A stretch of DNA of 64,000 nucleotides from NCBI GenBank assembly GCA_049510745.1, contig JBEKYR010000002.1:128001-192000 (forward strand). Direction: 5' to 3'. The stretch is from Verrucomicrobiota bacterium. Its GTDB lineage: Bacteria > Verrucomicrobiota > Verrucomicrobiia > Limisphaerales > Palsa-1400. This document shows, piece after piece, positions 1 to 64,000 of the stretch. The position numbers were made by a program, and so were the translations under genes. Below the pieces are notes generated by a model. It had not been told where the DNA came from and ran no database searches. It worked only from the letters and a program-made list of their open reading frames with translations. Within the stretch, counting starts at the first letter, position 1. Each line of letters opens with the position of its first letter.

Positions 1-2
1 GC

Positions 3-509
3 CCGAATTTCGCCGAAGCCATCCAGGTCGTCGTCCACGTGCGGGCGCGCAATCCCCATGCGTTTTTCAAACTGGCCCTCATTACCAACGGCACCGGCCT
101 GGATTTGCGCCCCGTGCAGGACAGCCTCCAATACTTTACGCACGACGACGAGATTTGGATCAAGCTCGACGCCGGCACGCAAGACTACATGGATCGGGTC
201 AACCGCAGCAAAGTGCCGCTGGAGAAGGTCATTTCGAACATCCTCCTGGTGGCGCGCCAGCGCCCGGTCGTCATCCAAAGTTTGTTTCCGCTGGTCTTTG
301 GCCAGGAACCGCCGCCGCAAGAAATCGATGAGTATATTTTGCGCCTGCACGACCTAAAATATGCCGGAGCGCGAATCGCGCTGGTGCAGATTTATTCGGC
401 CACCAGGCCCATCGCCCATCCCGATTGCGGGCACATGCCGCTGAAGAAGCTCTCGCGCATCGCCCAGCGGATCAAGGCGGAAACGGGGTTGAAAGCGGAA
501 GTCTTTTGA
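3..509 (+). CDS. Radical SAM family protein, C-terminal part (truncated by window start)
   Basis: Frame is open from base 3 (PNFAEAIQ...LITNGT...IKLDAGT...QIYSATRP), resembling the C-terminal half of radical SAM proteins; the CxxxCxxC motif would lie outside the window. Confidence 0.6.
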   Translation, partial: PNFAEAIQVVVHVRARNPHAFFKLALITNGTGLDLRPVQDSLQYFTHDDEIWIKLDAGTQDYMDRVNRSKVPLEKVISNILLVARQRPVVIQSLFPLVFGQEPPPQEIDEYILRLHDLKYAGARIALVQIYSATRPIAHPDCGHMPLKKLSRIAQRIKAETGLKAEVF

Positions 510-532
510 GCGCGCCGCGGCGGGCCTGCGGT

Positions 533-553
533 GTCTAAGGAATTCCCTTAGAC
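533..553. promoter_or_regulatory. Palindromic candidate regulator-binding site
   Basis: GTCTAAGG-AATTC-CCTTAGAC, perfect 8-bp arms, in the intergenic region upstream of the AraC gene. Confidence 0.35.
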
Positions 554-671
554 CTTCTAGTTAATTCCCCCTGAACGTGTCTGGCGGGACACCTAATTGT
601 TGGCGGGCCTGGATCGGTGCTAACTTGCTCCCATGATAACAAATTTTGTTCAATCGGCCGCGGAGAAACAA

Positions 672-1559
672 ATGAACCGGCACGACAACAAAGATTTAAT
701 CGAGAGTCTGATCAACTCCAAGATCTTTCAGGACTACGAAAAGGCGTTCAGCGAGACCACCGGCCTGCCCGTCTCGTTGCGCCCGGTGGAATCGTGGCAG
801 TTGCCGCACCACGGCAAGCGGCACGAGAACCCCCTGTGCGCCATGCTGGCCGAGAAAAGCAAGTCTTGCGCGACCTGCCTGCAGATGCAGCAACAACTCT
901 CGGAAAGCGCCCGCTTTGAACCCGCCACGGTCACTTGCCAGCTTGGATTGGTCGATACCGCGGTGCCGGTTCGCCTGGGCGAGCAGTTGATCGGCTTCCT
1001 CCAAACCGGCCAGGTGCTGCGCCGCAGGGCCACGCCCTCCCTCATTGAGCGCACGGGCAGGCTCGTCGCCGAGTGGGGTCTGCAAATGAGCCGGGAACGG
1101 CTGCAAAGCGTCTATTTTGGAACCAAGGTCTTGTCGGCCAAACAGTACGATTCGATGGTCAAACTGCTCAGCATCTTCGCCGAGCACATCTCGGTGGTCA
1201 GCAACCAGATTGTCGTCCACCGCGAAAACAGCGAATCGCCGGTGATCAAGCGGGCGAAGGAATTCATCGTTGAAAACCAGGCGGAGGACCTTTCCCTGGG
1301 CCAGGTGGCCAAGGCGGTCAACACCAGCACCTTCCACTTTTGCAAGATGTTCAAAAAAGCGACCGGCTTGAATTTCACCGAGTATGTCTCGCGCGTGCGC
1401 GTGGAAAAAGCCCGCAATCTGCTGCTCAATCCGAACCTGCGCATCAGCGAAATCGCTTACGAAGTGGGCTTCCAATCGCTGACGCACTTCAACCGGGTTT
1501 TCAAAAAGATCACCGGCCAGTCGCCCACCGATTACCGGAGCCAACTGGCCCCGGCTTGA
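672..1559 (+). CDS. AraC-family transcriptional regulator with N-terminal PocR-like sensor domain
   Basis: C-terminal AraC HTH ([34 protein letters not shown]); N-terminal PocR-like region (FSETTGLP...[14 protein letters not shown]); GGAGA RBS before ATG 672 (alternative start 633). Confidence 0.88.
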
Positions 1560-1576
1560 AGCCGGGCCGCGGGCCA

Positions 1577-2719
1577 ATGGAGCCGAGCAAGGAACTGCAC
1601 GACCTGAAATCGGCGCTGGATGCCCATTCCATCGTTGCCATCACCGACGCCCGCGGGCGCATTACCTACGTCAACGACAAGTTTTGCGAGATTTCCAAGT
1701 ATGCCCGCGAGGAATTGCTGGGCCAGGACCACCGCCTCATCAACTCGAGGTTTCATCCAAAGGAATTTTTCCGCGATCTCTGGACCACCATCGCCCGCGG
1801 CAAAGTCTGGCACGGCGAAATCCGCAATCGCGCCAAGGACGGCACTTTTTACTGGGTGGATACGACGATCTTTCCCTTTCTCGACGCGGACGGAAAACCA
1901 ACGCAATACATCGTCATCCGGACGGACATTACCGAGCGCAAGCACGCGGAAGCCAGGCTGGCCGAATTGGCGCAGAGCCTGGCGGAAAAGAACAAGGAAT
2001 TGGAAACGGTCGTCTATGTCGCGTCGCACGATTTGCGTTCTCCCCTGGTCAACATCCAGGGATTCACCAGGGAATTGAAACGCGACTGCGATCGGATTCG
2101 CGAGTTGATCGAGGGCGGCGAGCTTTCGGACCTCAACGAACGCGAACTGAAAACCATTCTCAACCGGGATGTGCCCGAAGCGATGGCGTTCATCCAGGCC
2201 GGTGTCGTCAAGATTGACACCTTATTGAGCGGCTTCCTTCGTTTTTCCAGGTTGGGCCGCGCGGCCCTGACGATCAAACGGTTGGACATGAATGCGATGC
2301 TGGCCAACATCGCGCAAACCGTTGAATTCCAGCTCCAGCAAGCCGGCGCCACCCTCCGGGTCGCGCCCTTGCCCGACTGCCGGGGCGACGCCATCCAAGT
2401 CAATCAAGTCTTTTCCAATCTGATCGACAACGCCATTAAGTATCGCAGTCCAAACCGCACCGCGCTCATCGAAGTGTCCGGCGCCGTTGACAATGGCCGC
2501 TGCCTCTATGCGGTCAAGGACAACGGCATCGGCATCGCGCCGGAACATCAGGCCAAGGTCTTCGAGATTTTCCATCGACTCAACCCAGCCGCCTCCGAAG
2601 GGGAAGGACTGGGGCTGACCATTGCCCAGAAGATACTCGAACGGCAGGACGGCAAGATCTGGGTGGAATCCAAAGCCGGGCAAGGCTGCGTTTTTTTTGT
2701 TTCTTTGCCCGCAATCTAA
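1577..2719 (+). CDS. PAS-domain sensor histidine kinase
   Basis: PAS/PAC ([19 protein letters not shown]...DGTFYWV), H-box SHDLRSPL, N-box [10 protein letters not shown]-boxes DNGIG and GEGLGL. Confidence 0.92.
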
Positions 2720-2730
2720 GGTGTAAATAA

Positions 2731-3174
2731 ATGTGCATGACCAAAGAAGTCATTATTCTGATCGCCGACGATGATCCCGGCCATGTCCGCCTGATCGAAA
2801 AGAATCTCAGGCGCGCCGGGCTGCACAACCCGATCGAGCGGTTTGAAAACGGCCAGGATATTTTGGATTTTCTTTTTGGCCGCGGCGCCCGGCGGCGGGC
2901 CAGGGAAGCCTCCTACCTCCTCCTGCTCGATATCCGCATGCCAAAAGTCGATGGCGTCGAAGTGCTCCGCCAGATCAAGGCGGACCCGGAGTTGAGGAAG
3001 ATTCCCGCCATCATGCTCACGACCACCGATGACCCGCGCGAAGTCGAGCATTGCCACGCCCTCGGTTGCAGCAATTACGTCGTCAAGCCGGTGGATTACG
3101 AAAAATTCGCGGAGGCGATCAAGCAGTTCGGCCTGTTCATCGCCCTGGTGCAAGTGCCCGAAGTGCGGACCTGA
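2731..3174 (+). CDS. Single-domain response regulator (Rcp1-like receiver)
   Basis: ADDD, LLDIRMP, MLTTT and VVKP receiver motifs; no output domain. Confidence 0.92.
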   Translation: MCMTKEVIILIADDDPGHVRLIEKNLRRAGLHNPIERFENGQDILDFLFGRGARRRAREASYLLLLDIRMPKVDGVEVLRQIKADPELRKIPAIMLTTTDDPREVEHCHALGCSNYVVKPVDYEKFAEAIKQFGLFIALVQVPEVRT

Positions 3175-3181
3175 CTGGAGC

Positions 3182-4600
3182 ATGAGCAAGCACAAGACAG
3201 CCGCGACACTCCTGGTGGTCGATGATGATCGCGGCCTGCTGCGCCTGGCGGCCAAGGCCCTGGAAGGGGAGGGTTTTTCCGTCGCCACCGCCGCCTCCGG
3301 CACGGAGGCCATCGCCTGGTTGAAGGAAAACCGGCCGGATTTGCTCTTGCTGGACTTGAAGCTTCAGGATTTCGATGCCCGCCAGATCATCAACCAACTC
3401 TCCGGCCTCAAACGTCTCCCCTCCTTTCTGATCATTACCGGACAAGGCGATGAGCGGGTCGCCGTCGAGATGATGAAAAGCGGGGCGCGGGATTACCTGG
3501 TCAAAGGCGCCGGGTTTTTGGAGGTCCTGCCCTCGGTGGCCGCGCGCGTGCTGGGGCAGATCGAGCAGGAAGGAAAATTGGCCGCCGCCGAAGAAGCCTT
3601 GCGCCTGAGCGAGGAACGATTCCGCGTCGCGTTGAAACATTCTCCCATCATGGTCTTCAACCAGGACACCGAGCTGCGCTATACGTGGGTTCACAACGAA
3701 TCCGTCGTCCAGGCGGGCAAGGACATGCTGGGCAGGACCGACGCCGAACTGTTTCCCGCCGAAGAGGCGGACCGGTTGACGCAGATCAAGGCGCGCGTCT
3801 TGCTGACCGGAACCGGTCTGCGGCAGGAAGTTTCCCGCGCGGCCAACGGCCAAAAGCACTTTTTTGATCTGACGGTCGAGCCGGTGAGGGATGCCCTGGG
3901 CCGGATCACCGGCATCACCGGCGCCGCCATGGAGGTGACGGAGCGCAAGCGATTGGAGGAGGAAATCCTGCGAATCACCGAAAGGGAACAGCGCCGCATC
4001 GGACAGGATTTGCACGATGGCATCTGCCAGCGCCTGGCGGGCATCGAATTGAAAAGCCAGGCCCTGGCGGAAACCCTTGAGAAAAAAGCCAGGCCCCAGG
4101 CGGCTCAAGCCGAGGAAATTGCCCGCCACGTGCGCGAGGTCATTGCCCAGACGCGCTCGCTGGCCCGCGGGCTTTCCCCGTTTATTCTCGAGTCCGAAGG
4201 ATTGATCTCCGCCCTGGGGGAACTGGCCGTCAGCACGGAAAGATTATTCAGCGTCAAATGCAATTTCGGAAATGACGGCCTGGTTTCTCTCTCCGATCAG
4301 GCCGTGGCCACTCATCTCTATCGCATCGCCCAGGAAGCCGTCGCCAACGCCATCAAACATGGCAAGGCCAGCGCCGTCGAAATCAGCCTCACGAACACCA
4401 GCGGCAAGACTCTACTGGCGATCAGCGACAATGGAATCGGTTTCAGGTCCCCCGTCCCGGTCGGAACCGGCATGGGCTTGCGCACCATGCAATACCGGGC
4501 GGGAATGATCGGGGCCGCCTTGCTCGTGCAGGCCCAAGCCAAAGGCGGGACGCGAATCCTTTGTTTTCTCCAGAATGCCCCAAGCCCATCGGCCCAATGA
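3182..4600 (+). CDS. Receiver-PAS-HisKA_3 hybrid histidine kinase
   Basis: N-terminal receiver (VVDDD, LLDLKL), PAS, ERE-QRRIGQDLHDGICQ H-box, QEAVANAIKH, DNGIG, GMGL. Confidence 0.9.
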   Translation: MSKHKTAATLLVVDDDRGLLRLAAKALEGEGFSVATAASGTEAIAWLKENRPDLLLLDLKLQDFDARQIINQLSGLKRLPSFLIITGQGDERVAVEMMKSGARDYLVKGAGFLEVLPSVAARVLGQIEQEGKLAAAEEALRLSEERFRVALKHSPIMVFNQDTELRYTWVHNESVVQAGKDMLGRTDAELFPAEEADRLTQIKARVLLTGTGLRQEVSRAANGQKHFFDLTVEPVRDALGRITGITGAAMEVTERKRLEEEILRITEREQRRIGQDLHDGICQRLAGIELKSQALAETLEKKARPQAAQAEEIARHVREVIAQTRSLARGLSPFILESEGLISALGELAVSTERLFSVKCNFGNDGLVSLSDQAVATHLYRIAQEAVANAIKHGKASAVEISLTNTSGKTLLAISDNGIGFRSPVPVGTGMGLRTMQYRAGMIGAALLVQAQAKGGTRILCFLQNAPSPSAQ

Positions 4601-5277
4601 ACTCCGGCAAACCAGCGGGCGCGCCGCCCACAAAAATCCTGATCGTCGATGATCATCCGATGATGCGCGAGGGCCTGGCGCAACTGATTGGAAACCAGCC
4701 GGACCTGACGGTTTGCGGCGAGGCTGGAAACGCGCACGAAGCTTTGGAAAAAGTCCGCCTGCTCAAGCCGGACCTTGTCCTGGTGGATATTACGCTGCCC
4801 GGACGCAATGGCTTGGAACTGATCAAGGACATCCAGGTGTTGGACGCCGCCATTTCGGTCCTGGTCATTTCCATGCACGACGAATCGCTTTACGCCGAAC
4901 GGGTGCTGCGCGCGGGCGGGCGCGGCTACGTGATGAAACAGGAAGGCGGCAAAAAAATCATGGAAGCCATTCGCCAGGTCTCCGCCGGGCAGATTTTTGT
5001 CAGCGAAAAAATGTCCGCCAAAATTCTGGAAATCTTCTCGGGACACCGGCCCGACGCCGGCCAATCGCCGGTGGAAAACCTGACCGACCGCGAATTTGAG
5101 GTTTTCCAATTGATTGGCCAGGGGATGGAGACGAAGCAATTGGCCAGGGAACTGCACGTCAGCCCCAAAACCATCGAAGTCCATCGCGCCAACATCAAAG
5201 CCAAACTCAAGATCAAGAGCATGGCGGAACTCATCCGCTACGCCGTGCGCTGGGTGGAGTCGGAAAAGCCGGACTAA
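4597..5277 (+). CDS. NarL/LuxR-family response regulator
   Basis: IVDDHPMMREG receiver and LTDREFEVF...SPKTIEVHRANIKAKL HTH; ATGA overlap with upstream kinase. Confidence 0.93.
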   Translation: MNSGKPAGAPPTKILIVDDHPMMREGLAQLIGNQPDLTVCGEAGNAHEALEKVRLLKPDLVLVDITLPGRNGLELIKDIQVLDAAISVLVISMHDESLYAERVLRAGGRGYVMKQEGGKKIMEAIRQVSAGQIFVSEKMSAKILEIFSGHRPDAGQSPVENLTDREFEVFQLIGQGMETKQLARELHVSPKTIEVHRANIKAKLKIKSMAELIRYAVRWVESEKPD

Positions 5278-5340
5278 CGCCTGCGTCTGACGGAGCACGT
5301 CTGGTTCTTGGCGTATCGAACCGCGTTCCTTCCGCGCCAA

Positions 5341-7365
5341 TTACAAATTGTTTGGGTCGTCACCATTTTTAGCTATTGCTTGCCAAAGACGCATGATGCC
5401 GATCTGGCAAAAGGCGGTCGATTCCGGATACATGTCCTGCTTCAAGAGATCTTGAAGTCCGTCCTTATTGACGTCGTCCGTCCAGTTATAGACGCCGCCA
5501 AGCTCGTTGAACAGGCGCACCTGCCAGGGATTGTTGCCACAGAGGTAACTTACCATGGCTTCGGCGCGATGACGGTAGCGGTCTTTGCCGGTCAGAGCAT
5601 ACAAATCCGCCAGCGCGTGAATCCAGTGCCCGGTCTGGTAATAGAAGAACCGCGGATGGTCTGTATCGGGCCAGATGTAAGTCATCCGGTCCGGGGCCAC
5701 ACGCAGCCCAAAATGCACCGGCGCACCGGCGCACTCCTGTGGATTGACCTTCGCCGCGAGCCAGGCATCGGCCACGCCGGCGGCCGCTTCGCGCCACCGC
5801 GCGGCGGCGGGTTCATCGGGCAGTATCTGTGCGCCTTCCGCCAAAGCCGCCACTGCCATGGCATCGACATTGGGATAAATCGACCACTGGCGCGAAGGTT
5901 TTTCAAGGTCAGCCAGCGCGTCCAGCGCCGTCACACAGGCCATCCGCAAAGTCATCGTTTGGGAGTCTTCAGAAAGTCGCAATTTCAGGTCTGGCGCCGC
6001 TTCGCACGCGGCCAACATCCCCAGCGCCAGATAGGCATGCTCGCCGGCGTCACGCCAATACACATGGCCTTGCCGGGTCCGTTTGACGTAGCCGCCCGCG
6101 GTTCCGTCATGCAGACAAAACTTCAGCGCCAGAGCCAGCGCCTGGCGCACTTGGGGCGAGAGCGGACTTTGTGGATCATGGCGCAGTGATTCGCCCAGCG
6201 CCCATACCGCGCGGCCGTTCAACACGCCGCCCAGTTCGTAGTCGCGAAATCCTGGGTTATAGAACCAGCCCTTGCCCTCGGTCATGAACTCGCCATTCTT
6301 GAACATGCCGTAGCGAAACGCGCCCGCCGTGTAGTTTTCGCGTTTTCCGCTCGAATCCGGCAGGGCGAAGTTACCCGCCTCGCGATGCTGCATTGCTAGG
6401 AGATTCCGCGTCGCCTCGCGGCAGAGGTTGGTCCGATGCGTTGCTTGCGGCTGCGAACTCTGCAGGCGCATCAGTTCCATGATGAGAATATCCGCGAAGT
6501 CATTCGCAAAGGCGTAAGGCAGATAGTTCGTCGTGGCTTCATTGGCGGGATTGCCGTCCAGCGGGTGATCGTTGCTGGCGTTGAACCAGGTATTCCAGAC
6601 CGACTGCCAGAAGGTGCGCGCCACGCGATGATTGAGCGGCTTTGACCAGTCGCGGTCGCGATAATCAAATTCATAGAGCGTAAGATTGTTCTTGAACCAT
6701 TTCAGGTCCGCCTCGTTCCCAAGATCAAACTGCGCGCGTCCGACGCCCACGATGTTTGCGGCCCGGCTCCGCAGGTAGAGATTTGCCAGGGCTTGGACCG
6801 CCGGCCACTGAGCGCAGGCTCCGTCCCGCCGGCCTTCACTGTCAAGCAAGTCGTCCGTGAAGCCCGAAGTCAAGACTGGCGCCGCCTCCTTGCCTCGATC
6901 GACGATCACCGCGACTTCGGCCTGGAAATGACCGGGGCGGTCCGCGTTGAAGTCGGAGTCCGTTGTGGCATCAATAAACAATTCTTCGGGAACCAGCTTG
7001 CCCGCGCCGGAGAAATCGTCGGGATAGTGACACGCAAACTTCCCGGCAACGCACGATGCTCTCGCTGTGGATGATGCTCCGAAGCTCGTCGTCACCCGCA
7101 CCCGCACGTCGCCATCGCAGGCCGTGCCGGAAATGCGGACGGGACCTGACCGCGCATCATGGAAGGCGGAAGGCGATACGGTATCGCGCAATGACCACGC
7201 TGCGCCAGTCGCCGGCTCCGCGGCGAACCCGGCCGCCATCGTCGCGGCAAACGCCAAGAGGACGAATGCATCTTTCTTCCCTCCAAAGACGGAAGCCGTC
7301 AGTTTGGCGGCATTGGCCGCAAGCGCCATTTGCCGGTGCTTCCCCTTCATACTGATAACTTGCAT
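5341..7365 (-). CDS. Secreted hypothetical protein, possible (alpha/alpha)-barrel hydrolase-like fold
   Basis: 674-aa ORF with hydrophobic N-terminal signal-like segment and helical Trp/Tyr-rich C-terminal repeats; start uncertain. Confidence 0.55.
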   Translation of the reverse strand: MQVISMKGKHRQMALAANAAKLTASVFGGKKDAFVLLAFAATMAAGFAAEPATGAAWSLRDTVSPSAFHDARSGPVRISGTACDGDVRVRVTTSFGASSTARASCVAGKFACHYPDDFSGAGKLVPEELFIDATTDSDFNADRPGHFQAEVAVIVDRGKEAAPVLTSGFTDDLLDSEGRRDGACAQWPAVQALANLYLRSRAANIVGVGRAQFDLGNEADLKWFKNNLTLYEFDYRDRDWSKPLNHRVARTFWQSVWNTWFNASNDHPLDGNPANEATTNYLPYAFANDFADILIMELMRLQSSQPQATHRTNLCREATRNLLAMQHREAGNFALPDSSGKRENYTAGAFRYGMFKNGEFMTEGKGWFYNPGFRDYELGGVLNGRAVWALGESLRHDPQSPLSPQVRQALALALKFCLHDGTAGGYVKRTRQGHVYWRDAGEHAYLALGMLAACEAAPDLKLRLSEDSQTMTLRMACVTALDALADLEKPSRQWSIYPNVDAMAVAALAEGAQILPDEPAAARWREAAAGVADAWLAAKVNPQECAGAPVHFGLRVAPDRMTYIWPDTDHPRFFYYQTGHWIHALADLYALTGKDRYRHRAEAMVSYLCGNNPWQVRLFNELGGVYNWTDDVNKDGLQDLLKQDMYPESTAFCQIGIMRLWQAIAKNGDDPNNL

Positions 7366-7401
7366 TCGAGGGCTTTTTCACAACCGGTTGCACTCATCTG
7401 G

Positions 7402-7848
7402 CTACTCCTTGACCCGCTTGGCCTCCCAATGGAGCGGGTGCTCGAGCGTGGGGTCCTCGCCATTCAAATCTTCTTTGACGGTGCCTTCCTTGATCGTGTC
7501 GCCAGCGATCTTCCCGTGGAATTTCCTCACTGCCTTCACCTCGTTCCCCTGGATGCTCACCGTGAAGGAAATCTCGCCCGCCTCGAGCTTCACGTCTTCG
7601 AGGACCATTTCGATGTCTTGCTGGCCGCGGCGGCGAGTCAATGTGCCGGTCAACTTGTCTCCTTCCAGCTTGAGTTTGAGAGTGGGTTGATACGCCTGGG
7701 TCTTGCCATCGCGCGTGTAAGTCACCTTCCAAGTTCCAGCGGGGTTGACGGCCGGTTCGTTGCCTGCGGCGCCGGCGCCAAGGATGGAACTGACGACGGC
7801 AAGCGCCATCGCCAAGGTGGCCAAGCCGATAATGGGTCGTAATTTCAT
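7402..7848 (-). CDS. Small secreted hypothetical protein
   Basis: Signal peptide followed by a beta-rich domain (GTWKV...LKLEGDKLTG...WEAKR). Confidence 0.7.
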   Translation of the reverse strand: MKLRPIIGLATLAMALAVVSSILGAGAAGNEPAVNPAGTWKVTYTRDGKTQAYQPTLKLKLEGDKLTGTLTRRRGQQDIEMVLEDVKLEAGEISFTVSIQGNEVKAVRKFHGKIAGDTIKEGTVKEDLNGEDPTLEHPLHWEAKRVKE

Positions 7849-7867
7849 GGATGATTTTCTTTCTTTG

Positions 7868-10021
7868 CTAGTGCGCCAGGCGCGAGGCCATGGCGTAGAT
7901 GATCAAAATGAGCAGGATCACGCCGACGCCGAAAAAGAGGTAGCCAAAGGAGCGGGCGATGGCTTTCCAGCGTTCCCATTCGTCCTTGATGCGCAATTCC
8001 TCCAGCCGCCCGCCGCCCAGCAGACGCTCATACCAGCGCCGCCGCTCGTGCAGCAGTTCGGTCTTGGAGATGCGGCCGGAAAAGATGACGGTGTCCATGG
8101 GAAATTTCTCCAGCCGAAAATGGGTGTTGAAGAAGTGAATCGTAAAGATGAAACCCGCCGCCAAAAGGGCTTCGTCGGAATGAACGATCAGCGCGACGTT
8201 TATCATCCAGCCCGGCATGAAATGCGAAAAGAACTGCGGAAACCACATGACCAGCCCCGACATGCCAATGGCAAAAACGCCCCAGAACACCGCGAAATAA
8301 TCGAACTTTTCCCAGTAGGTCCACCGGTCGAACTGCGGCTTCGGCCCTTTGCCGAAAAACCATTTCTGGTGCGCCACGAAATCCTTCGCGTCCTGCCACG
8401 TCGGGATCATCGAGTCGGGGCCGAACAGCACCTCATTCAGGCGCGTCCATTTGGAGCGCCAGGTGCCGCCGCGGAAGCGGCCGCGCGTCTGCCAGGCCTT
8501 GAGCAGCAGCTTGGCCAGGTGCAGCCCGAAATAGAGAAAGGTGACGAGCGCCCCGAAATGATGGAGGGTGCGGGCCACTTCGGCCCCGCCCAGCACGCCG
8601 AAGATCGCCTTGGCCCAGTCCGTATAGTAGAATTTGAGCGGCATGCCGGTAATGACCAACAGCAGGAAGCTGGTCACGACCAGGAAATGCAGGAATCGTT
8701 CAAAGGGCGGAAAGCGCGTGTACCAATCGTCGCCCTGCTGCGCTTCCACCTTGGCTTCGCGGAAGGTCTTCGAGTCGTGCAGATAGAGGTAGCCGGAGCG
8801 AAACAGCCACAAGAGGGTGTGCGCGCCAAAAAAGGCAAAAACCCCGATCAGCAGCGCGGTCATGGCGACAAACGTCCAATGCAACTGCGGATAATGCTTG
8901 GCGTCCATCGGATCGGCGTGCGGAACGTACTCGGCGAAACTGGCCGTGGCGCCGGGATGACATTTCTGACACGTTCCCACGATGTTGGCCTTGGAAAGAT
9001 GCGAGGCCGGATTGGACGGCGGCAGCACGTCGTGGTGGCCGTGGCAGTCGTAACAGGCGGCCACGTCGGAGGCGACATTCGGCCGGCCCAAAGCCATCGC
9101 CTTGCCATGATAGGTGTCGCGGTAATGGGCCAGGCGGTCCTGGTGACAGCGTCCGCAACGTTCATCGCTGCGCGCCTTGAAGTGGTTGCCGCCGGGGGAC
9201 TCGATTTGATGCGCCGAGTGGCAGTCGGTGCAGACCGGGCCGGACTGGTCGCCTTTGGCCAGTATCTGGCCGTGAATGCTGGCGTTGTAGGTTTTCTCGA
9301 TGCCCAGATGGCAGGCCCCGCAGGTCGCCGCCACGTTGGCGTGATTGACCGACGAACTGCGGTCCACGCTTCGCTTGATGTCGTGAACCCCGTGGCAGTC
9401 ATTGCAGGACGGCGCCAGGATCAACCCCATTTGCAGCAGCGCCCGCCCGTGAATGCTCTCCGAATACTGCGACGCCACTTGCGGAAATTTCATGCGGTAC
9501 TCGGCGGTGATTCCGCTGTTGCTGTGGCATTTGGCGCAGGTCCGCGGCAGGTTGAGTTTGAAGACGGGCGAGTCGGCGTGTTTGACCGGCTGCATCTCGT
9601 GCGAACCGTGGCAATCGACGCACGAGGCGGCCGCCGACGCGCCCATGGCCTTGCTCATGCCGTGAATGCTGCCGGCGTAGAGCTTGGCCTCCGCCTGGTG
9701 GCAGGAGGCGCATTGCGCCGGGGGCAGCCCGCTGGGATGCACCATCTCTTTGATGCTGTCGTGGCAATCGGTGCAGTTGAGTTTGGCGTGGACTGATTTC
9801 GGAAACGTGTTCGTCGGAAACAGCTCCATCGGCACAATCTGTCCCTGAACCTTGCGCGTCGTCGTCGGGTCCGTGTGGCAGTCCAGACAATCCTGGTTGG
9901 ACAGCGGCGCAGCCGTCAGCGGAGCGGCCAGCGACAGCCAGAAAACGAGGGCGAAACTGTAAAGAGCGGACCTTTTACATTCCGCCGTTATGACAGTCGG
10001 TGCATTGATATGCGGGATCAT
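7868..10021 (-). CDS. CbcL-like inner-membrane cytochrome: 11-heme c domain fused to FdnI/HydC-type cytochrome b
   Basis: 11 CxxCH motifs, then TM domain with His ligands (RFLHFL, LHHFG, VHSDEA, TIHFF) and YWEKFDY; nearest in-frame ATG (10021) overlaps the upstream gene, so the start is uncertain. Confidence 0.85.
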   Translation of the reverse strand: MIPHINAPTVITAECKRSALYSFALVFWLSLAAPLTAAPLSNQDCLDCHTDPTTTRKVQGQIVPMELFPTNTFPKSVHAKLNCTDCHDSIKEMVHPSGLPPAQCASCHQAEAKLYAGSIHGMSKAMGASAAASCVDCHGSHEMQPVKHADSPVFKLNLPRTCAKCHSNSGITAEYRMKFPQVASQYSESIHGRALLQMGLILAPSCNDCHGVHDIKRSVDRSSSVNHANVAATCGACHLGIEKTYNASIHGQILAKGDQSGPVCTDCHSAHQIESPGGNHFKARSDERCGRCHQDRLAHYRDTYHGKAMALGRPNVASDVAACYDCHGHHDVLPPSNPASHLSKANIVGTCQKCHPGATASFAEYVPHADPMDAKHYPQLHWTFVAMTALLIGVFAFFGAHTLLWLFRSGYLYLHDSKTFREAKVEAQQGDDWYTRFPPFERFLHFLVVTSFLLLVITGMPLKFYYTDWAKAIFGVLGGAEVARTLHHFGALVTFLYFGLHLAKLLLKAWQTRGRFRGGTWRSKWTRLNEVLFGPDSMIPTWQDAKDFVAHQKWFFGKGPKPQFDRWTYWEKFDYFAVFWGVFAIGMSGLVMWFPQFFSHFMPGWMINVALIVHSDEALLAAGFIFTIHFFNTHFRLEKFPMDTVIFSGRISKTELLHERRRWYERLLGGGRLEELRIKDEWERWKAIARSFGYLFFGVGVILLILIIYAMASRLAH

Positions 10022-11459
10022 ATTCGTCCAACGGATGGGCAAACTTCAGGCCTTGCGGGCTGAGTTGGTTGATCTGCTCGCCGCTGCCTTGGGCCAAAAT
10101 CAAATGGCAGGCGTTGCAGTCGTTGGCTTTTATCGTCCTCTTCCCAACGGTCGAGACATGTTTGCCGTCATGGCATCGGAAACAGCCCGGCCAATCCTTG
10201 TGGCCGATATTGTCCGGGTAGGCCCGCCAATCGGCCTTCATCTCGGGGAAGAAATTATCCCTGTAAATCTGCTGCACGGTGTCGATGGCCGGCCGGATGC
10301 GCGGGTCCTGCGGGTAGTTGTCGGCCAGCGTGGTGGCGATGGTTTGCAGGGCGCTGGTCTCATCCTTGTAAGCGCGGCACAAGACTCCCACCGCGTTGGT
10401 CTTGATGTAGGGCAGGGCGGTGGAGATTTGACCCAGGGACATGGCCAGATTGACGGCGCTTTCCGGCGCCTGGAGCTTGTGGGCCGGGCGATTATGGCAA
10501 TCCATGCAGTCCATCGTTCGCTTGGCAAGCTGGCTGGCGTCATTGGTAAACCCCGCCGCGCGGAACTCCGTCACCACCCCCTGCGGGTCGGTCATGCGCA
10601 CCCACGGGATTTTTTGGCGCGCCTCGTCGGTGGCGATGTATTCAATCTTGTTGGCCACGTTCATGTGCCAATGGATGCCGCCGACCGGCCCGTGCGTGGG
10701 ATCGCCGCCGCCCACTTTGAGCAACAAACGAATGGCGTAAAGCGTGTTGGTCTGGTCCGGCAGATAGTAGGAGAGGGTGCGGTCAAGGTTGCCGACAAAT
10801 TTCTTCGGCCAATGGCATTGCTCGCACGTTTCCTGGGCCGGCCGCAGATTCTTGACAGGCGTGGGAATGGGCGTGGGATATTTGTGGGCCAGGGTCGCAT
10901 ACACCTGGTAGGTGCCGGACAATTTGGAGCGCACATACCACTCGGCGCCCTTGCCGATGTGGCATTCGGCGCAGGCGACCCGCGCGTGCGGGGAATGCCG
11001 GTAGCTTGTCAACTCCGGTTTCATCACCGTGTGGCACGCTTCTCCGCAAAACTCGACCGATTCCGTAAAGTGATACGTGTGGTAACTCCCCATCGCGGTC
11101 AGCAGAAGGAACCCGGCGGTGGCCGGGATGAAAAAGGCCAGCAGGCGCCGGTCATGCGCGCGCGCGAAATCAATGTTGATGTACAAAGACGGGGCGGCGC
11201 CGTTGGCTTTGGCCAACCGGCGGCGCCACCGCCAGGCGCCAAAGAGGAAGATGGCCAATCCCGCCGCCAGAAACGCCGGCGCCACCAGGAAGGTCAGAAT
11301 TCCCACGTACGGGTTCGCCGAATAGACGACCGCATCGAGGAAAAACAGCAGCAGAAACGCAAAAACACTCGAAGCCATCAGCACCAGCCCCGCCAGGGAA
11401 ACCCAGTTGCGAAAGAGCGAGGGCGGGCGAACCGATCCCGTTGGGGCAGGGGTGCTCAT
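9975..11459 (-). CDS. ImcH-like NapC/NirT-family membrane multiheme cytochrome c (7 hemes)
   Basis: Three N-terminal TM helices incl. NPYVGIL; CGEACH (CX3CH) plus 6 CxxCH. Confidence 0.85.
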   Translation of the reverse strand: MSTPAPTGSVRPPSLFRNWVSLAGLVLMASSVFAFLLLFFLDAVVYSANPYVGILTFLVAPAFLAAGLAIFLFGAWRWRRRLAKANGAAPSLYINIDFARAHDRRLLAFFIPATAGFLLLTAMGSYHTYHFTESVEFCGEACHTVMKPELTSYRHSPHARVACAECHIGKGAEWYVRSKLSGTYQVYATLAHKYPTPIPTPVKNLRPAQETCEQCHWPKKFVGNLDRTLSYYLPDQTNTLYAIRLLLKVGGGDPTHGPVGGIHWHMNVANKIEYIATDEARQKIPWVRMTDPQGVVTEFRAAGFTNDASQLAKRTMDCMDCHNRPAHKLQAPESAVNLAMSLGQISTALPYIKTNAVGVLCRAYKDETSALQTIATTLADNYPQDPRIRPAIDTVQQIYRDNFFPEMKADWRAYPDNIGHKDWPGCFRCHDGKHVSTVGKRTIKANDCNACHLILAQGSGEQINQLSPQGLKFAHPLDEYDPAYQCTDCHNGGM

Positions 11460-11530
11460 AAGCGGGCGCTGGAGGGTTGGAGCAACCCTTTCCGCCACTG
11501 CTCCAACGCCTCACGACGCCGTCGGCGTCT

Positions 11531-11857
11531 TTATTTCTTGAAGGTTCGGATATAGGCGACAAGCCCCTTGATCTGGTCGTCGGTCAAGCCTTCCGCGGGC
11601 TTCATGAGGGTTTTGTCGTCTTTTTTGAGTCCTTCCTTGATGGCTTTGACGGCGTCGTCGTCTTTCAACGCGTCCTGGACTTTGGGATCCGTGTAATCCT
11701 TTGCGCCCAGTTTCTGGCCCATTTTGGTCTGGCCCTTGCCGTCTGCACCGTGGCACTTGACGCACTCCTTCTCGTAGAGCGCCTTGCCGTCCTCCGCTTG
11801 CGCGGCCCACGCCGCCAGGACGGAGATGACTGCTGCAACTATGATGCTTTTCTTCAT
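11531..11857 (-). CDS. Periplasmic monoheme class I cytochrome c
   Basis: Signal peptide, CVKCH, distal Met (LMKPA), Lys-rich. Confidence 0.9.
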   Translation of the reverse strand: MKKSIIVAAVISVLAAWAAQAEDGKALYEKECVKCHGADGKGQTKMGQKLGAKDYTDPKVQDALKDDDAVKAIKEGLKKDDKTLMKPAEGLTDDQIKGLVAYIRTFKK

Positions 11858-11942
11858 GTTTCCTTTGGGCGTTCGTGCTTGCACGCCGTCTTCCCGGCGG
11901 CGAACGCCAGTCCGCCGGAAAATCGTTCCCGCCAAACCTCTC

Positions 11943-13202
11943 TCAAATGCGCGCCTCCGGCGGATTGGGATGGCGCACAGCGCCCGGGACCACGTTCTCG
12001 ATCGTCGGCAGGTCCAGGGCCAAAAAATACTTGACCAGCACCGTCAAAATCACGAAGGGCAGCGCCAGCAGCGCCAGGGAGAGAAGCCAGCCTTCCGAGC
12101 CGGCAAACTCCATCTTGTAGCTCATGAAACCGCGCAGGCTCTTGGAAAAAAGCTGGCCGCCAATCACCACGTTCCAGCGCATCGCCAGCACCCCCATCAG
12201 GATCAGCGCCGCGCAGGAGAAATAAACCCGGCGGCGGTTCAACTCCGCCACCTTCCGGCGGACCAGTTGCATCGATCCCAGCAAGAAGAGCGGCACCAGC
12301 GTGCCCAGGCAGGCCTGCCCGATCAGCAGCGTGTAAAACAACTTGCTCGCCGCCAGCGACCGCAGCACATCGATCCCCTCCTCGGCCGAATAAAGGCGGT
12401 GCAGCCAGTCCAGTCCTTCGATGGTGGCGTCGATCACCAGCGCATAAAACAGAAAGCTCGTCATCAAGTCCAGGCACCGCATGTCGGCCGTGATCCGGCG
12501 CGCCCAGCACAAAAACATGTAAACGAACACGCACAGCGCCATGCCCGACACCACCGCTGAGAGAATGAAAATGATCGGCATGAGCACGTTGCCCCACCAG
12601 GGATTGGCCTTGATCGAGCCGAAAATGAATCCGACATACCCGTGCAACAGAAACGCCGACGGAATGCCGACGACGGAAATGATCCGCCCCATGCGGTCGT
12701 CCAAACGCAGGGCCGGCTCGGAAAGGTCCGTCACGCCCAGGGTGAACGCCCGGTAGATGATGCCCCTCAAGCCGCTCTGGGTGTTGGCCCACTCCACAAA
12801 ATCCCGCCGGTAATCGAACCAGAGTTCCAACAGGAGCACGGCCATCAGGTACCAGGCATAGACAAAACCGAACATGGCCATGGGCGAACTGAAGTGCGGC
12901 GTCATCATGATCTCATAGCAACGCTCGGGATGGCCCAGGTGAAAAAGCAGCGGCAGCGTCGCGCACAGCAAAAACGCGAGCGCTGTCAACAATGCCAGCC
13001 GGTAAACCGGCTCCAGCGCCCTGACTTTGAAGACCCGCACCAGCGAGGCCATTATGAAAGCTCCCGCCACCAATCCGGTGATGTAGGGATAGACGACGAT
13101 CAGCACGCTCCACAGCGGATGCAGCGTCCGTTCGTTGGGATAGACGTAGCCCTCGAATTGCGGCAGCGCGTCCACCACGTTGGTCAAAATGGCGGCGTTC
13201 AT
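11943..13202 (-). CDS. NrfD/PsrC-family quinone-interacting membrane subunit
   Basis: WSVLIVVYPYITGLVAG, HLGHPER, SSPMA motifs; many TM helices; TAATG overlap with upstream Fe-S gene. Confidence 0.88.
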   Translation of the reverse strand: MNAAILTNVVDALPQFEGYVYPNERTLHPLWSVLIVVYPYITGLVAGAFIMASLVRVFKVRALEPVYRLALLTALAFLLCATLPLLFHLGHPERCYEIMMTPHFSSPMAMFGFVYAWYLMAVLLLELWFDYRRDFVEWANTQSGLRGIIYRAFTLGVTDLSEPALRLDDRMGRIISVVGIPSAFLLHGYVGFIFGSIKANPWWGNVLMPIIFILSAVVSGMALCVFVYMFLCWARRITADMRCLDLMTSFLFYALVIDATIEGLDWLHRLYSAEEGIDVLRSLAASKLFYTLLIGQACLGTLVPLFLLGSMQLVRRKVAELNRRRVYFSCAALILMGVLAMRWNVVIGGQLFSKSLRGFMSYKMEFAGSEGWLLSLALLALPFVILTVLVKYFLALDLPTIENVVPGAVRHPNPPEARI

Positions 13203-14008
13203 TATCGAACCTCCTCATCCAGGCCCGCGTAGGCCACGCGCGGTCCGGTGCCCAGATTGCGTTTCAGGCCCTCCACCTTGTTGTTGGAGATGAACCGTTG
13301 CAGCGGGTCGTCCGCCACGGGGTTTTTCAAATCGCCGAATATCCGGGCCTGCGAGGGGCAAATCTCCACGCACGCGGGCTTGAGTCCTTTCGTGATCCGG
13401 TGGTAGCACAGGGTACACTTGTCGGCGGTGTGCGTTTCCGGATTCAGAAACCGGCATCCGTACGGGCAGGCCTGCACGCAGAAACCGCACCCGATGCAAT
13501 AATTCTTGTCCACCAGCACCACGCCGTCCGGGGATTGGAAGGTGGCGCCGACCGGGCAGACCTGCGAGCAGGGCGACTTCTCGCAGAGGTTGCAGAGTTT
13601 GGGGACAAAGAACGATTTAAGAATGTCCTCCTTGGGAACGAGCGACACCGGGAAGCCCTCCTTCCCGCCGTCCGGCGAGTCCACGATGGTTTCGCCGCGG
13701 GTCTCGCCCGATCCCGGCTTGGGCTTGGTAATGACGTAGCGCTCGATCCAGGTGCGGAAATGGGAATCCGGGACGCTGTTCTCCTCCCGGCACGCTTCGA
13801 CGCACAGGCCGCATCCGATGCACCGGTCCACGTCCAGCGCCATCAGCCATTTGTGTTGGAACGGATCGTAGCCGGCGGGGGCGTGCGCGGAAACCAAGCC
13901 GTGCCGCACGGCCGCTTTGCAGGTGCGCCCGGCCGACAGGGTCAGAATGCCTCCGACAATTCCAGCCAGATTCTTCAAAACGCTGCGGCGGGTGATATTC
14001 TCGCTCAT
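13202..14008 (-). CDS. NrfC/DmsB-type 4Fe-4S protein with Tat signal
   Basis: TRRSVLK Tat motif; CIGCGLCVEAC, CNLCEKSPCSQVCP, CIGCGFCVQACP, KCTLC..ACVEICP. Confidence 0.9.
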   Translation of the reverse strand: MSENITRRSVLKNLAGIVGGILTLSAGRTCKAAVRHGLVSAHAPAGYDPFQHKWLMALDVDRCIGCGLCVEACREENSVPDSHFRTWIERYVITKPKPGSGETRGETIVDSPDGGKEGFPVSLVPKEDILKSFFVPKLCNLCEKSPCSQVCPVGATFQSPDGVVLVDKNYCIGCGFCVQACPYGCRFLNPETHTADKCTLCYHRITKGLKPACVEICPSQARIFGDLKNPVADDPLQRFISNNKVEGLKRNLGTGPRVAYAGLDEEVR

Positions 14009-14463
14009 GGAACCTCGTTGGGTTGGTGCGGAACATGGCACTCGGTGCAAACACTTCCGTTGTAATGGTTGTGGATGTTGATTTGGTGGAGCCATTTCGG
14101 CCGCGACGGGCTGGCCTGATGGCACCGCACGCACAAACTCATGTTGAGCTTGGGCAGTTTGTCGGCCGGATTCTCCACGTGCGCCCGGCCGGGGCCGTGG
14201 CAGGTTTCGCAGGACAACCCCTTGTGTTCCCCTTTGGCCAGCTTTTGCGCGTGGTCGGTATGGCATTCCACGCACGCCGCCTTTCCGGCCCAAAAGGGTT
14301 GCCGCGACGCGATCTCCTGCAACGCGGCTCCCCTGTAATGGCCGTATTGCCCAAAGGATAGCGGCGTCAGGAAGTAGCGCGCCGTGAAATAGGCGCACAC
14401 GATCCCGATCGTCAGCAGCACGAGCCGGATGATTTGCGGCGGCATTTTGAACAATCGCAACAT
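14005..14463 (-). CDS. Membrane-anchored tetraheme cytochrome c
   Basis: One N-terminal TM helix; CVECH, CETCH, CVRCH, CTECH. Confidence 0.88.
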   Translation of the reverse strand: MLRLFKMPPQIIRLVLLTIGIVCAYFTARYFLTPLSFGQYGHYRGAALQEIASRQPFWAGKAACVECHTDHAQKLAKGEHKGLSCETCHGPGRAHVENPADKLPKLNMSLCVRCHQASPSRPKWLHQINIHNHYNGSVCTECHVPHQPNEVP

Positions 14464-14570
14464 CGTGTCCGTTCTAAACTTCGCCGCGGTTTCCGGCGGC
14501 CTTTGCTCTCTGATTGATTTTCACATCCAAATCATCGCAACGCCAAGCAGATTCGGCTTCGCGGGAATTG

Positions 14571-15062
14571 TCATTTAAACGACATTTTTTGGGGAGTTGA
14601 TCCCTCAACCCCGCGCGAAACAGCCTGCCCTTCAAGCAAATCGGCCATTTCGCAAAGGCCCCGGTAATACTCTTCCCGGGGGATTCCCAGCGCCGCCGCG
14701 CCAAAGGCCTCCGCGTCATCGGACGACGCGAACTCCCCATAGTTGACAACAACCAACTGATAGAGCGCCAGGTGCGCCACCCGGTCCATCTCCGTCATGA
14801 AGAGCGGATGGACGTGAATGACAAATCCGTCTTCCGGCCGGCCGCCGTTTGGCTTCGGATAGGCGCACTCTCCCTTCTGGAGCGGGGCGGGGTCAAATAC
14901 GATCTGGCAGGGGTATCGGACACAGGCGCGGTCTTCGAGGATGCGCAATAGTTCGTTCCAGCCAATGCGCGGCCCGTACTTTTCAAAGATCTCGGCGCCC
15001 CTGGCGGCCGCGTGCCCGCTCAAGGATTGCCTGGCATCATCGGCTGTTAGTCTTTTTGACAT
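14571..15062 (-). CDS. Hypothetical protein within the cytochrome operon
   Basis: 163-aa ORF starting 11 bp after the NrfD stop; protein-like composition. Confidence 0.65.
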   Translation of the reverse strand: MSKRLTADDARQSLSGHAAARGAEIFEKYGPRIGWNELLRILEDRACVRYPCQIVFDPAPLQKGECAYPKPNGGRPEDGFVIHVHPLFMTEMDRVAHLALYQLVVVNYGEFASSDDAEAFGAAALGIPREEYYRGLCEMADLLEGQAVSRGVEGSTPQKMSFK

Positions 15063-15073
15063 GGGCGCGGCGG

Positions 15074-16810
15074 TTAGCCCCGGAGCGGGACGGCGGCGGA
15101 TGCACCGGGTTGCTCCGGCCCGCCTTCGTTCTCCCGGGACAATCGGCCCTGGAGTATCGGCACGGACATCCGCAGAAAAACCGTGTAGCAGAGCAGGCCG
15201 AAGGCCCAGATGCCGAAGCAAACCAGCGTCTCATTGAGGGACGGCCGGTATTCCATCATTTCGCCCAATGGCGTGGGGATGAAGCCGGGGATGACCAACC
15301 CCATTCCCTTTTCGATCCAGATGCCCACGATGCACAGGACGCACGTCAGGTTGAGCCATTTGAGGCTGCGGCTCACGGGCAACACCAGCAAGACCATCGC
15401 CACCAGGTTGAACGCGATCGCCGTCCAAATCCACGGCACCAGCGCGTGATGATGGTGCAGCCCGACGAATAGATATTTCGACGACGCCACATGCAGGTTG
15501 CCTGAATAGAATTCCTTGAAGACTTCGTTCAGCAGCAGGAACACGTTGATCAGCATGGAAACCTGCACGATGCTGCGCAGCGTCATCAGCGCGCGATCGG
15601 TGATCAGCAGCCGCTCGGACATCCGGGACCGGACGATTTTGTTCACCGGGGGCGATTTCATCAGCAGTCGCAAGGCGTCGGCGGTCAGGCTTAGAACCAG
15701 GCTCGGTTCTTCGGCCAGCGCCGTCGCCGTGCGCGGCGTGCCATTGAGGGCCGAGAGTTCTCCAAACTGTTCCCCCGGCCCGGCCGAGCGCGTAATCCGA
15801 AAACGCCCCCCCTCCTGCCTTTTCACCACCACGGCGCCCTGCAAGATAAAGAAGGCCCTGTTCTCGGTTTCTCCCTGGCGCAAAAGCGCGTCGCCGGGCT
15901 CAACCTCCAACACTTCCGCCAGCGGAAGAACTCGCTGGCGGCTTTCCACCGGCACCGACGCCATTTCGGGAAGATGCCGGCAGAGCAGGGCGAAGTCGTC
16001 CAGGGTCGCGGCGCGGCGCCTGGAGGGCGGCAACGGCGCGCCGCCCCCCGCGGGCGCTCCCGGGCCGAGTGAAGCGGATGAGGTCACGCGTCGCACGACC
16101 TGCATGGCGAGGATGATGAGAGCCGGCCCGGCGGTGAACGCCGAGGCCAGGAAACGCGGCCCCACGATCGACGAATTCCAAAACGGCCGCCCGCCCAGAC
16201 CCACATAGAGAAACGCCGTCACGGTGTGGATCGAGACCGCCCAGACGATGGCGATGAAGACGAACGGGATGTAAAACCATTTGCTCGGTTTGCTCTTGCG
16301 ATAGCGGCAGTAAAGCAGATAGCCGCAAATGTGGACGTTGAGCAGCAGGTAGCCGTTGAGCACAATGACGTCCCAACTGAGCATCGATCTGGGAAAGTTG
16401 AACTGCCCGATTCCAGGGATCAAATGCCAGAAACGATCCGGCCGCCCCAGGTCCACCGTCACAAACGCCAGGCACATCAGGATCGCCGCCACCGCCAGGA
16501 GTTCCCCGAAGATGACCAGGTCATGCAGGTCCTCGTTCTTGTAAATATAAACCGGGATGACCATCATGACCGCCGCCGCCGCCACTCCCACCAGGAAGGT
16601 GAAGTTGGCGATATAGACGCCCCACGAGACTTCGTCGCTCATCCCGGTGACGATCAGCCCGTGCGCAAACTGCCGGCAATAGGCGTTGAGGCCCAGCAGG
16701 CAAATCACGCTCAGCAGCCCGATCCACGCGTAGTAGCGCCAGTCGCCCACAAACGCGATGCCCGCGCAACGCCCCAGAAAAACAAGATAATTCCGCGTCG
16801 CGCGCCTCAT
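15074..16810 (-). CDS. NrfD/DsrP-like membrane subunit with inserted cNMP-binding domain
   Basis: SDEVSWGVYIANFTFLVGVAAAAV and DLGRPDRFWH (DsrP-like); internal soluble segment with LLRQGE, FFILQG, GEQFGELSALNGTPRTATA (cNMP-binding signature); TM helices resume afterwards; ATGA overlap at start. Confidence 0.85.
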   Translation of the reverse strand: MRRATRNYLVFLGRCAGIAFVGDWRYYAWIGLLSVICLLGLNAYCRQFAHGLIVTGMSDEVSWGVYIANFTFLVGVAAAAVMMVIPVYIYKNEDLHDLVIFGELLAVAAILMCLAFVTVDLGRPDRFWHLIPGIGQFNFPRSMLSWDVIVLNGYLLLNVHICGYLLYCRYRKSKPSKWFYIPFVFIAIVWAVSIHTVTAFLYVGLGGRPFWNSSIVGPRFLASAFTAGPALIILAMQVVRRVTSSASLGPGAPAGGGAPLPPSRRRAATLDDFALLCRHLPEMASVPVESRQRVLPLAEVLEVEPGDALLRQGETENRAFFILQGAVVVKRQEGGRFRITRSAGPGEQFGELSALNGTPRTATALAEEPSLVLSLTADALRLLMKSPPVNKIVRSRMSERLLITDRALMTLRSIVQVSMLINVFLLLNEVFKEFYSGNLHVASSKYLFVGLHHHHALVPWIWTAIAFNLVAMVLLVLPVSRSLKWLNLTCVLCIVGIWIEKGMGLVIPGFIPTPLGEMMEYRPSLNETLVCFGIWAFGLLCYTVFLRMSVPILQGRLSRENEGGPEQPGASAAVPLRG

Positions 16811-17763
16811 ACGTCGAAGTAGTAGAAGAAGCGCGGGGAGGTGCCCATTTCCTCCTTCAACTGGATGAAGACGCGTTTGTTTCTCAGGATGTAGGAAACC
16901 TCGCTGTTCGGATCGAGGACGTTGCCGAACTTGCGCGCCCCGGCCGGGCAGACCTCCAGGCACGCCGGATAGCGCCCAATGCGCGTGCGCTGGATGCAGA
17001 AGTGGCACTTCTCCATCACTCCCTGCCGCCGCGGCCGGTTGCCCAGATACGCCATCTCGGGGTTGAGCCGTTCCTTTGGAATGGACGGCTGGGTGAAGTT
17101 GAATCGCCGCGCCCAATAGGGGCACGCCGCTTCGCAATAACGGCACCCAATGCACCAGTCATAATCGATCACCGTGATCCCGTCCGCTTCCTGCCATGTC
17201 GCATGAACCGGGCAAACCTTGACGCACGGCGGATTCTTGCATTGCTGGCACTGCACCGGCATGTAGAAAAAACCCTTTTCCGGGACGGATTCCGGCGCAT
17301 AAAAGTGTTCGGCTTTGTCAATGTCCAGCGAACCGTCCGGCAGCCGCAGCACGCGGATGTATTGAATCTCCGGATCGCGCGACTGGTTGTTCTCCGCCAC
17401 GCACGCATGAACGCATTTGCGGCATCCGATGCAACGGGTCAGATTGAGACAGTAAACGAATTCCACCCCGTCCATCGGCTTCAAATCCCGCACGTGCGGA
17501 CGCAACCCATACTGCTTTTCCACTTCGTCCTCGATCCGCGTTAAAACCTTGGCCATGTCCTGGGGCGTCATCTCCTTGTAATACTTCTGCAGGAACCGCT
17601 CCATGCTGGGGAAATCGTTCATTTCCAGCAGCGGCTTCAGGCTGGCCGCCAGCGCCGCCAACCCCGTCGCCACCACGGCGGAAGTGCGCAGGAAACTGCG
17701 CCGCCCCATGCCGTTGGCCGGCGGCCCTGGATTCCTGGCTGGAGACGACGGTGGATTGTTCAT
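16807..17763 (-). CDS. NrfC/DsrO-type 4Fe-4S protein with Tat signal
   Basis: GRRSFL Tat motif; CIGCRKCVHAC, CQQCKNPPCVKVCP, CIGCRYCEAACP, KCHFC..ACLEVCP. Confidence 0.9.
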   Translation of the reverse strand: MNNPPSSPARNPGPPANGMGRRSFLRTSAVVATGLAALAASLKPLLEMNDFPSMERFLQKYYKEMTPQDMAKVLTRIEDEVEKQYGLRPHVRDLKPMDGVEFVYCLNLTRCIGCRKCVHACVAENNQSRDPEIQYIRVLRLPDGSLDIDKAEHFYAPESVPEKGFFYMPVQCQQCKNPPCVKVCPVHATWQEADGITVIDYDWCIGCRYCEAACPYWARRFNFTQPSIPKERLNPEMAYLGNRPRRQGVMEKCHFCIQRTRIGRYPACLEVCPAGARKFGNVLDPNSEVSYILRNKRVFIQLKEEMGTSPRFFYYFDV

Positions 17764-17764
17764 A

Positions 17765-18409
17765 TCATTCGTGGCTGGCCGGCGCGGCGTCGGCGGCGGT
17801 CATCTCCCTCAACGGATGCGGGCCGGGCGCGGGCTTTCGCGAAGGAAACCGGGGCGAATGCGGGTTGTGGCAGTTCACGCAGTCCTTTCGTTCTATCGGG
17901 CCTTGGCTTCGGTCCCAATACCCGCTGATCCTGCCATGCGCTCCAGCCTCCCAGTCCCGATAGGTCGGCCCGTGACAACTGCCGCACAATTGCGTGCTGT
18001 CGGCGAATTTCAGCTCCCGCCCGTCACGCGGCTGGAGCAGCACGAGATTGGTCTCGTTGTGACAGTTAAAGCAGTTGTTGTTGCGCCCGTGCCGTCCGTG
18101 CCCCATCACGACGTCCGCGTGCTCCGTCGGAACAATGATGACCTGATTGGTGTCCAGCCGCAGCACCGGGGGCTTCTTCTTGTCATGACAAGCGTAGCAG
18201 TCAAAATCCGACAGGTCCGCCCCCGCCCGCGCCAGGTCCGCGTAGGACCGCCGGGTGGTTGACAGGTCAAGAAAGTTTGTGTCCACCAGCGCAATCGCCG
18301 GGCGCCTCCACTGCGTTTCGACCGCGCCGGACAGAAAGGCCAGCGCCAGCGCCGCGAAGGCCGCGGACAGAACCGCCAGGCTGATTCCGGTCTTGGCGTT
18401 GGTTGTCAT
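17765..18409 (-). CDS. Membrane-anchored tetraheme cytochrome c
   Basis: N-terminal hydrophobic helix; CYACH, CFNCH, CGSCH, CVNCH. Confidence 0.87.
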   Translation of the reverse strand: MTTNAKTGISLAVLSAAFAALALAFLSGAVETQWRRPAIALVDTNFLDLSTTRRSYADLARAGADLSDFDCYACHDKKKPPVLRLDTNQVIIVPTEHADVVMGHGRHGRNNNCFNCHNETNLVLLQPRDGRELKFADSTQLCGSCHGPTYRDWEAGAHGRISGYWDRSQGPIERKDCVNCHNPHSPRFPSRKPAPGPHPLREMTAADAAPASHE

Positions 18410-18545
18410 CGCGTCATGCGGTTCGGTCGGGCCGGCGGGTTTCGTGGCTCACATCGCCCATCAGGGCCGCGCCTTGGACTCCGGTGACGGCCGCGTGGAC
18501 GGAGATGGCCGGACACGCTCCACCTTCCGTCCGGGCGCGCTTGGG

Positions 18546-18875
18546 CTATTTCTTGAACGCGCGAACCTTGGCCACCAGCGCCTTGATATCGTCGTCCGAC
18601 AGGCCCTCGGCGGCTTTCATCTTGGTCTTGTCCCCGTCTTTGATCCCCTCCTTGATCGCCTTGGTCGCCTGCTCATCGGTGAAAGACGCTTGATAGGTGG
18701 CGTCGGTAAAGTCCTTCACCTCCATTTTCTTGCCGATCTTCGTATCGCCCTTGCCATCGGCGCCGTGGCATTTCTGGCAGGTCTTATCCCAGTTCGCCGC
18801 GGCGTCGTCGGCGGTCAGGGCGGCGGAGCTTGCCGCAAGGGCAAGAATTGTCAGATAGAATTTCGTTCGTTTCAT
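18546..18875 (-). CDS. Periplasmic monoheme cytochrome c (paralog of 11531-11857)
   Basis: Signal peptide; CQKCHGADGKGDTK vs CVKCHGADGKGQTK. Confidence 0.9.
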   Translation of the reverse strand: MKRTKFYLTILALAASSAALTADDAAANWDKTCQKCHGADGKGDTKIGKKMEVKDFTDATYQASFTDEQATKAIKEGIKDGDKTKMKAAEGLSDDDIKALVAKVRAFKK

Positions 18876-19325
18876 AGTTTTCAGCGTATCATTTATTCGG
18901 ATTCTGGCCATGCCGGGCAGCCGCGGCCAAAGCACGGCCCCGGCACAGCTCGTGTTTCTTCGGAAACAACATGGCCGACCCTCCTTGTCTGTGCTGCCCC
19001 GGAATTGTCATTTGCTTCGCTTTTTTTGGCATCTGGCTGCCACAGAACGGATTAGCCGGGGGCAAATCTCCGATGGGAGCAGCCCGCGTCCACAGAACGG
19101 CATGAACCAACCAAAACAAGGGATGCCGCGGCCAATTTTTGGTTAGCCACCACGAGAAGACAAGATGAGCAACTATGGCGCAGGAATTTTTGCCTCTGGC
19201 AAGGCACTCGTGAGCCGCATGGGCGAGGATCGGGGCGTGAGACGGCGCTTGGGTAGTGTACCAATGTAAAATCCGGCGTTCTACTTTCCGCTTGATTCTC
19301 CCGCCAGCGGGGCCAAGGTTTGCCT

Positions 19326-19637
19326 ATGCCTACGCGCCTAAGCAAACAGAAACTGGAAGAAGCAGAGAGCATTAATTCACTGGCCGCCCGCATTGCCGCC
19401 CAAACGACCGGTCAGGAACCGTCCACACCGCAGCCCCCGCCACTCAGGGAGAAAAATGCTGCCGCTGTGGCGCTGGGGCGTTTGGGTGCGAGCAAAGGCG
19501 GAAAGGCGCGGGCTGAGAATCTCTCCGCCTCTCAGCGAAAGAGAATCGCCACAAATGCCGCCAAAATGCGATGGGCTAAAAGAGGCTTTGTTCAAATTTC
19601 CGAATCATCTCCTAAATCATCCTCGGAAGTGGGGTAA
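19326..19637 (+). CDS. Small basic protein of the KNxAAVALGRLGxxKGGKARA type (histone-H1-like, often mobile-element associated)
   Basis: EKNAAAVALGRLGASKGGKARAENLSASQRKRIATNAAKMRW. Confidence 0.7.
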   Translation: MPTRLSKQKLEEAESINSLAARIAAQTTGQEPSTPQPPPLREKNAAAVALGRLGASKGGKARAENLSASQRKRIATNAAKMRWAKRGFVQISESSPKSSSEVG

Positions 19638-20104
19638 TTCTTGGACATGGCGCGTTCTTCCATATCCTCCCTGAAATCCATAAGCACCTGAATTGGTACG
19701 GATTTATTGTAGAATTCATTATAGCTGTCTGAATCTTGTTTAAGTTGCCAACACGCATCGACTATATGGCCTCTCCTTTGCTGGAAGCTGTCAAACATAA
19801 ACGGTGGTGGTGCAATCTCCATATCGTACCACAAAAACAGTTGTATTTTCTCTCCGTTGGCCTTCGTTTCTTTATATCGGACAACGTGTTTTCGTCTCAC
19901 CTTTCGTCCGCTCGCGTCGATAGTGGTCTGGGTGCGCATGGCTTGGGTAATATCACCAGCCAACCTCGAAAGCTCATCCCTTTGAGGCGCTTTCCATCCC
20001 CTTTTAATTAGCCAGTCCGCGATTTCGTATGGGTTGAGCGCCCCATCTTTAACACTCCTTCTAAACTCATCAATCTGGCCCTGTAGCTGTTTGTTGTAAC
20101 TCAT
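19592..20104 (-). CDS. Hypothetical protein downstream of HigA-ImmA gene
   Basis: 170-aa low-GC ORF, starts 19 bp after the upstream stop. Confidence 0.7.
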   Translation of the reverse strand: MSYNKQLQGQIDEFRRSVKDGALNPYEIADWLIKRGWKAPQRDELSRLAGDITQAMRTQTTIDASGRKVRRKHVVRYKETKANGEKIQLFLWYDMEIAPPPFMFDSFQQRRGHIVDACWQLKQDSDSYNEFYNKSVPIQVLMDFREDMEERAMSKNYPTSEDDLGDDSEI

Positions 20105-20123
20105 ATTGTTCCTGTTCAGTAAC

Positions 20124-21251
20124 TTAGACTTGAGGCAATGGCCTTCCCCACCCATCGGTAATTGCTGCTGCGATAACCAAGTCGCGGACTTTAACAAGCA
20201 TTTCACGGTTATGGCTCCATCCAATTTCTTTCAGGTGTTGCAGTTGTCCATTAACAATACCAGGATGCACGCGGACAACTTGTGCAAATTGGTTTATTCT
20301 TTCTTTTGAATAAAATGGTCTGGTTCTTATGATGAAGGATTTTAGCTTTTCTTGTGGGATAAGCATTTCAGCACCTTCCCGATCCGCTCTTTCCTCAATT
20401 TCGTTGAAAGAACCGCAGCGCGATTCTCCAACTAGATCAGAATCGACGGATCGCTTGTCTCCATTTTTTATATGAGACAACTCATGCGATAGCGTATGCC
20501 AAAACCAGTCGATTCTATCGTAACGCAATGAGAGGACTATAACAGGCGCATTCGCTTCGAGCCAGAACGCCGCGCCATCAATCCTAGATCGTGGAAGAGG
20601 CTCTACAACCACAAGGCGAACGCCCAGTTCTGCCAATACCCTCGGCACATGGCGCACTGCCTCAGGAAATTGTGCGAGCGCACGAATTTCAGACAACCCA
20701 GCCTTAAATTTATCACAGTGAAATGGCCTAACATTGAGCACGGACGCAAGTTGACTCGCTTTTGTAACCCATGCCCGCTGCGCGGCAGTAAATTCCTCGA
20801 CACGTTCGGTTTGGCGGGCACTGGCTAAAATTTGTGGCTCTTCGTCAAGCGATTGGATCTTGAAAAATCGGCATAATTCAACTTCCAAGTCCGCTGGATT
20901 ATCGGTGTCCGCAATCCATTGGCGCTTCTGCATGTCTTTGATCGGAGCCACCTCGTAAAGGCGCGTCCGCCTCTGAATTTCACAATCGTCCAGCTCCAAA
21001 AGGGATAGGCGATAAGCATTTTCACGCTCCAGCCAAATTCCTGGTCCGGTGCCAAATGCGATACCGATTGCGACCGCCATTTCCGGTGTTAGAACCCGTT
21101 TTCCCTGCAATAATTCACTAACGATCGGAATATGGCGCCGGATAATCATGGCGAAGTCAGCCTGCGTCCAACCCCTTTGTTGGAGTTCAGCCTTAATGAA
21201 CTCGCCGGGCGATAATGGCTTTTCATCTGTCATCTCGATCAAGATTGCCAT
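20124..21251 (-). CDS. HigA-type XRE HTH fused to ImmA/IrrE zinc-peptidase domain
   Basis: SPGEFIKAELQQRGWTQADFA HTH; RYDRIDWFWHTLSHELSH (HExxH); low GC. Confidence 0.85.
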   Translation of the reverse strand: MAILIEMTDEKPLSPGEFIKAELQQRGWTQADFAMIIRRHIPIVSELLQGKRVLTPEMAVAIGIAFGTGPGIWLERENAYRLSLLELDDCEIQRRTRLYEVAPIKDMQKRQWIADTDNPADLEVELCRFFKIQSLDEEPQILASARQTERVEEFTAAQRAWVTKASQLASVLNVRPFHCDKFKAGLSEIRALAQFPEAVRHVPRVLAELGVRLVVVEPLPRSRIDGAAFWLEANAPVIVLSLRYDRIDWFWHTLSHELSHIKNGDKRSVDSDLVGESRCGSFNEIEERADREGAEMLIPQEKLKSFIIRTRPFYSKERINQFAQVVRVHPGIVNGQLQHLKEIGWSHNREMLVKVRDLVIAAAITDGWGRPLPQV

Positions 21252-21272
21252 AACCCCTCAAATCCGTCAATT

Positions 21273-21295
21273 ACTATCTTACGTAAAACGATAGT
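21273..21295. promoter_or_regulatory. Candidate autoregulatory operator of the HigA-ImmA gene
   Basis: ACTATC-TTACGTAAAAC-GATAGT inverted repeat about 20 bp upstream of the start codon. Confidence 0.4.
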
Positions 21296-21783
21296 TTTTT
21301 ATTTCCGAAAGACGTTGACAATCCTTGCCCGCGCAAGCATAATCAACGAGGCTCACAACGAAGGTCAAACCATAGTTTTCTCCGGATTTAGGTGCAAGTG
21401 ATTGCACTACAATTGATTACGATCGTCGTCGTTTGTCGCCACAGTCACCCACACTTGAGCTTATGAAAGCGGGCAAAAGATACCGTGGTTTTCTCCGATT
21501 GCTGATGAGCGCGTGCGGTTTGATTCACTGCGGCTTGACACGATTTCCGCCACGATTGGCAAAGAGAACGGCGAAGCAGCCGAAGATGCAATTGCCGCAA
21601 CAGAGCACGAAGATCATCCGCCTTCGCCAAGGCTTCGGCGGACAAGCAAAGAAAAAGACATAAGTTCCTCTCTTTGCGTTCCTTGCGGTGAAATATCGCA
21701 AAATCGCTCATTTCTGAGAAAACTCTCTCACCACGAAGGGCAGAAGATCACGAAGTTTTGAAAAGGCCCATCTGGATGGTTTT

Positions 21784-21811
21784 ATCCGTGTCCATCCGTG
21801 TCCATCCGTGG
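21784..21811. repeat. Short 10-bp iterated intergenic repeat
   Basis: ATCCGTGTCC ATCCGTGTCC ATCCGTGG. Confidence 0.8.
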
Positions 21812-22100
21812 TTGAGAATTGGGTTGCGGCTGCCGCGCTGCGTGTTCTGCGGGCGAAAATCTGGCCAGTAAAACCCGCATCTTCCATGCCACATCTCCTT
21901 TGGCCTCAAGCCGTTCCACGCTTTCCACTGCAATAACAGACAGAATAGCTTGCAAATACATCAAACTGTGTCATATTTCCCGCGTGTGAGCGCTCGCTCT
22001 TTGACATAAAGTGCAGCCGCCGGGGACCGCTCCTGTTCGCTCGCCGCAGGAGGCGCTCCAAGCCGCCAGCAATGGCGTCATTCACGACCGCCGCATGGCC

Positions 22101-22240
22101 AATCGCGCCGAATCGTGCCGAATCGTGCCGAATCGCGCCGAATCGTGCCGAATCGTGCCGAATCGTGCCGAATCGTGCCGAATCGTGCCGAATCGTGCCG
22201 AATCGTGCCGAATCGTGCCAAATCGTGCCAAATCGTGCCA
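22101..22240. repeat. Tandem repeat, 14 x 10 bp (AATCGYGCCR)
   Basis: Directly visible: AATCGTGCCG units with two AATCGCGCCG variants and three terminal AATCGTGCCA. Confidence 0.97.
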
Positions 22241-22327
22241 AAAAAAGAAAAATCTCAACCACGATTGATAAATCAGATCGCACTTCTTCCTTCATCCTTC
22301 CGCCTTCATACTTGCCCTGCAATCGTC

Positions 22328-24169
22328 CTAAAAGTCGGACATTTCCGCCGGGGGAAGGGCGGCCCGGAGGGCGTTGGTGATGGACACAACGTCGATGATT
22401 TCCTGGAAGATCGCCCCGGCCACTGGCGCCAACAACCCGCCCGCCGCCAGGAGCATGCCGCCCATGCTCAGAATCATGCCGCCCAAAACGCTCTGCAAGG
22501 CAATCGACCGCATCCGCCGGCTGATGTGCATGAATTCGTCGATCTTCTTCAACTCGCCTTCCATCACAATCGCGCCTGCGGCTTCGGCGGTCACGTCGCA
22601 GTTTTGACCGACGGCCAGGCCGACCGTGGCGGCCATCATCGCCGGCGCGTCATTAATCCCGTCGCCGACGTAGAGCGTTTTCGCCTGGGTGTTTTCGTGG
22701 CGAACGATGGCCAGTTTCTCTTCCGGCGTTTTTTCCGACTGAATTTCCGAGATGCCCAGTTGCGCGGCCAGGTAACGCACTTCCGCGTCGCGGTCTCCCG
22801 AAAGAATCATGATGCGGTTGAACTGATGTTTGGGGCCGAGATGTTTGATAAACGGCAGCCCGTCGGCCCGCGGCGAGTCGTGGAAGCGATAGCTGGCCGC
22901 GTACTTCTTGTTGACAAATACGACGCATTCCAGTCCCTCCCCCGGCGGCGGGAGGTGCTCCAGGCCCGCAACCGGCTGGGCCAGCGCCTTCCGTCGGCTG
23001 GTGATTTCAATTCTCTCCCCGCCCACCGTTCCCGCCAGGCCCTGACCCGGCGCTTCGGCCACCTCGGCCACCTCCTGCAAAGCCAGATGCTTCTCTTTCG
23101 CCGCGGCCAGAATCGCCCGGGCCAGGGGATGGCGGGAATAGAGTTCGAGGCTGGCGACCTCCGCCAAAAGTTTCTCCCCGGAAACGCCCGGCCCCGCCAA
23201 TTGTTCGGCCAGCCTTGGCTCGCCGTAGGTCAACGTCCCGGTCTTGTCAAAAATCACCGTGCGGCATCGGTCCACCTGCTCCAGGACAATCGGATTCTTG
23301 ACAACAATGCCGTGCCGGGCCGCCAGGGAAATCGAGCCGATGATGGCGACCGGGATGGCAATGAGGAGCGGACACGGCGTCGCCACCACCAGCACCGCCA
23401 GGAAACGGATCGGATCCCCGCTCAAGCCCCAGGCCAGCAGCGCCACCGTCACCGAAAAGGGCGTGTACCAGGCGCCCAATTGATCGCCCAACCGCCGCAG
23501 GCGCGGACGGTTTTGCTCCGAAGCCCGCATCACCTCGGTGATCTTGGCGTAACGCGAATCGACGGCCAGCTTGGTCGCCGTAATGGTCAGGGCCGATTCG
23601 CCATTGACCGCGCCGGAGATGACCGCCGACCCGCGCGCCTTGGAAATCTCGAAAGGTTCGCCGGTCAGGAACGATTCATCCATTCTGCCGTGCCCGGACG
23701 CCACCACGCCGTCCACCGGACAGATTTCATGGGGGAAAATGGCCAGGGTATCACCCAGGCGGATCTGATCCACCGGGATGTCCTCCAATTTGCCGTCCCG
23801 CTGGCGATGGGCGACGGACGGCATCCGGCTGGCGAGGGCGCGCAGGACCGAGGAGGCGTTCTTGACAGCGTAAGTCTCCAGGACTTCACCGCCTGAGAGC
23901 ATCAAGACGACAATCGTGCCGGCCAGGTATTGTCCCAGGGCGACCGAGACAACGATGGAAATACCGGCGAGCAAATCCGAGCCGAATTCACCCTTCACCG
24001 CCTTCTTCAGCAAATCACCGATCAGCGGCGCGCCGCCCAGGATCAGCGCCGCCAGCAGGATTCCCTGGCTCGGTCCCGGCCCCGCGTGCCAGCCAAAGCG
24101 CATCATCAAATGAACGGCAATGGCTGCCAGGGCAAACACCGCAATGACCGTGCTCTTCCGATATTTCAT
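22328..24169 (-). CDS. Heavy-metal P-type ATPase, P1B-5-like
   Basis: TGE, TPCP membrane motif, DKTGTLT, HP, GDGINDAP and QEIID in the last helix; no N-terminal metal-binding domain. Confidence 0.9.
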   Translation of the reverse strand: MKYRKSTVIAVFALAAIAVHLMMRFGWHAGPGPSQGILLAALILGGAPLIGDLLKKAVKGEFGSDLLAGISIVVSVALGQYLAGTIVVLMLSGGEVLETYAVKNASSVLRALASRMPSVAHRQRDGKLEDIPVDQIRLGDTLAIFPHEICPVDGVVASGHGRMDESFLTGEPFEISKARGSAVISGAVNGESALTITATKLAVDSRYAKITEVMRASEQNRPRLRRLGDQLGAWYTPFSVTVALLAWGLSGDPIRFLAVLVVATPCPLLIAIPVAIIGSISLAARHGIVVKNPIVLEQVDRCRTVIFDKTGTLTYGEPRLAEQLAGPGVSGEKLLAEVASLELYSRHPLARAILAAAKEKHLALQEVAEVAEAPGQGLAGTVGGERIEITSRRKALAQPVAGLEHLPPPGEGLECVVFVNKKYAASYRFHDSPRADGLPFIKHLGPKHQFNRIMILSGDRDAEVRYLAAQLGISEIQSEKTPEEKLAIVRHENTQAKTLYVGDGINDAPAMMAATVGLAVGQNCDVTAEAAGAIVMEGELKKIDEFMHISRRMRSIALQSVLGGMILSMGGMLLAAGGLLAPVAGAIFQEIIDVVSITNALRAALPPAEMSDF

Positions 24170-24200
24170 CAGGTCTGAAAATCATACCGCGTGCCGTCCC

Positions 24201-26327
24201 TCAAAAGCGATACCGCAAGGTGGCATAGATAAGACTGGCGCCATAGTCGGCGTTCCCGCCCGAAGCCGCGTCGAGATAGCGGAAGTATCCATACTTCAAC
24301 GACAGGCGGACCCTTTCGCTGATCCGCCGGGTGAGCGTGGCCGTGATGGAATGCTCCTGCCCGCCGGCCCCGTAAGGAACCCCGGCCGGAGAGTTGTCGC
24401 TGTAATCATCCGCTTGATAGTAGAAATAACTCACATTCAGGTCTGTCTTGTTGTCCAGAACCAGCCCGGAAGAAAAGTTCACCGTCCAGTAGTTGTTCCG
24501 GGCGTCGAGGATGGCCTGGGTGACCTCCGACGCCGGGGTCGCCGTGTCGCTCAAGACATAATTGAAACCGGCTTGCAGGCATAACCGGGACCAAGGCGTC
24601 CAACTGATGTCCTGCGCGAGGATGTGAGTTCTCATGGTCGCGGACTCCACGTCGGGCAGGCCGGCGAGGGGATCGGGCGCCGTGTGGATGGTGGACCATT
24701 GATATTCATAGCGGCTGACCAGGCTCACGTTCTGCAAGGGTCTCAAAGTCAGCCTGAAGTTTCCGTCATAGGTCGCGAACTTCTGCATCTCCAGATACCC
24801 CGGGTACCGGTTTGGACTGTTATTGGGCGTGCTGTCCAGCGAACTGCCATAGTGGTAAACGTCAAGTTTGTAGTAACCGCCGGCATCAATGGTGATGCGG
24901 CGCGAGGGATACCACCTGGCCCCGGCGGTGTACTTCTGGATGACGTTCCGGTTGTCGGTCGCGCTTTGCACGGCCGGAAGCCCAATGCCGCCGACCGGGA
25001 TCAATCCGCCATATTGATCCAGGTTTCCGTCCACTTCGGTCAAATCAAGGCAAGCGTGGAGCACCCAATTGGTGAACCCTCTGTAGGCGAGGTCAATCCG
25101 CCCGCGCACATCGAGATCGCCGGCGTCGCTGTTGGCGGCAAAGGCCACAGGCAGGGCGGCGCCCAGGGTTTCAAACCCGCCGGAGTCCGCCGTCCAATCA
25201 TCCTTTTGCACGCGCACGGAAGGGATGACGGTAAGATAAGGAGTCGGTTTGTAGAGGAGGTTAAGATCCATCACGTATTCCTGCAGGCTCGAGCCGCCGC
25301 TCAAGGCGAAGTAGCCGAAGCCATATTGGGCGTTGGGCACGTAACCAACATCGAAGTCAGACCCGTAAATGCGGCTGCCGGAGAAACTATTATCCAAGTG
25401 CGAGTAGGAGAAGCCGGAGGAAAACAGGAGATTGGTTCGGACCCAGGTTTCCGTGAAGGTATGGACATCAAACACGTCATAGTGGGTGTCTTGCTGGCTG
25501 GTGATCTTTTGTTGGATGGGTTCACCCGGGAATTGGGTGATCTTCAGAGCGTCGTCCAACTTTCCCGTCTCGTAGTGCAGCCCCAGGCCCAAGTCCGTTT
25601 TCTTGACGTGGTCGGACAGGTCGAGCTGAAAACTGTCGGCATGCTCATGGATCTCGGAAACCGTCGGACTAAGTCCTTGCGTCACCGTGCTGCTCGCCGG
25701 ATGGGTGTCTCCCCAACTGGTGGAATCCTCTTCACCTTCCCGGAAGGTGTGCGTGTACTTGAAGACGGCGTTGATCCCCTTTTCCGGTGTCAGGCCCCCT
25801 TCCAGGGAAAAAGCCCCGCGATCCAGCCCGAGCGCATTTTTCGACAGCGGATAGTTCATGTCCGAAGGCGGGAAAAAGCCGCCATCCCCATCCGACCAGG
25901 TGCGGAATTCACTGTAGGAAAGGCGTAGAAAGCCGGTCTTCTCACGCTCGATGTCCAGCTTCAATTTGTAGTCGTGCTCATCGGCAATCGCCCGCCCGTC
26001 CAGGGTCAGCGTGGTGGTCTTGTCGAGATTGGTACCGTAATGCAGACCCGCGATGCCGCCAAAAGCCGCGCCCGAGATCTGGTGCTGCTGTTGGAAGCGG
26101 GCCTGGTTGCCGCTGCTCAGAATCCCGCCGGTGGAAAACTCGATCCAGTTGTTGTAGGAGTTTGATCCTCCCTCGAACATCTGCTCCGGGGTCAGCGGAG
26201 CGGGAACGGCCGCCGGCGGCGCGTTGGTCTCAGCCGCCACAACGGTGGACACCGCCGCGCCCAGAACCAGCAGCCACACCCCGCACCGGCGAATTTGTTT
26301 ATCCTGGAAAGGGGGGGTGGATTTCAT
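24201..26327 (-). CDS. Large outer-membrane beta-barrel porin (MtrB/PioB-like)
   Basis: Signal peptide, about 700 aa of amphipathic beta strands, C-terminal YATLRYRF; immediately downstream of DmsE-like gene. Confidence 0.78.
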   Translation of the reverse strand: MKSTPPFQDKQIRRCGVWLLVLGAAVSTVVAAETNAPPAAVPAPLTPEQMFEGGSNSYNNWIEFSTGGILSSGNQARFQQQHQISGAAFGGIAGLHYGTNLDKTTTLTLDGRAIADEHDYKLKLDIEREKTGFLRLSYSEFRTWSDGDGGFFPPSDMNYPLSKNALGLDRGAFSLEGGLTPEKGINAVFKYTHTFREGEEDSTSWGDTHPASSTVTQGLSPTVSEIHEHADSFQLDLSDHVKKTDLGLGLHYETGKLDDALKITQFPGEPIQQKITSQQDTHYDVFDVHTFTETWVRTNLLFSSGFSYSHLDNSFSGSRIYGSDFDVGYVPNAQYGFGYFALSGGSSLQEYVMDLNLLYKPTPYLTVIPSVRVQKDDWTADSGGFETLGAALPVAFAANSDAGDLDVRGRIDLAYRGFTNWVLHACLDLTEVDGNLDQYGGLIPVGGIGLPAVQSATDNRNVIQKYTAGARWYPSRRITIDAGGYYKLDVYHYGSSLDSTPNNSPNRYPGYLEMQKFATYDGNFRLTLRPLQNVSLVSRYEYQWSTIHTAPDPLAGLPDVESATMRTHILAQDISWTPWSRLCLQAGFNYVLSDTATPASEVTQAILDARNNYWTVNFSSGLVLDNKTDLNVSYFYYQADDYSDNSPAGVPYGAGGQEHSITATLTRRISERVRLSLKYGYFRYLDAASGGNADYGASLIYATLRYRF

Positions 26328-26347
26328 CGGCGTCAGGGCTGGGGGGT

Positions 26348-27208
26348 TTAGAATCGCAACGAGGGGCTGACACGCGAACCATGCACGGCCTCGTGACAGC
26401 CGGCCGTCCAGCAGGTGCCTTGCTGGACACGCAACGTGTGGTCAGAGCCGCCGATGAGAAGCTGGCCCCCGCTCACCTGCTGGAAGTGGCATTTCAAGCA
26501 CAGGTTGGCGTTGCGCGCCGTCAACAGTTTGGCATTGACCGACCCGTGCGGAGCATGACAGGCGGTGCATCCCTCGCGCATGGCCTCGTGCGTGAACACG
26601 TAAGGCCCGCGCTGGGCGGGATGGCAGCGAAAGCAGCTTTCGTTTTGGGAGAGGAGCGCGGTGCCGCCCCCGATATAAATGGAGCCTTTGTGCGGCGAGT
26701 GGCAGTCGGTGCAGCCCAATTTGTCTTCCGTCACGGGATGATGGGTGGGAAGGCTAAACTGGCCGCGCACATCGGCGTGGCACTGGAAGCAAACCGTTTC
26801 CGTCGCGCGGGGCGGCCGGACAGCGGCGCGCGCGCCAAAGCTGTCTGATTTGGAGCGTCCCGACGTGAAGCTATAGGGAGGCAGCACCTCGCCGCCGGAA
26901 TCCGAGTGGAGGCTGCACGGTCCGTGGCAGGATTCGCATCCGGCGCTGATCGCATTGGTCCCCTCCGCTATCAAACGGGCGTGATCGGCCGTGGCGAATC
27001 CTTTGTAGATTTGTTCGTGGCACTGTTCGCACTCCTTGGAACCGATGTATTTTGCCCCGGGCACGTCCGGCAACACCACCACGGAACGGCTCACGGTGCC
27101 GCAGGAAATCACCAGCAGGAGCAGGACCATCGGGACGGCCGCCAGCGCCAGCGCCCGCGCCCACGCCGGGCCGCGCTTTGCCAGTCTGCGGAAGTTGCAA
27201 TTGCTCAT
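26348..27208 (-). CDS. MtrA/DmsE-like multiheme cytochrome c (7 CxxCH + CX4CH), possible lipoprotein
   Basis: HHPV..GCTDCHSPH, QRGPYVFTH, CTACHAPHGSVNAKLL, CWTAGCHEAVHGS; VISC lipobox-like signal. Confidence 0.85.
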   Translation of the reverse strand: MSNCNFRRLAKRGPAWARALALAAVPMVLLLLVISCGTVSRSVVVLPDVPGAKYIGSKECEQCHEQIYKGFATADHARLIAEGTNAISAGCESCHGPCSLHSDSGGEVLPPYSFTSGRSKSDSFGARAAVRPPRATETVCFQCHADVRGQFSLPTHHPVTEDKLGCTDCHSPHKGSIYIGGGTALLSQNESCFRCHPAQRGPYVFTHEAMREGCTACHAPHGSVNAKLLTARNANLCLKCHFQQVSGGQLLIGGSDHTLRVQQGTCWTAGCHEAVHGSRVSPSLRF

Positions 27209-27283
27209 AACGTTTCAGCTTCTCGTCCCTCAGCCATGCAGCCCGGCGCCGCCGGCGTCAAGCCGTTCTTCGCGCCGGGCGTT

Positions 27284-28879
27284 TTACGGGCCAAACTCAT
27301 CGTAAATCCAGTCTTCCGCGGCATCCAGAAGGTCTATGGCATAAAATGCGTTGTGAACGCCAAAGCTGCCGTCGTTCAGCACCAGGTAGAGGTTGAACCG
27401 TGCCTTCCGGATGTTTTCTGGAAGCAGTTGCTGCTCGGCTGCACTCGGCCCCGGCCCGCCCGAGGACAGGCTGCCCGGCGCGGTGTATTCCCAGGCCCGG
27501 TTCCCATACTTGGCGTACAACGACCCCGGGGCCAGGTTGGCCGCCCAATAGTCCAAATCGGATTGCAACTGCTGAATCCGGTTTGTCACCGCGCCCATCA
27601 CGTCTCTGGCGAACGCTTGAGGGTTGTTGGGGTGGCAGGACAGGCAAAAATTGTAACTTTTCACCTTAAAGCTGTGACCCGTCACGGCCGGCAGGGTCTC
27701 GCTCGTAAAGGGTGTAGTCTGCATATGGCATCCGATACACTGGTTGGTGATTAACAGGGCGTGGGGACCGGGTTGGTAATGGGGAAGCCCGGATTCCAAC
27801 TCGCCGACGGTGCCCAGCAGCATGTTGTACTGCGGAGAGTGGTGCGGCTCGCTCACGCTATTGGTCCACGACGCGCCCGCATGATTGTGGCACTGGGCGC
27901 AAATGTTGATCTTGGGATTGTACTCCTTGGCGAAGGCGCCATTGGTGGGCATGAAGTAATCGTTCGTGGAGGCGAGAGGATTGCGCAATTGCGCGGGATT
28001 GGCGTTGGTCTGATGCGGATCGTGGCAGGTGGCGCACACAATCCCGATATCTGCATCACCTTTTGGCAACGCGGTTTTCTCCAGCAGGGCCAAGCGCACC
28101 GACCCGGAATGACACCGGCCACAACGATTGATCCGGCGGGCGGGATTCATATCCTCGACCACTTGCGCATGGGCGCTGTTCGTCCACTCATCGTACGTGG
28201 GATGGCGTGGATCGTTATGACACCCGCCGCAGACGGTGGCGGCCACTTCGGCCCGCGGCCTGACCGACGGATCATCGGGATTGGCCGCATGATTGGCCGC
28301 CGGGCCATGGCAGTTCTCGCATTGAACGCCGGCCAGGTGCGGTGTTTCGGTGTCGCTGACAAATCCGGTTGGCGCATCAAATCCCACTGTGTGGCAAGCC
28401 AGACAAGAACTGTTGGTCTGGCCTCCGTCAGCCTCAAACCTTGCGTTGGCGAACGCGGCTGCGTGAAGGGTGTGGATCGTCGTTTTCAGAATGGGCGCAT
28501 GGCATTCCGCGCAGGTCTGAGACCCGGTGTATCTGGGTGCTGGGCCGGCGACTCGAAAGAAAGCGTTGCTATAACGGGCTGGGACGGTGGCGGTCCGGCG
28601 TAAGTTGTTGTGTCCGGTTAGAGCCTTCCAAACGGGATTATTCGAGCTTTGCGCCTCAAACAATTGGTAATAACCCGATGGACCATCCCATGTGACCGTC
28701 ACGCCGTTCGTGACCAGATTGATTCCCGTAATTATCGGCACTGCGGGCATCCCGCCGGAAACCGGGATGCTTAGATGTTGAACATTCTGCGCGCTGGCGC
28801 AGATGCCAGCCATCAGCGTAACCCAAACCGCAAGAAAGGAGGCCGTCCGGTCAATTAAGAGGAGTCCTGTCCTATTCAT
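27284..28879 (-). CDS. Secreted nine-heme cytochrome c
   Basis: Signal peptide; 9 CxxCH; N-terminal small beta domain ending NAFFRV; DGSFGVHNA near C-terminus. Confidence 0.85.
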   Translation of the reverse strand: MNRTGLLLIDRTASFLAVWVTLMAGICASAQNVQHLSIPVSGGMPAVPIITGINLVTNGVTVTWDGPSGYYQLFEAQSSNNPVWKALTGHNNLRRTATVPARYSNAFFRVAGPAPRYTGSQTCAECHAPILKTTIHTLHAAAFANARFEADGGQTNSSCLACHTVGFDAPTGFVSDTETPHLAGVQCENCHGPAANHAANPDDPSVRPRAEVAATVCGGCHNDPRHPTYDEWTNSAHAQVVEDMNPARRINRCGRCHSGSVRLALLEKTALPKGDADIGIVCATCHDPHQTNANPAQLRNPLASTNDYFMPTNGAFAKEYNPKINICAQCHNHAGASWTNSVSEPHHSPQYNMLLGTVGELESGLPHYQPGPHALLITNQCIGCHMQTTPFTSETLPAVTGHSFKVKSYNFCLSCHPNNPQAFARDVMGAVTNRIQQLQSDLDYWAANLAPGSLYAKYGNRAWEYTAPGSLSSGGPGPSAAEQQLLPENIRKARFNLYLVLNDGSFGVHNAFYAIDLLDAAEDWIYDEFGP

Positions 28880-28929
28880 ACACGACTAACTCCATGGATG
28901 GATAGGAGCATTCGATCAGCATCCCGCCC

Positions 28930-29853
28930 TCAAGGAGCGGCCTTCTTCAATTGTTGCAGGGCGGCGACTTGAGCATGGGAATTTAGCGCAATTTGTTTCA
29001 TTTTGTCCCTTCCTGCCGCGTGAATCTTCCGAATCTCCTCCGCGATGGCCTGCTGGGCGGCCTCGGACTGATCGTCCTGCGCCTTGAGGAAACGCTGCTC
29101 GGCATCGTTCTCTTGGGCTTTCATTTCGTTCGCTGCCCGCTTGAACTGGGCCAGTCCCTCGGCGCGCAGAATTTTCGTGCCCTCGTCCAGGGAAACGGCG
29201 TCAAGATTGGGAATGGTGCGTTTGACTGCATCCAGGGTGGCGGTGCTGGCCTGGGCGACTGGCTGCGCCGCCGTTTTGGCCTCGGTGGCGCGGGCAATGG
29301 CGCGGGTCAGGTCAGGTTCCAGGGCCTGCTCCCACTCCGGCGCGAGCTGCGCCAGCGATTCCCTTTGACCGCCGCACAGTACCGCAATTCCCAGGAAACA
29401 AGCGTCGCCCTTGTCGTTGTTGAAAGCCTTGATGCCATCGGCCGCCGCGGCGCTGGCGTTGAAATTGGATGAGGGGTTGCATCGACTCACCCGAACCCGG
29501 TCGCCGCCCACTTGCTCGTATTGGGCGAGCAATTGATCGACCCGCCCGGCAAAGGCCTGGACAGAATCCGGCACGCTCGACGCATCCAGCGAAGAGTAAA
29601 ACCGGATTTCAACCGGCGAATCGAGATGCTGCAAAACCGCTTTGGTCGCATCCGACAGCGCCACCGCCGCCGGGTTATTCGTGTCGGGCAGATTCTGCGA
29701 GCCGCCGCGGGAAAACCAAAGAGCGCTCAGAGCGGCGCCCGCGAGGAAGAAGACCAGCGCCAAAATAAAGATGCGGGCGCCGGCGTGTTGGCCTGGGCGC
29801 CGCCTGCCCGCAGCCTCAATACTGTTTTTCGGCACAGCATTCATCGTCTTCAT
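28930..29853 (-). CDS. Membrane-anchored protein with GldG-like N-terminal domain and coiled-coil tail
   Basis: TM helix, LSDATKAVLQHLDSPVEIRFYSS, LEPDLTRAI. Confidence 0.6.
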   Translation of the reverse strand: MKTMNAVPKNSIEAAGRRRPGQHAGARIFILALVFFLAGAALSALWFSRGGSQNLPDTNNPAAVALSDATKAVLQHLDSPVEIRFYSSLDASSVPDSVQAFAGRVDQLLAQYEQVGGDRVRVSRCNPSSNFNASAAAADGIKAFNNDKGDACFLGIAVLCGGQRESLAQLAPEWEQALEPDLTRAIARATEAKTAAQPVAQASTATLDAVKRTIPNLDAVSLDEGTKILRAEGLAQFKRAANEMKAQENDAEQRFLKAQDDQSEAAQQAIAEEIRKIHAAGRDKMKQIALNSHAQVAALQQLKKAAP

Positions 29854-30006
29854 TTCATTTCACGAACCGAGATGGCGCGCAATTTAACTTGGCAGCCGTC
29901 ATCAAACAAGCCCTATCCAGCGCCGGGTTTTGGCGGCTGGCCGCGCGGGTCGCTCGCGCCTGCCAGCCGCCAAATAAGTTGTCCGTCTCCACGCGGCCCC
30001 GGGCGC

Positions 30007-32364
30007 CTACGGGTTATGGACCACGCGGAAGTACTGTTGCACGTTGCCCCGCGTCGGGGTCAGGTAGCTTATTGAGTCTCCGTTCCCTACGATGTTCGTG
30101 CCGATGTCCTGCCAGCCGCCGCTCAGTGCCGAAACGCCCTGGATTTGGTAATTCGTGCCCGGCTGCGTCTCAAACGCCACCTCGGCGGCAGTGTAGATTT
30201 GGACGGTGTTGGCGCTGCCGCCCAGGACGGTGCCATCCGCATAGACAACCCCGTTGGAGACTGCCACGCCCGCAAACCGCGGATCGAGGCCCAAGGCATA
30301 TTTAAGCCAGTTGGGTATGCCGTCGCCAGACGGGTTGGCATCGGGCGCGCCGTTGGCGTTGGTAATCGAGCCGAAGTATGTCATCTCCCACTCATCGGGC
30401 AGACCGCCGGGCACGGACGTGCCACTCAAGTCGGCGATGGACGCCTTGAGCAGGCCGGTCGCAAACGGGGCATTGTGAACGCCATAGCTGCCATCCTCCA
30501 CCACGAACTGCCAGTTGTACGCGGCCTTCAGTTGCGCCGCCGACCAGTTGGTTGTGACAGAAAGACCGCCCTTGGGCAAGCCGTCCACGACGCCACTCTT
30601 GTTCGGCAACCACGTTGACAAATTGCTCAGCAGGATCTGAACTTCGGTTTGAACACCCTGGATGACGCCGGTGTTGGCGTAGTCCTCGACCGGGAAATTG
30701 AAGGTGGTGATGCCGCCGTGGCATTGATTGCAAACAGCCACCTGGTCAATCTTGTTGGTGATGCCGTTGGTGACGACATTGTAACTCATCTCCCAGGTGT
30801 GCCCACCGGCGAGGAGATATCCGGGATTGCTTGCAGGCAACGCCTGCATATGGCAGCCGACGCAAGTATTTGTGACCGAATAGCGGTGGGCGGAACTGGG
30901 AAGCACCTTTCCATAGGTAATGGCGTTGATGCCCTCGATCATGTCCCCTTGCGGGTTATCGTGCGGGCCAAAATCGCGCGAGCTGGGAGGCTCCGATGCT
31001 CCTGACCAGGTGGGAATCCCTATGGGCCAATTCGCGACGTTGGTGACGGCCGAACCATTGCGGCTGTGATGGCAATTCATGCACAGGTTGCCCTCGCCGC
31101 CGTTGGTGATGACCGTGCCGTCCCCGAACGTCGCCGAAGCCATGACCCGGATCAGGTGATTGTCGTTGGTGGGGATCGTCATGCCGTGCGGCTCATGGCA
31201 GGTTTGGCAGCCGATCGCGGCGAAGGTCGTGTTCGTTGGCGCGAAGATCGTGCCGCCGGAAGCCCGGTTCGAGACGGCCGTAATGAACCCATAGGCGGTG
31301 TGGCATTGCACGCATTGGTCACGACCGTTGCCCGAGGGTGTGGTCGTCGTAATTGCGTGGCTGGAAGCCAGCCATTGCGTCCCATAGTAGTGGTGCGGCG
31401 GGTCGTCATGGCATTGGTTGCAGTCGCCCGAAGTGTAGCTGACGTCCAGTGCTGGAAAGTTGGAAGCATTGATATTGCCCGCCAAGTCGAAATGCTCACT
31501 GGCTGGCCCGTGGCAGTTTTCGCACTGGATATTGGCGACATTGGCAAGGTCGGGATAGTTTGCCTCCATGCCCGCCCAGTTGCTGTTCGTCAACAGGGTG
31601 GGGAAGGTCCATCCATCGGCTTGGGCGACACCGTAAAACCCGCCGTCACCCAGCGCGCTGGCGTTGGTGTTGTATCCGACAGTGTGGCACTGGAGGCAGG
31701 ACTGGCTGTAATGACTGCCCAGGACGCCATTAATGCCTTGGGTGAATATGCTCGCGTGAAGAGTATTCGTCCAAAACGGATAAGTGTCGGGCGCTGAGGT
31801 GTCGCCGCCGTGGCAAAACTCACACGCGGCCACGCCCTCGTAGGTTCCCGCATTAAAATGTGCGGTCACGTTTGTCGTCCCGTTGGTGGTGGCGATCGTG
31901 GCAGTAACCGTGTACTGACCGTGGTAGTCCGGCATGAACAGAATGCGTCCCGCCACCTGATAGACCAATTTATCTGACGGTAAATAAACGGGCACAGACA
32001 ATGGAATTGGACTTGCGCTCAACAAGGCCGCGGGATTGGTGCGTCCTACGGAATGCGGTGGTGCCGTCAAGGTCCAGCTCACATTGGTGATGGAGGCGGC
32101 GGGCACCGCGATGTTCACATCAGCCTCCAGATAAGCTGGCGTGCCGATCGCAATCGTGCTCAACCCGCCCGAATACACGGTGTTGGCCGGCAGACTATAA
32201 ATTGCGACATCATTGGGTGTGACAGGCCGCGGGATGACCCGCGCATTGAGGGCGGGCGGCGAAGCCGCCCGCGCCGCCAGGGTGGCGACGATGCTGATGA
32301 GCGCCACTGTCAACAGACAAGATGGCGCCTTTCTGGTTCGATTCTTTATTTTCATGATTTGCAT
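30007..32364 (-). CDS. Large secreted nine-heme cytochrome c with Ca-binding-like repeat and C-terminal sorting-like domain
   Basis: 9 CxxCH; GLPDEWE...GDGIPNWLKYALGLDP repeat; C-terminal QQYFRVV; paralogous to 27284-28879; start uncertain (32355/32364/32394). Confidence 0.85.
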   Translation of the reverse strand: MQIMKIKNRTRKAPSCLLTVALISIVATLAARAASPPALNARVIPRPVTPNDVAIYSLPANTVYSGGLSTIAIGTPAYLEADVNIAVPAASITNVSWTLTAPPHSVGRTNPAALLSASPIPLSVPVYLPSDKLVYQVAGRILFMPDYHGQYTVTATIATTNGTTNVTAHFNAGTYEGVAACEFCHGGDTSAPDTYPFWTNTLHASIFTQGINGVLGSHYSQSCLQCHTVGYNTNASALGDGGFYGVAQADGWTFPTLLTNSNWAGMEANYPDLANVANIQCENCHGPASEHFDLAGNINASNFPALDVSYTSGDCNQCHDDPPHHYYGTQWLASSHAITTTTPSGNGRDQCVQCHTAYGFITAVSNRASGGTIFAPTNTTFAAIGCQTCHEPHGMTIPTNDNHLIRVMASATFGDGTVITNGGEGNLCMNCHHSRNGSAVTNVANWPIGIPTWSGASEPPSSRDFGPHDNPQGDMIEGINAITYGKVLPSSAHRYSVTNTCVGCHMQALPASNPGYLLAGGHTWEMSYNVVTNGITNKIDQVAVCNQCHGGITTFNFPVEDYANTGVIQGVQTEVQILLSNLSTWLPNKSGVVDGLPKGGLSVTTNWSAAQLKAAYNWQFVVEDGSYGVHNAPFATGLLKASIADLSGTSVPGGLPDEWEMTYFGSITNANGAPDANPSGDGIPNWLKYALGLDPRFAGVAVSNGVVYADGTVLGGSANTVQIYTAAEVAFETQPGTNYQIQGVSALSGGWQDIGTNIVGNGDSISYLTPTRGNVQQYFRVVHNP

Positions 32365-32519
32365 TGTTTTGGGTGTTTTAAGGTTCGACGTCATGGGTAT
32401 TGATGGGCATCTGCCTCGCGGCAGCGCCGTGTCGCGCTGCATCCTGACAGCCAGCCCCAACCCCTGAGCGCCTTTGGTGCCCGCCTGTCAAAATCTGTGA
32501 GTTTTTCAAAATGGGGAAA

Positions 32520-33605
32520 TTATTTCGCATAATCAGCCAGGGGACTCTGGAAGGCCCAGCCCATCTGGGGTTGCCGCCCAGGCGTCTCCGGTTTTCTGGA
32601 AGCTCCGTTGAGTTTGGCCATTAACCCGGCCGTGTGTTCTTCGATGATTTCATGGCATCGGGCCAGTTCCTGCTCCCGCAGCCGCACGTTTTCGCGCATG
32701 AGTTGTTCCAGGTGGTCGATATTGTAGAGAAAGACATTTTCAAGCCGTTCCACCTCGACGGCGATGTCCCTCGGCACGGCGATGTCGATGAGAAACAACG
32801 GGCGGTTGGGCCGCTGCCGCATGACCGCCTCCACGTCCTCGCGGTCCAGGATGGTTTCCGGGCAGCCGGTGGAACTGACGACAATGTCCGCCTCCCGCAT
32901 CGCGGCCAGGCCGTCGTCCATATAATTGATGGCGCGCCCGCCGAAGGCGCGGGCCAGCTCCTCGGCGTGTTCGAGGGTGCGGTTGGCGACGATGATGGAG
33001 CGGATGCCTTTTTTGGCGATGTGCCGGAGGCACGCTTCCCCCATTTTGCCGGCGCCAATGATCATGACCGTTTTCTCGTGAAAATCGGCGCCGAGGATCC
33101 TCTCGGCCAATTGGACGGCCACGCTGCCCACCGAGGTGGCGCCGCGCCCGATTTGCGTCTGGGTGCGGATGGCTTTGACGACTTGAAAGGCGCGCTGGAA
33201 GGCGCAGTTGATGACCCGCCCGGTCAACTGAGCGGCGCGGGCCGCCTCGTAGGCGGTTTTTATCTGGCCGGTGATCTCCGTTTCGCCCAGGACCATCGAA
33301 TCCAGGCCGCTGGCGACGGCGAAGAGATGGCGCGCGGCGGCCTCCCCGGTATGGACATAGACATAAGGGGAGACATCCACCTTGGCGCGGGCGAGCGACG
33401 CGAGCAGATCGACCAGGCCCCCGGCATGATCGGCCACGCCGTACATTTCCACCCGGTTGCAGGTGGAAACCAGGGCCAATTCCGACAGGCCGCCCTGCTC
33501 TTTGAGCCGGGTGGCGGTCTCGATGAGACGCGACGGGATCACGGCCAGTTGCTCGCGCAATTGGACCGGCGCGGTCTTAAAGCTGATGCCTGCCACGAAC
33601 ATCAT
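32520..33605 (-). CDS. hemA: Glutamyl-tRNA reductase
   Basis: STCNRVE, SGLDSMVLGETEITGQ, GAGKM, DIAVPRD; short C-terminus. Confidence 0.95.
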   Translation of the reverse strand: MMFVAGISFKTAPVQLREQLAVIPSRLIETATRLKEQGGLSELALVSTCNRVEMYGVADHAGGLVDLLASLARAKVDVSPYVYVHTGEAAARHLFAVASGLDSMVLGETEITGQIKTAYEAARAAQLTGRVINCAFQRAFQVVKAIRTQTQIGRGATSVGSVAVQLAERILGADFHEKTVMIIGAGKMGEACLRHIAKKGIRSIIVANRTLEHAEELARAFGGRAINYMDDGLAAMREADIVVSSTGCPETILDREDVEAVMRQRPNRPLFLIDIAVPRDIAVEVERLENVFLYNIDHLEQLMRENVRLREQELARCHEIIEEHTAGLMAKLNGASRKPETPGRQPQMGWAFQSPLADYAK

Positions 33606-33893
33606 GCGAGCCTCCTTCCAGCGCCCGCGGGCTGCCTGAGATTTTGCCTGTTTCTCCCCTGTGATCCGCTGTTCTCAATGCGTCTTGCGCTTTTCATGTT
33701 GCCAGGAGCGTCGCTCAGGAAGGGAAAGATTAACTACACAAGCCTTGTGAAATGTTGGACATTTATTGGGCTGTTCTATGCCAAAGAGCCTGTCCAAAAT
33801 TCCGCCATTGGCCAAAAAATGGCCTGAGAATGGCAATTACCGTGGAGTCGGGGAACGGCCCCCCTTGTAAGTTGGCTGGCGAACTGGAAAACA

Positions 33894-34196
33894 ATGAAAG
33901 CGTTTGCCGAGATAATTCAATGGGATGACCGCACTCCGCCGGACGAAGAAAGACAGTGTCCGAAGCCGTTTACCTGCCCGCTCAGCCGCGTCCAAGCGGG
34001 GATGGCGGTGCGCATCACGGAGCTTTCCGCTCCGCCGGACGTGACCCGGCGCTTGCGGGAGATTGGGTTTGGCGAACAGCAGGTGATCAAACTGCTGATC
34101 CGTCAATCCAACCTGATTTGCCAGGTGTGCAACGCCCGCCTGGCTCTCAGTTCCCAACTCGCCCAGATGATTATCGTCGAGCCACTGCCGGCTTGA
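33894..34196 (+). CDS. FeoA-family SH3-like protein
   Basis: PLSRVQAG..RRLREIGFGEQ..RLALSSQLAQMIIVE. Confidence 0.78.
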   Translation: MKAFAEIIQWDDRTPPDEERQCPKPFTCPLSRVQAGMAVRITELSAPPDVTRRLREIGFGEQQVIKLLIRQSNLICQVCNARLALSSQLAQMIIVEPLPA

Positions 34197-34211
34197 ACGG
34201 ACCAAAACACC

Positions 34212-34583
34212 ATGAAGGTTGGACCTTACTTGTTCCTGGCGGTTTTCGGCCTGGCCGCAATGGTCTTCGCCCTCGCGCCGCTGGCCATCGCCTGGCTGTG
34301 GGCGCGGGCTTTCTCGCCCCGGACGCCCGGCGCGGTCAAAAACGCCATTTACGAGTGCGGCTTGGAATCCAAACCCACCGGCTGGGTGCAGTTCAAATCC
34401 GAATACTATCTCTACGGCATTATCTTTCTCATCTTCGATGTCGAAACGATTTTTTTGCTGCCCTTTGCCGTCGCCTTCAAGGGTCTCTCGTTGGGAGCGT
34501 GTCTGGCGATGTTGATTTTCATCCTCTTGCTGGCCGAAGGGCTTGCCTGGGCCTGGGCCAAGGGGGTATTGGCCTGGAAATGA
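34212..34583 (+). CDS. nuoA: Complex I subunit A
   Basis: YECG, FLIFDVE, three TM helices. Confidence 0.95.
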   Translation: MKVGPYLFLAVFGLAAMVFALAPLAIAWLWARAFSPRTPGAVKNAIYECGLESKPTGWVQFKSEYYLYGIIFLIFDVETIFLLPFAVAFKGLSLGACLAMLIFILLLAEGLAWAWAKGVLAWK

Positions 34584-34599
34584 ACGATGAACGGCTCCC

Positions 34600-35193
34600 A
34601 TGAACCAGGAACTTCAAAACAGGTTAAGCCGGCAGGGAGTGGTGCTCACCACGGTGGAGGAGCTTTACAACTGGGGCCGGAAGAATTCCCTGTGGCCGTT
34701 GCAGTTTGGCCTGGCCTGCTGCGCCATCGAGATGATCGCCGCCTCCATGGCGCGCTTTGACATGGCGCGTTTCGGCGCCGAGGTCTTTCGGCCCTCCCCC
34801 CGGCAGGCTGACCTGATGATCGTTTCCGGCACTGTCACCAAAAAAATGGCCCCGCAGGTCGTGCGTCTCTACAACCAGATGCCGGAGCCAAAATACGTCA
34901 TTGCCATGGGCGCGTGCGCCATTTGCGGCGGCCCCTTCCGGGACGGCTACAATGTGCTGCAAGGGATCGACCTTTATCTGCCGGTGGACGTTTATATCCC
35001 CGGTTGCCCGCCCCGGCCCGAAGCGCTGCTGGAGGGCCTGATGACCCTGCAACAAAAAATAGCGCGCCAGCGCCTCCAAGGCCCCGACCGCCCGCGCCAC
35101 CTGGAGGCCGACGCGCCCGGCGAATTTCCCGTTCCGCAATTCGGACCGCATGACCTTGTGGGGCCGCGCTTGCGCACACCCCAGGACACCTGA
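34600..35193 (+). CDS. nuoB: Complex I subunit B
   Basis: [22 protein letters not shown]. Confidence 0.96.
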
Positions 35194-35768
35194 TGCAAAC
35201 TCTGGAAGAAATCAAAGACCGCCTCAGCGGCCGCTTCCCGGCCGCCCGCCTGGAGGTCATCCCCAACGGCAGCCCGGCCCGGCAGCCGTCGCTGCTCCTC
35301 GACCACGAATACGCGCGGGAAATCGCCGGGTTTTTGCGCGACGATCCGGCGCTGCGCCTGGATTACGCCTCCAACGTCACGGGCGTGGACTGGCCGGAAA
35401 GGGTTGTCAAAGAGAAAGTCAAGGTCAGGAAGATCATTGACGGCGTGGAGAAGGAAACCGAGGAACTGGTCGCGCGGAAAATCCCGGGATTCCTCGAAGC
35501 CGTCTATCATCTCTATTCCATGGCGCTCGGTCACGGGCCGCTGGTGATCCGGCTGCGCACCGGCAATCGAACCGACCGCGTCGCGCTGCCCTCGCTGACG
35601 CCCATCTGGCGCAGTTGCGAGTTCCAGGAACGGGAGATCTTCGATCTTTTTGGCATCCAATTCCAAGGGCATCCCGATCTGCGCCGCATCCTGATGTGGG
35701 ACGGGTTCGCCGATCATCCCATGCGCAAGGACTATGTGCCGGCCGATCACCAGGAGGCCCGGCCATGA
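35193..35768 (+). CDS. nuoC: Complex I subunit C
   Basis: [28 protein letters not shown]. Confidence 0.95.
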
Positions 35769-36916
35769 TCGCGCCGCCGCCGGAACCTCAGACCCCGGCC
35801 CTCGGTGAGGCCGCCGACCACGATCTCCTCGAAGTGGCGATGGGGCCGCACCACCCCTCCACTCACGGCGTTTTTCGGATGAATGTTGTTCTGGACGGCG
35901 AAAGGGCCGTCAAACTGACGCCGGTATTCGGCTACCTCCATCGCAACCACGAAAAGATCGCGGAGAAGAACAGCTACCTGGCGTCCATCCCCTACACCGA
36001 CCGGCTGGATTACATCTGCTCGATGACCAATAACTGGGCCTATGTCCTGAGCGTGGAGAAGCTGGCCGGGCTGGCCGTGCCGGAGCGCGCCGAATACATT
36101 CGAGTCATCGTCGGCGAACTCACCCGCCTGTTCAACCACGCGTGTCTGGCGGGATTCCTCTTGCAGGACATGGGCGCGTCGGGCACGCCCCTGATGTACG
36201 CCTTTCGCGAGCGGGAAAAAATCCTCGACCTCTTCGAAGCGTTGAGCGGCTCGCGCATGATGTGCAATTACATGCGCTTCGGCGGCTGCCGCTGCGACTT
36301 TCCGCCCGGCTGGCTGGAAGAGGCCGCCAAAGTCGCGGCCGGTTTCGATGCCTTCCTCGACGAGTTCGAGGCGCTTCTGAGCGAGAACGAAATCCTCCGC
36401 GCGCGCTGCGAAGGCGTGGGCGTGCTCCCGCGCGATCTGGCGGTCAACGCCGGCGTCACCGGCCCGGGCTTGCGGGCCAGCGGAGTCAATTACGACATCC
36501 GCAAAGTGGACCAGTATGGAATTTACAGCCGCTTCAAATTCCGCGTGCCGCTCGGCCAGCGGGGGGACGTTTTTGATCGTTACATGGTGCGGATTCTCGA
36601 AATGCGGGAATCCCTCAGGATTCTCGGCCAGGCCCTGCATGACCTTCCCGCCGGAGCGATCCTCGATCCCAAATTCAAACTGCGCAATCTCCGCCCCAAA
36701 CCCGGCGAAGCCTACGGGCGGATCGAAGCGCCCAAAGGCGAATTGGGCTTCTACCTCATCAGCGACGGCGGGCCCGCGCCTTATCGTTACCGGGTCCGTC
36801 CTCCCAGTCTGATCAATCTGACCGTCCTCGAAGATATGTGCCTGGGCCATACGATTGCGGATGTGGTCATTATCCTGGGCAGCATCGACATCGTGCTCGG
36901 GGAGGTGGATCGCTAA
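35765..36916 (+). CDS. nuoD: Complex I subunit D
   Basis: [33 protein letters not shown]; no NiFe CxxC motifs. Confidence 0.96.
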
Positions 36917-37476
36917 TGCTGGGGCGCGGCATCCTTCGAGGGCTGATCGAGACGGGGCGGAATTTCTGCGGCAGCTATTATGACCCCGCCCGGCTGACCA
37001 CCGTGCAGTACCCGGAGGAGACACTTCCGCCGCTGGAAAACGCGCGCACGATTCCTTTTCTGGTCTATGATGGCAACGATCCTCTCGACGGGTTGCGCTG
37101 CACGGCTTGCACCATTTGCGCGCTGGAATGCCCGGCCCATTGCATCGAAATCGTCAAGGACACCGCAAAAAAACCTGATTACCTGGGCAAAATGCAAATA
37201 CAGCCCAAGGTCTTCGACATCGACATGGCCGTCTGCATGGAGTGCGGCATCTGCGCGGAAGTGTGCCCGTTCGATTCCATCAAAATGGACCGGGTCTTCG
37301 AGTTGGCCGGCGAGGATCGCCGGATGATATTGCACAAGGCGGACCTGGCCAAATCCAACGAGTACTTTCGCGAAATCCATCCCGCCGAAGCCGCCGCTGT
37401 GGATGCCGCGCGCGCCGAAGAACAACGGAAGGCGCAAGCCAAAAAAATCGCCGCCACCGTCCCAACCCCGGCATGA
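36916..37476 (+). CDS. nuoI: Complex I subunit I (2x 4Fe-4S)
   Basis: TVQYPEE, CTACTICALECP, CMECGICAEVCP. Confidence 0.93.
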   Translation: MLGRGILRGLIETGRNFCGSYYDPARLTTVQYPEETLPPLENARTIPFLVYDGNDPLDGLRCTACTICALECPAHCIEIVKDTAKKPDYLGKMQIQPKVFDIDMAVCMECGICAEVCPFDSIKMDRVFELAGEDRRMILHKADLAKSNEYFREIHPAEAAAVDAARAEEQRKAQAKKIAATVPTPA

Positions 37477-38663
37477 ACGCCCTGGACCAAATTTTTATTT
37501 CAGTGCAACACGGGCTGGCGGGCCTGGCTCCGGCGTCCATGCGGCCCCTGGTGTTGGCGCTGCTCAACATCGCGGGCCTCATGGCGGCGTTTGGAACCTG
37601 CTTTGCCCTCACCACCATCCTCGAGCGCAAAATCCTGGGCCGGATGCAAAATCGCTTCGGCCCCAATCGCGTCGGGCCTTTCGGTTTGCTGCAGCCGTTG
37701 GCCGACGGCGTCAAGATGCTGATCAAAGAGGACATTGTTCCTTTTTCCGCCGATCATGCGGTGCATTTTCTCGCGCCGCTGGCGCTGACCGTGCCGGTTT
37801 GGCTGGCCTTCGCCGTTTTGCCTTTCGGACGCAACATGAGCGCCGTTGAACTGGACGCCGGGATTCTTTTCTTTTTTGCCATTGGGTCCGCCTCCGAACT
37901 GGCGGTCTTCATGGCGGGATGGTCGAGTCAAAACAAATACTCGCTGGTGGGCGCGATGCGGGCGATCGCGCAAATGATCAGCTACGAAGTTCCGTTGGTG
38001 CTGGCCAGCGTTCCGGTGGTGATGGCGGCCGGTTCGTTGTCATTGCCGGACATTGTCCAGGCCCAATCCGGCTGCGCCCTGGGCTGGGTGCCGCGATGGA
38101 ACGTGTTCACGCCCTGGGGTCTGGCCGGGTTCGCGCTCTTCCTGATCGCCGCCGCCGCCGAATCCAACCGTTGCCCGTTTGACCTGCCGGAAGGGGAATC
38201 CGAGTTGATCGCCGGCTATCTGACCGAGTATTCCGGTTTCAAATACGCTCTGTTTTTCCTCGGAGAATACCTCGGTCTTTTCGCCGTAACCGGCCTGGGC
38301 GTGACCCTGTTTCTGGGAGGATGGCAGGCGCCGGCCAAATGGCTGGAATGGCTGCCGTCCTGGGGCTGGTTCGCCGCAAAATTCAGCGCGTTGATTTTTC
38401 TTTTCATCTGGGTGCGGGCGACCCTGCCGCGATTGCGCCTGGACCAACTGTTGAATTTCGCCTGGAAGCTTCTTGTCCCGCTCGCCCTGATCAACCTGTT
38501 CGTCGCCGGCGCCTGGTTGAAAAGCGGCGCGTGGCATTTTCCCGCGGCGTTGGAAATTCGCTGGCTGCTCTGCGCGGCCCTCCTGGCGGTACCCTATGTC
38601 TGGTTCGGCCGAAGCTGGAAAGGCCCGATGGCCAAAGAACGCCAATATAGTTATGCTGAATGA
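37473..38663 (+). CDS. nuoH: Complex I subunit H
   Basis: ERKILGRMQNRFGPNRVG, QPLADGVK, PFDLPEGESEL, EYSG. Confidence 0.96.
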   Translation: MNALDQIFISVQHGLAGLAPASMRPLVLALLNIAGLMAAFGTCFALTTILERKILGRMQNRFGPNRVGPFGLLQPLADGVKMLIKEDIVPFSADHAVHFLAPLALTVPVWLAFAVLPFGRNMSAVELDAGILFFFAIGSASELAVFMAGWSSQNKYSLVGAMRAIAQMISYEVPLVLASVPVVMAAGSLSLPDIVQAQSGCALGWVPRWNVFTPWGLAGFALFLIAAAAESNRCPFDLPEGESELIAGYLTEYSGFKYALFFLGEYLGLFAVTGLGVTLFLGGWQAPAKWLEWLPSWGWFAAKFSALIFLFIWVRATLPRLRLDQLLNFAWKLLVPLALINLFVAGAWLKSGAWHFPAALEIRWLLCAALLAVPYVWFGRSWKGPMAKERQYSYAE

Positions 38664-39222
38664 GATCGCATTTTATCTGGCCGCCGGCCTGACCGTGGCC
38701 TTCGCCGTCGCCGCCATGACCCTGCGTCACCTGGTGCATTGCGCCTTGTGCGCCGCCGCCGCTTTTGGCGGTCTGGCCGTGATCTATTTGCAGCTCGACG
38801 CGGAGTTTGTGGGATTTGCCCAACTGCTGGTTTATGTGGGGGCGATCGCCATTCTGATCGTCTTTGCCATCCTGTTGACACGCGGCGATGAAGTCCGCCC
38901 GGGCCGCAGCCAGGCGTCGCCTTCCTGGATGACGGGGGTCGCGGCCGCCGCGCTGGTGCTGGCCGGAATCGCCCTGCCGATTCTCAGCAGCCCCAGTCTG
39001 CAACGCGGCGCCCCACCCGCGGCGGTGGCGCCGGTGAAAAAAATCGGGGAGGAATTGATGACCCGTTACGTCCTGCCGCTGGAGACAGTGGGGGTTCTGT
39101 TGACCGGCGCGTTGCTGGGAGCGGTCGTCATCGCCCTGCGCGAGGAATCCGAAGTCAAACCCCGGACCCGCTCGCCGGCGACACCGCGCGTCGAAACCGG
39201 GGAGGCGATCAACCTGCCATGA
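38653..39222 (+). CDS. nuoJ: Complex I subunit J
   Basis: [21 protein letters not shown]. Confidence 0.93.
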
Positions 39223-39533
39223 ACACGCCCCTCTCCCATTATCTGATTCTCTCCGCGTTGCTCTTTGGCATCGGTTTCGCGGGCGCGGTCGCCCGTCGCA
39301 GCGCCATCCTTGTGCTGATCGGCATCGAACTGATGCTCAACGCCGCGAACCTGAATTTCATCGCGTTCTGGCGCTACGGCCCCCACGCCGAAGCATTGAC
39401 CGGCGTGCTGTTCGTCCTTTTTTCCATCGCCATCGCGGCCGCCGAGGCGGCGGTGGGCCTGGCGTTGGTCATTGCCATCTACCGTCAACGAAAAACCGCG
39501 CAGGTCGATGCTTTGGATGCGCTCAAAGGTTGA
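39219..39533 (+). CDS. nuoK: Complex I subunit K
   Basis: [21 protein letters not shown]. Confidence 0.96.
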
Positions 39534-39536
39534 GAC

Positions 39537-41561
39537 ATGGAACCCATCGTCCAATATCTCTGGTTGATTCCGGCGATCCCGCTGGTCATGGCGGGATGGG
39601 GCGCGTTGCTCACGCGCGACCGGCGGCGGCTGGCCGCTTGGCTGGCCATTGGCGGGATGGCTCTTTCCTGGTTGCTCTCCTGCGCCGCGTTTTTGACCAG
39701 CTTGAGCGCGCGTCCCTTCCGCCAGACCTGGAGTTTTCGCTGGTTTGATCTGGCCAATACTTCCGTGCCCCTGGGCTGGGTGCTGGACCCGTTGACCGCC
39801 GTCATGCTGATGATGGTGGCGTTTCTGTCGCTGCTCATTTTCATTTACAGCCTCGGCTACATGGCGCGCGACGACAATTTCACCCGGTTCTTCTGTTTTA
39901 TGTCGCTCTTCGGCGCCGCCATGCTCGGCCTGGTCATCGCCAACAGCCTTCTATTGCTGTTCATTTGCTGGGAACTGGTTGGGTTGTCGTCCTACCTGCT
40001 CATTGGTTTCTGGTATGAAAGACCGGCCGCCGCGGCCGCGGCGAAAAAAGCGTTTATTACCACGCGCATCGGCGACCTCGGACTCCTGCTCGGAATGCTC
40101 TGGCTCTATTCCCAAAGCGGCACGCTGCTCTTTTACGACCACGGCCACGGCTGCCTGGAAGCCTCCTCGCTGGCGCGCCTGGTGGCCGGCACGACCTTGG
40201 GCGGCATGGCTGTCTCGACTGCCATCTCCCTCCTGATTTTTGCCGGCGCCGTTGGCAAATCCGGCCAGGTGCCCTTGCACGTCTGGCTCCCGGACGCGAT
40301 GGAAGGTCCGACGCCGGTCAGCGCGCTCATTCACGCGGCCACCATGGTGGCGGCGGGAGTGTTTCTGGTCGCCCGCATGTATCCGCTGATGAGCGCCGGT
40401 CCTCATCCGGCCGCGCTCCAAGTCGTCACCTGGGTGGGGGCCATCACCGCGGTCTTTGCCGCCGCCATCGCTGTCGCGCAGAACGACATCAAGCGAATCA
40501 TCGCTTATTCCACGATTTCGCAATTGGGTTACATGATGCTGGGGCTGGGAGTGGGCGGGGTGGCCGTCGGCATGTTTCATCTGATTACGCACGCCTTTTT
40601 CAAATCGCTCCTGTTCCTCGGCGCCGGTTCCGTCATTCACGGCTGCAACGGCGAACAGGACATCCGAAAAATGGGTGGCCTGAAAAAACTCATGCCCTGG
40701 ACTTTCGCGACTTACGCCGTCGGCATGATGGCGCTGTGCGGCGTGCCGCTGTTTTTTTCGGGTTTTTGGAGCAAGGACGAAATCCTGCGCGCGGCGTGGG
40801 ATTGGCCCGTTTCCGCGGTCCCGTTTTGTCTCGGCGTGGCCGGCGCGTTTCTGACGGCATTTTATATGACGCGGCAGGTGAGCTGGGTGTTCTTCGGCAA
40901 ACCGGCGGAGGCCGAAGGTTCCCCTGCTCCCGCGCACGAAAGTCCACCGGTGATGACGATCCCGCTGGTCATCCTCGCGGTCTTCGCCGTGCTGGCCGGT
41001 TTTTTGGGAACGCCGGCCTGGCCGTGGTTCCATGCTTTCTTAAATGGAGAAAGCACCCCGTTCGCGCCTGCGGCTCTTGTGGCCCGCCCGCAACTCAATC
41101 TGATGCTGCTTTCCACCCTGGTCGTGGGCACGGCTCTGTTCGTGGGCTGGAAAATCTATTCCAAAGTCGCCGTCCAAAGTTTCCGGGAGACTGATCCGCT
41201 GGAGAAATCTCTGCCGGCTCTCTTTCGATTGCTCCAGAATAAATTCTTCATCGACGAACTTTATGCCGCGACGGTGCTGCGGCTGAACGCGGCCTTTGCG
41301 GCGTGCGCCGACTGGCTGGATCGCGTGATTTGGGCGGGCGCGGTCAACGCGGTTTCGGGGTTGACGGTCGTGTGCGCGCAGATCAACCGCGCCCTTGACG
41401 AATTCGGGGTCAATGCCGGATTCGATTTCGGCTGCGAAGGATTGCGCGGCACGGGAAGTCTCCTGTCGTGGATGCAAAACGGCCGCGTCCAGCGCTATTT
41501 GCGAATCGTGGGCCTGGCGTTCAGTCTTCTGGTGCTGGCCTTGCTCGGGGGGTGCGCATGA
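39537..41561 (+). CDS. nuoL: Complex I subunit L with lengthened C-terminal amphipathic helix
   Basis: WLPDAMEGPTPVSALIHAATMV, HAFFK, SGFWSKDEI. Confidence 0.96.
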   Translation: MEPIVQYLWLIPAIPLVMAGWGALLTRDRRRLAAWLAIGGMALSWLLSCAAFLTSLSARPFRQTWSFRWFDLANTSVPLGWVLDPLTAVMLMMVAFLSLLIFIYSLGYMARDDNFTRFFCFMSLFGAAMLGLVIANSLLLLFICWELVGLSSYLLIGFWYERPAAAAAAKKAFITTRIGDLGLLLGMLWLYSQSGTLLFYDHGHGCLEASSLARLVAGTTLGGMAVSTAISLLIFAGAVGKSGQVPLHVWLPDAMEGPTPVSALIHAATMVAAGVFLVARMYPLMSAGPHPAALQVVTWVGAITAVFAAAIAVAQNDIKRIIAYSTISQLGYMMLGLGVGGVAVGMFHLITHAFFKSLLFLGAGSVIHGCNGEQDIRKMGGLKKLMPWTFATYAVGMMALCGVPLFFSGFWSKDEILRAAWDWPVSAVPFCLGVAGAFLTAFYMTRQVSWVFFGKPAEAEGSPAPAHESPPVMTIPLVILAVFAVLAGFLGTPAWPWFHAFLNGESTPFAPAALVARPQLNLMLLSTLVVGTALFVGWKIYSKVAVQSFRETDPLEKSLPALFRLLQNKFFIDELYAATVLRLNAAFAACADWLDRVIWAGAVNAVSGLTVVCAQINRALDEFGVNAGFDFGCEGLRGTGSLLSWMQNGRVQRYLRIVGLAFSLLVLALLGGCA

Positions 41562-43108
41562 AAACGTTTCCCCTCCTCACTCTTCTGACTCTGATCCCGC
41601 TGATCGGCGGCGCGGCGACGTTGCTGGCATCCAGTCAATCAAAGCTCGCCCGGCGCGTCGCCTTCCTCACCAGCCTGCTGGCGCTGGCCGTGGCGGCGCT
41701 GCTGTGGGCCGCGTTTGACACCGGCCGCGCCGGCTGGCAATTCGTCGAGCGTTTCGCCTGGGTGCCGTCGCTGGGCATCGATTACCACCTGGGCATCGAT
41801 GGATTGGGGCTTTTGATGGTGCTGCTGTCGGCGTTGCTCGTTCCGTTTGCCATGCTCGCTTCGTGGAACATCGGGCAGAATCCGAAACTTTATTTCGCGC
41901 TGATTCTGTTTTTGGAAGCCGGCTTGTTCGGCACGTTCACTGCGCTGAACTTTTTCCATTGGTTCATCTATTGGGAACTGGGCCTGATTCCGGCGTATTT
42001 CCTGATCAAAATCTGGGGCGGCCCCCGCCGCACGCGGGCGGCGAACCAATTCTTCATTTACACGCTGGCCGGCAGCGTGGCGATGCTCCTGGCGTTCCTG
42101 GCCCTTTACGCCGCGACGGGACTGTTCGACTTCGGACAACTGGCCGAACTGGCCCGCAACGGCGGCCTCGACAACGCGCTGTTCGCCAAGCTGGGCGGTT
42201 CCTTTTTCAAGTCCAGGGAAACGCTGGCCACGGTCATTTTTCTGGGCGTGTTCCTCGGGTTTGCGGTGAAGGCGCCGCTCATGCCTTTCCATACCTGGCT
42301 GCCCTCCGCTTACGCCGAAGCGCCCACCGGCACGGCCATGCTGCTGACGGGTGCGATGTCGAAAATGGGCGTCTATGGATTCCTGCGCATTTTGCTGCCG
42401 CTGTTTCCGGCGCAAATGCGCGCCCTGCAAACGCCTCTGCTCTGTCTGGCGGTGGCCACGATTGTTTTTTCGGCGGCGGCGGCCCTGGCCCAGCGCGATT
42501 TGAAACGGATGGTGGCTTATTCCTCGATCAATCACGTCGGTTACTGCCTCCTGGGAATTTTTGCCGCGGTGCAGATCACCGGCACGACCGCTGCCTGGAC
42601 CACTGAAAAGGCCGCCGCCCTCAACGGCGTCATGCTGCAAATGTTCAACCACGGGTTGACGGCCGCGGCGCTGTTTTATTTTGTCGGCCTGATCGAGCAG
42701 CGCAGTGGCGGCCTGCGCGGCCTGGACGATTTTGGCGGCCTGCGCAAAGCAGCGCCGGTTTTTTGCGGGTTGATGGGCATCACTTTGTTCGCCTCGCTCG
42801 GTCTGCCCGGCCTGAATGGATTTGTCAGCGAGTTTCTGATCTTCAAAGGTTCCCTGCCGCTGGTGGGGTGGGCGGCGGCGGTCTCGACCCTCGGTTTGCT
42901 GATCACGGCGATTTTTCTGCTCGCCATTTTGCAGCGCGTGTTCAGCGGGCCTTTGCAGAATCGCTGGGCCGGCTGGAAGGACCTGACGACCGGTGAACGG
43001 CTCACGGTGGCGCCGGTCATCGCGCTGATGCTTTTGCTCGGAATATGCCCGCAAATTCTTATCAGCGTGGCCAACCCGGCCGCTCTGGCGATCTTGAAAC
43101 TCTTTTGA
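41558..43108 (+). CDS. nuoM: Complex I subunit M, copy 1
   Basis: PFHTWLP, KMGVYG, AYSSINH, GLPGLNGFVSE. Confidence 0.93.
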   Translation: MKTFPLLTLLTLIPLIGGAATLLASSQSKLARRVAFLTSLLALAVAALLWAAFDTGRAGWQFVERFAWVPSLGIDYHLGIDGLGLLMVLLSALLVPFAMLASWNIGQNPKLYFALILFLEAGLFGTFTALNFFHWFIYWELGLIPAYFLIKIWGGPRRTRAANQFFIYTLAGSVAMLLAFLALYAATGLFDFGQLAELARNGGLDNALFAKLGGSFFKSRETLATVIFLGVFLGFAVKAPLMPFHTWLPSAYAEAPTGTAMLLTGAMSKMGVYGFLRILLPLFPAQMRALQTPLLCLAVATIVFSAAAALAQRDLKRMVAYSSINHVGYCLLGIFAAVQITGTTAAWTTEKAAALNGVMLQMFNHGLTAAALFYFVGLIEQRSGGLRGLDDFGGLRKAAPVFCGLMGITLFASLGLPGLNGFVSEFLIFKGSLPLVGWAAAVSTLGLLITAIFLLAILQRVFSGPLQNRWAGWKDLTTGERLTVAPVIALMLLLGICPQILISVANPAALAILKLF

Positions 43109-43111
43109 GTT

Positions 43112-44599
43112 ATGCTGGCCTGGACCATTTACATTTCATTTTTGGGCGCGGCGGCGCTGGCGCTTCTGCCGCCGGAGAGCCGGCGCGCGGCGCGGATCAC
43201 GGCGCTGCTGACGGCTTTGGCGGGGCTGGCCGTCGCGCTGGGCGGCGCGGCGCAGTACGAGCGCCAGACCCCGTCCGGCGCGCTGGTGGACCTGGCCAAT
43301 GTTTCGTGGATTGCGGACCTGGGCATCCGCTATCACCTGGCGGCGGACGGCGTGAGCATCACGCTGGTGTTGCTGACCGGCATTGCGGCGGTCGCGGGCG
43401 TGTTGTTTTCGTGGAACATCGAGCGCCGCGTCCGGGAGTTTTTCGCGCTCTATCTGGCGCTCATCGGCGGCGTCTATGGAGTGTTTCTGAGCTTCGATCT
43501 GTTTCTCCTGTTCGTCTTTTACGAAATCGCCATCATCCCGAAATACTTCCTCATTGCCGTCTGGGGATCGACCCGGCGCGAATACGGCGCGATGAAACTG
43601 GCGCTCTATTCGTTGGTGGGCAGCGCGATGGTGTTGATCGGCTTGATCGCCGCCTACGTCGTCTCCGGGGCGCAGACGTTCGATTTGATCGAACTGGCGA
43701 AATTTCCGTTCCCGGTCGCGTTTCAAAACTGGGCTTTCCTGCTGGTGTTTGTTGGCTTTGCGATCCTGGCTGGTCTTTGGCCGTTCCACACTTGGGCGCC
43801 GACCGGCCACGTCGCCGCGCCCACCGCCGCCTCCATGTTGCTGGCCGGGGTGGTGATGAAACTGGGCGCTTACGGCGCGTTGCGCGTGGCCATGACGCTT
43901 TTCCCGGACGGACTGCGCACCTGGCAAAATGAGATCGCCCTGCTGGCTGTCATCGGCATCGTCTATGGCGCCACGGTCGCGCTGGTGCAACGGGACATCA
44001 AATTCGTCATCGGCTATTCCAGCGTCAGCCACATGGGCTTTGTCTTGCTCGGCCTGATGACCCTTTCTCAAATCGGCCTGAGCGGCGCCGTGCTGCAAAT
44101 GTTTTCCCACGGCATTATCGCCGGACTTCTCTTTGCGGTGGTGGGGCGGATGATTTACGACCGCACCCATACCCGTGAACTGAGCGAACTTCAGCCGATG
44201 AATCTCAGCGTGCTGGCGCCCTTTGCGGCGGTCACCTTTGTGGTCGCGGGCGCCGCGTCCATGGGTCTGCCCGGTTTCAGCGGGTTTATCGCTGAATTGC
44301 AGGTGCTCACGGGCGCCTGGCAGGTCTTTCCGCGCCTGACTATTCTCGCCGGCGTCGGAATTCTTGTCGGCATCGCCTTCATCGTGCGCGTCTGGATCAA
44401 GGCTTTTTTTGCGGAGAACGACACGCAAGCCGCCGCCATCCAGATCGAACCCATTTCCATTCCCGAACGGGCTGGCGCGTATGTGCTGCTGGCAACCACC
44501 GTCCTCATCGGCCTTTGGCCCGGTTTGCTCCTGGATTTGATTACGCCGACGCTCCAATCGCCCCTGTTCCAACCGCTCTGGAAAGGAGGCCCGCCATGA
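43112..44599 (+). CDS. nuoM: Complex I subunit M, copy 2
   Basis: PFHTWAP, KLGAYG, YSSVSHMG, GLPGFSGFIAE. Confidence 0.92.
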   Translation: MLAWTIYISFLGAAALALLPPESRRAARITALLTALAGLAVALGGAAQYERQTPSGALVDLANVSWIADLGIRYHLAADGVSITLVLLTGIAAVAGVLFSWNIERRVREFFALYLALIGGVYGVFLSFDLFLLFVFYEIAIIPKYFLIAVWGSTRREYGAMKLALYSLVGSAMVLIGLIAAYVVSGAQTFDLIELAKFPFPVAFQNWAFLLVFVGFAILAGLWPFHTWAPTGHVAAPTAASMLLAGVVMKLGAYGALRVAMTLFPDGLRTWQNEIALLAVIGIVYGATVALVQRDIKFVIGYSSVSHMGFVLLGLMTLSQIGLSGAVLQMFSHGIIAGLLFAVVGRMIYDRTHTRELSELQPMNLSVLAPFAAVTFVVAGAASMGLPGFSGFIAELQVLTGAWQVFPRLTILAGVGILVGIAFIVRVWIKAFFAENDTQAAAIQIEPISIPERAGAYVLLATTVLIGLWPGLLLDLITPTLQSPLFQPLWKGGPP

Positions 44600-46083
44600 A
44601 CCCGTCTTTGGACTGGATGATTCCGCTGATTCCCGAAGAAATCATCATCGGGTTCGCGCTGGCAGTGCTGGCGCTGGATTTTGCCATCGTGCGGCGGAAA
44701 AATCTGGCCGTCCGCGCGGCAGTGATTGGCACGACGGCTTGTTTGGGTTGCGTGGCGGCCATGATCTGGATCGCGCGCGGGCCGGATGCCGGGGCGGCCG
44801 AAATGCTGGCGCTGACTCCGCTCACCCAGTTTTTAAAATTGGTGCTGCTCGCCTTGACCCTGGTGGTCGCGCTGCTGTCGTTTGGCGCGCGTTTTTCGCG
44901 GCACGTCGGCGAGTATTTTGCGCTGCTGCTCATGGCCACCGCCGGTTTGATGCTGCTCATCAGTTCGGAAAATCTTTTGATGATTTTTATCGCGCTCGAA
45001 CTGCTCAGCGTCCCGCTTTATGTCCTGACGGCCTTTAACAAGAGCAGTCCGGCGTCGGCCGAGGCGGCCCTGAAATACTTTCTCTTCGGCAGCGTGGCGG
45101 CGGCGTTCACGCTCTTTGGCATCAGCCTCCTCTATGGGCTGGCCGGCGATCTGCAACTCGCATCGCTGGCCGAAAAACTGAGAACTCAGCCGGTCGAGCC
45201 GGTTTGTTATGCCGCCCTGGTCATGACTCTGACCGGCTTCGCCTTCAAAGTGGCGGCGGCGCCGTTTCATTTCTGGGCGCCGGATGTCTATCAGGGCGCG
45301 CCGGCGCCGATCGCCTGTTTCATCGCTTCCGGCTCAAAGGTGGCCAGCTTCTTTGTCCTGGCACGAATCATCGTCGAGGGCTTTGGCCCGTGGCACGGCA
45401 GCGCCGTCTGGGAAGGGTTTCGGGCGGGATGGATGCCGCTGCTGGCGGTGTTGGCGGTGTTCTCGATGGTCGCGGGCAACATGGCCGCGCTCGTGCAGAC
45501 CAGCGTGAAACGGTTGCTCGCCTATTCGGCCATCGCCCACGCGGGCTATGCGTTGCTGGCCTTTTTTGGCAACGCGCAGCAGATGCTGCCGGCGCTCTTC
45601 TTTTATGTCATCACTTACGCGCTGACCGTGCTGGGAGCGTTTGCGGTGGTGGCGGCGGTTGAAAACAGCGGCAGCCGCGATCGGCTGGCCGATTGGGCCG
45701 GGCTGGGCCGGCGCGCGCCTCTGCTCTCCGCGTGCATGTTTGTCTTCATGCTCTCGCTGGCGGGCATTCCGCCGCTCTCCGGTTTCTTCGGCAAGTTCTA
45801 TCTCTTCACGGCGGCGGCGGCGGGCCAGCCTCATTTGGGCATGCTGTGGCTGGTCATCGTGGCGGTGGGCGCCAGCGCGGTTTCGCTCTATTACTATCTG
45901 CAAGTGCTCAAGCAGATTTACGCCGCCGAACCTCCCGCCGGCTCCAAACCCTTTTGCCCGCCCTATGCCGCGCTGCTGCCCATCGCGCTGCTGGCCGGCC
46001 TCGTCATCGCCTTTGGTTGCGCGCCCGGCTGGTTGCTGGGACAACTTTCCATGGTCCTGAACTCTTCCGCTTTCCGATTATGA
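44596..46083 (+). CDS. nuoN: Complex I subunit N
   Basis: EAALKYF, PFHFWAPDVYQGAP, KRLLAYSAIAHAGY, GIPPLSGFFGK. Confidence 0.95.
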   Translation: MNPSLDWMIPLIPEEIIIGFALAVLALDFAIVRRKNLAVRAAVIGTTACLGCVAAMIWIARGPDAGAAEMLALTPLTQFLKLVLLALTLVVALLSFGARFSRHVGEYFALLLMATAGLMLLISSENLLMIFIALELLSVPLYVLTAFNKSSPASAEAALKYFLFGSVAAAFTLFGISLLYGLAGDLQLASLAEKLRTQPVEPVCYAALVMTLTGFAFKVAAAPFHFWAPDVYQGAPAPIACFIASGSKVASFFVLARIIVEGFGPWHGSAVWEGFRAGWMPLLAVLAVFSMVAGNMAALVQTSVKRLLAYSAIAHAGYALLAFFGNAQQMLPALFFYVITYALTVLGAFAVVAAVENSGSRDRLADWAGLGRRAPLLSACMFVFMLSLAGIPPLSGFFGKFYLFTAAAAGQPHLGMLWLVIVAVGASAVSLYYYLQVLKQIYAAEPPAGSKPFCPPYAALLPIALLAGLVIAFGCAPGWLLGQLSMVLNSSAFRL

Positions 46084-49000
46084 ATGCATCTCCCAAAATC
46101 CAAAGCCCGCCCGCCGCTCCCTTCGTCACGCTGGACGGGAACGAGGCCGCCGCTTCCGTCGCTTACCGCCTGACCGAAACGATCGCCATCTACCCGATTA
46201 CGCCCTCCTCGCCCATGGCCGAATGGTGCGACCAATGGTCGGCGGCGGGCCGGCCTAATTTATACGGCACTGTGCCCCGCCTGGTCGAAATGCAGTCGGA
46301 AGCCGGGGCCGCCGGCGCCCTGCACGGGATGGTGCAAGTCGGCTCGTTGAGCACAACCTTCACCGCCTCGCAGGGCCTGCTGCTGATGATCCCCAGCATG
46401 TACAAAATCGCCGGCGAACTTCTTCCCTTCTGCATGCACGTGACCGCCCGCACCCTGGCCACGCACGCCCTCTCCATTTTTGGCGATCATTCCGATGTCA
46501 TGGCGTGCCGGCAAACCGGCTTTGCCCTGCTTTCCTCCGGTTCGGTGCAGGAGGCGCAGGATTTGGCCTGCATCGGCCATGCCGCCACGCTCGAATCGCG
46601 GGTGCCGTTCCTGCATTTCTTTGACGGTTTCCGCACCTCGCACGAAGTGGCCAAGATTCGCTTGCTGACCGACGACCAATTGCGCCAGATGATGGACCAG
46701 TACGACCTGTGCCTCCAGGCCTTCCGTCATCACGGCCTGTCTCCGGACCGGCCCTGCATTCGCGGCACGGCCCAGAACCCCGACGTTTTCTTTCAGGCGC
46801 GGGAAGCGTGCAATCCTTTTTATGACCGCACGCCCGGCATCGTCCAGGAGGCCATGAACCGCTTCGCCGGGATCACCGGGCGCCAATACCGGTTGTTTGA
46901 TTACGCCGGCCATCCCCAGGCCGAGTGCGTGCTGGTCATCATGGGTTCGGGCGGCGAAACCGCGCAACAAACGGCCGAGTGGCTCCATCAGGGCGGCGAA
47001 AAAACCGGAGTGTTGAGAGTGCGCCTCTATCGGCCATTCTCGATTGAAGCCTTTGTCGGCGCGCTGCCTCCGACCACGCGCCGCCTGGCTGTGCTCGACC
47101 GCACCAAGGAACCGGGCGCGGTCGGGGAACCGCTTTATGTCGATACCGTGGCGGCCTTGCGCGAAGCTTGCGACAGAGGGCTGGCGTCCTTTGACGCCGA
47201 ACCGGCCGTGGTGGGCGGGCGTTACGGCCTCTCTTCCAAGGAATTCACGCCGGCGATGGTCAAATCTATTTTCGATGAACTCCGGCAAAAGCGCGCGCCG
47301 AAGAATCATTTTACGACCGGCATTGTCGATGATGTCACCCACACGTCGCTGCCCTTTGACGCGGAGTTTGACATCGAGCCGCCAGAGGTGGTGCGGGCGG
47401 TCTTTTTCGGACTGGGCGCGGACGGCACCATCGGCGCCAACAAGAACTCCATCAAGATCATCGGCGAGGAAACCGACCTCCATGCGCAGGGTTATTTCGT
47501 CTATGACTCCAAAAAAGCCGGCGCCGTCACCATCTCGCATCTGCGCTTCGGGCCGCATCCCATCCATTCCCCCTATCTGCTCAAGGAGGCGGACTTTGTC
47601 GCCTGCCATCAATGGCCGTTTTTGGACCGTTACAACGTGCTCGATTACGCGAAGGAGGGCGCGACGCTGCTGCTCAATTCGCCGCACGGCCCGGAGTCTG
47701 TCTGGAACCATTTTTCCGTCGAGATTCAGCGGGAAATCATCGCCAAGAAACTCAAATGCTACGTGATCGACGCCTACCCGGTGGCCAAGGCCGCCGGCAT
47801 GGGCGGGCGCATCAATACGATCATGCAGACGTGCTTCTTCGCCATTTCCAACGTGCTCTCGCGCGCCGAGGCGATTGAGCAGATCAAGAAGGCGATCCGC
47901 AAAACTTACGCCCGCAAAGGCGAGGCGGTCGTGGCCCAAAACTTCGCGGCGGTGGACCAAACCCTGGCCGCCTTGCACGAGGTCGTCATTCCCGAAGCCG
48001 TTTCCGCCGAACGCCATCAGGCGCCGATGGTTCCGGCGGAGGCGCCTGATTTTGTGCGGCGGATCACCGCGCTCATGCTGGCCAACAAGGGCGATTTGCT
48101 GCCCGTCAGCGCGTTTCCGGTGGATGGCACGTGGCCTTCCGGGACCACGCGCTGGGAAAAACGGGCCATTGCGCTGGAAATTCCCGAATGGGACCCGGCC
48201 ATTTGCATTCAGTGCAACAAATGCGTCCTGGTTTGCCCGCACGCCGCCATCCGGGCCAAGTTTTATCCCGCCGGCCTGGCCGCCAACGCCCCGGCCCATT
48301 TCAAATCCACCGCCTTTCGCTCGCAGGAATGGAAGGACTCCAAATACACGCTGCAAGTGGCGCCGGAAGATTGCACCGGCTGCACGCTGTGCGTGGCGGT
48401 TTGCCCGGTGAAATCAAAAACCGACCCGAAACAAAGAGCGATCAACATGCGGCCGATGCCCCCGTTGCGCGACCAGGAGGTTGTCAACTATGAATTCTTC
48501 CTCAAGCTGCCTTCCCCCGACCGCGCGCGCCTGGCGCTGGACGTCAAAGGGACGCAATTCCGGGAGCCGCTCTTCGAGTATTCGGGGGCGTGTTCGGGCT
48601 GCGGCGAAACGCCCTATCTCAAACTGCTCACCCAGATGTCGGGCGACCGGCTGATCGTGGCCAACGCCACCGGCTGCTCCTCCATTTACGGCGGCAACCT
48701 GCCGACGACTCCTTACACCGTCAACAGCGCCCATCGCGGCCCGGCTTGGTCCAATTCGCTCTTCGAGGACAACGCCGAGTATGGTTTTGGCCACCGGGTG
48801 GCGCTGGACAAACAAACTGAATTCGCCCGCGAACTGGCGCGGAAACTGGCGCCGCAACTGGGCGGGGAACTGGTCGATGAATTGCTCGGCGCCAAACAAG
48901 ATGACGAAGCGCAGATCTTCGCGCAACGCGAGCGGGTGTGCGAATTGCGCCGGCGCCTGCAAGGCTTGGACGCGCCGGAAGCCGCCGTCCTGCACGGCCT

Positions 49001-49694
49001 GGCGGACGCGCTGGTCAGCAAATCGGTCTGGATTGTGGGCGGCGACGGCTGGGCCTATGACATCGGTTTCGGCGGCCTGGACCATGTCATCGCCATGAAC
49101 GCGAAGGTCAACATTCTTGTGCTTGACACTGAGGTTTATTCCAACACCGGCGGGCAACAGTCCAAGGCGACGCCCCGGGGGGCGGCCGCCCGGTTCGCCG
49201 TTTCCGGCAAACGCATGGGCCGCAAGGACCTTGGGCTGATGGCCATGACTTACGGCACGGCCTACGTGGCCCAGATCGCGCTCGGCTCGAAGGACTCGCA
49301 AACGGTGAAAGCCTTCGAGGAAGCCGAGTCGTATCCCGGCACCTCGCTCATCATCGCCTACAGTCCGTGCATCGAGCATGGATACGCGCTTGGGCTGAGC
49401 CTGGAGCAGCAGAAACTGGCGGTCGATACCGGCTTCTGGCCGCTCTACCGGTTCGATCCGCGGCGCCTGGCGGCGGGCCAGCCGGGATTGAAACTGGATT
49501 CCGCGGCGCCCAAGATTCCGCTGGAAAAATTCTGGGCGACGGAACGCCGTTTCCAAGCCATCGCCAGCCAGGACCCGGCGCAGAGCAAAGCGATACTTGA
49601 CGCAGCGCAGGACGAGGTCCTGGGCCGGTTCGCCCTTTACGAAAGGATGTCCACCCAGCCGGTGGCGCCGGCCAAGCTTGTGCAGGCGAAGTGA
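46080..49694 (+). CDS. nifJ: Pyruvate:ferredoxin/flavodoxin oxidoreductase (single-chain, NifJ type)
   Basis: DGNEA, YPITP, FFDGFRTSHE, CIQCNKCVLVCP, CTGCTLCVAVCP, GACSGCGE, GGDGWAYDIG; ATGA overlap with nuoN. Confidence 0.96.
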   Translation: MNASPKIQSPPAAPFVTLDGNEAAASVAYRLTETIAIYPITPSSPMAEWCDQWSAAGRPNLYGTVPRLVEMQSEAGAAGALHGMVQVGSLSTTFTASQGLLLMIPSMYKIAGELLPFCMHVTARTLATHALSIFGDHSDVMACRQTGFALLSSGSVQEAQDLACIGHAATLESRVPFLHFFDGFRTSHEVAKIRLLTDDQLRQMMDQYDLCLQAFRHHGLSPDRPCIRGTAQNPDVFFQAREACNPFYDRTPGIVQEAMNRFAGITGRQYRLFDYAGHPQAECVLVIMGSGGETAQQTAEWLHQGGEKTGVLRVRLYRPFSIEAFVGALPPTTRRLAVLDRTKEPGAVGEPLYVDTVAALREACDRGLASFDAEPAVVGGRYGLSSKEFTPAMVKSIFDELRQKRAPKNHFTTGIVDDVTHTSLPFDAEFDIEPPEVVRAVFFGLGADGTIGANKNSIKIIGEETDLHAQGYFVYDSKKAGAVTISHLRFGPHPIHSPYLLKEADFVACHQWPFLDRYNVLDYAKEGATLLLNSPHGPESVWNHFSVEIQREIIAKKLKCYVIDAYPVAKAAGMGGRINTIMQTCFFAISNVLSRAEAIEQIKKAIRKTYARKGEAVVAQNFAAVDQTLAALHEVVIPEAVSAERHQAPMVPAEAPDFVRRITALMLANKGDLLPVSAFPVDGTWPSGTTRWEKRAIALEIPEWDPAICIQCNKCVLVCPHAAIRAKFYPAGLAANAPAHFKSTAFRSQEWKDSKYTLQVAPEDCTGCTLCVAVCPVKSKTDPKQRAINMRPMPPLRDQEVVNYEFFLKLPSPDRARLALDVKGTQFREPLFEYSGACSGCGETPYLKLLTQMSGDRLIVANATGCSSIYGGNLPTTPYTVNSAHRGPAWSNSLFEDNAEYGFGHRVALDKQTEFARELARKLAPQLGGELVDELLGAKQDDEAQIFAQRERVCELRRRLQGLDAPEAAVLHGLADALVSKSVWIVGGDGWAYDIGFGGLDHVIAMNAKVNILVLDTEVYSNTGGQQSKATPRGAAARFAVSGKRMGRKDLGLMAMTYGTAYVAQIALGSKDSQTVKAFEEAESYPGTSLIIAYSPCIEHGYALGLSLEQQKLAVDTGFWPLYRFDPRRLAAGQPGLKLDSAAPKIPLEKFWATERRFQAIASQDPAQSKAILDAAQDEVLGRFALYERMSTQPVAPAKLVQAK

Positions 49695-49765
49695 TGCCGC
49701 GGCAATCCGCAAGGCCGCGGTCGAACGGGGGAATGACGAGTGACGAAATCCTCTGACGAAGGAAT

Positions 49766-49819
49766 TCTATCCGGCACCCCACCGCACGTCAACTTAATTG
49801 TTGAATGTATGAAGTTGAC
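49766..49819. repeat. 54-bp copy of the element end found at 54837-54890
   Basis: TCTATCCGGCaCCCCACCGCaCGTCAACTtAATTGTTGAATGTATGAAGTTGAC; 3 mismatches to the second copy. Confidence 0.85.
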
Positions 49820-50005
49820 GAACTGGCCTTATCTTCATGAACACGACGGATTTCACGGATTTCACGGATGGAAACCCCGTCGCTTCTTATCCGTGCAAAC
49901 CAAATCAATGCAGGGGGGATGCCGCCGGAATCGCCGGTGCCCGCCCGGGTTCGCTTGCAATTGGAAGGCCCCGGCGTATGCTGGCCCGGCGCACCAGCGC
50001 GCCTC

Positions 50006-50905
50006 ATGTTGAATATCAGTCATCGCCTGGCCGGGCGCGGCGGCGCCTTCGCCGCCCTCTCCGCCGCTCTCCTCATGGCCGCGCTCTTGCTCTCGGCCCA
50101 GGCGCAGTGGGGCGGAGGGCGGGGCGGACCCTATGGCCGCGCCTATATGATTCGCGACCCGCAACGGCTGCGCGAGCAGGACGAGATGCAGAAGGCGCTC
50201 AATCCGGCGTTCAAAGAGGATGTCTTCACCTTTGCCCGCCTCAAATTCCAGGCTGACCGCGGCTACCGCTTCGGCGGACGGCGCACATGGGACGACGACG
50301 CGCCGGAGGCGGACCTGAACCTCATTTACCGGCTCTACGAAGTGACCAGCTTGAAAGTGCGGCCGGGGTTGAATTTCATCGACATCACGCCCAAGGACCT
50401 GGCCAAGTATCCGTTCGTCTATCTGGCGGCGGCGGGCCGGTTGCTGCTGACGGACGACGAGGCGGCGGCCTTGCGGCATTACCTCTTGAACGGCGGGTTC
50501 TTGATGGCGGACGATTTTTGGGGCGATGATCAATGGCAGCACTTTTATGACCAGATGAAGCGGGTCTTCCCGGAGCGCGAACCGGTGGAACTGACGCTGG
50601 CGCACCCGATCTTCCACACCGTGTTCAATTTCCGCCAGCAACCCCAGATACCGAGTGTGGGGACCTTTCTGCGGGACGGCCTGCCGTACGACCCGGAATG
50701 GCCGTTCGTGGAAAAGAACCACGACCCGCACTACTACGCCATTTCCGATGACAAGCAGCGCATGATGGTGTTGATTTGCCACAACAACCACTACGGCGAC
50801 GGCTGGGAGCACGAGACGGATGACGAAACTTATTTTGACCGGTTTTCCGAGCCGATGGGGTACCCGATGCTCATCAACATCCTGGTTTATGCGACGGCGC
50901 ATTAG
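50006..50905 (+). CDS. DUF4159-like secreted protein
   Basis: Signal peptide; YPFVY, LRHYLLNGGFLMADDFWG, HPIFH, GDGWE. Confidence 0.78.
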   Translation: MLNISHRLAGRGGAFAALSAALLMAALLLSAQAQWGGGRGGPYGRAYMIRDPQRLREQDEMQKALNPAFKEDVFTFARLKFQADRGYRFGGRRTWDDDAPEADLNLIYRLYEVTSLKVRPGLNFIDITPKDLAKYPFVYLAAAGRLLLTDDEAAALRHYLLNGGFLMADDFWGDDQWQHFYDQMKRVFPEREPVELTLAHPIFHTVFNFRQQPQIPSVGTFLRDGLPYDPEWPFVEKNHDPHYYAISDDKQRMMVLICHNNHYGDGWEHETDDETYFDRFSEPMGYPMLINILVYATAH

Positions 50906-51116
50906 CCGAACCCCGGCGGGCGGCGGAATACGCGCCATTTATCGCTTGAAAATGCAGGCGGCCAAGGCACAATCCTTCCGTCCATGGAAGGCGCCGCAAA
51001 GGCGCCGGGGCGCAAAGCGCGGCCGACGAAGGGTTTTGACGCTGTTTGCCTCCGGCGATTTCTCTCGCGGGCCTATATCCGTGACAACCGGCAGACAACA
51101 ATAAAACAACACGTTA

Positions 51117-53530
<2,414 letters not shown>

Positions 53531-53571
53531 TTCAGACTTTGAACCTTGAACCTTTAACCTTAAACTAAGCT

Positions 53572-54132
53572 ATGAACCTCGACGACATTCTCCTGGAAGC
53601 GGAAGAAAAAATGACCAAGACCGAACAGGTCGTGCAGCACGAATTTGTCGGCCTGCGCACCGGCCGCGCCGCGCCGGGACTGGTGGAGAACATCATGGTG
53701 GAAGTCTATGGCTCGCACATGCGCATCCGCGAATTGGCCGGCATCACCACGCCCGAGCCGCGCGTGCTGGTCATCCAGCCCTGGGACGTGAGCACCGTGC
53801 ATCCCATCGAGAAGGGCATCCTCAAGAGCAGTCTCGGCGTGACGCCGTCCATCCAGGGAAAGATCATCCGCCTGGTCATGCCGGAATTGAGCGAGGAACG
53901 CCGCCACGAAATGGTCAAAATCGCCCACAAGATGACCGAGGACGGCCGCATCGCCATCCGCCACGTCCGCCGCGACGCCATCGAGGCGATCAAGAAGGAA
54001 ACCAAAGGCGGCGGCATCGCCAAGGACCAGGAGGACGTGGCGGAGAAGGAAGTTCAGAAACTGACCGACGAATACATCGCCAAACTGGACGGCCACCTGG
54101 CCGTCAAGGAAAAAGAAATCATGACTGTCTGA
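53572..54132 (+). CDS. frr: Ribosome recycling factor
   Basis: LRTGRA, PELSEERR, VQKLTD, KEKEIM; follows pyrH. Confidence 0.97.
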   Translation: MNLDDILLEAEEKMTKTEQVVQHEFVGLRTGRAAPGLVENIMVEVYGSHMRIRELAGITTPEPRVLVIQPWDVSTVHPIEKGILKSSLGVTPSIQGKIIRLVMPELSEERRHEMVKIAHKMTEDGRIAIRHVRRDAIEAIKKETKGGGIAKDQEDVAEKEVQKLTDEYIAKLDGHLAVKEKEIMTV

Positions 54133-54159
54133 GGCGGTGAGGTTTGGGGCGGCGGGCGG

Positions 54160-54474
54160 TCATTCCGTCCGGGTGGAGGAAGGCGGATCGAAGTGGATTA
54201 CATTTTCGCCCGGTTTGGCGTAGCTGAGGCGCTCGCGCGCCAGGCGTTCGACGGTGGTGGGATTCTGCAACGCGCGCAATTCCAGGTCCAGTTTCCGGGC
54301 CGTTTCGACTTCCTTCTCGATTTTTCTGTCCAGCGCCAGCTTGTCCTCGCGCATCCGCTGGTTTTCCTCGATGACCGGTTGGTACCAGAGGACGATCCCC
54401 AGCACGCTGGCGACGACCAACAACATCAGGACCAAGCGAAAGAGCTTGTCCCAAATGCTTTGACCCACGTTCAT
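54160..54474 (-). CDS. FtsB/DivIC-like septum formation initiator
   Basis: TM helix, coiled coil, VERLARERLSYAKPGENVIHF. Confidence 0.8.
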   Translation of the reverse strand: MNVGQSIWDKLFRLVLMLLVVASVLGIVLWYQPVIEENQRMREDKLALDRKIEKEVETARKLDLELRALQNPTTVERLARERLSYAKPGENVIHFDPPSSTRTE

Positions 54475-54690
54475 TTGCCCCCAGTGAACCACGGCGCGCG
54501 CCAAAACGGAAGATATTTCTTGTCAATATATTCAGGTCGGGTGCGGGACAAATTTCTTCGTATTGTGCCGATGAGGGGATGGAGCGTTCCCGCCGCGTAA
54601 AAACGCTCCGAGCAGGAATACTCGCGCGGAGGCGCAGCGCGGCAGCCGCAACCCAATTCTCACCAGGAATGCGATTTGGGGTCAGGAATG

Positions 54691-54778
54691 CGATTTGGGG
54701 TCAACTTCATACATTCAACATTTCGCCGATTTTGTTCAGCCGAGCCCAATTGAATGTATGAAGTTGACCCCAATGCTT
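54691..54778. repeat. 88-bp REPIN/MITE-like hairpin, copy 1
   Basis: 24-bp perfect arms TTGGGGTCAACTTCATACATTCAA (54695-54718) and its complement (54750-54773). Confidence 0.9.
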
Positions 54779-54782
54779 GCCA

Positions 54783-54827
54783 ATGATACCAGCCGCCCGC
54801 CTGCTCGGATCGCAAAGGCTTGGCCAT
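54783..54827 (-). pseudogene. N-terminal fragment of a REP-associated tyrosine transposase (RAYT/IS200-like)
   Basis: MAKPLRSEQAGGWYH resembles the MARPLRIEFPGAWYH start of this family; cut off by the hairpin. Confidence 0.6.
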
Positions 54828-54836
54828 GATCCAAAC

Positions 54837-54895
54837 TCTATCCGGCGCCCCACCGCGCGTCAACTCAATTGTTGAATGTATGAAGTTGACCCCAA
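54837..54895. repeat. Single arm of the same repeat upstream of the RAYT-like fragment
   Basis: TTGAATGTATGAAGTTGACCCCAA at 54872-54895; 54837-54890 matches 49766-49819. Confidence 0.85.
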
Positions 54896-55012
54896 TGCTT
54901 CTTTGTGACCCAATGCTTCTTTGTCAATGCTTCATTTGCGGGGAAAGAATGGGTTTGTCACGCGATCCAGGTCGTGCTTGTTTCGTCTGGCTGAAGAGGG
55001 CATGGTTCCGGC

Positions 55013-55858
55013 ATGGCAAAGCGGGCACGAGTTTCAATCGCCGCCCTATTTGTGGCGCTGTTGGCCTTGCTGGCGTGGACGTCGCTTCGCAGACCAGCTT
55101 CCGAGCCGGTCTTTGAAGGAAAGTCGCTGAGCGAATGGTTGGTTCAACTGGAGGATTCTGACAGTCATGTTGAGCGCGTTGAGGCGGCGTTAGCAGTCCG
55201 CCATATCGGAACCAACGGGATTCCAACCCTGCTGCAAATGCTGCGCGAGGAGGAGTCCCCGTTTACAACCAAATTCCTGGCCTGGCGCCGGGGCTGGTAC
55301 AACCCCTTTGTTTTGCATTTGTTCGGGGGACCGGCTGACATTTTTAAACGAGCGGAGGCGGGATTTGATGAACTCGGCCCTTCGGCCGCTTGCGCGGTTC
55401 CTGAGTTGAGCCGAATGCTGGACGAGGATCCTTCTCTGGATGGCACATCCTATGTCCCCAGTATATTGGGGAACATTGGCCCGGGAGCGAAGGCGGCCGT
55501 TCCGTCGCTTCTGCGGGCTGTGGTGCGCACAAATACTTTCGGGCACTACTATGAATTCAAGGCTCTTGGCCAGATTCATGCGGACCCGGATGCAGTCGTC
55601 CCGGTTTTGATGGGGGTGATTTCCAATGCTCCCAAGGATCGGATAGATGCCGTCGCTGCCCTTGGACAATTCCGAGGCGACGCCAAGCCAGCCGTCCCCG
55701 CGTTGGTCGCATTGCTTGACGATCCGAGTTTACAAGGAAACTCATCGGGCAAAGGGTTTATCTCCGACCGTTTCCAAGTCGAACGCGCCCTCCAGAAAAT
55801 TGATCCTGAAACTTATGTTCGGGTCGTCACCAACGCAGGACCACCTTCAACCCGGTAA
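55013..55858 (+). CDS. HEAT-repeat protein with N-terminal membrane anchor
   Basis: EPVFEGKSLSEWL; repeats LGNIGPGAKAAVPSL and LGQFRGDAKPAVPAL. Confidence 0.8.
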   Translation: MAKRARVSIAALFVALLALLAWTSLRRPASEPVFEGKSLSEWLVQLEDSDSHVERVEAALAVRHIGTNGIPTLLQMLREEESPFTTKFLAWRRGWYNPFVLHLFGGPADIFKRAEAGFDELGPSAACAVPELSRMLDEDPSLDGTSYVPSILGNIGPGAKAAVPSLLRAVVRTNTFGHYYEFKALGQIHADPDAVVPVLMGVISNAPKDRIDAVAALGQFRGDAKPAVPALVALLDDPSLQGNSSGKGFISDRFQVERALQKIDPETYVRVVTNAGPPSTR

Positions 55859-56073
55859 CCCAATGGGTGGGTATTACAGGCGCAGCTTTCGCGCCATGCT
55901 CGGACAATGCCCCCTGCCGCGCCCCCGGTCAACCCACAATGCGGCATTGCTACGGACTGACCCCTTTAACGTTCGCTGAAATCCACGGGGAAACTTAAAA
56001 ACCCGGCGGAACTATGGAAGCCCCCTGCGACAAAAGCGAACCAAAGCATGGGCGGCCCCGCTTTTTTGGGCAA

Positions 56074-56161
56074 CGATTTGGGGTCAACTTCATACATTCA
56101 ACATTTCGCCGATTTTGTTCAGCCCAGCCCAATTGAATGTATGAAGTTGACCCCAATGCTT
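56074..56161. repeat. 88-bp REPIN/MITE-like hairpin, copy 2
   Basis: Direct repeat of 54691-54778 with one mismatch in the loop. Confidence 0.9.
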
Positions 56162-56559
56162 CCCGAGTTTTACTGCCGGGCAACGCAGTCTTTGCGTCGA
56201 GATTTCTTACAGTTTGAGCAGGTGTTCATCTAACTATTTGATTGCCAGTATGTTACGATGCTTTTCGGGCGATATGCAGCCTTATTTTGTCGAAATGGTT
56301 AACACTATCATTGCGTATATACTATAGTTTAGTATTACTAATAATAATATCCAATTTGTTAAGGCTTACTTCTCAGGCATTTATGACTTTTCGTCCTATG
56401 GCTGGATTTCGCAGATCAAGCGGAATATGTTATGCTTATTTACAGTTAGGCGGGGTTATTGCATTTCGCCAGAGACCTAAAGAATGACCCGGGGGATACA
56501 AACGAGATTGGCTAAAATATGATCTCGAAAACGAATAAATGGAAAGGCAGGTAAATAAT

Positions 56560-57204
56560 ATGAATTACAAATCAAGAATCTTTTCAGCGGCCGTTGCTGG
56601 TCTGGCACTATTGATCGTCCAGCAAGCAAGAGCGCAGGCTATTTACGCGGGTCCGGGGTCCGACGTTACTGGTGGAGGCTGGAGCGAAGAACCCAACGGG
56701 CTCGCTGGGACCGAGTTCACCGCGAATGTGAGTTTTAACGTTACTGAATTGGGTGTAGCTCAATTCCCCGCATACAACCCCACCCCCGGCTACTTCGAAG
56801 GAAACACCGAGAGCCATGTAGTAACCCTGTTTACGGCCGGTGGCGTGCAGCTTGCCCAGGCAAACGTCCCTTTTGGGTCTCCTGATGCCAATGGGTATGA
56901 CTGGGCACAACTGGCAACTGGCGTCGAGTTAACAGCCGGGCAGACCTACATCCTGGGAGCAGCTTACCAAGATGACCACGATTGGTTCTATGATACAGCA
57001 ACAATCAACTCCGATTTTACGCTTGTTTCGGCTGTTGAGGGCAACGTCGATGGAACAGGCCTCTACACCGAAGGCATGCCTGAAGGAAACGGTTGGTTTG
57101 GGCCGAACCTCGGTGGCACCGTCCCCGATGGCGGAATGACTATGACGTTGCTGGGCATGGCCTTGGTCGGCCTCGGTTTCGTGCGGCGCCAGGTGAAGAT
57201 GTAG
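56560..57204 (+). CDS. Surface protein with VPDSG-CTERM (PEP-CTERM-like) sorting signal
   Basis: Signal peptide; C-terminal VPDGG-TM-RR tail; alternative start 56539. Confidence 0.82.
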   Translation: MNYKSRIFSAAVAGLALLIVQQARAQAIYAGPGSDVTGGGWSEEPNGLAGTEFTANVSFNVTELGVAQFPAYNPTPGYFEGNTESHVVTLFTAGGVQLAQANVPFGSPDANGYDWAQLATGVELTAGQTYILGAAYQDDHDWFYDTATINSDFTLVSAVEGNVDGTGLYTEGMPEGNGWFGPNLGGTVPDGGMTMTLLGMALVGLGFVRRQVKM

Positions 57205-57235
57205 TCCTCGCCGTTTAGTTCGATATTTTAGCCGG

Positions 57236-57265
57236 GAGCAGGCTGGTTTCCAGCCTGCTCTTTTT
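57236..57265 (+). terminator. Rho-independent terminator
   Basis: GAGCAGGCTGG-TTT-CCAGCCTGCTC followed by TTTTT. Confidence 0.8.
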
Positions 57266-57355
57266 GCTTCTCTCGCAGGCAGCATTGATCTGAGGCTCTA
57301 TGGCGGAGTCTATGGGCCAAAGTGGCCTTGCCGACGCTGGTGCCTGGCGCGTCGG

Positions 57356-57551
57356 CTAGCCCAAGTTCGTCAGGGGGCGCGAGAAAGGGCGGTTGAGTTG
57401 ATTTGCAGCGAGTTGCGCACTTTCAGCTGGCGGTTTTCGGCACTACATTTTCCAGGATTCTTGGGGTTCGCAGCACTTCCAACTGCAAATGCGCCAGCAG
57501 TTGTGCCAGCGCTTTCTCAGGCCGCGCCACCACCCGCAAACGAATCTCTCC
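57356..57551 (-). mobile_element. 3-prime remnant of an IS1634-like transposase with right end
   Basis: Minus frame reads EIRLRVVARPEKALAQLLAHLQLEVLRTPRILENVVPKTAS*, followed by GACGAACTTGGGCTAG. Confidence 0.55.
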
Positions 57552-57979
57552 GGGCGGCATCCATTCCGGCCTCCCTGACGTTGATTGGCATCGGCATCAA
57601 GACGCATGCCACGAGAAAGAGAAAGGGGCCTAGCATGTCAACATTTTGTTTGTCTGTGTTCATAGAGTCTCCGATTGACGGATTTCCAGGACCCCATCTC
57701 CAGCCGGTCGCAGACCCATTTGAGCGGGATTGTCACGCCACAAATCCGCCCGCTTCATTCCCGCCTTTCCCCACACCCCCGGCGCGGTCGATAAAAGCCG
57801 CTGACGAAAGCTGTCAAGAGCTTGGATCAATTCTTTGAATGCGGAAGAGATTGTAGGGGTTTCCTCTGAGTTGGCACTCAGGAAATATGCGCCAGAATCA
57901 TTAGCGAGGTGCTTGGGGACTCACCCGACAGGTCGGACAGTGTCGAACGAAAGATTCCCCCGGCGGCTGGGAGGTCAGT

Positions 57980-58004
57980 GGACGCGGGGCACCGCGTCCC
58001 TACC
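57980..58004 (-). repeat. GTAG-type REP-like palindrome
   Basis: Minus strand GGTAGGGACGCGG-TGCC-CCGCGTCC, overlapping the stop codon of the beta-propeller gene. Confidence 0.5.
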
Positions 58005-59535
58005 GAATAGGGGTTCGGCCGGCGGGGCGAAGGTCGAAGCAGGCCATTTGCACGGCGTTGCGAATGAAAATCCTGCCGCCGGCCAGGGCGGGATGGTTCC
58101 AGGTTTTTCCTTCAATGGCTTGAAAGCGGGCCAGTTCCTCGTAGCGGTCGGGATTGGCTCTGACCAAGGCCAATTCGCCGCTGCCGCTCAGAATAATCAA
58201 ATTGCCGCCCGCCAATAGAACCTGGCCGTATCCGTAACGGCCATCCTTCCATTTTCGTTCGCCGGTTTGCGCGTCGAGGCAAACCAGGATGTCTTCGTCC
58301 AGCCCGAAAACGCACCCCTGCCAAAAGACCGAGCTGGTGAATTTGTTTTTCAACGATGTGTTTTGCCAGAGGGACCGCGCGGCGAAACCACCGTCATTCT
58401 TGGAAATTTCGACGGCCCGACAGCCGGTGCCATAGCCGGCGGACAAGAGAAAGCGATTGGGTCCCAAGATGACGGGTTGGGCGTTGTTGCGATTGCCCTG
58501 GTTGACTTTCCAAGGGGTGCTCCAGAGCAACGCGCCGTCGGCGGGTTGCAGCCCGACGGCGCGCCCGGCGGTCACGATCAATAACTGCTCCTGTCCCGCC
58601 AGTTGGACGAGCATGGGAGAGGAATAGGCCGCGGGATCATCCAACACTTTCCAGAGCGGTTTGCCGGTCAGCTTGTCATAGGCGGCGACCGATTGGCCGC
58701 GCCGCCCGCCCGCTTGCACGATCAGCTTGTCCCCCACGACCAGCGGAGAGGAGGCCATGCCGTAAGTCAACAGGTCGGCAACATTGTCGGCGAGGATGTT
58801 CAGTTTCCAAACGGCCTGGCCGGTGGCGGCGTCCAGGCAGAGCAAATCGCCCAGCGCGCCCAGCGAATAGACTTTGCCCTCGCTGTAAGCGGGCGTGGCG
58901 CGCGGCCCTTCGCCGCCCAGCGCTTCGTTAAAGAAGGCGGGATAGGAGCAGGCCCAAAGTTCCCGGCCGGTGGCGGCATCGTAGGCGGTGACGGCTTCCT
59001 GCTGGCGCCGTTGCTCGATGGTGAAGGCGCGTCCGCCCGCGATGGCAAAGGAAGCGTAGCCGCCGCCGATGGGCTGTTTCCACAGGGGACGCAAGCCGTC
59101 GGCGGGCCAGTTGGTGGCGATGGGTTGTTCGTCGTAGCGGCCGTCGCGATTCGGTCCGCGAAAGCCGGGCCAATCTTCGGCGGCGATGAGCGGCGCGGCT
59201 GGAGGAGGCGTTTGGGGGAGGGCGCGGCGGCTGGTTTCGACAGCGGCGTAATTGGGATGCGTTTTGTGCCAAGTCAGCACCGGCGGGAAACCGCCGCGCC
59301 ACTCGATTTCCAACCCCGTGAACCGCATCAGCAGCGCGATGACCGCGGCGACGTAGAGCAGGGAATAAAGCGGAACGAAGATCGTGCCAAGGATTTTGCG
59401 GCCCAAACCGATCGCGCGGGCGCGCCACAGGAGGAGCAAACCCAACGGCGGGCAGAGAAGCGTGACGAGGCGAACGGTGCCCATCGGCGATGCGCGGCCG
59501 TCGCCGTGATTTGAGGCTGGGTGGTTCGACTCCAT
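58000..59535 (-). CDS. PQQ-like beta-propeller repeat protein (BamB-like)
   Basis: DWPGFRGPNRDG, GPRATP, CLDAATG..W, YSSP, KTWNHP; start uncertain. Confidence 0.85.
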   Translation of the reverse strand: MESNHPASNHGDGRASPMGTVRLVTLLCPPLGLLLLWRARAIGLGRKILGTIFVPLYSLLYVAAVIALLMRFTGLEIEWRGGFPPVLTWHKTHPNYAAVETSRRALPQTPPPAAPLIAAEDWPGFRGPNRDGRYDEQPIATNWPADGLRPLWKQPIGGGYASFAIAGGRAFTIEQRRQQEAVTAYDAATGRELWACSYPAFFNEALGGEGPRATPAYSEGKVYSLGALGDLLCLDAATGQAVWKLNILADNVADLLTYGMASSPLVVGDKLIVQAGGRRGQSVAAYDKLTGKPLWKVLDDPAAYSSPMLVQLAGQEQLLIVTAGRAVGLQPADGALLWSTPWKVNQGNRNNAQPVILGPNRFLLSAGYGTGCRAVEISKNDGGFAARSLWQNTSLKNKFTSSVFWQGCVFGLDEDILVCLDAQTGERKWKDGRYGYGQVLLAGGNLIILSGSGELALVRANPDRYEELARFQAIEGKTWNHPALAGGRIFIRNAVQMACFDLRPAGRTPIR

Positions 59536-59761
59536 GGGCGGAATGGACGGCATGGGTGAATTTAATTCGCCCGCCCTGTGTGACAATCCAAAAATTCTCA
59601 ACAGGATTGCCAACACCGGGATGCGCCCGCAACAGGAAGCTCCGGGAAATTGTCCTTGCCGCCGGGTTTTCGGCTTCTGTAAATTGCGTGTTGCTTCGGC
59701 AAAATTCGAACACGCCCGACGAGACGCCGCCGGTGGAGTCGCGTCGCGTGGCGTCGAAACA

Positions 59762-60583
59762 ATGAAAAGAAAAATGATAACGCAGACGAAAATACTGTTG
59801 ACTGCGCTGGTGTCCCTCGCGGTGGCAGGCGCCCCATCCGCCCGCGCCCAAAGCGCGGCCGCATCCTCAACCAACCAGGCCGCCGCCCCGGCCAAGCCGC
59901 TGACGGCCTCAACCAACCAATGGCACGGCAGCATGGCCCTTGGCCTGACACTGGCGCGCGGCAATACGGACACGACGCTGTTCTCTCTGACCGGCCACGC
60001 GGAAAGGAAGTGGACGGGCAACGATCTGAACCTCCGATTGGAAGGTTTGTACGGGGAATCCAGGCTGACGGGCTCGACCAAATCCACTGAGACGGCGGAA
60101 TCGTTGCACGGCTCCGCCCAAGACAACCTCAATTTCACAGACCGGCTTTTCGGCTATGGCCGGGCGGATGGATTGCACGACGGCATCGCCGACATCGAGT
60201 ATCGTTTCACGCTGGCGCCCGGCGCCGGTTATTATTTTATCAAGAATAAAGTCACGGACTTGAGCCTGGAAGCCGGCCCGGCTTACGTCTTCGAGAAGCT
60301 CGACGACCACACCCAGAGCTTCGCCATGCTGCGCGTGGCGCAAAAATTCCATTATGCCATCAGTGCGCACGCCCGGCTGTGGGAGACGCTTGAGTTTTTG
60401 CCGGAGGTGGACAACCTGGACAATTACATCGCCAACGCCGAGTTGGGGATCGAGGCCAGCTTGAACAAAAGCGACCGGCTGCTGTTGCGCACGGTGCTGC
60501 AGGACACTTACGACAGCATCCCCGCCCCCGGCCGGCTGAAGAACGATCTGAAACTCATCGCCTCCATCGCGTACAAATTCTAG
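59762..60583 (+). CDS. DUF481/YdiY-like outer-membrane beta-barrel
   Basis: Signal peptide, ARGNTDT, C-terminal IAYKF. Confidence 0.8.
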   Translation: MKRKMITQTKILLTALVSLAVAGAPSARAQSAAASSTNQAAAPAKPLTASTNQWHGSMALGLTLARGNTDTTLFSLTGHAERKWTGNDLNLRLEGLYGESRLTGSTKSTETAESLHGSAQDNLNFTDRLFGYGRADGLHDGIADIEYRFTLAPGAGYYFIKNKVTDLSLEAGPAYVFEKLDDHTQSFAMLRVAQKFHYAISAHARLWETLEFLPEVDNLDNYIANAELGIEASLNKSDRLLLRTVLQDTYDSIPAPGRLKNDLKLIASIAYKF

Positions 60584-60595
60584 GAGGAGACGCCC

Positions 60596-62806
60596 ATGGC
60601 CAAATCCGCGACCCCCACGCATCGCTGGCGCTTTTTCCGGGCGGGCGACTTCGATCAGGTCAAATTGGAGAGCGGGGCGGACTTGATGAATCTGGACCAA
60701 CTGGACCAGAAACTGTGGGTGGCGCTGGCCTGTCCCCTGACCGGCTTGGAATTCGACGGCAAAACGGCGGCGTTGATCGACACCGACCTGGATGGGCGCA
60801 TACGCGCGCCGGAATTGATCGCCGCCGTGAAATGGGCCGGCTTGATGTTGAAGAACCCCGATGACCTGATCACGGCCGGCGACTCCCTGCCGCTGGCGGC
60901 GATTAATGACGCCTGCCCCGAAGGCAGTCAAATCCGCGCCGCCGCCAGACAAATCCTGGCCAACCTCGGTCGCAAGGAGGCCAGGGCGATCTCCGTGGCC
61001 GAGGCCTCCGATGGCAACAAGACTTTTGCCGGCACCCTCTTTAACGGCGACGGCGTGATCGTCCTGGAATCGGCGGGCGACGAGGCGACCAAGGGGGTCA
61101 TCAGCGCCATCCTGGCCTGCATGGGGCCGGTGACCGACCAATCCGGGCAGCCGGGAATCGACCAGGGGAAGGCGGACGCGTTTTTCGCCGAGTGCGCCGC
61201 CTTCGACAGTTGGAAGCAGGCGGCGGAAAAAAGCCCCGCGATACTGCCGATAGGGGAAGGGACGGCGGCGGCGGCGGCGGCAGTGAATTCGATCAAGGGA
61301 AAAGTCGATGACTATTTCGGCCGGTGCCGGCTGGCGGCGTTCGACCCGCGCACGGCGGCGCTGGTGAACCGCAAGGAGGAGGATTACGCGGTCATCCTGA
61401 CGAAGGACCTGAGCATTGACGTGGCCGAAGTGGCGGGTTTTCCGCTGGCCCAGGTCGCCGCCGGCAAACCGCTGCCGTTGCAGGGCCCCGTCAATCCCGC
61501 CTGTGCCGAGGCTGTGGCCGCGCTGCGGAAAGAGGCCGTCAAACCGCTTCTGGGCGAGAGGGTGGAGCTGACCGAGGCGGATTGGGCCGCGGTGCAGGCC
61601 CGGCTGGAGCCGTTTGCGGCCTGGACGGCGGCCAAGGCGGGCGCGGCCGTGGAGGGACTCGGCATCGGGCGCGTCCGCGAGATTCTGGCCGGGCCGGCGC
61701 GGGAGAAGATCACGGCGCTGATCGCGCGGGACAAGGCGCTGGAATACGAGGCGGCGGCGATTGCCAGCGTCGAGAAGCTGACCCGGTTTGTCCGGGACCT
61801 GCACATCCTCTGCCTAAACTTTGTCAACTTCAAGAATCTCTATGCCGGCGACACCCCGGCGATCTTCCAGGCGGGGGTGCTCTATTTGGACCAACGGTCG
61901 TGCCATCTCTGCCTCACCGTGGACGACGCCGCCAAACACGCCACCATGGCGGGATTGGCGGGCGCGTTCCTGGCTTACGTGGATTGCGCGCGCAAAGGCA
62001 CCGGCGAGAAGTTGAGCATTGTCGCCATTTTTTCCCAGGGCGACGACGACAATTTGATGGTGGGGCGGAACGGGATATTTTATGATCGGAAAGGGCGGGA
62101 CTACGACGCGACGATCACGAAGATACTGGCCAACCCGGTCAGCCTGCGGCAGGCCTTCTGGGCGCCTTACCAGAAGGTGGTGCGCCTGATAGAAGAGCAG
62201 GTGAGCAAACGCGCTTCGACCGCCGAGGCCGAGGCGCAAATAGCCGCAGTGGTGAGCACTGGCGCGGCTTCCGCCAAACGGACGTTCGATCCGAGCGTGA
62301 TCGCCCTGGTGAGCGTGGCTCTGGGCAGCCTGGCCGCGGCGTTCGCCGGGTTCCTGGGCTACCTGAAGGGATTTGCCCTGTGGCAGCTTCCCCTCATCGC
62401 GGTGGGGATGATGCTCCTCATCTCCGGGCCTGCTGTCATCCTGGCCTACATCAAGCTGCGCAAACGGAACCTGGGACCTATTCTGGACGCCAACGGTTGG
62501 GCCATCAACACCAAGGCCAGGATCAACGTGCCCTTCGGCACCCGCCTGACCGACATCGCCGAACTGCCGCCGGGGGCATCCGTCGATCTCCGGGACCGCT
62601 ACGCGCAGAAGACGGCGGCGTGGCCCAAACTCCTGGCCGTCGTCTTCTTGCTTTGGTGGGTCTATGCTTTTATGGACGACACGGGTTTGCTCTACCGGTT
62701 GACGTCGAAGTGGGACATCCCCATTGGCAACCCGCCCGCGTCGCTCAAGGAACAGCACCAACCGCCCAAGCCGCCGGCGACGGTCTCCACCAACGCCGCA
62801 AGGTGA
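60596..62806 (+). CDS. Conserved hypothetical membrane protein with EF-hand-like loop
   Basis: 736 aa; DTDLDGRIRAPE loop; C-terminal TM helices; GGAG RBS, 12 bp after upstream stop. Confidence 0.75.
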   Translation: MAKSATPTHRWRFFRAGDFDQVKLESGADLMNLDQLDQKLWVALACPLTGLEFDGKTAALIDTDLDGRIRAPELIAAVKWAGLMLKNPDDLITAGDSLPLAAINDACPEGSQIRAAARQILANLGRKEARAISVAEASDGNKTFAGTLFNGDGVIVLESAGDEATKGVISAILACMGPVTDQSGQPGIDQGKADAFFAECAAFDSWKQAAEKSPAILPIGEGTAAAAAAVNSIKGKVDDYFGRCRLAAFDPRTAALVNRKEEDYAVILTKDLSIDVAEVAGFPLAQVAAGKPLPLQGPVNPACAEAVAALRKEAVKPLLGERVELTEADWAAVQARLEPFAAWTAAKAGAAVEGLGIGRVREILAGPAREKITALIARDKALEYEAAAIASVEKLTRFVRDLHILCLNFVNFKNLYAGDTPAIFQAGVLYLDQRSCHLCLTVDDAAKHATMAGLAGAFLAYVDCARKGTGEKLSIVAIFSQGDDDNLMVGRNGIFYDRKGRDYDATITKILANPVSLRQAFWAPYQKVVRLIEEQVSKRASTAEAEAQIAAVVSTGAASAKRTFDPSVIALVSVALGSLAAAFAGFLGYLKGFALWQLPLIAVGMMLLISGPAVILAYIKLRKRNLGPILDANGWAINTKARINVPFGTRLTDIAELPPGASVDLRDRYAQKTAAWPKLLAVVFLLWWVYAFMDDTGLLYRLTSKWDIPIGNPPASLKEQHQPPKPPATVSTNAAR

Positions 62807-62837
62807 TCCCCCGTGCTGGGCGCGATTCCGGGGAAAA

Positions 62838-63998
62838 TCACGGGGAAACGATACGGTAATAGCGCTGGCTGCCCGTGGCGTTGAGGTCAATTATGGTCAG
62901 GCTGGTGCCGTTGCCCTGCAACTCGATCAGCGAAATCCAGTGGAGCAGGTTGGTCGAGTATTGAATCGTGTAAGCCGATCCGGCCACGGTGTTGAAGCTG
63001 AACTGGAATTGACCGCTGCCCAGCCACTGCGGGGCCGTGAGGAGGGGGCCGCCGCGGCCCGTGACGGTCAAACGGAAGGCATTGGTGGCATAATTGGTTT
63101 GCCAGGAGACAATCGACGGCAAGATCGCGTTGGTGAATACTCCGCTCCCGGCGGCGAACGTCACGACGGCAAAGGAACTGCCCACGCCGGGGACATAGCC
63201 ATTGTTCAAATTGGCGCTGACCGAGCCGGCCAAGGCGGCTGGGTTGCCGACCAGGACGACTTGCCCGAAATTCGTCTGGCTATTGATGCCGAAATTCAGC
63301 GCGCCGTTTGTCAAAGAATAAGCCGCGCTCAGATCGACCGTTCCGGTCTGAACGTCCAAGGTCCCGCTGTTGTTGAACGCGGCATTGAGGCCGGTGACGC
63401 CCGTGCCGCCGGATTTGCGCACCGTCCCCTGGTTGAAGAAACCGGGACCGCCACTCTCGTCGTCAATCGAAACGTCGGAGGCGATGTTGACCAAGGCTCC
63501 GGGCAGGTTGATGAACTCGCCCCATTGGTTCCAGTTGAGGTCTAAATTGCCGCTTTGCAAAAGGACCGTCCCGGCGTTGGTCAGGAATTCTCCCATGGAA
63601 TAATCCGCGCCGTCGATGCCGGCCAGCACCAGGACGCCGTTGGCCGCCAAGGTCATGCCGATTGGGGTTCCGTCGCCAATGACCCCGTTGGTCCAGGTGA
63701 TCAGCCCGCCGACCACGGCGCCGGCTCCCGCCAGCGTGGCCCCCGCCAGGGTTGTGTTGGAAGTGGCCAGACTTCCAGTCAAGGTGAACGTTCCATTGGC
63801 CAGGACATTCGTTCCCGCGCCCGAGAGCACGCCAGCCACTTCGTAATCGTTGCCAAAGGCCAGCGTGGCGCCGGCTTCGGTCTTAAAAAATCCGCCGCCG
63901 CCGCCGGTTCCGTTCACGCTGACCGTGCCGGTCTGAACGTCCAGCGTGCCGTTGTTGATGAAGATCGCATTGACGCCGGTGGCGCCCGTGCCGGCGGA
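62838..63998 (-). CDS. Large secreted Gly/Asn/Thr-rich repeat protein, C-terminal part (truncated by window end)
   Basis: Repeated GTLDVQTGTV units; C-terminal YTIQYSTNLLHW...QRYYRIV domain. Confidence 0.8.
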   Translation of the reverse strand, partial: SAGTGATGVNAIFINNGTLDVQTGTVSVNGTGGGGGFFKTEAGATLAFGNDYEVAGVLSGAGTNVLANGTFTLTGSLATSNTTLAGATLAGAGAVVGGLITWTNGVIGDGTPIGMTLAANGVLVLAGIDGADYSMGEFLTNAGTVLLQSGNLDLNWNQWGEFINLPGALVNIASDVSIDDESGGPGFFNQGTVRKSGGTGVTGLNAAFNNSGTLDVQTGTVDLSAAYSLTNGALNFGINSQTNFGQVVLVGNPAALAGSVSANLNNGYVPGVGSSFAVVTFAAGSGVFTNAILPSIVSWQTNYATNAFRLTVTGRGGPLLTAPQWLGSGQFQFSFNTVAGSAYTIQYSTNLLHWISLIELQGNGTSLTIIDLNATGSQRYYRIVSP

Positions 63999-64000
63999 CT

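Follow-up and report, generated by a model that had tools for sequence, protein, structure and literature searches.

A porin-cytochrome core of Verrucomicrobiota was described by He et al. in 2017 (PMC5615132), and the same core has been presented as the "EET4" of Limisphaerales in a preprint by Fiorito et al. from 2026 (10.64898/2026.05.27.727921), which reports its transcription in situ in peat and a heterotrophic metabolism using pyruvate:ferredoxin oxidoreductase (PFOR) for EET4-type genomes. As far as the two accounts describe it, the locus considered here shares their large barrel, their periplasmic cytochrome, in which eight heme sites are conserved, and, next to these, an extracellular multiheme cytochrome, and the hosts are likewise Verrucomicrobiota of peat and humic water; the preprint, too, gives MtrA-like and OcwA-like models. 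The difference is that here the core lies within about 40 kb that add four quinol modules, hemA and a divergent operon for a 2M complex I and PFOR. The EET4 survey covered five genes on each side of the extracellular cytochromes (10.64898/2026.05.27.727921), and the main texts of both publications make no mention of hemA, ImcH, CbcL, complex I or PFOR beside the cluster. A first-pass annotation of this DNA knew of no description of the combination as one locus. The core has been described (PMC5615132, 10.64898/2026.05.27.727921), but our own search found no published account of its link with ImcH/CbcL/NrfD modules, hemA and a 2M-complex-I/PFOR operon.

Parts of the locus also resemble systems from more distant bacteria. 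As in MtrCAB of Shewanella (6R2Q, PMC7198977), there is a 26-strand barrel for a multiheme cytochrome to occupy, but the barrel has 12% identity to MtrB, the cytochrome bears 8 hemes against the 10 of MtrA, plus a lipoprotein cysteine, and the partner at the surface resembles OcwA and not MtrC. Geobacter sulfurreducens, with its ImcH, CbcL and Cbc systems, also has several alternative inner-membrane quinol oxidases. Our ImcH-like protein matches ImcH in its three helices, its CX3CH and its six CxxCH motifs (PMC6295460), and our CbcL-like protein is a multiheme-c/cytochrome-b fusion with 11 hemes where CbcL has 9; unlike in G. sulfurreducens, the quinol genes here adjoin one another and share a cluster with the outer-membrane conduit. 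The second NuoM, the NuoL insertion of about 26 residues and the lack of NuoE/F are shared with the published 2M complex I (Chadwick et al. 2018, via PMC6606698 and PMC9040806), for which reverse flow has been proposed in nitrite and manganese oxidisers (PMC6606698, PMC9040806), whereas here the complex belongs to a heterotrophic verrucomicrobium, with PFOR last in the operon and an electron-export cluster on the opposite side. With cyanobacterial NDH-1 and Campylobacter Nuo, the likeness lies in a core lacking the NADH module and in a low-potential carrier, and the difference is that the PFOR gene is found here within the nuo operon. NDH-1 is a relative of complex I that is fed by such a carrier without an NADH module, while the Campylobacter complex, also a core without this module, is fed by PFOR through flavodoxin.

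The DNA comes from a peat-bog verrucomicrobium (Verrucomicrobiota bacterium, GCA_049510745.1; Verrucomicrobiia, Limisphaerales, Palsa-1400 in GTDB), and the window, that is, the whole stretch analysed, corresponds to positions 128,001 to 192,000 of contig JBEKYR010000002.1 (64,000 nt). Within it, the electron-transfer locus occupies 7868..49694, with two arms reading apart from 33606-33893. Genes were called with Pfam and NCBIfam profile scans, after which start codons were assigned; these steps, which establish the gene identities and the operon structure, recovered every gene named in the first-pass annotation where it had been placed. The plus arm contains a FeoA-like gene, nuoA-B-C-D-I-H-J-K-L-M-M-N and PFOR. 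The minus arm encodes HemA, a 785-aa nine-heme protein, a DUF7088 protein, a 531-aa nine-heme protein, a cytochrome with seven CxxCH and one CX4CH and a 708-aa outer-membrane protein. It also includes one gene each for an ImcH-like and a CbcL-like protein, a pair of monoheme cytochromes c and two 4-heme/FeS/NrfD modules. The earlier count of 54 heme motifs was reproduced, with 52 CxxCH, one CX3CH and one CX4CH. Among stop-to-stop open frames of at least 80 residues, 14 in the 5.6-Mb genome contain at least three CxxCH motifs, and seven of them fall in a 25-kb stretch here.

The cytochrome arm, all of whose genes are on the minus strand, is led by a glutamyl-tRNA reductase (HemA; 32520..33605; TIGR01035, 350.2 bits, cut-off 209.55), the second copy in the genome, 44% identical to the other one on contig C16. 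It is followed by the 785-aa nine-heme cytochrome (30007..32364), which has nine CxxCH, a signal-like N-terminus, a non-heme region at its C-terminus and a weak match to 6I5B (E 1.4e-5), and by a DUF7088 protein (28930..29853; PF23357, E 5.2e-13) anchored in the membrane by one N-terminal hydrophobic helix, whose gene most related loci retain within the cluster, frequently on the opposite strand. The 531-aa nine-heme cytochrome (27284..28879; nine CxxCH and a signal peptide) has 26% identity to the 785-aa protein, and its closest solved relative is 6I5B (E 2.9e-19), which we take to be OcwA because the OcwA paper ranks first for that entry code. This OcwA-like protein, found in 43 of 51 related loci, is likely the outer-surface reductase; judging by signal peptides, both nine-heme proteins would be secreted.

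The next gene (26348..27208, minus strand) encodes an eight-heme cytochrome of the MtrA family, with seven CxxCH, one CX4CH and a lipoprotein-type cysteine, Cys36; all of these are invariant in 42 sequences, and the protein is present in 49 of the 51 related loci. Its match to chain A of 6R2Q (E 2.2e-23) identifies it, at the level of sequence, as an MtrA homologue, and it also matches the DmsE family TIGR03508 with 151 bits, under the cut-off of 192. The 708-aa outer-membrane protein (24201..26327, minus strand) has no Pfam or NCBIfam family above cut-off in the profile scans, and its AlphaFold model (pLDDT 75.8) is a 26-strand barrel with an MtrB-like fold. The top Foldseek match of this model is chain B of 6R2Q (E 2.3e-16, TM 0.63/0.68), and further matches are TonB-dependent barrels with a TM of about 0.4. 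The eight-heme protein is predicted to sit within the barrel, with an ipSAE of 0.87 for the modelled complex and 0.00 for the best control, at least 65% of contacts in common between runs and a partner pLDDT of at least 71; this mark is reached by 116 of 157 solved complexes and by 2 of 215 mismatched pairs. This prediction may, however, score well through resemblance to the solved MtrAB structure.

Continuing on the minus strand, the cluster is interrupted at 18936..24169 by a heavy-metal P-type ATPase gene (22328-24169; TIGR01525, 479 bits) and an island of about 19.0-22.3 kb with a GC content of 0.48, compared with about 0.61, which contains a HigA/M78-like gene, an unknown gene and a 10-bp tandem repeat at 22101-22239. 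Neither the island nor the ATPase gene is present at this site in any of seven relatives, where the porin is followed by the monoheme cytochrome. Because they split the minus arm, this arm is not one transcript in this genome.

Beyond the interruption, a monoheme class-I cytochrome c (copy b, 18546..18875; PF13442, E 3.3e-9), with a signal peptide and one CxxCH, is a candidate periplasmic carrier, as is copy a (11534..11857), which has the same two features. Between them lie the two NrfD modules. Module 2 (15074..18409), with tight gene junctions, consists of a membrane-anchored 4-heme cytochrome, a TAT-signal FeS protein and a DsrP-like NrfD subunit (NrfD, E 8.4e-37) with an inserted cyclic-nucleotide-binding domain (cNMP_binding, E 1.6e-18, residues 417-500 of the long frame); the module matches NF045798 with 407 bits (cut-off 350) and a DsrO-like family with 170 bits, under the cut-off of 200. 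Module 1 (11943..14463) has a 4-heme cytochrome (a frame with four CxxCH), a TAT-signal FeS protein (Fer4_11, E 2.3e-25) and an NrfD membrane subunit (E 5.9e-39) with nine hydrophobic helices by crude hydropathy. The gene between the modules (14571..15062) encodes a conserved cytoplasmic protein of 163 aa with no family match in the profile scans; its neighbours in the atlas are hypothetical proteins, most of them from Verrucomicrobiota, and it is retained in relatives. The ImcH-like inner-membrane cytochrome (494 aa, 9975..11459) starts with three helices, the third of which is closely followed by a CX3CH (residue 138), and has six CxxCH and a NapC/NirT region (PF03264, E 2.4e-10). Finally, motifs and hydropathy suggest that 7868..10021 encodes a CbcL/MtoC-like fusion of an 11-heme domain (11 CxxCH in residues 45-351) and a cytochrome-b membrane domain of hydrophobic helices, which matches PF01292 with 30.1 bits, exactly the cut-off, and matches formate dehydrogenase gamma-like families as well.

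On the plus strand, the first gene (33894..34196) encodes a FeoA-domain protein of 100 aa (PF04023, E 8.3e-10) with a poor fold model (pLDDT 49.5), in which C22, C28, C76 and C79 are invariant among seven sequences. The nuo genes (34212..46083) each have a Pfam match to their subunit and are joined by overlaps of 1-11 bases or spacings of 3-16 bases, and since nuoD leads directly into nuoI, there is no space for nuoE, F or G. Both NuoM copies match TIGR01972 (484.6 and 449.5 bits, cut-off 263.8), and NuoL has a 26-residue insertion in the C-terminal helix region relative to the canonical NuoL of the same genome. By its sequence, then, with both the second NuoM and the NuoL insertion, this complex I is of the 2M type, as had been claimed. 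The last gene of the operon, encoding a NifJ-type PFOR (46080..49694; TIGR02176, 1715.8 bits, cut-off 911), begins with a 4-base overlap with the nuoN stop, and nuoN is followed by PFOR in 13 of 25 family genomes. No stand-alone ferredoxin or flavodoxin gene was found in the 64-kb window, which leaves the step between PFOR and complex I without its carrier, and the earlier statement that every step is co-located fails on this point. The component identities were supported for the ImcH features, the 2M complex and the MtrAB-like porin-cytochrome pair, and one of the two nine-heme proteins is OcwA-like.

The arms are separated by an intergenic region of 288 bp (33606..33893) between hemA on the minus strand and the feoA-like gene on the plus strand; in five relatives, this gap measures 287-289 bp. 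A seven-sequence alignment shows conserved blocks that include AACTACAC, a stretch that reads GACATTTATTG in five of six close sequences and AACATTTATTG in G017, and a block that reads CCAAAAAATG in most rows and CCAAAATATG in G017. The possibility of a chimeric assembly between hemA and feoA, raised in the first-pass annotation, was checked and dismissed: single contigs from independent peat metagenome runs bridge the junction with zero differences (X2 and X6 span 33501-34304, X3 spans 33501-34083), and the junction is also found in relatives.

Layout conservation was likewise established. Synteny showed that the arms, whose possible lack of linkage in relatives had been a concern, are linked in most cases: nine of 12 same-family genomes having both a porin ortholog and a window-type PFOR carry them on one contig, and of the other three, one is probably linked (with a contig break within nuo), one is indeterminable and one is unlinked; in G007, the two parts sit on separate contigs. 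Linkage persists through rearrangements, with CbcL and a cytochrome c inserted between nuoA and feoA in G006, PFOR adjoining hemA and nuo at the far end in G010, and nuo relocated while PFOR and feoA stay in G017. In both G012 and G017, where nuo sits elsewhere, the FeoA-like gene keeps PFOR and hemA as neighbours, and in G012 the PFOR-feoA pair faces hemA without a conduit. Either arm can occur without the other. The whole 2M-PFOR operon is found in G003 and G021 and a nuoM-nuoN-PFOR stretch in G005, genomes of 81, 90 and 89% completeness in which no porin ortholog was found, while the conduit flanks examined in nine genomes from other families of the order have no nuo or PFOR. Of the 34 related loci that extend 9 kb or more upstream of the porin, HemA was seen in 28, NuoA in six and PFOR in one. 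At L069, PFOR adjoins hemA and the conduit, and among the eight genomes of a phylum sample that have a 2M-type nuoN, one has PFOR 1 kb away and one has porin-like and 8-heme genes 4.6 kb away. Since the relatives are kin, their common layout may reflect inheritance and not selection.

We lean, by a modest degree, towards reading the two conserved modules as one anaerobic respiratory chain, whose outward direction we infer. Pyruvate would be oxidised by PFOR, reducing a ferredoxin encoded outside the locus, and the anatomy of the NuoEFG-less complex I suggests that it would pass electrons from this ferredoxin to menaquinone. By textbook potentials, the energy drop from ferredoxin exceeds that from NADH, which would fit the fourth antiporter-like subunit of the complex. 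By likeness to Geobacter, several alternative enzymes on the outer side of the inner membrane may then reoxidise menaquinol, namely the ImcH-like and CbcL-like proteins and the two 4-heme/FeS/NrfD modules, which probably serve different acceptor potentials or signals; one of them has a cyclic-nucleotide-binding domain. Small monoheme cytochromes c would take electrons across the periplasm, the fold and complex models suggest that the eight-heme MtrA-like lipoprotein in its 26-strand MtrB-like barrel would conduct them through the outer membrane, and OcwA-like nine-heme cytochromes at the surface may deliver electrons to humic or particulate organic matter or to Fe(III). The dedicated hemA would boost heme supply when the genes for 54 hemes come on. 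Elsewhere in the genome, there are a canonical complex I with NuoF on another contig and a PFOR paralogue (60% identical) that is accompanied by a membrane complex resembling group-4 hydrogenases and by a gene for a protein like ADP-forming acetyl-CoA synthetase; thus, both PFOR copies have a candidate ferredoxin-oxidising membrane complex as a neighbour. The genome also encodes a third 2-oxoacid oxidoreductase-like protein and heme-copper oxidases, and given the latter, the 2M complex I may serve aerobic respiration too.

The arms could instead be two independent respiratory modules that have been neighbours since the ancestor of one family, with complex I feeding a general quinone pool that includes the oxidases and the conduit drawing from any donor. 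We judge this unlikely, if by no means negligible: it would agree with the presence of those oxidases, with the plus-arm genes of G003, G021 and G005 for which no porin ortholog was found, with the arrangements in G012 and G007, with a conduit that is widespread in the order without nearby nuo or PFOR, and with the low counts of NuoA and PFOR among the 34 loci. However, the linkage has outlasted the differing internal rearrangements of G006, G010 and G017, both arms share a conserved divergent promoter region, and there is a weak recurrence in a different family (G088, G340) and at L069, all of which argue against mere descent.

A flow in the inward direction, which we consider improbable, would start from a cathode, Fe(II) or reduced humics and take electrons through the conduit and the CbcL/MtoC-like protein or the NrfD modules to menaquinone, after which proton motive force, possibly supplied by the heme-copper oxidases, would drive part of them uphill through the 2M complex I to ferredoxin and PFOR would act as a pyruvate synthase. 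A route of this kind, from quinol to ferredoxin for PFOR and OGOR, has been proposed for the NuoE/F-less 2M complexes of Nitrospira and Manganitrophus (PMC6606698, PMC9040806). Homologues of CbcL/MtoC are known both from oxidisers of Fe(II) and from reducers (PMC6295460), and the third 2-oxoacid oxidoreductase-like gene is compatible with it. Nevertheless, RuBisCO was not found in this 94%-complete genome, ImcH homologues had previously been reported only from Fe(III) reducers (PMC6295460), and related peat genomes have been reconstructed in the preprint as heterotrophs (10.64898/2026.05.27.727921). It is more doubtful still that the barrel-cytochrome pair serves the reduction of soluble compounds instead of solid or humic matter, as part of a periplasmic or surface reductase for nitrite, hydroxylamine, sulfite, tetrathionate or a metal oxyanion. 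The nine-heme proteins do weakly match nitrite-reductase-type families (Cytochrom_C552, cytochrome c554), and the subunits of the NrfD modules are similar to those of NrfCD, DsrOP and Ttr; in vitro, OcwA is also active as a reductase of some soluble nitrogen compounds. However, the profile scans revealed in the locus no catalytic subunit of any known reductase for soluble acceptors, and the only solved counterpart of an MtrB-like 26-strand sheath around an MtrA homologue is an outer-membrane electron conduit (PMC7198977).

Thus, the porin-cytochrome core was already known, and what is apparently new is its tie to a pump and a pyruvate enzyme. If the two arms do form one chain, it would allow this organism to respire on extracellular solid or humic matter.

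The locus lies on contig C2 of the source genome, a 5.6-Mb assembly in 85 contigs that is 94% complete, and consists of two gene arms diverging from a 288-bp gap (33606-33893). The plus arm runs from a FeoA-domain gene through nuoA, B, C, D, I, H, J, K, L, M, M and N to a gene for a single-chain PFOR, and its packing is very tight, with junctions 3-16 bases apart or overlapping by 1-11 bases. The minus arm begins, in the order of transcription, with hemA, followed by genes for a nine-heme protein of 785 aa, a DUF7088 membrane protein, a nine-heme protein of 531 aa, a 286-aa cytochrome with seven CxxCH motifs and one CX4CH motif, a 708-aa protein without any family and a heavy-metal P-type ATPase. 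A low-GC island comes next, and then genes for a monoheme cytochrome c, a 4-heme/FeS/NrfD module whose NrfD subunit has a cyclic-nucleotide-binding domain, a 163-aa protein with no assigned function, a second 4-heme/FeS/NrfD module, a second monoheme cytochrome c, an ImcH-like protein and a CbcL-like protein. The 54 heme motifs counted by the first-pass annotation are exact (52 CxxCH, one CX3CH and one CX4CH), and 7 of the genome's 14 frames with at least three CxxCH fall in this cytochrome stretch, when stop-to-stop frames of at least 80 residues are considered. The genome also has a second hemA copy on contig C16, 44% identical to the one heading the minus arm.

The same annotation had raised the possibility of a chimeric assembly between hemA and feoA. 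This junction is spanned, with zero differences, by single contigs of independent peat metagenomes, and it is not chimeric. The contigs from runs X2 and X6 cover positions 33501-34304 and that from X3 covers 33501-34083; all three run from hemA across the intergenic gap into feoA, those from X2 and X6 also reach the start of nuoA, and the runs are recorded as peat or wetland metagenomes. An alignment of the divergent region across relatives revealed conserved blocks only, with no convincing CRP/FNR or Fur palindrome kept.

Other features are found within or beside the arms. Downstream of the CbcL-like gene, after gaps of 19 and 36 bases, lie genes for two secreted-looking proteins without family, of 148 and 674 aa (7402-7848 and 5341-7365, minus strand), which are not retained beside the cluster in relatives. 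A PocR-sensor/AraC-type protein is encoded near the cytochrome cluster (633-1559, plus strand) and also near conduit genes in two more distant genomes (contig C157 of G007, locus L033, and locus L119), and it is a candidate regulator. At 1.4 kb downstream of the PFOR gene (51117-52736, plus strand), the neighbourhood encodes a second cyclic-nucleotide-binding domain, here fused to a GNAT-like acetyltransferase. For the 163-aa protein we considered a zinc peptidase-like identity, which was rejected, as the fold likeness (TM ~0.5) is too weak to name it and its Atlas relatives are all hypothetical. The P-type ATPase (22328-24169, minus strand) has no N-terminal metal-binding domain and is encoded 31 bases downstream of the porin gene, that is, the gene for the 708-aa protein. 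The island (about 18936-22327) has a GC content of 0.48, against ~0.61, and holds a HigA/M78-like gene, a gene without assigned function and a 10-bp tandem repeat of 13.9 copies (22101-22239); a search for a tRNA gene or integration mark found no tRNA gene within the window. Both the ATPase and the island are missing at the same place in the compared relatives and are therefore an insertion in the source genome.

Complexes of the 2M type were reportedly described in Chadwick 2018, and the first-pass annotation had seen such a complex, lacking NuoEFG, in the plus arm, a reading that holds on both counts. The nuoD gene abuts nuoI, leaving the operon without nuoE, F and G; NuoF is encoded elsewhere, as part of a canonical complex I on contig C15. 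As worded in PMC9040806 and PMC6606698, the 2M type is recognized by a second NuoM and by a NuoL lengthened through some 26 residues inserted into the C-terminal amphipathic helix. In the operon, two adjacent genes pass the NDH_I_M model (TIGR01972, 484.6 and 449.5 bits for a cut-off of 263.8), with products 33% identical to each other, and comparison with the canonical NuoL of the genome reveals 26 inserted residues close to the C-terminus of the operon's NuoL, their placement in the helix being by alignment position only. The complex thus shows both of these marks of the 2M type, of which a further, biochemical attribute is five protons per two electrons.

The start of the PFOR gene overlaps the nuoN stop by 4 bases, and its product is a full single-chain NifJ (TIGR02176, 1715.8 bits, positions 1-1166 of 1167) with POR_N, POR, EKR, Fer4 and TPP domains. 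No ferredoxin gene was found in the locus. The genome encodes a second PFOR, 60% identical to that of the operon, in locus L126 (positions 25001-45000 of contig C33 of the source genome, G000), beside an ADP-forming acetyl-CoA synthetase-like gene; this locus also includes a formate-dehydrogenase-like gene/molybdopterin oxidoreductase and, accompanied by HypB, a membrane complex that resembles group-4 hydrogenases. Given these neighbours, each PFOR copy adjoins a different candidate ferredoxin-oxidising membrane machine, and we infer that one of the two is respiratory and the other fermentative. A PIN-domain gene lies inside the gene row of the hydrogenase-like complex.

The FeoA-domain protein (33894-34196, plus strand) has four invariant cysteines, two of them N-terminal and two in a CxxC motif, and a 74%-identical copy is encoded on contig C32. 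In relatives, its gene moves with hemA and PFOR, not with nuo. A role as an NdhS-type ferredoxin-docking subunit was considered and rejected as unsupported: the AlphaFold model is poor (pLDDT 49.5), the gene is absent from the 2M-PFOR operons of genomes G021 and G003, and it stays by hemA and PFOR when nuo moves.

The minus arm encodes several candidate quinol modules of the inner membrane. According to Zhong and Shi 2018 (PMC6295460), ImcH is marked by three N-terminal helices, an adjacent CX3CH, six CxxCH, a length of about 495-519 residues and a NapC/NirT-like region. The 494-aa ImcH-like protein, assigned by these features, shows every one of them, with helices at residues 22-40, 54-72 and 106-124, CX3CH at 138, six CxxCH and a NapC/NirT-like stretch (PF03264, E 2.4e-10). 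In the CbcL-like protein, a domain with 11 CxxCH, for a family range of 3-23 hemes, is fused to a membrane domain of the cytochrome-b type. This b domain scores 30.1 bits with PF01292, exactly the cut-off, and formate dehydrogenase gamma matches lie far below their cut-offs; crude hydropathy gives five helices after the heme domain, while CbcL/MtrH/MtoC proteins are defined by six (HydC/FdnI-like dihaem b). With a score exactly at the cut-off, membership in the CbcL family is plausible, not firm. One NrfD subunit, with a cyclic-nucleotide-binding domain in a cytoplasmic loop (15074-16810, minus strand), passes the DsrP model (407 bits, cut-off 350), but its FeS partner falls below the DsrO cut-off (170 for 200), the cytochrome of the module has 4 hemes, and the window contains no gene resembling DsrM or DsrK. 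Lacking the partner set of DsrMKJOP, it is not a Dsr complex, and it probably works like an NrfCD or DsrOP-type quinone module. The architecture with the cyclic-nucleotide-binding domain is full length in G011, G014, G016, G017, G008, G027 and several further loci, and the match in G006 covers the first 244 of 578 residues only; such a domain suggests direct regulation of one branch. In Geobacter, preprints describe ImcH, CbcL and CbcBA as used at different acceptor potentials, and by analogy the several parallel modules of the locus may likewise serve different potentials.

For the outer membrane, the 708-aa protein, without sequence family, is modelled by AlphaFold as a 26-strand barrel (pLDDT 75.8), and the best Foldseek match of this model is MtrB (6R2Q chain B; E 2.3e-16, TM 0.63/0.68, 12% identity), which has 26 strands according to PMC7198977; the next matches are 22-strand TonB-dependent transporters with TM ~0.4. 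The 8-heme, 286-aa protein (26348-27208, minus strand) is homologous to MtrA (6R2Q chain A, E 2.2e-23), but with its 8 heme sites it falls outside the MtrA/DmsE decaheme family (151 for a cut-off of 192 with TIGR03508, 167 for 325 with NF041028). The eight heme sites, like a cysteine of the lipoprotein type, do not vary among 42 sequences. This cysteine follows a lipobox-like 'IS', the protein has a conserved terminal LRF, and its sequence suggests that the cytochrome, unlike MtrA, is a lipoprotein. A complex of the barrel and the 8-heme protein is predicted with an ipSAE of 0.87 (best control 0.00; partner pLDDT at least 71), a pass that may mirror likeness to the solved MtrAB; among solved complexes 116 of 157 pass at this level, as do 2 of 215 mismatched pairs. 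Three runs share at least 65% of contacts, and the 440-479 predicted contacts follow an every-second-residue pattern along the strands, with the cytochrome placed against residues that point into the barrel on one strand after another. The 531-aa protein has 9 CxxCH and matches 6I5B over several stretches (E 2.9e-19), which makes it OcwA-like, as the top literature listing for this entry code is the paper on OcwA, the nonaheme surface reductase of Thermincola; the match of the 785-aa nine-heme protein is weak (E 1.4e-5). The nine-heme proteins carry signal peptides and are putative cell-surface proteins. What characterizes the verrucomicrobial PCC (He 2017), or EET4, is a porin of at least 20 strands beside a periplasmic cytochrome with eight conserved heme sites and an extracellular multiheme cytochrome, and the locus agrees with this in its modelled 26-strand barrel, eight invariant heme sites and adjacent nine-heme genes.

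To examine linkage, 40 relatives were searched with the porin, PFOR and NuoM2. A strong porin ortholog was present in 20 genomes, and porin flanks were taken for 19 of these, leaving out G023 (2.6-kb contig); further flanks were taken for 10 genomes around the 2M operon or PFOR, and all 43 window proteins were compared by tblastn. Among the 25 genomes of the source's own family, including the source, a PFOR of the window type (at least 69% identity) follows nuoN in 13 (G000, G001, G002, G003, G005, G006, G007, G008, G011, G014, G016, G021 and G023), with a 2.4-kb gap between the two in G011. The two arms, presented as one locus by the first-pass annotation, are linked in relatives as well: porin ortholog and PFOR lie within ~25 kb on one contig in 9 of the 12 family genomes having both (G000, G001, G002, G006, G010, G011, G014, G016 and G017). 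As for the other three, G008 is probable (contig break inside nuo), G023 is undecidable (porin on a 2.6-kb contig) and in G007 they are on separate contigs. The arrangement varies without breaking the linkage; for instance, CbcL and a cytochrome c lie between nuoA and feoA in G006, PFOR adjoins hemA with nuo beyond CbcL in G010, and in G017 feoA and a broken PFOR are beside hemA, the nuo operon being on another contig. On contig C2 of G017 (1308610-1312178, loci L012-L013), PFOR is broken up over three reading frames, and two further genes, hemA and that of the 8-heme protein, over two each, which may reflect assembly frameshift errors or gene decay.

The modules also occur apart. The search found no porin ortholog in G003 and G021, which have the 2M-PFOR operon, or in G005, which has a nuoM-nuoN-PFOR stretch (completeness 81, 90 and 89%, respectively); in G012, where the conduit is missing, PFOR-feoA faces hemA. 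Among 16 genomes from other families of the order, the porin ortholog is present in 9, and the fetched flanks contain no nuo or PFOR. The porin also retrieved 51 further loci, of which 49 have the 8-heme gene next to it and 43 contain the 531-aa nine-heme gene; where at least 9 kb upstream is available, hemA appears in 28 of 34, nuoA in 6 and PFOR in 1, and where at least 5 kb downstream is available, an ImcH-like gene appears in 16 of 35. These related loci come from Limisphaerales/Verrucomicrobiota metagenome assemblies, several with isolate names containing 'bog', 'palsa' or 'SPRUCE'. A 2M-type nuoN is present in 8 of 300 sampled genomes of the phylum, none of them with PFOR directly after it; one genome has a convergent PFOR 1 kb from its 2M-type nuoN, and in one, nuoM-nuoN lies 4.6 kb from genes for a porin-like and an 8-heme protein.

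We consider it most likely that the locus encodes an outward electron chain. Pyruvate would be oxidized by PFOR, reducing a ferredoxin encoded elsewhere, from which electrons would pass through the 2M complex I to menaquinone, then through one of four quinol oxidases to the monoheme cytochromes c, and through the MtrA-like cytochrome in its MtrB-like barrel to the OcwA-like surface cytochromes, which would reduce humic or particulate organic matter, or Fe(III). By textbook potentials, the drop from ferredoxin to menaquinone is ~350 mV, compared with ~250 mV from NADH, so a fourth pump is more sensible with ferredoxin as the donor. A second hemA copy heading the cytochrome arm fits the heme demand of such a chain, and the separate membrane machine beside each PFOR copy likewise favours this reading. 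Moreover, the preprint 10.64898/2026.05.27.727921 includes a reconstruction of related peat genomes as PFOR-using heterotrophs and reports that conduit genes are transcribed at depth.

Electrons might also flow inward, in which case the 2M complex would reduce ferredoxin to supply pyruvate synthesis, a role that PMC6606698 and PMC9040806 propose for nitrite and manganese oxidisers. However, no autotrophy marker was found in what is a thin test: RuBisCO was not found in the 94% complete genome, which we take as favouring outward flow, and we regard the inward direction as quite improbable. That the two modules are adjacent simply through inheritance, without special coupling, agrees with the occurrence of each module alone and with the kinship of the compared relatives, and we judge this rather unlikely. 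Reduction of a soluble compound by the cytochromes seems to us very unlikely.

Within the outward chain, PFOR could be a dedicated input module of the 2M complex I that replaces NuoEFG, its two-cluster ferredoxin domain passing electrons directly to NuoI/NuoB with no soluble carrier, so that the pair would act as a pyruvate:menaquinone oxidoreductase pumping an extra proton. The 4-base overlap of nuoN and PFOR kept in relatives, the operon-specific PFOR paralogue and the lack of a ferredoxin gene in the locus are consistent with this. Counting against direct docking, the operon's PFOR has no special insertion: a docking insertion was sought, and the comparison with the second PFOR shows no internal indel of at least 4 residues and one 11-residue gap, at the C-terminal end. 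We find this proposal improbable; if it were true, coupling to the conduit opposite would make the locus a 'pyruvate-to-particle' unit of respiration complete in itself.

In peat bogs, the CO2 released exceeds, in relation to methane, what known electron acceptors can account for, and the leading idea is that uncultured Acidobacteriota and Verrucomicrobiota respire with humic or particulate organic matter as the acceptor. The verrucomicrobial porin-cytochrome core is already in print, as He 2017 (PMC5615132) and He 2019 attest; the Fiorito 2026 preprint (10.64898/2026.05.27.727921) has the same core, with MtrA-like and OcwA-like models, and PMC6295460 counted ImcH and CbcL homologues in the phylum in 2018. 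In a word search, the texts of He 2017 and Fiorito 2026 did not mention ImcH, CbcL or complex I as neighbours of the cluster, although figures and supplements, including the preprint's 'Supplementary discussion', may bear on this. Our literature search found no account of a conduit linked physically to hemA and quinol modules, nor of a PFOR gene inside a 2M nuo operon or of such a cluster and operon facing each other, to which Chadwick 2018 may be relevant. Because the PFOR gene is inside the operon, the locus provides genomic context for the electron partners of NuoEFG-less 2M complexes, a question previously approached by inference from nitrite oxidisers. Published work covers the outer-membrane conduit and leaves open the inner-membrane and cytoplasmic steps and the donors. 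For these steps, the locus is a concrete, testable candidate in one Limisphaerales family: it puts names to the quinol oxidases, adds a complex I of the ferredoxin type that has one more pump, and suggests pyruvate as the electron source.

Follow-up and report, generated by a model that had tools for sequence, protein, structure and literature searches.

A cyclic-nucleotide-binding (CNB) domain is present inside an NrfD/DsrP-type membrane subunit that is encoded in the analyzed 64,000-nucleotide stretch of a Verrucomicrobiota genome (hereafter, the window). The match is beyond chance, and Pfam, a sequence search of the PDB and AlphaFold/Foldseek comparisons agree on the in-frame domain that a sequence-only reading of this DNA had proposed. 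Subunits of the NrfD type act as anchors in many enzymes of anaerobic respiration, and the finding suggests that a second messenger, cAMP or cGMP, acts directly on a respiratory enzyme via the CNB domain in its NrfD subunit. This verrucomicrobial lineage acquired a complete, canonical CNB domain in the loop between transmembrane helices (TMH) 5 and 6, and the resulting architecture, although frequent in sequence databases, seems to be unstudied.

Architecture of the NrfD-type subunit

The NrfD-CNB gene (15074-16810, minus strand) encodes, according to the ORF translation, a protein of 578 aa, denoted P0002. Its ATG start codon (16810-16808) shares the sequence ATGA with the TGA stop codon of the iron-sulfur (FeS) gene upstream. 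The protein consists of the following parts, in the order of the polypeptide:

16076-16810, minus strand: N-terminal membrane part, residues 1-245, six spans (TMH A and TMH 1-5)
15602-16075, minus strand: whole insertion, residues 246-403 (158 aa), comprising a Pro/Gly-rich linker, the CNB domain and a conserved joint
15617-16021, minus strand: folded CNB domain, residues 264-398, with N-terminal helices, beta barrel, and B and C helices
15719-15775, minus strand: phosphate-binding cassette, residues 346-364, translation GEQFGELSALNGTPRTATA
15602-15625, minus strand: joint RMSERLLI, residues 396-403, between the CNB C-helix and TMH6
15077-15601, minus strand: C-terminal membrane part, residues 404-578, TMH 6-8 and TMH B, with a cytoplasmic tail

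In Pfam, residues 54-243 match NrfD with 128.4 bits (cut-off 25.8), placing P0002 in the NrfD/PsrC family (PF03916). The NCBIfam model for DsrP, NF045798, scores 408.5 bits against a cut-off of 350, in two stretches that are split at profile position 214, with the C-terminal half of the protein aligned to positions 215-344; in a six-frame search of the genome with this model, the two halves of the gene score 305.1 and 112.9 bits separately. Ten hydrophobic spans are apparent from hydropathy, and the four that follow the insert confirm the earlier observation that the chain returns in frame to NrfD helices. The AlphaFold2 model (mean pLDDT 87.3, pTM 0.81) extends the helices of the N-terminal part to residue 243, and the protein has the NrfD/PsrC fold, in which two helices are added to the pair of four-helix bundles and bring the number of TMH to 10. 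When the membrane part was compared to known structures using Foldseek, ActC chains 8k9e_C, 6btm_C, 6lod_C and 6f0k_C were retrieved, with TM-scores by target of 0.68-0.74. The first four-helix bundle lies within the N-terminal membrane part; in the NrfD family, this bundle contains the quinone site, as described in the available text of PMC8076601, from which the TMH numbering is also taken.

The limits of the insertion were set by alignment to 28 insert-free relatives, with the translation checked, and refine the extent of 15600-16060 originally assigned to the domain to 15602-16075. The insertion occupies the TMH5-TMH6 loop, between spans 6 and 7.

The inserted CNB domain

Residues 302-385 match the Pfam family cNMP_binding (PF00027) with 67.2 bits (cut-off 27.5, E-value 1.3e-18), and the match spans positions 3-87 of the 89 in the profile. 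Proteins of known structure detected with the insert sequence include PKG (1.3e-16), PKA RI-alpha (3e-14) and the MloK1 CNBD (2.7e-8). In the AlphaFold model, the domain is predicted at pLDDT of about 85-96 (block values) and forms an eight-stranded barrel, with strands within residues 298-376 and helices at 270-297 and 377-398. The best Foldseek comparisons were with CNB-B of PKA RI-alpha (5kjy/5kjz, TM-score by target 0.72-0.75) and MloK1 (3clp, 0.79), with further matches to the CNB domains of PKG, 1u12, and SthK/HCN chains. Each of the four signatures that had been read from the sequence, LLRQGE, FFILQG, GEQFGELSAL and PRTATA, is present in the translation.

The phosphate-binding cassette is of the G-E-x8-R-x-A type, with FGE at 349-351 and R360-T-A362, where the arginine is located nine residues past the glutamate, and it aligns with the cassettes of PKG domains in the PDB sequence search. 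G350, E351, R360, A362 and A364 are invariant in all 41 genome-derived insert-bearing sequences, and the Glu and Arg occur at the canonical spacing in 118 of the 119 metagenome clusters. Retention of the FGE and RTA residues, as originally claimed, therefore holds for the Glu and Arg but not for the threonine of RTA: T361 is found in only 13 of the 41 sequences, whereas elsewhere Val, Met, Ala, Leu, Glu or Gln follows the arginine. Because T361 is not conserved, nothing points to cGMP rather than cAMP.

The joint between the C-helix and TMH6 is also conserved, with M397 and R400 in 41/41 sequences and R396, E399, L401 and I403 in 38-40 of the 41. AlphaFold breaks the helix here, at residues 399-404, with pLDDT below 50 at 399-401. 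Such low pLDDT combined with full conservation of M397 and R400 is as expected of a hinge, and the break between the C-helix and TMH6 does not support the picture of a rigid lever. Among 14 sequence pairs, dN/dS was 0.12-0.31 for the CNB domain, 0.13-0.81 for the N-terminal linker and 0.00-0.15 for the membrane core; these values indicate purifying selection on the CNB domain. No recent donor was found among the seven other CNB ORFs of the genome, whose identity to the insert is only 23-32%.

The sequence-only reading expected a cytoplasmic loop, and the predictions made here agree: with six spans ahead of the insert, the loop should face the cytoplasm. The Lys+Arg counts of P0002 (5 in the N-terminal tail, 5 in the TM4-5 loop and 4 in the C-terminal tail) fit the positive-inside pattern, and members of the NrfD family with 10 TMH have both termini on the N-side, as stated in the accessible part of PMC8076601. 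The twin-arginine signal of the FeS partner also counts in favor of a cytoplasmic placement of the domain.

Gene cluster and partner proteins

The NrfD-CNB gene belongs to a cluster on the minus strand, in which it is accompanied by four other genes, listed here in the order of transcription:

18546-18935, minus strand: monohaem class-I cytochrome c, ORF of 129 aa, first gene of the cluster, one CxxCH
17765-18409, minus strand: tetrahaem c-type cytochrome, 214 aa, four CxxCH, N-terminal hydrophobic signal or anchor
16807-17763, minus strand: FeS subunit, 318 aa, periplasmic four-cluster type, DsrO/NrfC/PsrB-like, RRSFLR twin-arginine signal
14571-15062, minus strand: conserved cytoplasmic protein of 163 aa, no known family, directly downstream of the NrfD-CNB gene

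Three of the products, namely, the tetrahaem cytochrome c, the Tat-exported FeS protein and the quinone-interacting NrfD subunit, make up an electron-transfer module, which is accompanied by the monohaem cytochrome c and the small conserved cytoplasmic protein. Electrons may enter this module by quinol oxidation, as the sequence-only reading proposed. The FeS subunit, with 17 Cys and RRSFLR in its N-terminal region, matches Pfam Fer4_11 and Fer4_7 and provides the FeS partner of the NrfD family; its gene is kept in 38 of the 41 insert-bearing and 27 of the 28 insert-free loci (69 loci examined altogether). The tetrahaem cytochrome, which matches Cytochrome_C7 and Paired_CXXCH_1 in Pfam, is encoded upstream of the FeS gene in 36/41 and 26/28 of these loci, respectively. 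The monohaem cytochrome matches Cytochrome_CBB3 (37.4 bits) and Cytochrom_C (32.9 bits), and a homologue adjoins the NrfD gene in 35 insert-bearing and 17 insert-free loci.

The 163-aa protein has no match in Pfam, and its AlphaFold model (pLDDT 92.2) shows a zincin-like fold (Z 6.4-8.5). Homologues are encoded directly downstream in 35 of the 41 insert-bearing and 23 of the 28 insert-free loci, and in two loci (L023 and L037) they form an in-frame fusion with the NrfD-CNB gene. Judging by gene order and these two natural fusions only, this protein is a probable partner of the NrfD subunit. Counts of promoters and terminators between positions 11500 and 19500 were at the same level as in shuffled sequence. 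The neighborhood of the cluster in the window is rich in multihaem cytochromes.

Comparison with known respiratory complexes and channels

P0002 resembles DsrP of the DsrMKJOP complex in several respects: NF045798 is its best NCBIfam model, it contains ten spans, and its gene follows those for a DsrO-like FeS protein and a small multihaem cytochrome. Furthermore, the penultimate span contains an IEKGMGL motif, including K501, which is invariant in protein alignment A1; the motif has Lys rather than Arg, as in D. vulgaris DsrP, and K501 is likely equivalent to the gate lysine of that protein, as the latter is described in the available text of PMC8076601. Unlike DsrP, P0002 carries the CNB insertion. 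There is no DsrM or DsrK gene beside that of P0002, and neither is this a DsrMKJOP complex associated with DsrAB: in the 94%-complete genome, no DsrA (TIGR02064) was detected, and the best match to DsrK reached 22.4 bits against a cut-off of 400. The cytochrome, with its four haem motifs, also differs from DsrJ, with no DsrJ-specific match in NCBIfam, and the FeS protein, at 169.7 bits, is below the DsrO cut-off of 200. Given that DsrA and DsrK were not detected, the DsrP-type label applied previously describes sequence likeness and does not extend to DsrP function.

The nearest solved structures are those of ActC from alternative complex III (6f0k, 6btm, 6lod and 8k9e; E-value 8e-9 for 6f0k_C), which shares the 10-helix layout with both termini on the N-side, according to the accessible text of PMC8076601. 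However, the identity is about 14%, the TMH5-TMH6 loop of ActC is short at the site of the insertion, and the further subunits of that complex, ActA, B, D, E and F, are not seen here. In its make-up, the module is similar to complexes of the Cbc4/CbcSTU type, which combine a tetrahaem cytochrome c, an FeS protein and an NrfD-like membrane protein. The Geobacter Cbc4/CbcSTU complex, a predicted quinol:cytochrome c oxidoreductase, would draw electrons from menaquinone and deliver them to the periplasm, and the available part of the paper that describes it (PMC13591261) reports no cyclic-nucleotide domain.

A canonical CNB domain with the cassette Glu and Arg beside a membrane helix is a feature that P0002 shares with MloK1, SthK, HCN and CNG channels. 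In these channels, however, the domain is C-terminal, following a C-linker, and acts in a tetramer on the opening of a pore, whereas in P0002 it resides in a loop, and the membrane protein is a respiratory subunit that interacts with quinones and has no cofactors. P0002 cannot be assigned to the MloK1/SthK/HCN class, because its membrane part is NrfD and its CNB domain is internal.

The notion that NrfD subunits are normally purely membrane proteins, from which the sequence-only reading started, was too strong, given that other DsrP-like NrfD proteins are fused to a CBS pair or a multihaem cytochrome at the C-terminus, or to an FeS domain at the N-terminus. Of these, the CBS-pair proteins (P0127 and its relatives) come closest, belonging to the same subfamily (53% core identity) and joining a cytoplasmic nucleotide-sensing module to the same subunit; the combination of PF03916 and PF00571 is found in about 85 clusters. 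The sensor fold is different, it is located at the C-terminus rather than in the loop, and the proteins come from other taxa, Geoalkalibacter and Thermodesulfovibrionales by the names of their sources. Thus, with these CBS-pair fusions in other phyla, the cytoplasmic face of this subunit has been given a regulatory domain at least twice.

Distribution and history of the insertion

The NrfD-CNB architecture was detected at 40 further genome loci and in 119 metagenome clusters, and all these 119 other listed clusters have the same in-frame arrangement. A check of both insert junctions for an assembly artefact, which had been called for at the outset, showed that independent contigs from peat metagenomes span them without joints or indels; one contig from an independent peat run matches positions 15422-16214 without a difference. 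An assembly chimera or a decaying remnant is accordingly refuted by the bridging contigs, by the contiguous insert-bearing form in 14 of the 41 related genomes, by the recurrence in the 40 loci and 119 clusters, and by dN/dS values well below 1.

Orthologues that lack the insert, with 81-90% identity in the core, occupy the same cluster and have identical neighbors, indicating that the complex works without the CNB domain. In a tree of the core alone (69 rows), the insert-bearing (37) and insert-free (32) forms interleave, which requires at least 10 changes of the insert state, 6 of these forced by starred branches. A single clade of all insert-bearing rows was not rejected by the AU test (p = 0.097, lnL lower by 88.65). 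Distances in the core and in the CNB domain show only a moderate correlation (r of 0.47), and the nearest neighbor is identical in 13 of 36 cases. The junction of the insert-free forms, two residues long, is fixed and has an identical Tyr in all 28 of them, as is the case in outgroup-like sequences. At position 239, in the flank, 31 of 36 insert forms have Val and all 24 insert-free forms have Ile; the three outgroup-like rows and the partial rows were excluded from this count. This pattern might reflect one insertion of ancient date, after which both forms persisted and perhaps recombined, more readily than a large number of precise deletions.

One divergent full-length relative, P0122 (65% identity), keeps the CNB domain, but the cassette Glu is replaced by Arg and the cassette Arg by Cys. 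At least one lineage, therefore, uses the domain without canonical ligand binding. A full-text literature search, with subscription journals outside its scope, returned no paper on a CNB domain in an NrfD/DsrP-type protein, and none describing a ligand-regulated NrfD-type subunit. The main text of the 2007 census of CNB domains (PMC2246266) does not contain the terms NrfD or polysulfide.

Possible function of the CNB domain

We infer that allosteric control of the NrfD module by cAMP or cGMP, the role proposed from the sequence alone, is the best reading of these data, with an evenly balanced chance of being correct. Under this scenario, the CNB domain on the cytoplasm-facing loop would meet cAMP or cGMP produced by the cell's own class III cyclases; the genome contains two ORFs for class III cyclases (one CHASE2-linked), along with the seven other CNB ORFs, so that a source of the ligand exists. 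The Gly-Glu and Arg of the cassette would bind the cyclic nucleotide, and binding would reposition the B and C helices. These helices have only one well-conserved connection with the membrane part, the invariant joint RM-ERL-ITD, which continues into TMH6. The N-terminal linker appears floppy and to evolve almost neutrally. Movement of the joint could then change the second four-helix bundle (TMH5-8), which in the NrfD family is proposed to form part of the proton path and packs against the bundle with the quinone site. As a result, electron flow between the quinone pool and the periplasmic cytochromes, or its proton coupling, might be switched or tuned by the second messenger. The more specific possibility that a cyclic nucleotide switches this respiratory branch on or off post-translationally, by binding the quinone-interacting, putatively proton-translocating NrfD subunit, is plausible but somewhat less probable than allosteric control as such.

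Other roles of the domain have to be weighed against this one. The CNB fold could be a structural or docking module that recruits the 163-aa partner or another protein of the cytoplasm, or stabilizes the complex, with no regulatory nucleotide binding. The persistence of the domain in P0122 despite the degenerate cassette, the occurrence of insert-free orthologues among the same neighbors, and the use of the helical part of CNB domains as a docking surface in PKA (available text of PMC2246266) are all compatible with this role. However, a pure scaffold needs neither the cassette Glu nor the Arg, which are kept in 41/41 sequences and 118/119 clusters, and the 163-aa partner accompanies the insert-free forms equally (23/28 loci), that is, independently of the domain; we consider a docking role rather unlikely. 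It is less likely still that the domain binds a ligand other than cAMP or cGMP. Some proteins of the CNB/CRP superfamily do so, and the ligand here might be a metabolite, a nucleoside or a different nucleotide. The variable residue after the cassette Arg leaves room for such a ligand, and there are precedents in the NtcA- and FixK-type cassettes tabulated in PMC2246266 and, so far as the accessible text of PMC10959531 describes it, in the trypanosome PKA that binds nucleosides; but the cassette is of the cyclic-nucleotide G-E-x8-R-x-A type, and the best matches in both sequence and fold are cAMP- and cGMP-binding domains, those of PKG, PKA and MloK1.

The signal might also run in reverse, with the affinity of the domain for a nucleotide or a partner depending on the redox state or conformation of the NrfD subunit; the respiratory module would then report the state of the quinone pool to signalling in the cytoplasm. 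The conserved, flexibly modelled joint would permit coupling both ways, and the conserved cytoplasmic partner could be the output. Given that no output domain is attached, that the 163-aa partner is also found without the CNB domain, and that known CNB domains serve as inputs, this is the most improbable of the three.

Should cyclic-nucleotide control prove correct, it would provide a direct post-translational link between a second messenger and the branching of electron transport in Verrucomicrobia that are abundant in peat and freshwater. No NrfD-type complex has been described with respiratory control of this kind. If the CNB domain were only a scaffold, the finding would amount to a curiosity of domain architecture. 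The coupling of quinone chemistry to proton movement in NrfD proteins has been proposed from structures and models (available text of PMC8076601), and a sensor-bearing member could be a natural handle on conformational coupling in the second helix bundle. Natural controls are provided by the insert-free orthologues (81-90% core identity), the cassette-dead relative and the CBS-bearing cousins.

A cyclic-nucleotide-binding domain within a DsrP-like subunit

The NrfD-CNB gene, in which the sequence-only reading had placed a cyclic-nucleotide-binding (CNB) domain at 15600-16060, lies on the minus strand and starts with an ATG (16810-16808) that shares bases with the TGA closing the gene upstream (ATGA). 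The 578-aa product, P0002, matches the Pfam families NrfD over residues 54-243 (128.4 bits) and cNMP_binding over residues 302-385 (67.2 bits against a cut-off of 27.5), and contains all four motifs quoted in that reading. With the NCBIfam DsrP model, P0002 reaches 408.5 bits (cut-off 350), its match falling into two stretches that part at profile position 214; in a six-frame genome search, positions 215-344 were matched downstream in the same frame. The bounds of the insertion were delineated by aligning P0002 with nine more insert-bearing and six insert-free proteins, and then across all 69 related loci. The junction in every insert-free protein is RRVTxY(H/R)ITDKALLTLR or a close variant, with a spacing of exactly 17 residues between the two junction markers (28 of 28 proteins), whereas insert-bearing proteins have RRVT, about 158 residues and then RMSERLMITDRALLTLR. 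The proposed coordinates were thus essentially right, the alignment giving 15602-16075.

Features of the NrfD-CNB region and of a further CNB gene
15602-16075, minus strand: insertion in P0002, residues 246-403 (alignment; translation checked)
From 18935, minus strand, in order: monohaem cytochrome c, tetrahaem cytochrome c, FeS protein, NrfD-CNB, 163-aa protein
14571-15062, minus strand: 163-aa protein, directly downstream of NrfD-CNB
14463-11943, minus strand: second tetrahaem-c/FeS/NrfD module (NrfD of 419 aa, without insert), directly after the first
7868-11498, minus strand: 507-aa NapC/NirT-like multihaem cytochrome and 724-aa 11-haem cytochrome b561 fusion
51117-52736, plus strand: 539-aa GNAT+CNB protein (C-terminal cNMP-binding, 63.8 bits; weak GNAT matches)

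The insert stretch is found in many peat-metagenome runs. We checked the junctions in contigs from four runs not flagged as possible sources: one contig matches 15422-16214 without a difference, crossing both junctions, two contigs from another run each cross one, and no joints or indels across the junctions were reported in the contigs of these four runs. An assembly artefact, against which coverage of both junctions had been suggested as a check, is excluded.

Spread and origin of the architecture

Among the matches listed in a large protein search, 119 of 119 other proteins combine PF03916 and PF00027 (79-91% identity). When sequences are clustered at 50%, a CNB domain occurs in just one more full-length cluster, P0122 (65% identity), a singleton cluster present on three contigs, in which both cassette residues are lost. 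Sixteen of 41 related genomes, counting the source genome, have a match; 14 encode the contiguous insert-bearing form (69-100% identity) and two only an insert-free orthologue (81-85% core identity). A scan of species-representative genomes yielded 57 loci, nearly all titled as Verrucomicrobiota MAGs (including Limisphaerales, Opitutaceae, Pedosphaera and Lacunisphaera); the few with other taxon labels may be binning errors. Across the phylum, 15 of 401 evenly sampled genomes have a DsrP-like match, 4 of them insert-bearing.

In a tree of the core alone, insert-bearing and insert-free forms interleave, and a single insert-bearing clade is not rejected by the AU test (p 0.097). At the junction, insert-free forms and outgroup-like sequences are identical, and the residues beside the junction are nearly diagnostic of the two forms. 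We tentatively favour a single insertion event, after which the two forms have coexisted.

A full-text literature search found no paper on the NrfD + CNB architecture, and NrfD is unmentioned in the main text of the 2007 CNB census (PMC2246266). Given that NrfD-CNB proteins are already public in databases under generic names, what is new is the recognition and interpretation of the variant, not the sequence itself.

Fold, membrane side and conservation of the insert

In a sequence search against the PDB, the insert matches PKG (1.3e-16), PKA RI-alpha (3e-14), MloK1 (2.7e-8) and also CRP proteins, its cassette aligning residue for residue. The AlphaFold2 model of P0002 (75-sequence alignment; mean pLDDT 87.3, pTM 0.81) shows residues 264-398 (pLDDT ~85-96) as a barrel rich in strands, preceded by helices on its N-terminal side and followed by two more at its C-terminal end; confidence is low only in the Pro/Gly linker (246-258), at 399-401 and in the C-tail. 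By Foldseek, the insert resembles the CNB domains of PKA (TM-score by target 0.72-0.75), MloK1 (0.79) and PKG, and the membrane part resembles the ActC subunit in four structures of alternative complex III (0.68-0.74).

Hydropathy gives ten spans, six ahead of the insert and four after it. Lys and Arg cluster in three places, with five in the N-tail, five in the TM4-5 loop and four in the C-tail. As described in PMC8076601, 10-TMH NrfD members (ActC, ActF and DsrP models) comprise TMH A, TMH 1-8 and TMH B, both termini of ActC and ActF are on the N-side, and the family's quinone site is on the P-side, within TMH 1-4. Together with the twin-arginine motif of the FeS partner (RRSFLR), these features place the insert, by prediction, in the cytoplasmic TMH5-TMH6 loop, within the second four-helix bundle.

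In the conservation set (P0002 and 40 loci, L025 being left out as a copy of L022), G350, E351, R360, A362 and A364 are invariant (41 of 41). The earlier claim that the cassette residues are retained holds for the Glu and Arg, present in all 41 sequences and at canonical spacing in 118 of 119 metagenome clusters, but not for the Thr of "RTA", which follows the Arg in only 13. The CNB domain is under purifying selection (dN/dS 0.12-0.31 over 14 close pairs; N-linker 0.13-0.81, membrane core 0.00-0.15). Variation is almost absent from the joint RM-ERL-ITD, between the last CNB helix and TMH6, where all 41 sequences have M397 and R400. This joint is the sole poorly modelled place in the insert besides the linker; we infer that it is a hinge.

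Ligand source and possible mode of action

The genome has two class III nucleotide cyclase ORFs (681 and 793 aa; contigs C48 and C31). The former carries CHASE2 (117 bits), a sensor domain, at its N-terminus, and an extracytoplasmic signal may thus influence the synthesis of cyclic nucleotides. There are seven other CNB ORFs, including the 539-aa GNAT+CNB protein, which recalls cAMP-regulated Pat-type protein acetyltransferases; its Acetyltransf_1 match sits at the cut-off, and by its domains it is a putative further cyclic-nucleotide effector in the window.

The best-supported reading is ligand control of the NrfD subunit. The domain architecture, the predicted membrane side, the conserved cassette, the purifying selection and a ligand source are all demonstrated, whereas we infer binding, coupling and effect: a cyclic nucleotide would bind the CNB domain in the cytoplasm, and the signal would pass via the conserved joint to TMH6 and the second helix bundle, altering quinone turnover or proton coupling. 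Rival explanations are that the CNB domain is a ligand-independent scaffold, that it takes another ligand, or that signalling runs in reverse.

The subfamily itself offers a parallel case of an added nucleotide sensor. P0127, a DsrP-like protein of ~566 aa (53% core identity to P0002), has a C-terminal CBS pair, and PF03916+PF00571 is common to ~85 clusters, with sources including a Geoalkalibacter "DsrP" and Thermodesulfovibrionales MAGs. Thus, the cytoplasmic side of the DsrP-like subfamily gained a nucleotide-sensing module at least twice, independently. In other fusions of the subfamily (P0133, P0135, P0199), NrfD has a multihaem cytochrome c region at its C-terminus (616 aa), carries ~450 additional residues that belong to no family (859 aa), or is joined to FeS (573 aa).

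Identity of the module and its neighbourhood

NrfD-CNB is a DsrP only by sequence likeness. The 5.6-Mb source genome (94% complete) has no dsrA match, and its best DsrK match scores 22 bits against a cut-off of 400. The FeS protein does not reach the DsrO cut-off, and the cytochrome, with four haem motifs, gives no DsrJ match. Whichever way electrons flow through it, the module is more aptly called a tetrahaem-c/FeS/NrfD quinone:cytochrome c oxidoreductase, related in kind to the DsrJOP sub-module. Presumably, it is also akin to Geobacter Cbc4. PMC13591261 describes Cbc4 as a predicted quinol:cytochrome c oxidoreductase whose role is unknown.

From 18935 down to 7871, every gene is on the minus strand. 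The five-gene core is kept around insert-bearing and insert-free NrfD genes alike, and the second module accompanies it in 13 of the 41 insert-bearing loci and in 3 of the 28 insert-free ones. In the 724-aa protein, 11 CxxCH motifs are joined to a cytochrome b561-type membrane domain. Further multihaem cytochromes are encoded at 26348-27208, with 7 motifs, and at 27284-28879, with 9, and the whole region resembles an island for electron export.

Immediately behind the NrfD gene, 35 of 41 insert-bearing and 23 of 28 insert-free loci encode the 163-aa protein. In two loci, L023 (737 aa) and L037 (733 aa), an in-frame fusion attaches this protein to the C-terminal end of NrfD-CNB, by a linker that differs between the two, which argues for a position at the cytoplasmic face of the NrfD subunit. 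No Pfam family was found for it; its fold is predicted with confidence (pLDDT 92.2) and is similar to that of small zincin-like proteins (ImmA/IrrE, minigluzincin; Z 6.4-8.5), with Atlas hints pointing likewise, and no HExxH motif was seen in its sequence or consensus.

At 19500-21500, G+C drops from ~0.60 to 0.44-0.52, and the minus-strand ORFs 19592-20224 and 20124-21251 have no Pfam match and no homologue adjoining the cluster in any related locus; this stretch, next to the respiratory cluster, may be an insertion of foreign DNA.

Follow-up and report, generated by a model that had tools for sequence, protein, structure and literature searches.

Gene content and order of the locus

The window analysed here, a 64,000-nucleotide stretch from a member of the verrucomicrobial family Palsa-1400, holds on its forward strand the gene order feoA-nuoABCDIHJKLMMN-nifJ, in which the nuo genes and nifJ make up 13 open genes (Table 1). 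The order from nuoA to nifJ had been recognised in a sequence-only reading and was borne out, as was its view that an NADH module and a ferredoxin gene are missing: we found no nuoE, nuoF or nuoG within the operon (34212-49694) and no ferredoxin gene inside feoA-nuo-nifJ. A FeoA-domain gene, absent from that reading, lies 15 bases upstream of nuoA and is the operon's first gene in the host subclade. Against TIGR01972, whose cut-off is 263.8 bits, the two nuoM genes score 485 and 450, and nifJ scores 1716 against TIGR02176 (cut-off 911). When aligned with the canonical NuoB of the host genome, the operon's NuoB shows a C-terminal extension that the canonical protein lacks.

Table 1. Features of the operon and its surroundings, in window coordinates
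Feature	Position	Strand	Basis or remark
Divergent cluster: hemA, multiheme cytochromes c, porin, NrfC/NrfD-like modules	7868-33605	-	Context, outside operon
Putative outer-membrane porin	24201-26327	-	Within divergent cluster
Possible sigma-54-type (-24/-12) promoter, GG-N10-GC	33820-33836	+	Sequence; upstream of feoA
feoA (FeoA-domain protein)	33894-34196	+	PF04023, E 8e-10
nuoA	34212-34583	+	NCBIfam NuoA models, below cut-off
nuoB	34600-35193	+	TIGR01957 above cut-off
nuoC	35193-35768	+	PF00329
nuoD, short form	35765-36916	+	
nuoI, two 4Fe-4S motifs	36916-37476	+	
nuoH, placed after nuoI (inverted order)	37473-38663	+	NF004741 above cut-off
nuoJ	38653-39222	+	
nuoK	39219-39533	+	
nuoL, 674 aa	39537-41561	+	
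nuoM, nuoL-proximal (added copy), 516 aa	41558-43108	+	TIGR01972
nuoM, nuoN-proximal, 495 aa	43112-44599	+	TIGR01972
nuoN	44596-46083	+	TIGR01770 above cut-off
nifJ, single-chain PFOR, 1204 aa	46080-49694	+	TIGR02176

The stop codon of nuoN and the start codon of nifJ share an ATGA (46080-46083), from which translational coupling had been proposed. The overlap is real but unremarkable, because, of the 13 junctions between feoA and nifJ, nine show overlaps of 1, 4 or 11 bases, and coupling is something we infer from gene spacing. Fifteen relatives carry nuoN and nifJ in a single locus; the gap between them is -4 in seven, +2 to +10 in another seven and about 2.4 kb in one. Co-transcription of nifJ with the nuo genes is almost certain. 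An open reading frame of 1333 aa (45693-49694) was considered as a NuoN-PFOR fusion and rejected, as it merely extends an open frame upstream, and the ATG at 46080 agrees with the relatives.

Ahead of feoA lies a possible sigma-54-type promoter, its GG-N10-GC spacing being what we take to be the consensus; both pairs are retained in 7 of 11 aligned upstream regions on inspection by eye, and the host genome encodes rpoN. A general scan for promoters and terminators was uninformative, returning four promoter-like sites where 3.6 were expected and many chance sites within genes; it also returned nothing resembling a terminator downstream of nifJ or where nuoN meets nifJ.

A 2M complex I and its two NuoM subunits

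The 2M form of complex I is said to have been first described by Chadwick, Hemp, Fischer and Orphan in 2018 (ISME J 12:2668). In the sections covered of four later papers, its traits are a second NuoM between nuoL and nuoN and a NuoL helix HL about 26 residues longer, and described members have a missing or incomplete NADH module, as in the 12-gene cluster of Chloroflexus aggregans and in Nitrospira CI_1, which is without nuoE, F and H (PMC9040806, PMC7117926, PMC6606698, PMC8004040). All three features recur here: two full-length nuoM genes, whose products are 33% identical, stand between nuoL and nuoN, and helix HL is 26 residues longer than in NdhF1 (6hum_F) and 27 longer than in the host genome's canonical NuoL. 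The lengthened spacing was found in 50 of the 51 NuoL orthologs measurable by motif search (49 of 100 were not measurable), and key charged residues are invariant across 100 NuoL, 109 NuoN and 110 nuoL-proximal NuoM orthologs, those of NuoL and NuoN being located by motif under residue labels that we presume correct. Judged by its sequence, and by the helix in particular, the operon encodes a true 2M complex I without an NADH module, as had been claimed. Set against the described complexes, as far as those sections present them, it differs in its order ABCDIHJKLMMN, with nuoI before nuoH, in having nifJ last and in a nuoN-proximal NuoM without Lys234.

The same nuo operon is widespread across Verrucomicrobiota and Acidobacteriota, and neither 40 loci from relatives nor 80 from a wider scan gave any match to nuoE, nuoF or nuoG. 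Its content, NuoA-D and NuoH-N, is that of the 11-subunit ferredoxin-fed complex I-like enzymes plus an extra NuoM, and it lacks the NuoEFG of the canonical 14-subunit NADH:quinone oxidoreductase. A 2M complex I of this kind is already known; here its operon ends in a gene for pyruvate:ferredoxin oxidoreductase (PFOR).

The two NuoM copies differ at conserved residues. In E. coli numbering, the nuoL-proximal copy retains E144, K234, K265 and E407, each in 110 of 110 orthologs, with H248 replaced by Tyr. The nuoN-proximal copy retains E144, K265, E407 and four His, but has Leu219 in place of K234 (Lys in 0 of 112 orthologs) and has gained Lys144 at the site equivalent to E. coli residue 150 (Lys in 112 of 112). 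Its sister in the tree is the canonical verrucomicrobial NuoM, which likewise lacks Lys234 and has His/Asn directly before the Glu, whereas the 2M copy has Lys six residues after it. The refuting condition named in that reading, a degenerate NuoM, applies only to the missing lysine: since the canonical sister lacks it too, the nuoN-proximal protein is no decayed copy, and conservation over orthologs together with the tree marks the loss as an old lineage trait. A phylum-wide search for canonical NuoM, with too strict a cut-off, returned 4 of 151 genomes.

Pumping models depend on the Lys of the Lys/Glu pair, according to the part of PMC5938582 covered, and the extra proton of 2M complexes, making five H+ per two electrons, is a hypothesis in the part covered of PMC6606698. 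Five protons are therefore uncertain for a complex in which one NuoM lacks that Lys. Titles and abstracts yielded no paper on a natural NuoM without Lys234, and we found no mention of NuoM position 150 or 234 in PMC11496545 or PMC13220270. Both NuoM patterns can be recreated in E. coli complex I and would provide tests of coupling models.

Electron supply and direction

By its sequence, the nifJ product is an ordinary single-chain NifJ-type PFOR, with POR_N, PFOR_II, POR, EKR, 2x4Fe-4S and TPP domains in one chain, including the 2x[4Fe-4S] domain of its own that the sequence-only reading had named. It is colinear over residues 14-1192 with 6cin, which we take to be the Moorella thermoacetica enzyme, and with 7plm, presumably, like 1b0p, that of Desulfovibrio africanus. 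Its length is normal, with neither an extra domain nor a docking extension. It differs from these two in closing a complex I operon and in a six-residue basic insertion after Cys775, a loop shared by unlinked verrucomicrobial PFORs.

On the side of the complex, NuoI has a Lys-rich loop between its two 4Fe-4S motifs (K81, K85, K86 and K92, which are Lys in 51, 49, 49 and 52 of 56 sequences), and the basic NuoD loop 303-312 aligns with the NdhH Lys315/Lys321 region, K305 falling on K321. In cyanobacterial NDH-1 the ferredoxin contacts are NdhI K86/K89/K91 and NdhH K315/K321, in the part covered of PMC7021789. The NuoI/NuoD apex fits that basic ferredoxin pocket in sequence pattern, the likeness of NuoI to NdhI being one of pattern and not of residue-by-residue alignment. 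Further likenesses to NDH-1L are the lack of NuoEFG (PMC7021789, part covered) and the PDB matches, among which NdhF1 was best for NuoL and NdhH second best for NuoD. NDH-1L differs in having NdhO, S and V, which have no equivalents in this operon, and in using plastoquinone and a 2Fe-2S ferredoxin, where the present complex would use menaquinone and probably a single-cluster ferredoxin; the present complex also has four antiporter subunits.

A suitable carrier is encoded on another contig of the host (C45, 4664-4894): an acidic single-cluster ferredoxin with 15 Asp/Glu against 6 Lys/Arg. Of 61 genomes, 60 encode this ferredoxin, whether or not they have the 2M operon, but in 26 of the 60 relatives its gene lies instead 1.6-3.6 kb behind the canonical nuoM, so that its pairing with the 2M complex is tentative. 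As for the quinone, the host genome has two PF02621 genes of the futalosine pathway and no classical menD over cut-off. Neither RnfD nor nifH was found in this genome, which is 94% complete.

We regard it as probable that the product is a ferredoxin:menaquinone oxidoreductase whose genes share a transcript with that of the enzyme reducing its ferredoxin and adjoin a porin-cytochrome cluster. PFOR is a likely electron source for the complex, and a small soluble ferredoxin, not direct docking, most likely connects the two; PFOR would be one donor among several and no subunit. In the host family, a standard PFOR gene would have been appended to the operon's end, so that the enzyme reducing ferredoxin and the complex spending it would be made together, probably under low oxygen. 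Pyruvate would be oxidised by PFOR, an enzyme class assigned from sequence, with reduction of the presumed partner, the small acidic ferredoxin. By analogy with NDH-1, this would bind the basic NuoI/NuoD pocket and hand its electrons on to menaquinone by way of N6a, N6b and N2. The long NuoL helix evident in the sequence would clamp four antiporter subunits, and the ferredoxin-to-menaquinone span could fund up to five H+ per two electrons, a hypothetical stoichiometry. A similar route from PFOR through ferredoxin to the complex has been proposed for Desulfitobacterium, whose 11-subunit complex also lacks an NADH module and uses menaquinone, with PFOR the main candidate donor and ferredoxin the proposed shuttle, on the evidence of co-expression and rotenone growth tests (PMC11238625, part covered); here a single operon encodes PFOR and the complex, which has a fourth antiporter subunit. 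In the literature covered, both the donor of 2M complexes and the number of protons they pump are hypothetical, and an operon ending in PFOR lends gene-order support to ferredoxin as the donor in the forward direction.

PFOR is reversible, and the complex might instead run mainly in reverse, with proton motive force pushing menaquinol electrons up to ferredoxin, for use by PFOR as pyruvate synthase or for other low-potential needs; in this direction a fifth proton would be most helpful. Such a role has been hypothesised for Nitrospira 2M complexes (PMC6606698, PMC9040806, parts covered). However, nifH was not found in the host genome, and cultured members of the order Limisphaerales are described, in the part covered of PMC13608581, as sugar-using heterotrophs without growth on H2/CO2, which makes this reading unlikely. 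A search for ATP-citrate lyase was uninformative, its controls also giving no match.

We give somewhat less credence to an NADH dehydrogenase that borrows NuoEFG, or a NuoF-like protein, with PFOR a co-regulated passenger. The host does encode nuoE, F and G elsewhere (contig C15), as the sequence-only reading had allowed for, and a second PF01512 match on contig C29; but the C15 genes sit within a complete 14-subunit nuo operon of their own (nuoB-N among its genes), and the short NuoD lacks about 26 residues found in Thermus Nqo4 between 308 and 332, a stretch that we assume contacts NuoG. Energetics point the same way: with the potentials assumed here, electron transfer from NADH to menaquinone would release about 47 kJ/mol, which covers some 3 H+ at 150 mV, against 67-73 kJ/mol from ferredoxin, so that the ferredoxin span fits an extra pump and the NADH span does not.

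Linkage of PFOR to the operon

The sequence-only reading had suggested that PFOR may take the place of NuoEFG as input module, and docking of PFOR on NuoI/NuoD would give a stable pyruvate:menaquinone oxidoreductase in the host family. The operon's lack of a ferredoxin gene and PFOR's own 2x4Fe-4S domain suit this idea, and so does the linkage within the family, where nifJ follows nuoN in 15 of 20 scorable genomes. The link spans seven genera including the host's, with PFOR identities of 68-88%, and all but one of the 15 gaps measured fall between -4 and +10, a persistence that physical partnership would explain as well. Linked PFORs also form their own group, with 52 columns distinguishing them from four unlinked ones. 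Yet the link occurs in 0 of 13 scorable genomes of sister families and, among the 63 loci that could be scored in the wider scan, in just 1, which belongs to the host subclade. Among close relatives, feoA directly precedes nifJ with no nuo genes between in G012 and G017, the PFOR ortholog is encoded elsewhere in G010 and G025, and a PIN-domain module separates nuoN from nifJ in G011. Ten of ten further operon carriers tested encode 2-oxoacid:ferredoxin oxidoreductases, none adjoining the operon in mapped loci, and lineages without the link need a small carrier anyway. When ORFs lying up to 5 kb downstream of nuoN or 2.5 kb upstream of nuoA were clustered, no recurrent redox partner besides PFOR appeared (45 largest clusters, by eye).

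The proteins themselves speak against docking too: on the side where docking would occur, NuoI and NuoD have residues alike in linked and unlinked genomes, PFOR carries no added part, its basic loop also occurs in unlinked enzymes, and the presumed faces of PFOR and NuoI/NuoD are both basic. Of 79 longer NuoI homologs, 55 carry PF04060, a tethered FeS domain, whereas no PFOR domain is listed for any of them, the latter a weak negative. A complex prediction of PFOR 430-1195 with NuoI 1-165 (alignments for both) scored 0.00 with controls that did not fold, and has no bearing on binding. Replacement of NuoEFG by PFOR is not supported, and we judge stable docking very improbable. A compound version, in which a homodimeric PFOR docked on the NuoI/NuoD apex, five H+ per two electrons, a relocated ion-pair lysine and porin-cytochrome extracellular respiration all apply, seems to us just as hard to credit. 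By title and abstract, we found no paper that reports linkage of PFOR to a 2M operon for Verrucomicrobiota or Acidobacteriota, the founding 2M description lying outside this scope.

Under the preferred reading, with soluble ferredoxin as carrier, menaquinol may feed the adjoining NrfCD-like and porin-cytochrome proteins, as their linkage suggests. The divergent cluster holds two NrfC/NrfD-like modules and cytochromes c with 4 to 11 CxxCH each; 10% of the members of one cluster of porin look-alikes are annotated MtrB/PioB, a lead only. The link to hemA and the porin-cytochrome genes suggests a way in which heterotrophic Limisphaerales could oxidise pyruvate at the expense of Fe(III) or humic substances.

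Gene content and class of the operon

The feoA-nuoA-B-C-D-I-H-J-K-L-M-M-N-nifJ operon has every frame open, and both nuoM genes and nifJ passed curated cut-offs in a profile search. The names of its homologs suggest Verrucomicrobiota, order Limisphaerales. The gene order, the 2M content and the missing nuoE, F and G are real and had been described accurately in the sequence-only reading, which also drew attention to the ATGA overlap of the nuoN stop with the nifJ start; that overlap is present, but since nine of the 13 junctions from feoA to nifJ overlap, it marks an ordinary tight operon and nothing unusual.

Coordinates of features in the window and on other contigs of the source genome (G000)
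Feature	Location	Strand	Details
feoA-nifJ operon	window 33894-49694	+	includes nuoL-proximal nuoM (41558-43108) and nuoN-proximal nuoM (43112-44599)
Candidate extracellular electron transfer cluster	window 7868-33605	-	hemA, multiheme cytochromes, putative porin, P-type ATPase, two NrfC/NrfD-like modules
NrfD fused to cNMP-binding domain	window 15074-17155	-	part of one NrfC/NrfD-like module
hemA/feoA intergenic region	window 33700-33890		several blocks conserved in aligned upstream regions, among them a GG-N10-GC sigma-54-like site
539-residue protein	window 51117-52736		C-terminal cNMP-binding domain, N-terminal part unassigned; second gene beyond nifJ
Second PFOR region (L002)	C33:22000-42000		second PFOR, then dihydroorotate dehydrogenase-like gene, molybdopterin oxidoreductase, membrane hydrogenase-like cluster
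Single-cluster ferredoxin	C45:4664-4894		76 residues, 15 acidic and 6 basic
NuoI-like stretch (L005)	C10:9274-9345		24 codons, 92% identity to NuoI N-terminus, on separate contig from operon

When NuoL was aligned with NdhF1 (6hum_F), the offset stood at +10 before helix HL and at −16 after it, which corresponds to 26 inserted residues (27 against the canonical NuoL of the same genome). An HL insertion of about 26 residues is a mark of 2M complexes according to PMC9040806, citing Chadwick et al. (2018); that work is also cited in PMC7117926, PMC6606698 and PMC8004040. On the strength of this insertion, the operon is assigned by sequence to the known 2M complex I class. The label NUO11+M is defined in PMC4758237, and bioRxiv 10.1101/197269 describes MAGs of Acidobacteriota whose nuo operons have no EFG.

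A suspicion that one NuoM might be degenerate did not hold up. The nuoL-proximal copy keeps E144, K234, K265 and E407 (E. coli NuoM numbering) in all 110 orthologs. The nuoN-proximal copy, the better conserved of the two in nearly all loci, keeps E144, K265, E407 and four His; across its 112 orthologs, position 234 holds Leu (111) or Met (1) and never Lys, and position 150 is always Lys, both positions lying outside the scan motif used to collect orthologs. In a tree rooted on NuoN, this copy is sister (1.00) to canonical verrucomicrobial NuoM (L179-L201), in which K234 is missing from 21/21 sampled sequences, Glu144 is preceded by His (19) or Asn (2), and none has Lys at 150. Because the canonical sister also lacks K234, the loss is an older lineage trait that predates the 2M operon, and it extends to the sole NuoM of the genome's 14-subunit complex. 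The pumping model of PMC5938582 gives the Lys/Glu pair a central role. Two exclusive patterns thus occur in one lineage: His/Asn before Glu144 in canonical NuoM versus Lys150 in its 2M sister.

Distribution of the nuoN-nifJ link

Sixty relatives were searched with the first (nuoL-proximal) NuoM and NifJ as queries and the loci were then mapped. Within the family, 24 of 30 genomes carry a first-NuoM ortholog: PFOR, the nifJ product, follows nuoN in 15 (directly in 14; in G011 a 2.4-kb insert carrying a PIN-domain gene lies in between), other genes do so in five, and the contig ends too early to score in four. In other families, 19 of 30 genomes carry the ortholog, and PFOR follows nuoN in 0/13 carriers with at least 4 kb beyond nuoN, the remaining six being short or broken. 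A GTDB motif scan gave at least 120 matches, of which 80 with flanks were analysed and 40 short ones left out; by record title, the matches listed were mostly Acidobacteriota and Verrucomicrobiota, some titles being implausible. Among these matches listed, the 80 flanked loci contained nuoN in 78 cases, with at least 4 kb beyond it in 63, and nifJ followed in one of these 63, from the family's own subclade; nuoE, F and G were absent from all 80.

With six Nuo subunits, taken from loci that have three or more of the genes (sequences covering >75% of the query), a midpoint-rooted FastTree tree recovered the family as a single clade (1.00), inside which the unlinked G004, G010, G012, G017, G022 and G026 form a nested clade (1.00). 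The simplest reading, with low support on deeper branches, is that the PFOR link would have been gained once at the family base and lost later. In G012 and G017, hemA, feoA and nifJ stay together with no nuo gene in between. Carriers without a close NifJ need not be without ferredoxin reduction, as 10/10 further carriers tested encode 2-oxoacid:ferredoxin oxidoreductases.

In the same tree, acidobacterial 2M operons (L047-L126) nest among Limisphaerales sequences. Several Chthoniobacterales-type loci have nuoABCD inverted relative to nuoH-N, and insertions into the operon are frequent (L009, L017, L025, L029, L030, L031, L041): G003 has adenylate kinase and PPK2 genes between both nuoM genes, G011 and G025 have PIN or addiction modules after nuoN, and four genomes have other genes between nuoK and nuoL.

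Electron input to the complex

The PFOR tail was added at the level of the family, and it probably provides a ferredoxin source co-expressed with a ferredoxin:menaquinone pump. Two PF02621 genes point to a putative futalosine route to menaquinone, and besides another NifJ, which shares 60% identity and is encoded close to a membrane hydrogenase-like cluster, the genome has two further POR_N matches. As computed from potentials of −420 to −450 mV for ferredoxin, −320 mV for NADH and −74 mV for menaquinone, two electrons reaching menaquinone yield 67–73 kJ/mol from ferredoxin versus 47 from NADH, affording 4.6–5.0 and 3.3 protons, respectively, at 150 mV; a fifth proton is borderline with ferredoxin and out of reach with NADH. 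Neither RnfD nor nifH was found in the 94%-complete genome, and operation of the complex in reverse is unlikely. Slightly less likely still is a borrowed NADH module. The genome does encode nuoE, F and G, in a canonical nuoB-N operon on contig C15 (nuoA on C40).

The sequence-only reading proposed that PFOR may replace NuoEFG as the input module. PFOR aligns colinearly with enzymes of solved structure, and its basic loop after Cys775 is present in unlinked PFORs too. NDH-1 ferredoxin binds a basic pocket of NdhI K86/K89/K91 and NdhH K315/K321 (PMC7021789). NuoD K305 aligns with NdhH K321; the basic loop around it is conserved in 73 sequences, PFOR-linked or not. In NuoI, positions 81, 85, 86 and 92 are Lys in 49–52 of 56 sequences. 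An acidic ferredoxin would fit both basic partners (PFOR and NuoI/NuoD), whereas two basic faces would fit each other less. Among 79 longer NuoI homologs, 55 have a PF04060 FeS domain ending a long Ala/Pro-rich linker and none has a PFOR domain listed; the natural visitor of NuoI may therefore be a small mobile FeS unit. For the Desulfitobacterium 11-subunit enzyme, transfer from PFOR through ferredoxin to the complex is proposed in PMC11238625.

Two observations count against a ferredoxin shuttle: the 76-residue ferredoxin occurs irrespective of the 2M operon (60/61 genomes), often behind the canonical nuo operon (in 26/60 relatives, though not in G000, it closes the 14-subunit operon, 1.6–3.6 kb behind canonical nuoM), and the nuoN-nifJ link has been maintained across seven genera. 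Direct docking of PFOR on the complex is nonetheless the least probable reading, given no added PFOR domain and basic loops common to linked and unlinked genomes.

In a sister lineage (P0123-P0199; L112), the NuoI C-terminal Ala/Pro/Lys linker with its PF04060 domain is a possible tethered electron shuttle.

Divergent cytochrome and putative porin genes

The cytochromes divergent from the operon have 4 to 11 heme motifs each, and one cluster among the Atlas look-alikes of the 708-residue porin-like protein carries MtrB/PioB on 10% of its members. In 8/60 relatives (seven of the 15 PFOR-linked genomes plus G025) the porin-like gene shares a contig with nuoA and precedes it by ~8–12 kb; in G010 and G017 it is ~7–8 kb from nifJ. 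Of the remaining linked genomes, four have it on a separate contig, and in four it was not found. Porin-multiheme clusters in Verrucomicrobia and Fe(III) reduction by Limisphaera isolates with MK-7 are described in PMC5615132 and PMC13608581, respectively. The operon may feed a porin-cytochrome conduit. The region of the sigma-54-like site is also kept in G012, where feoA runs straight into nifJ.
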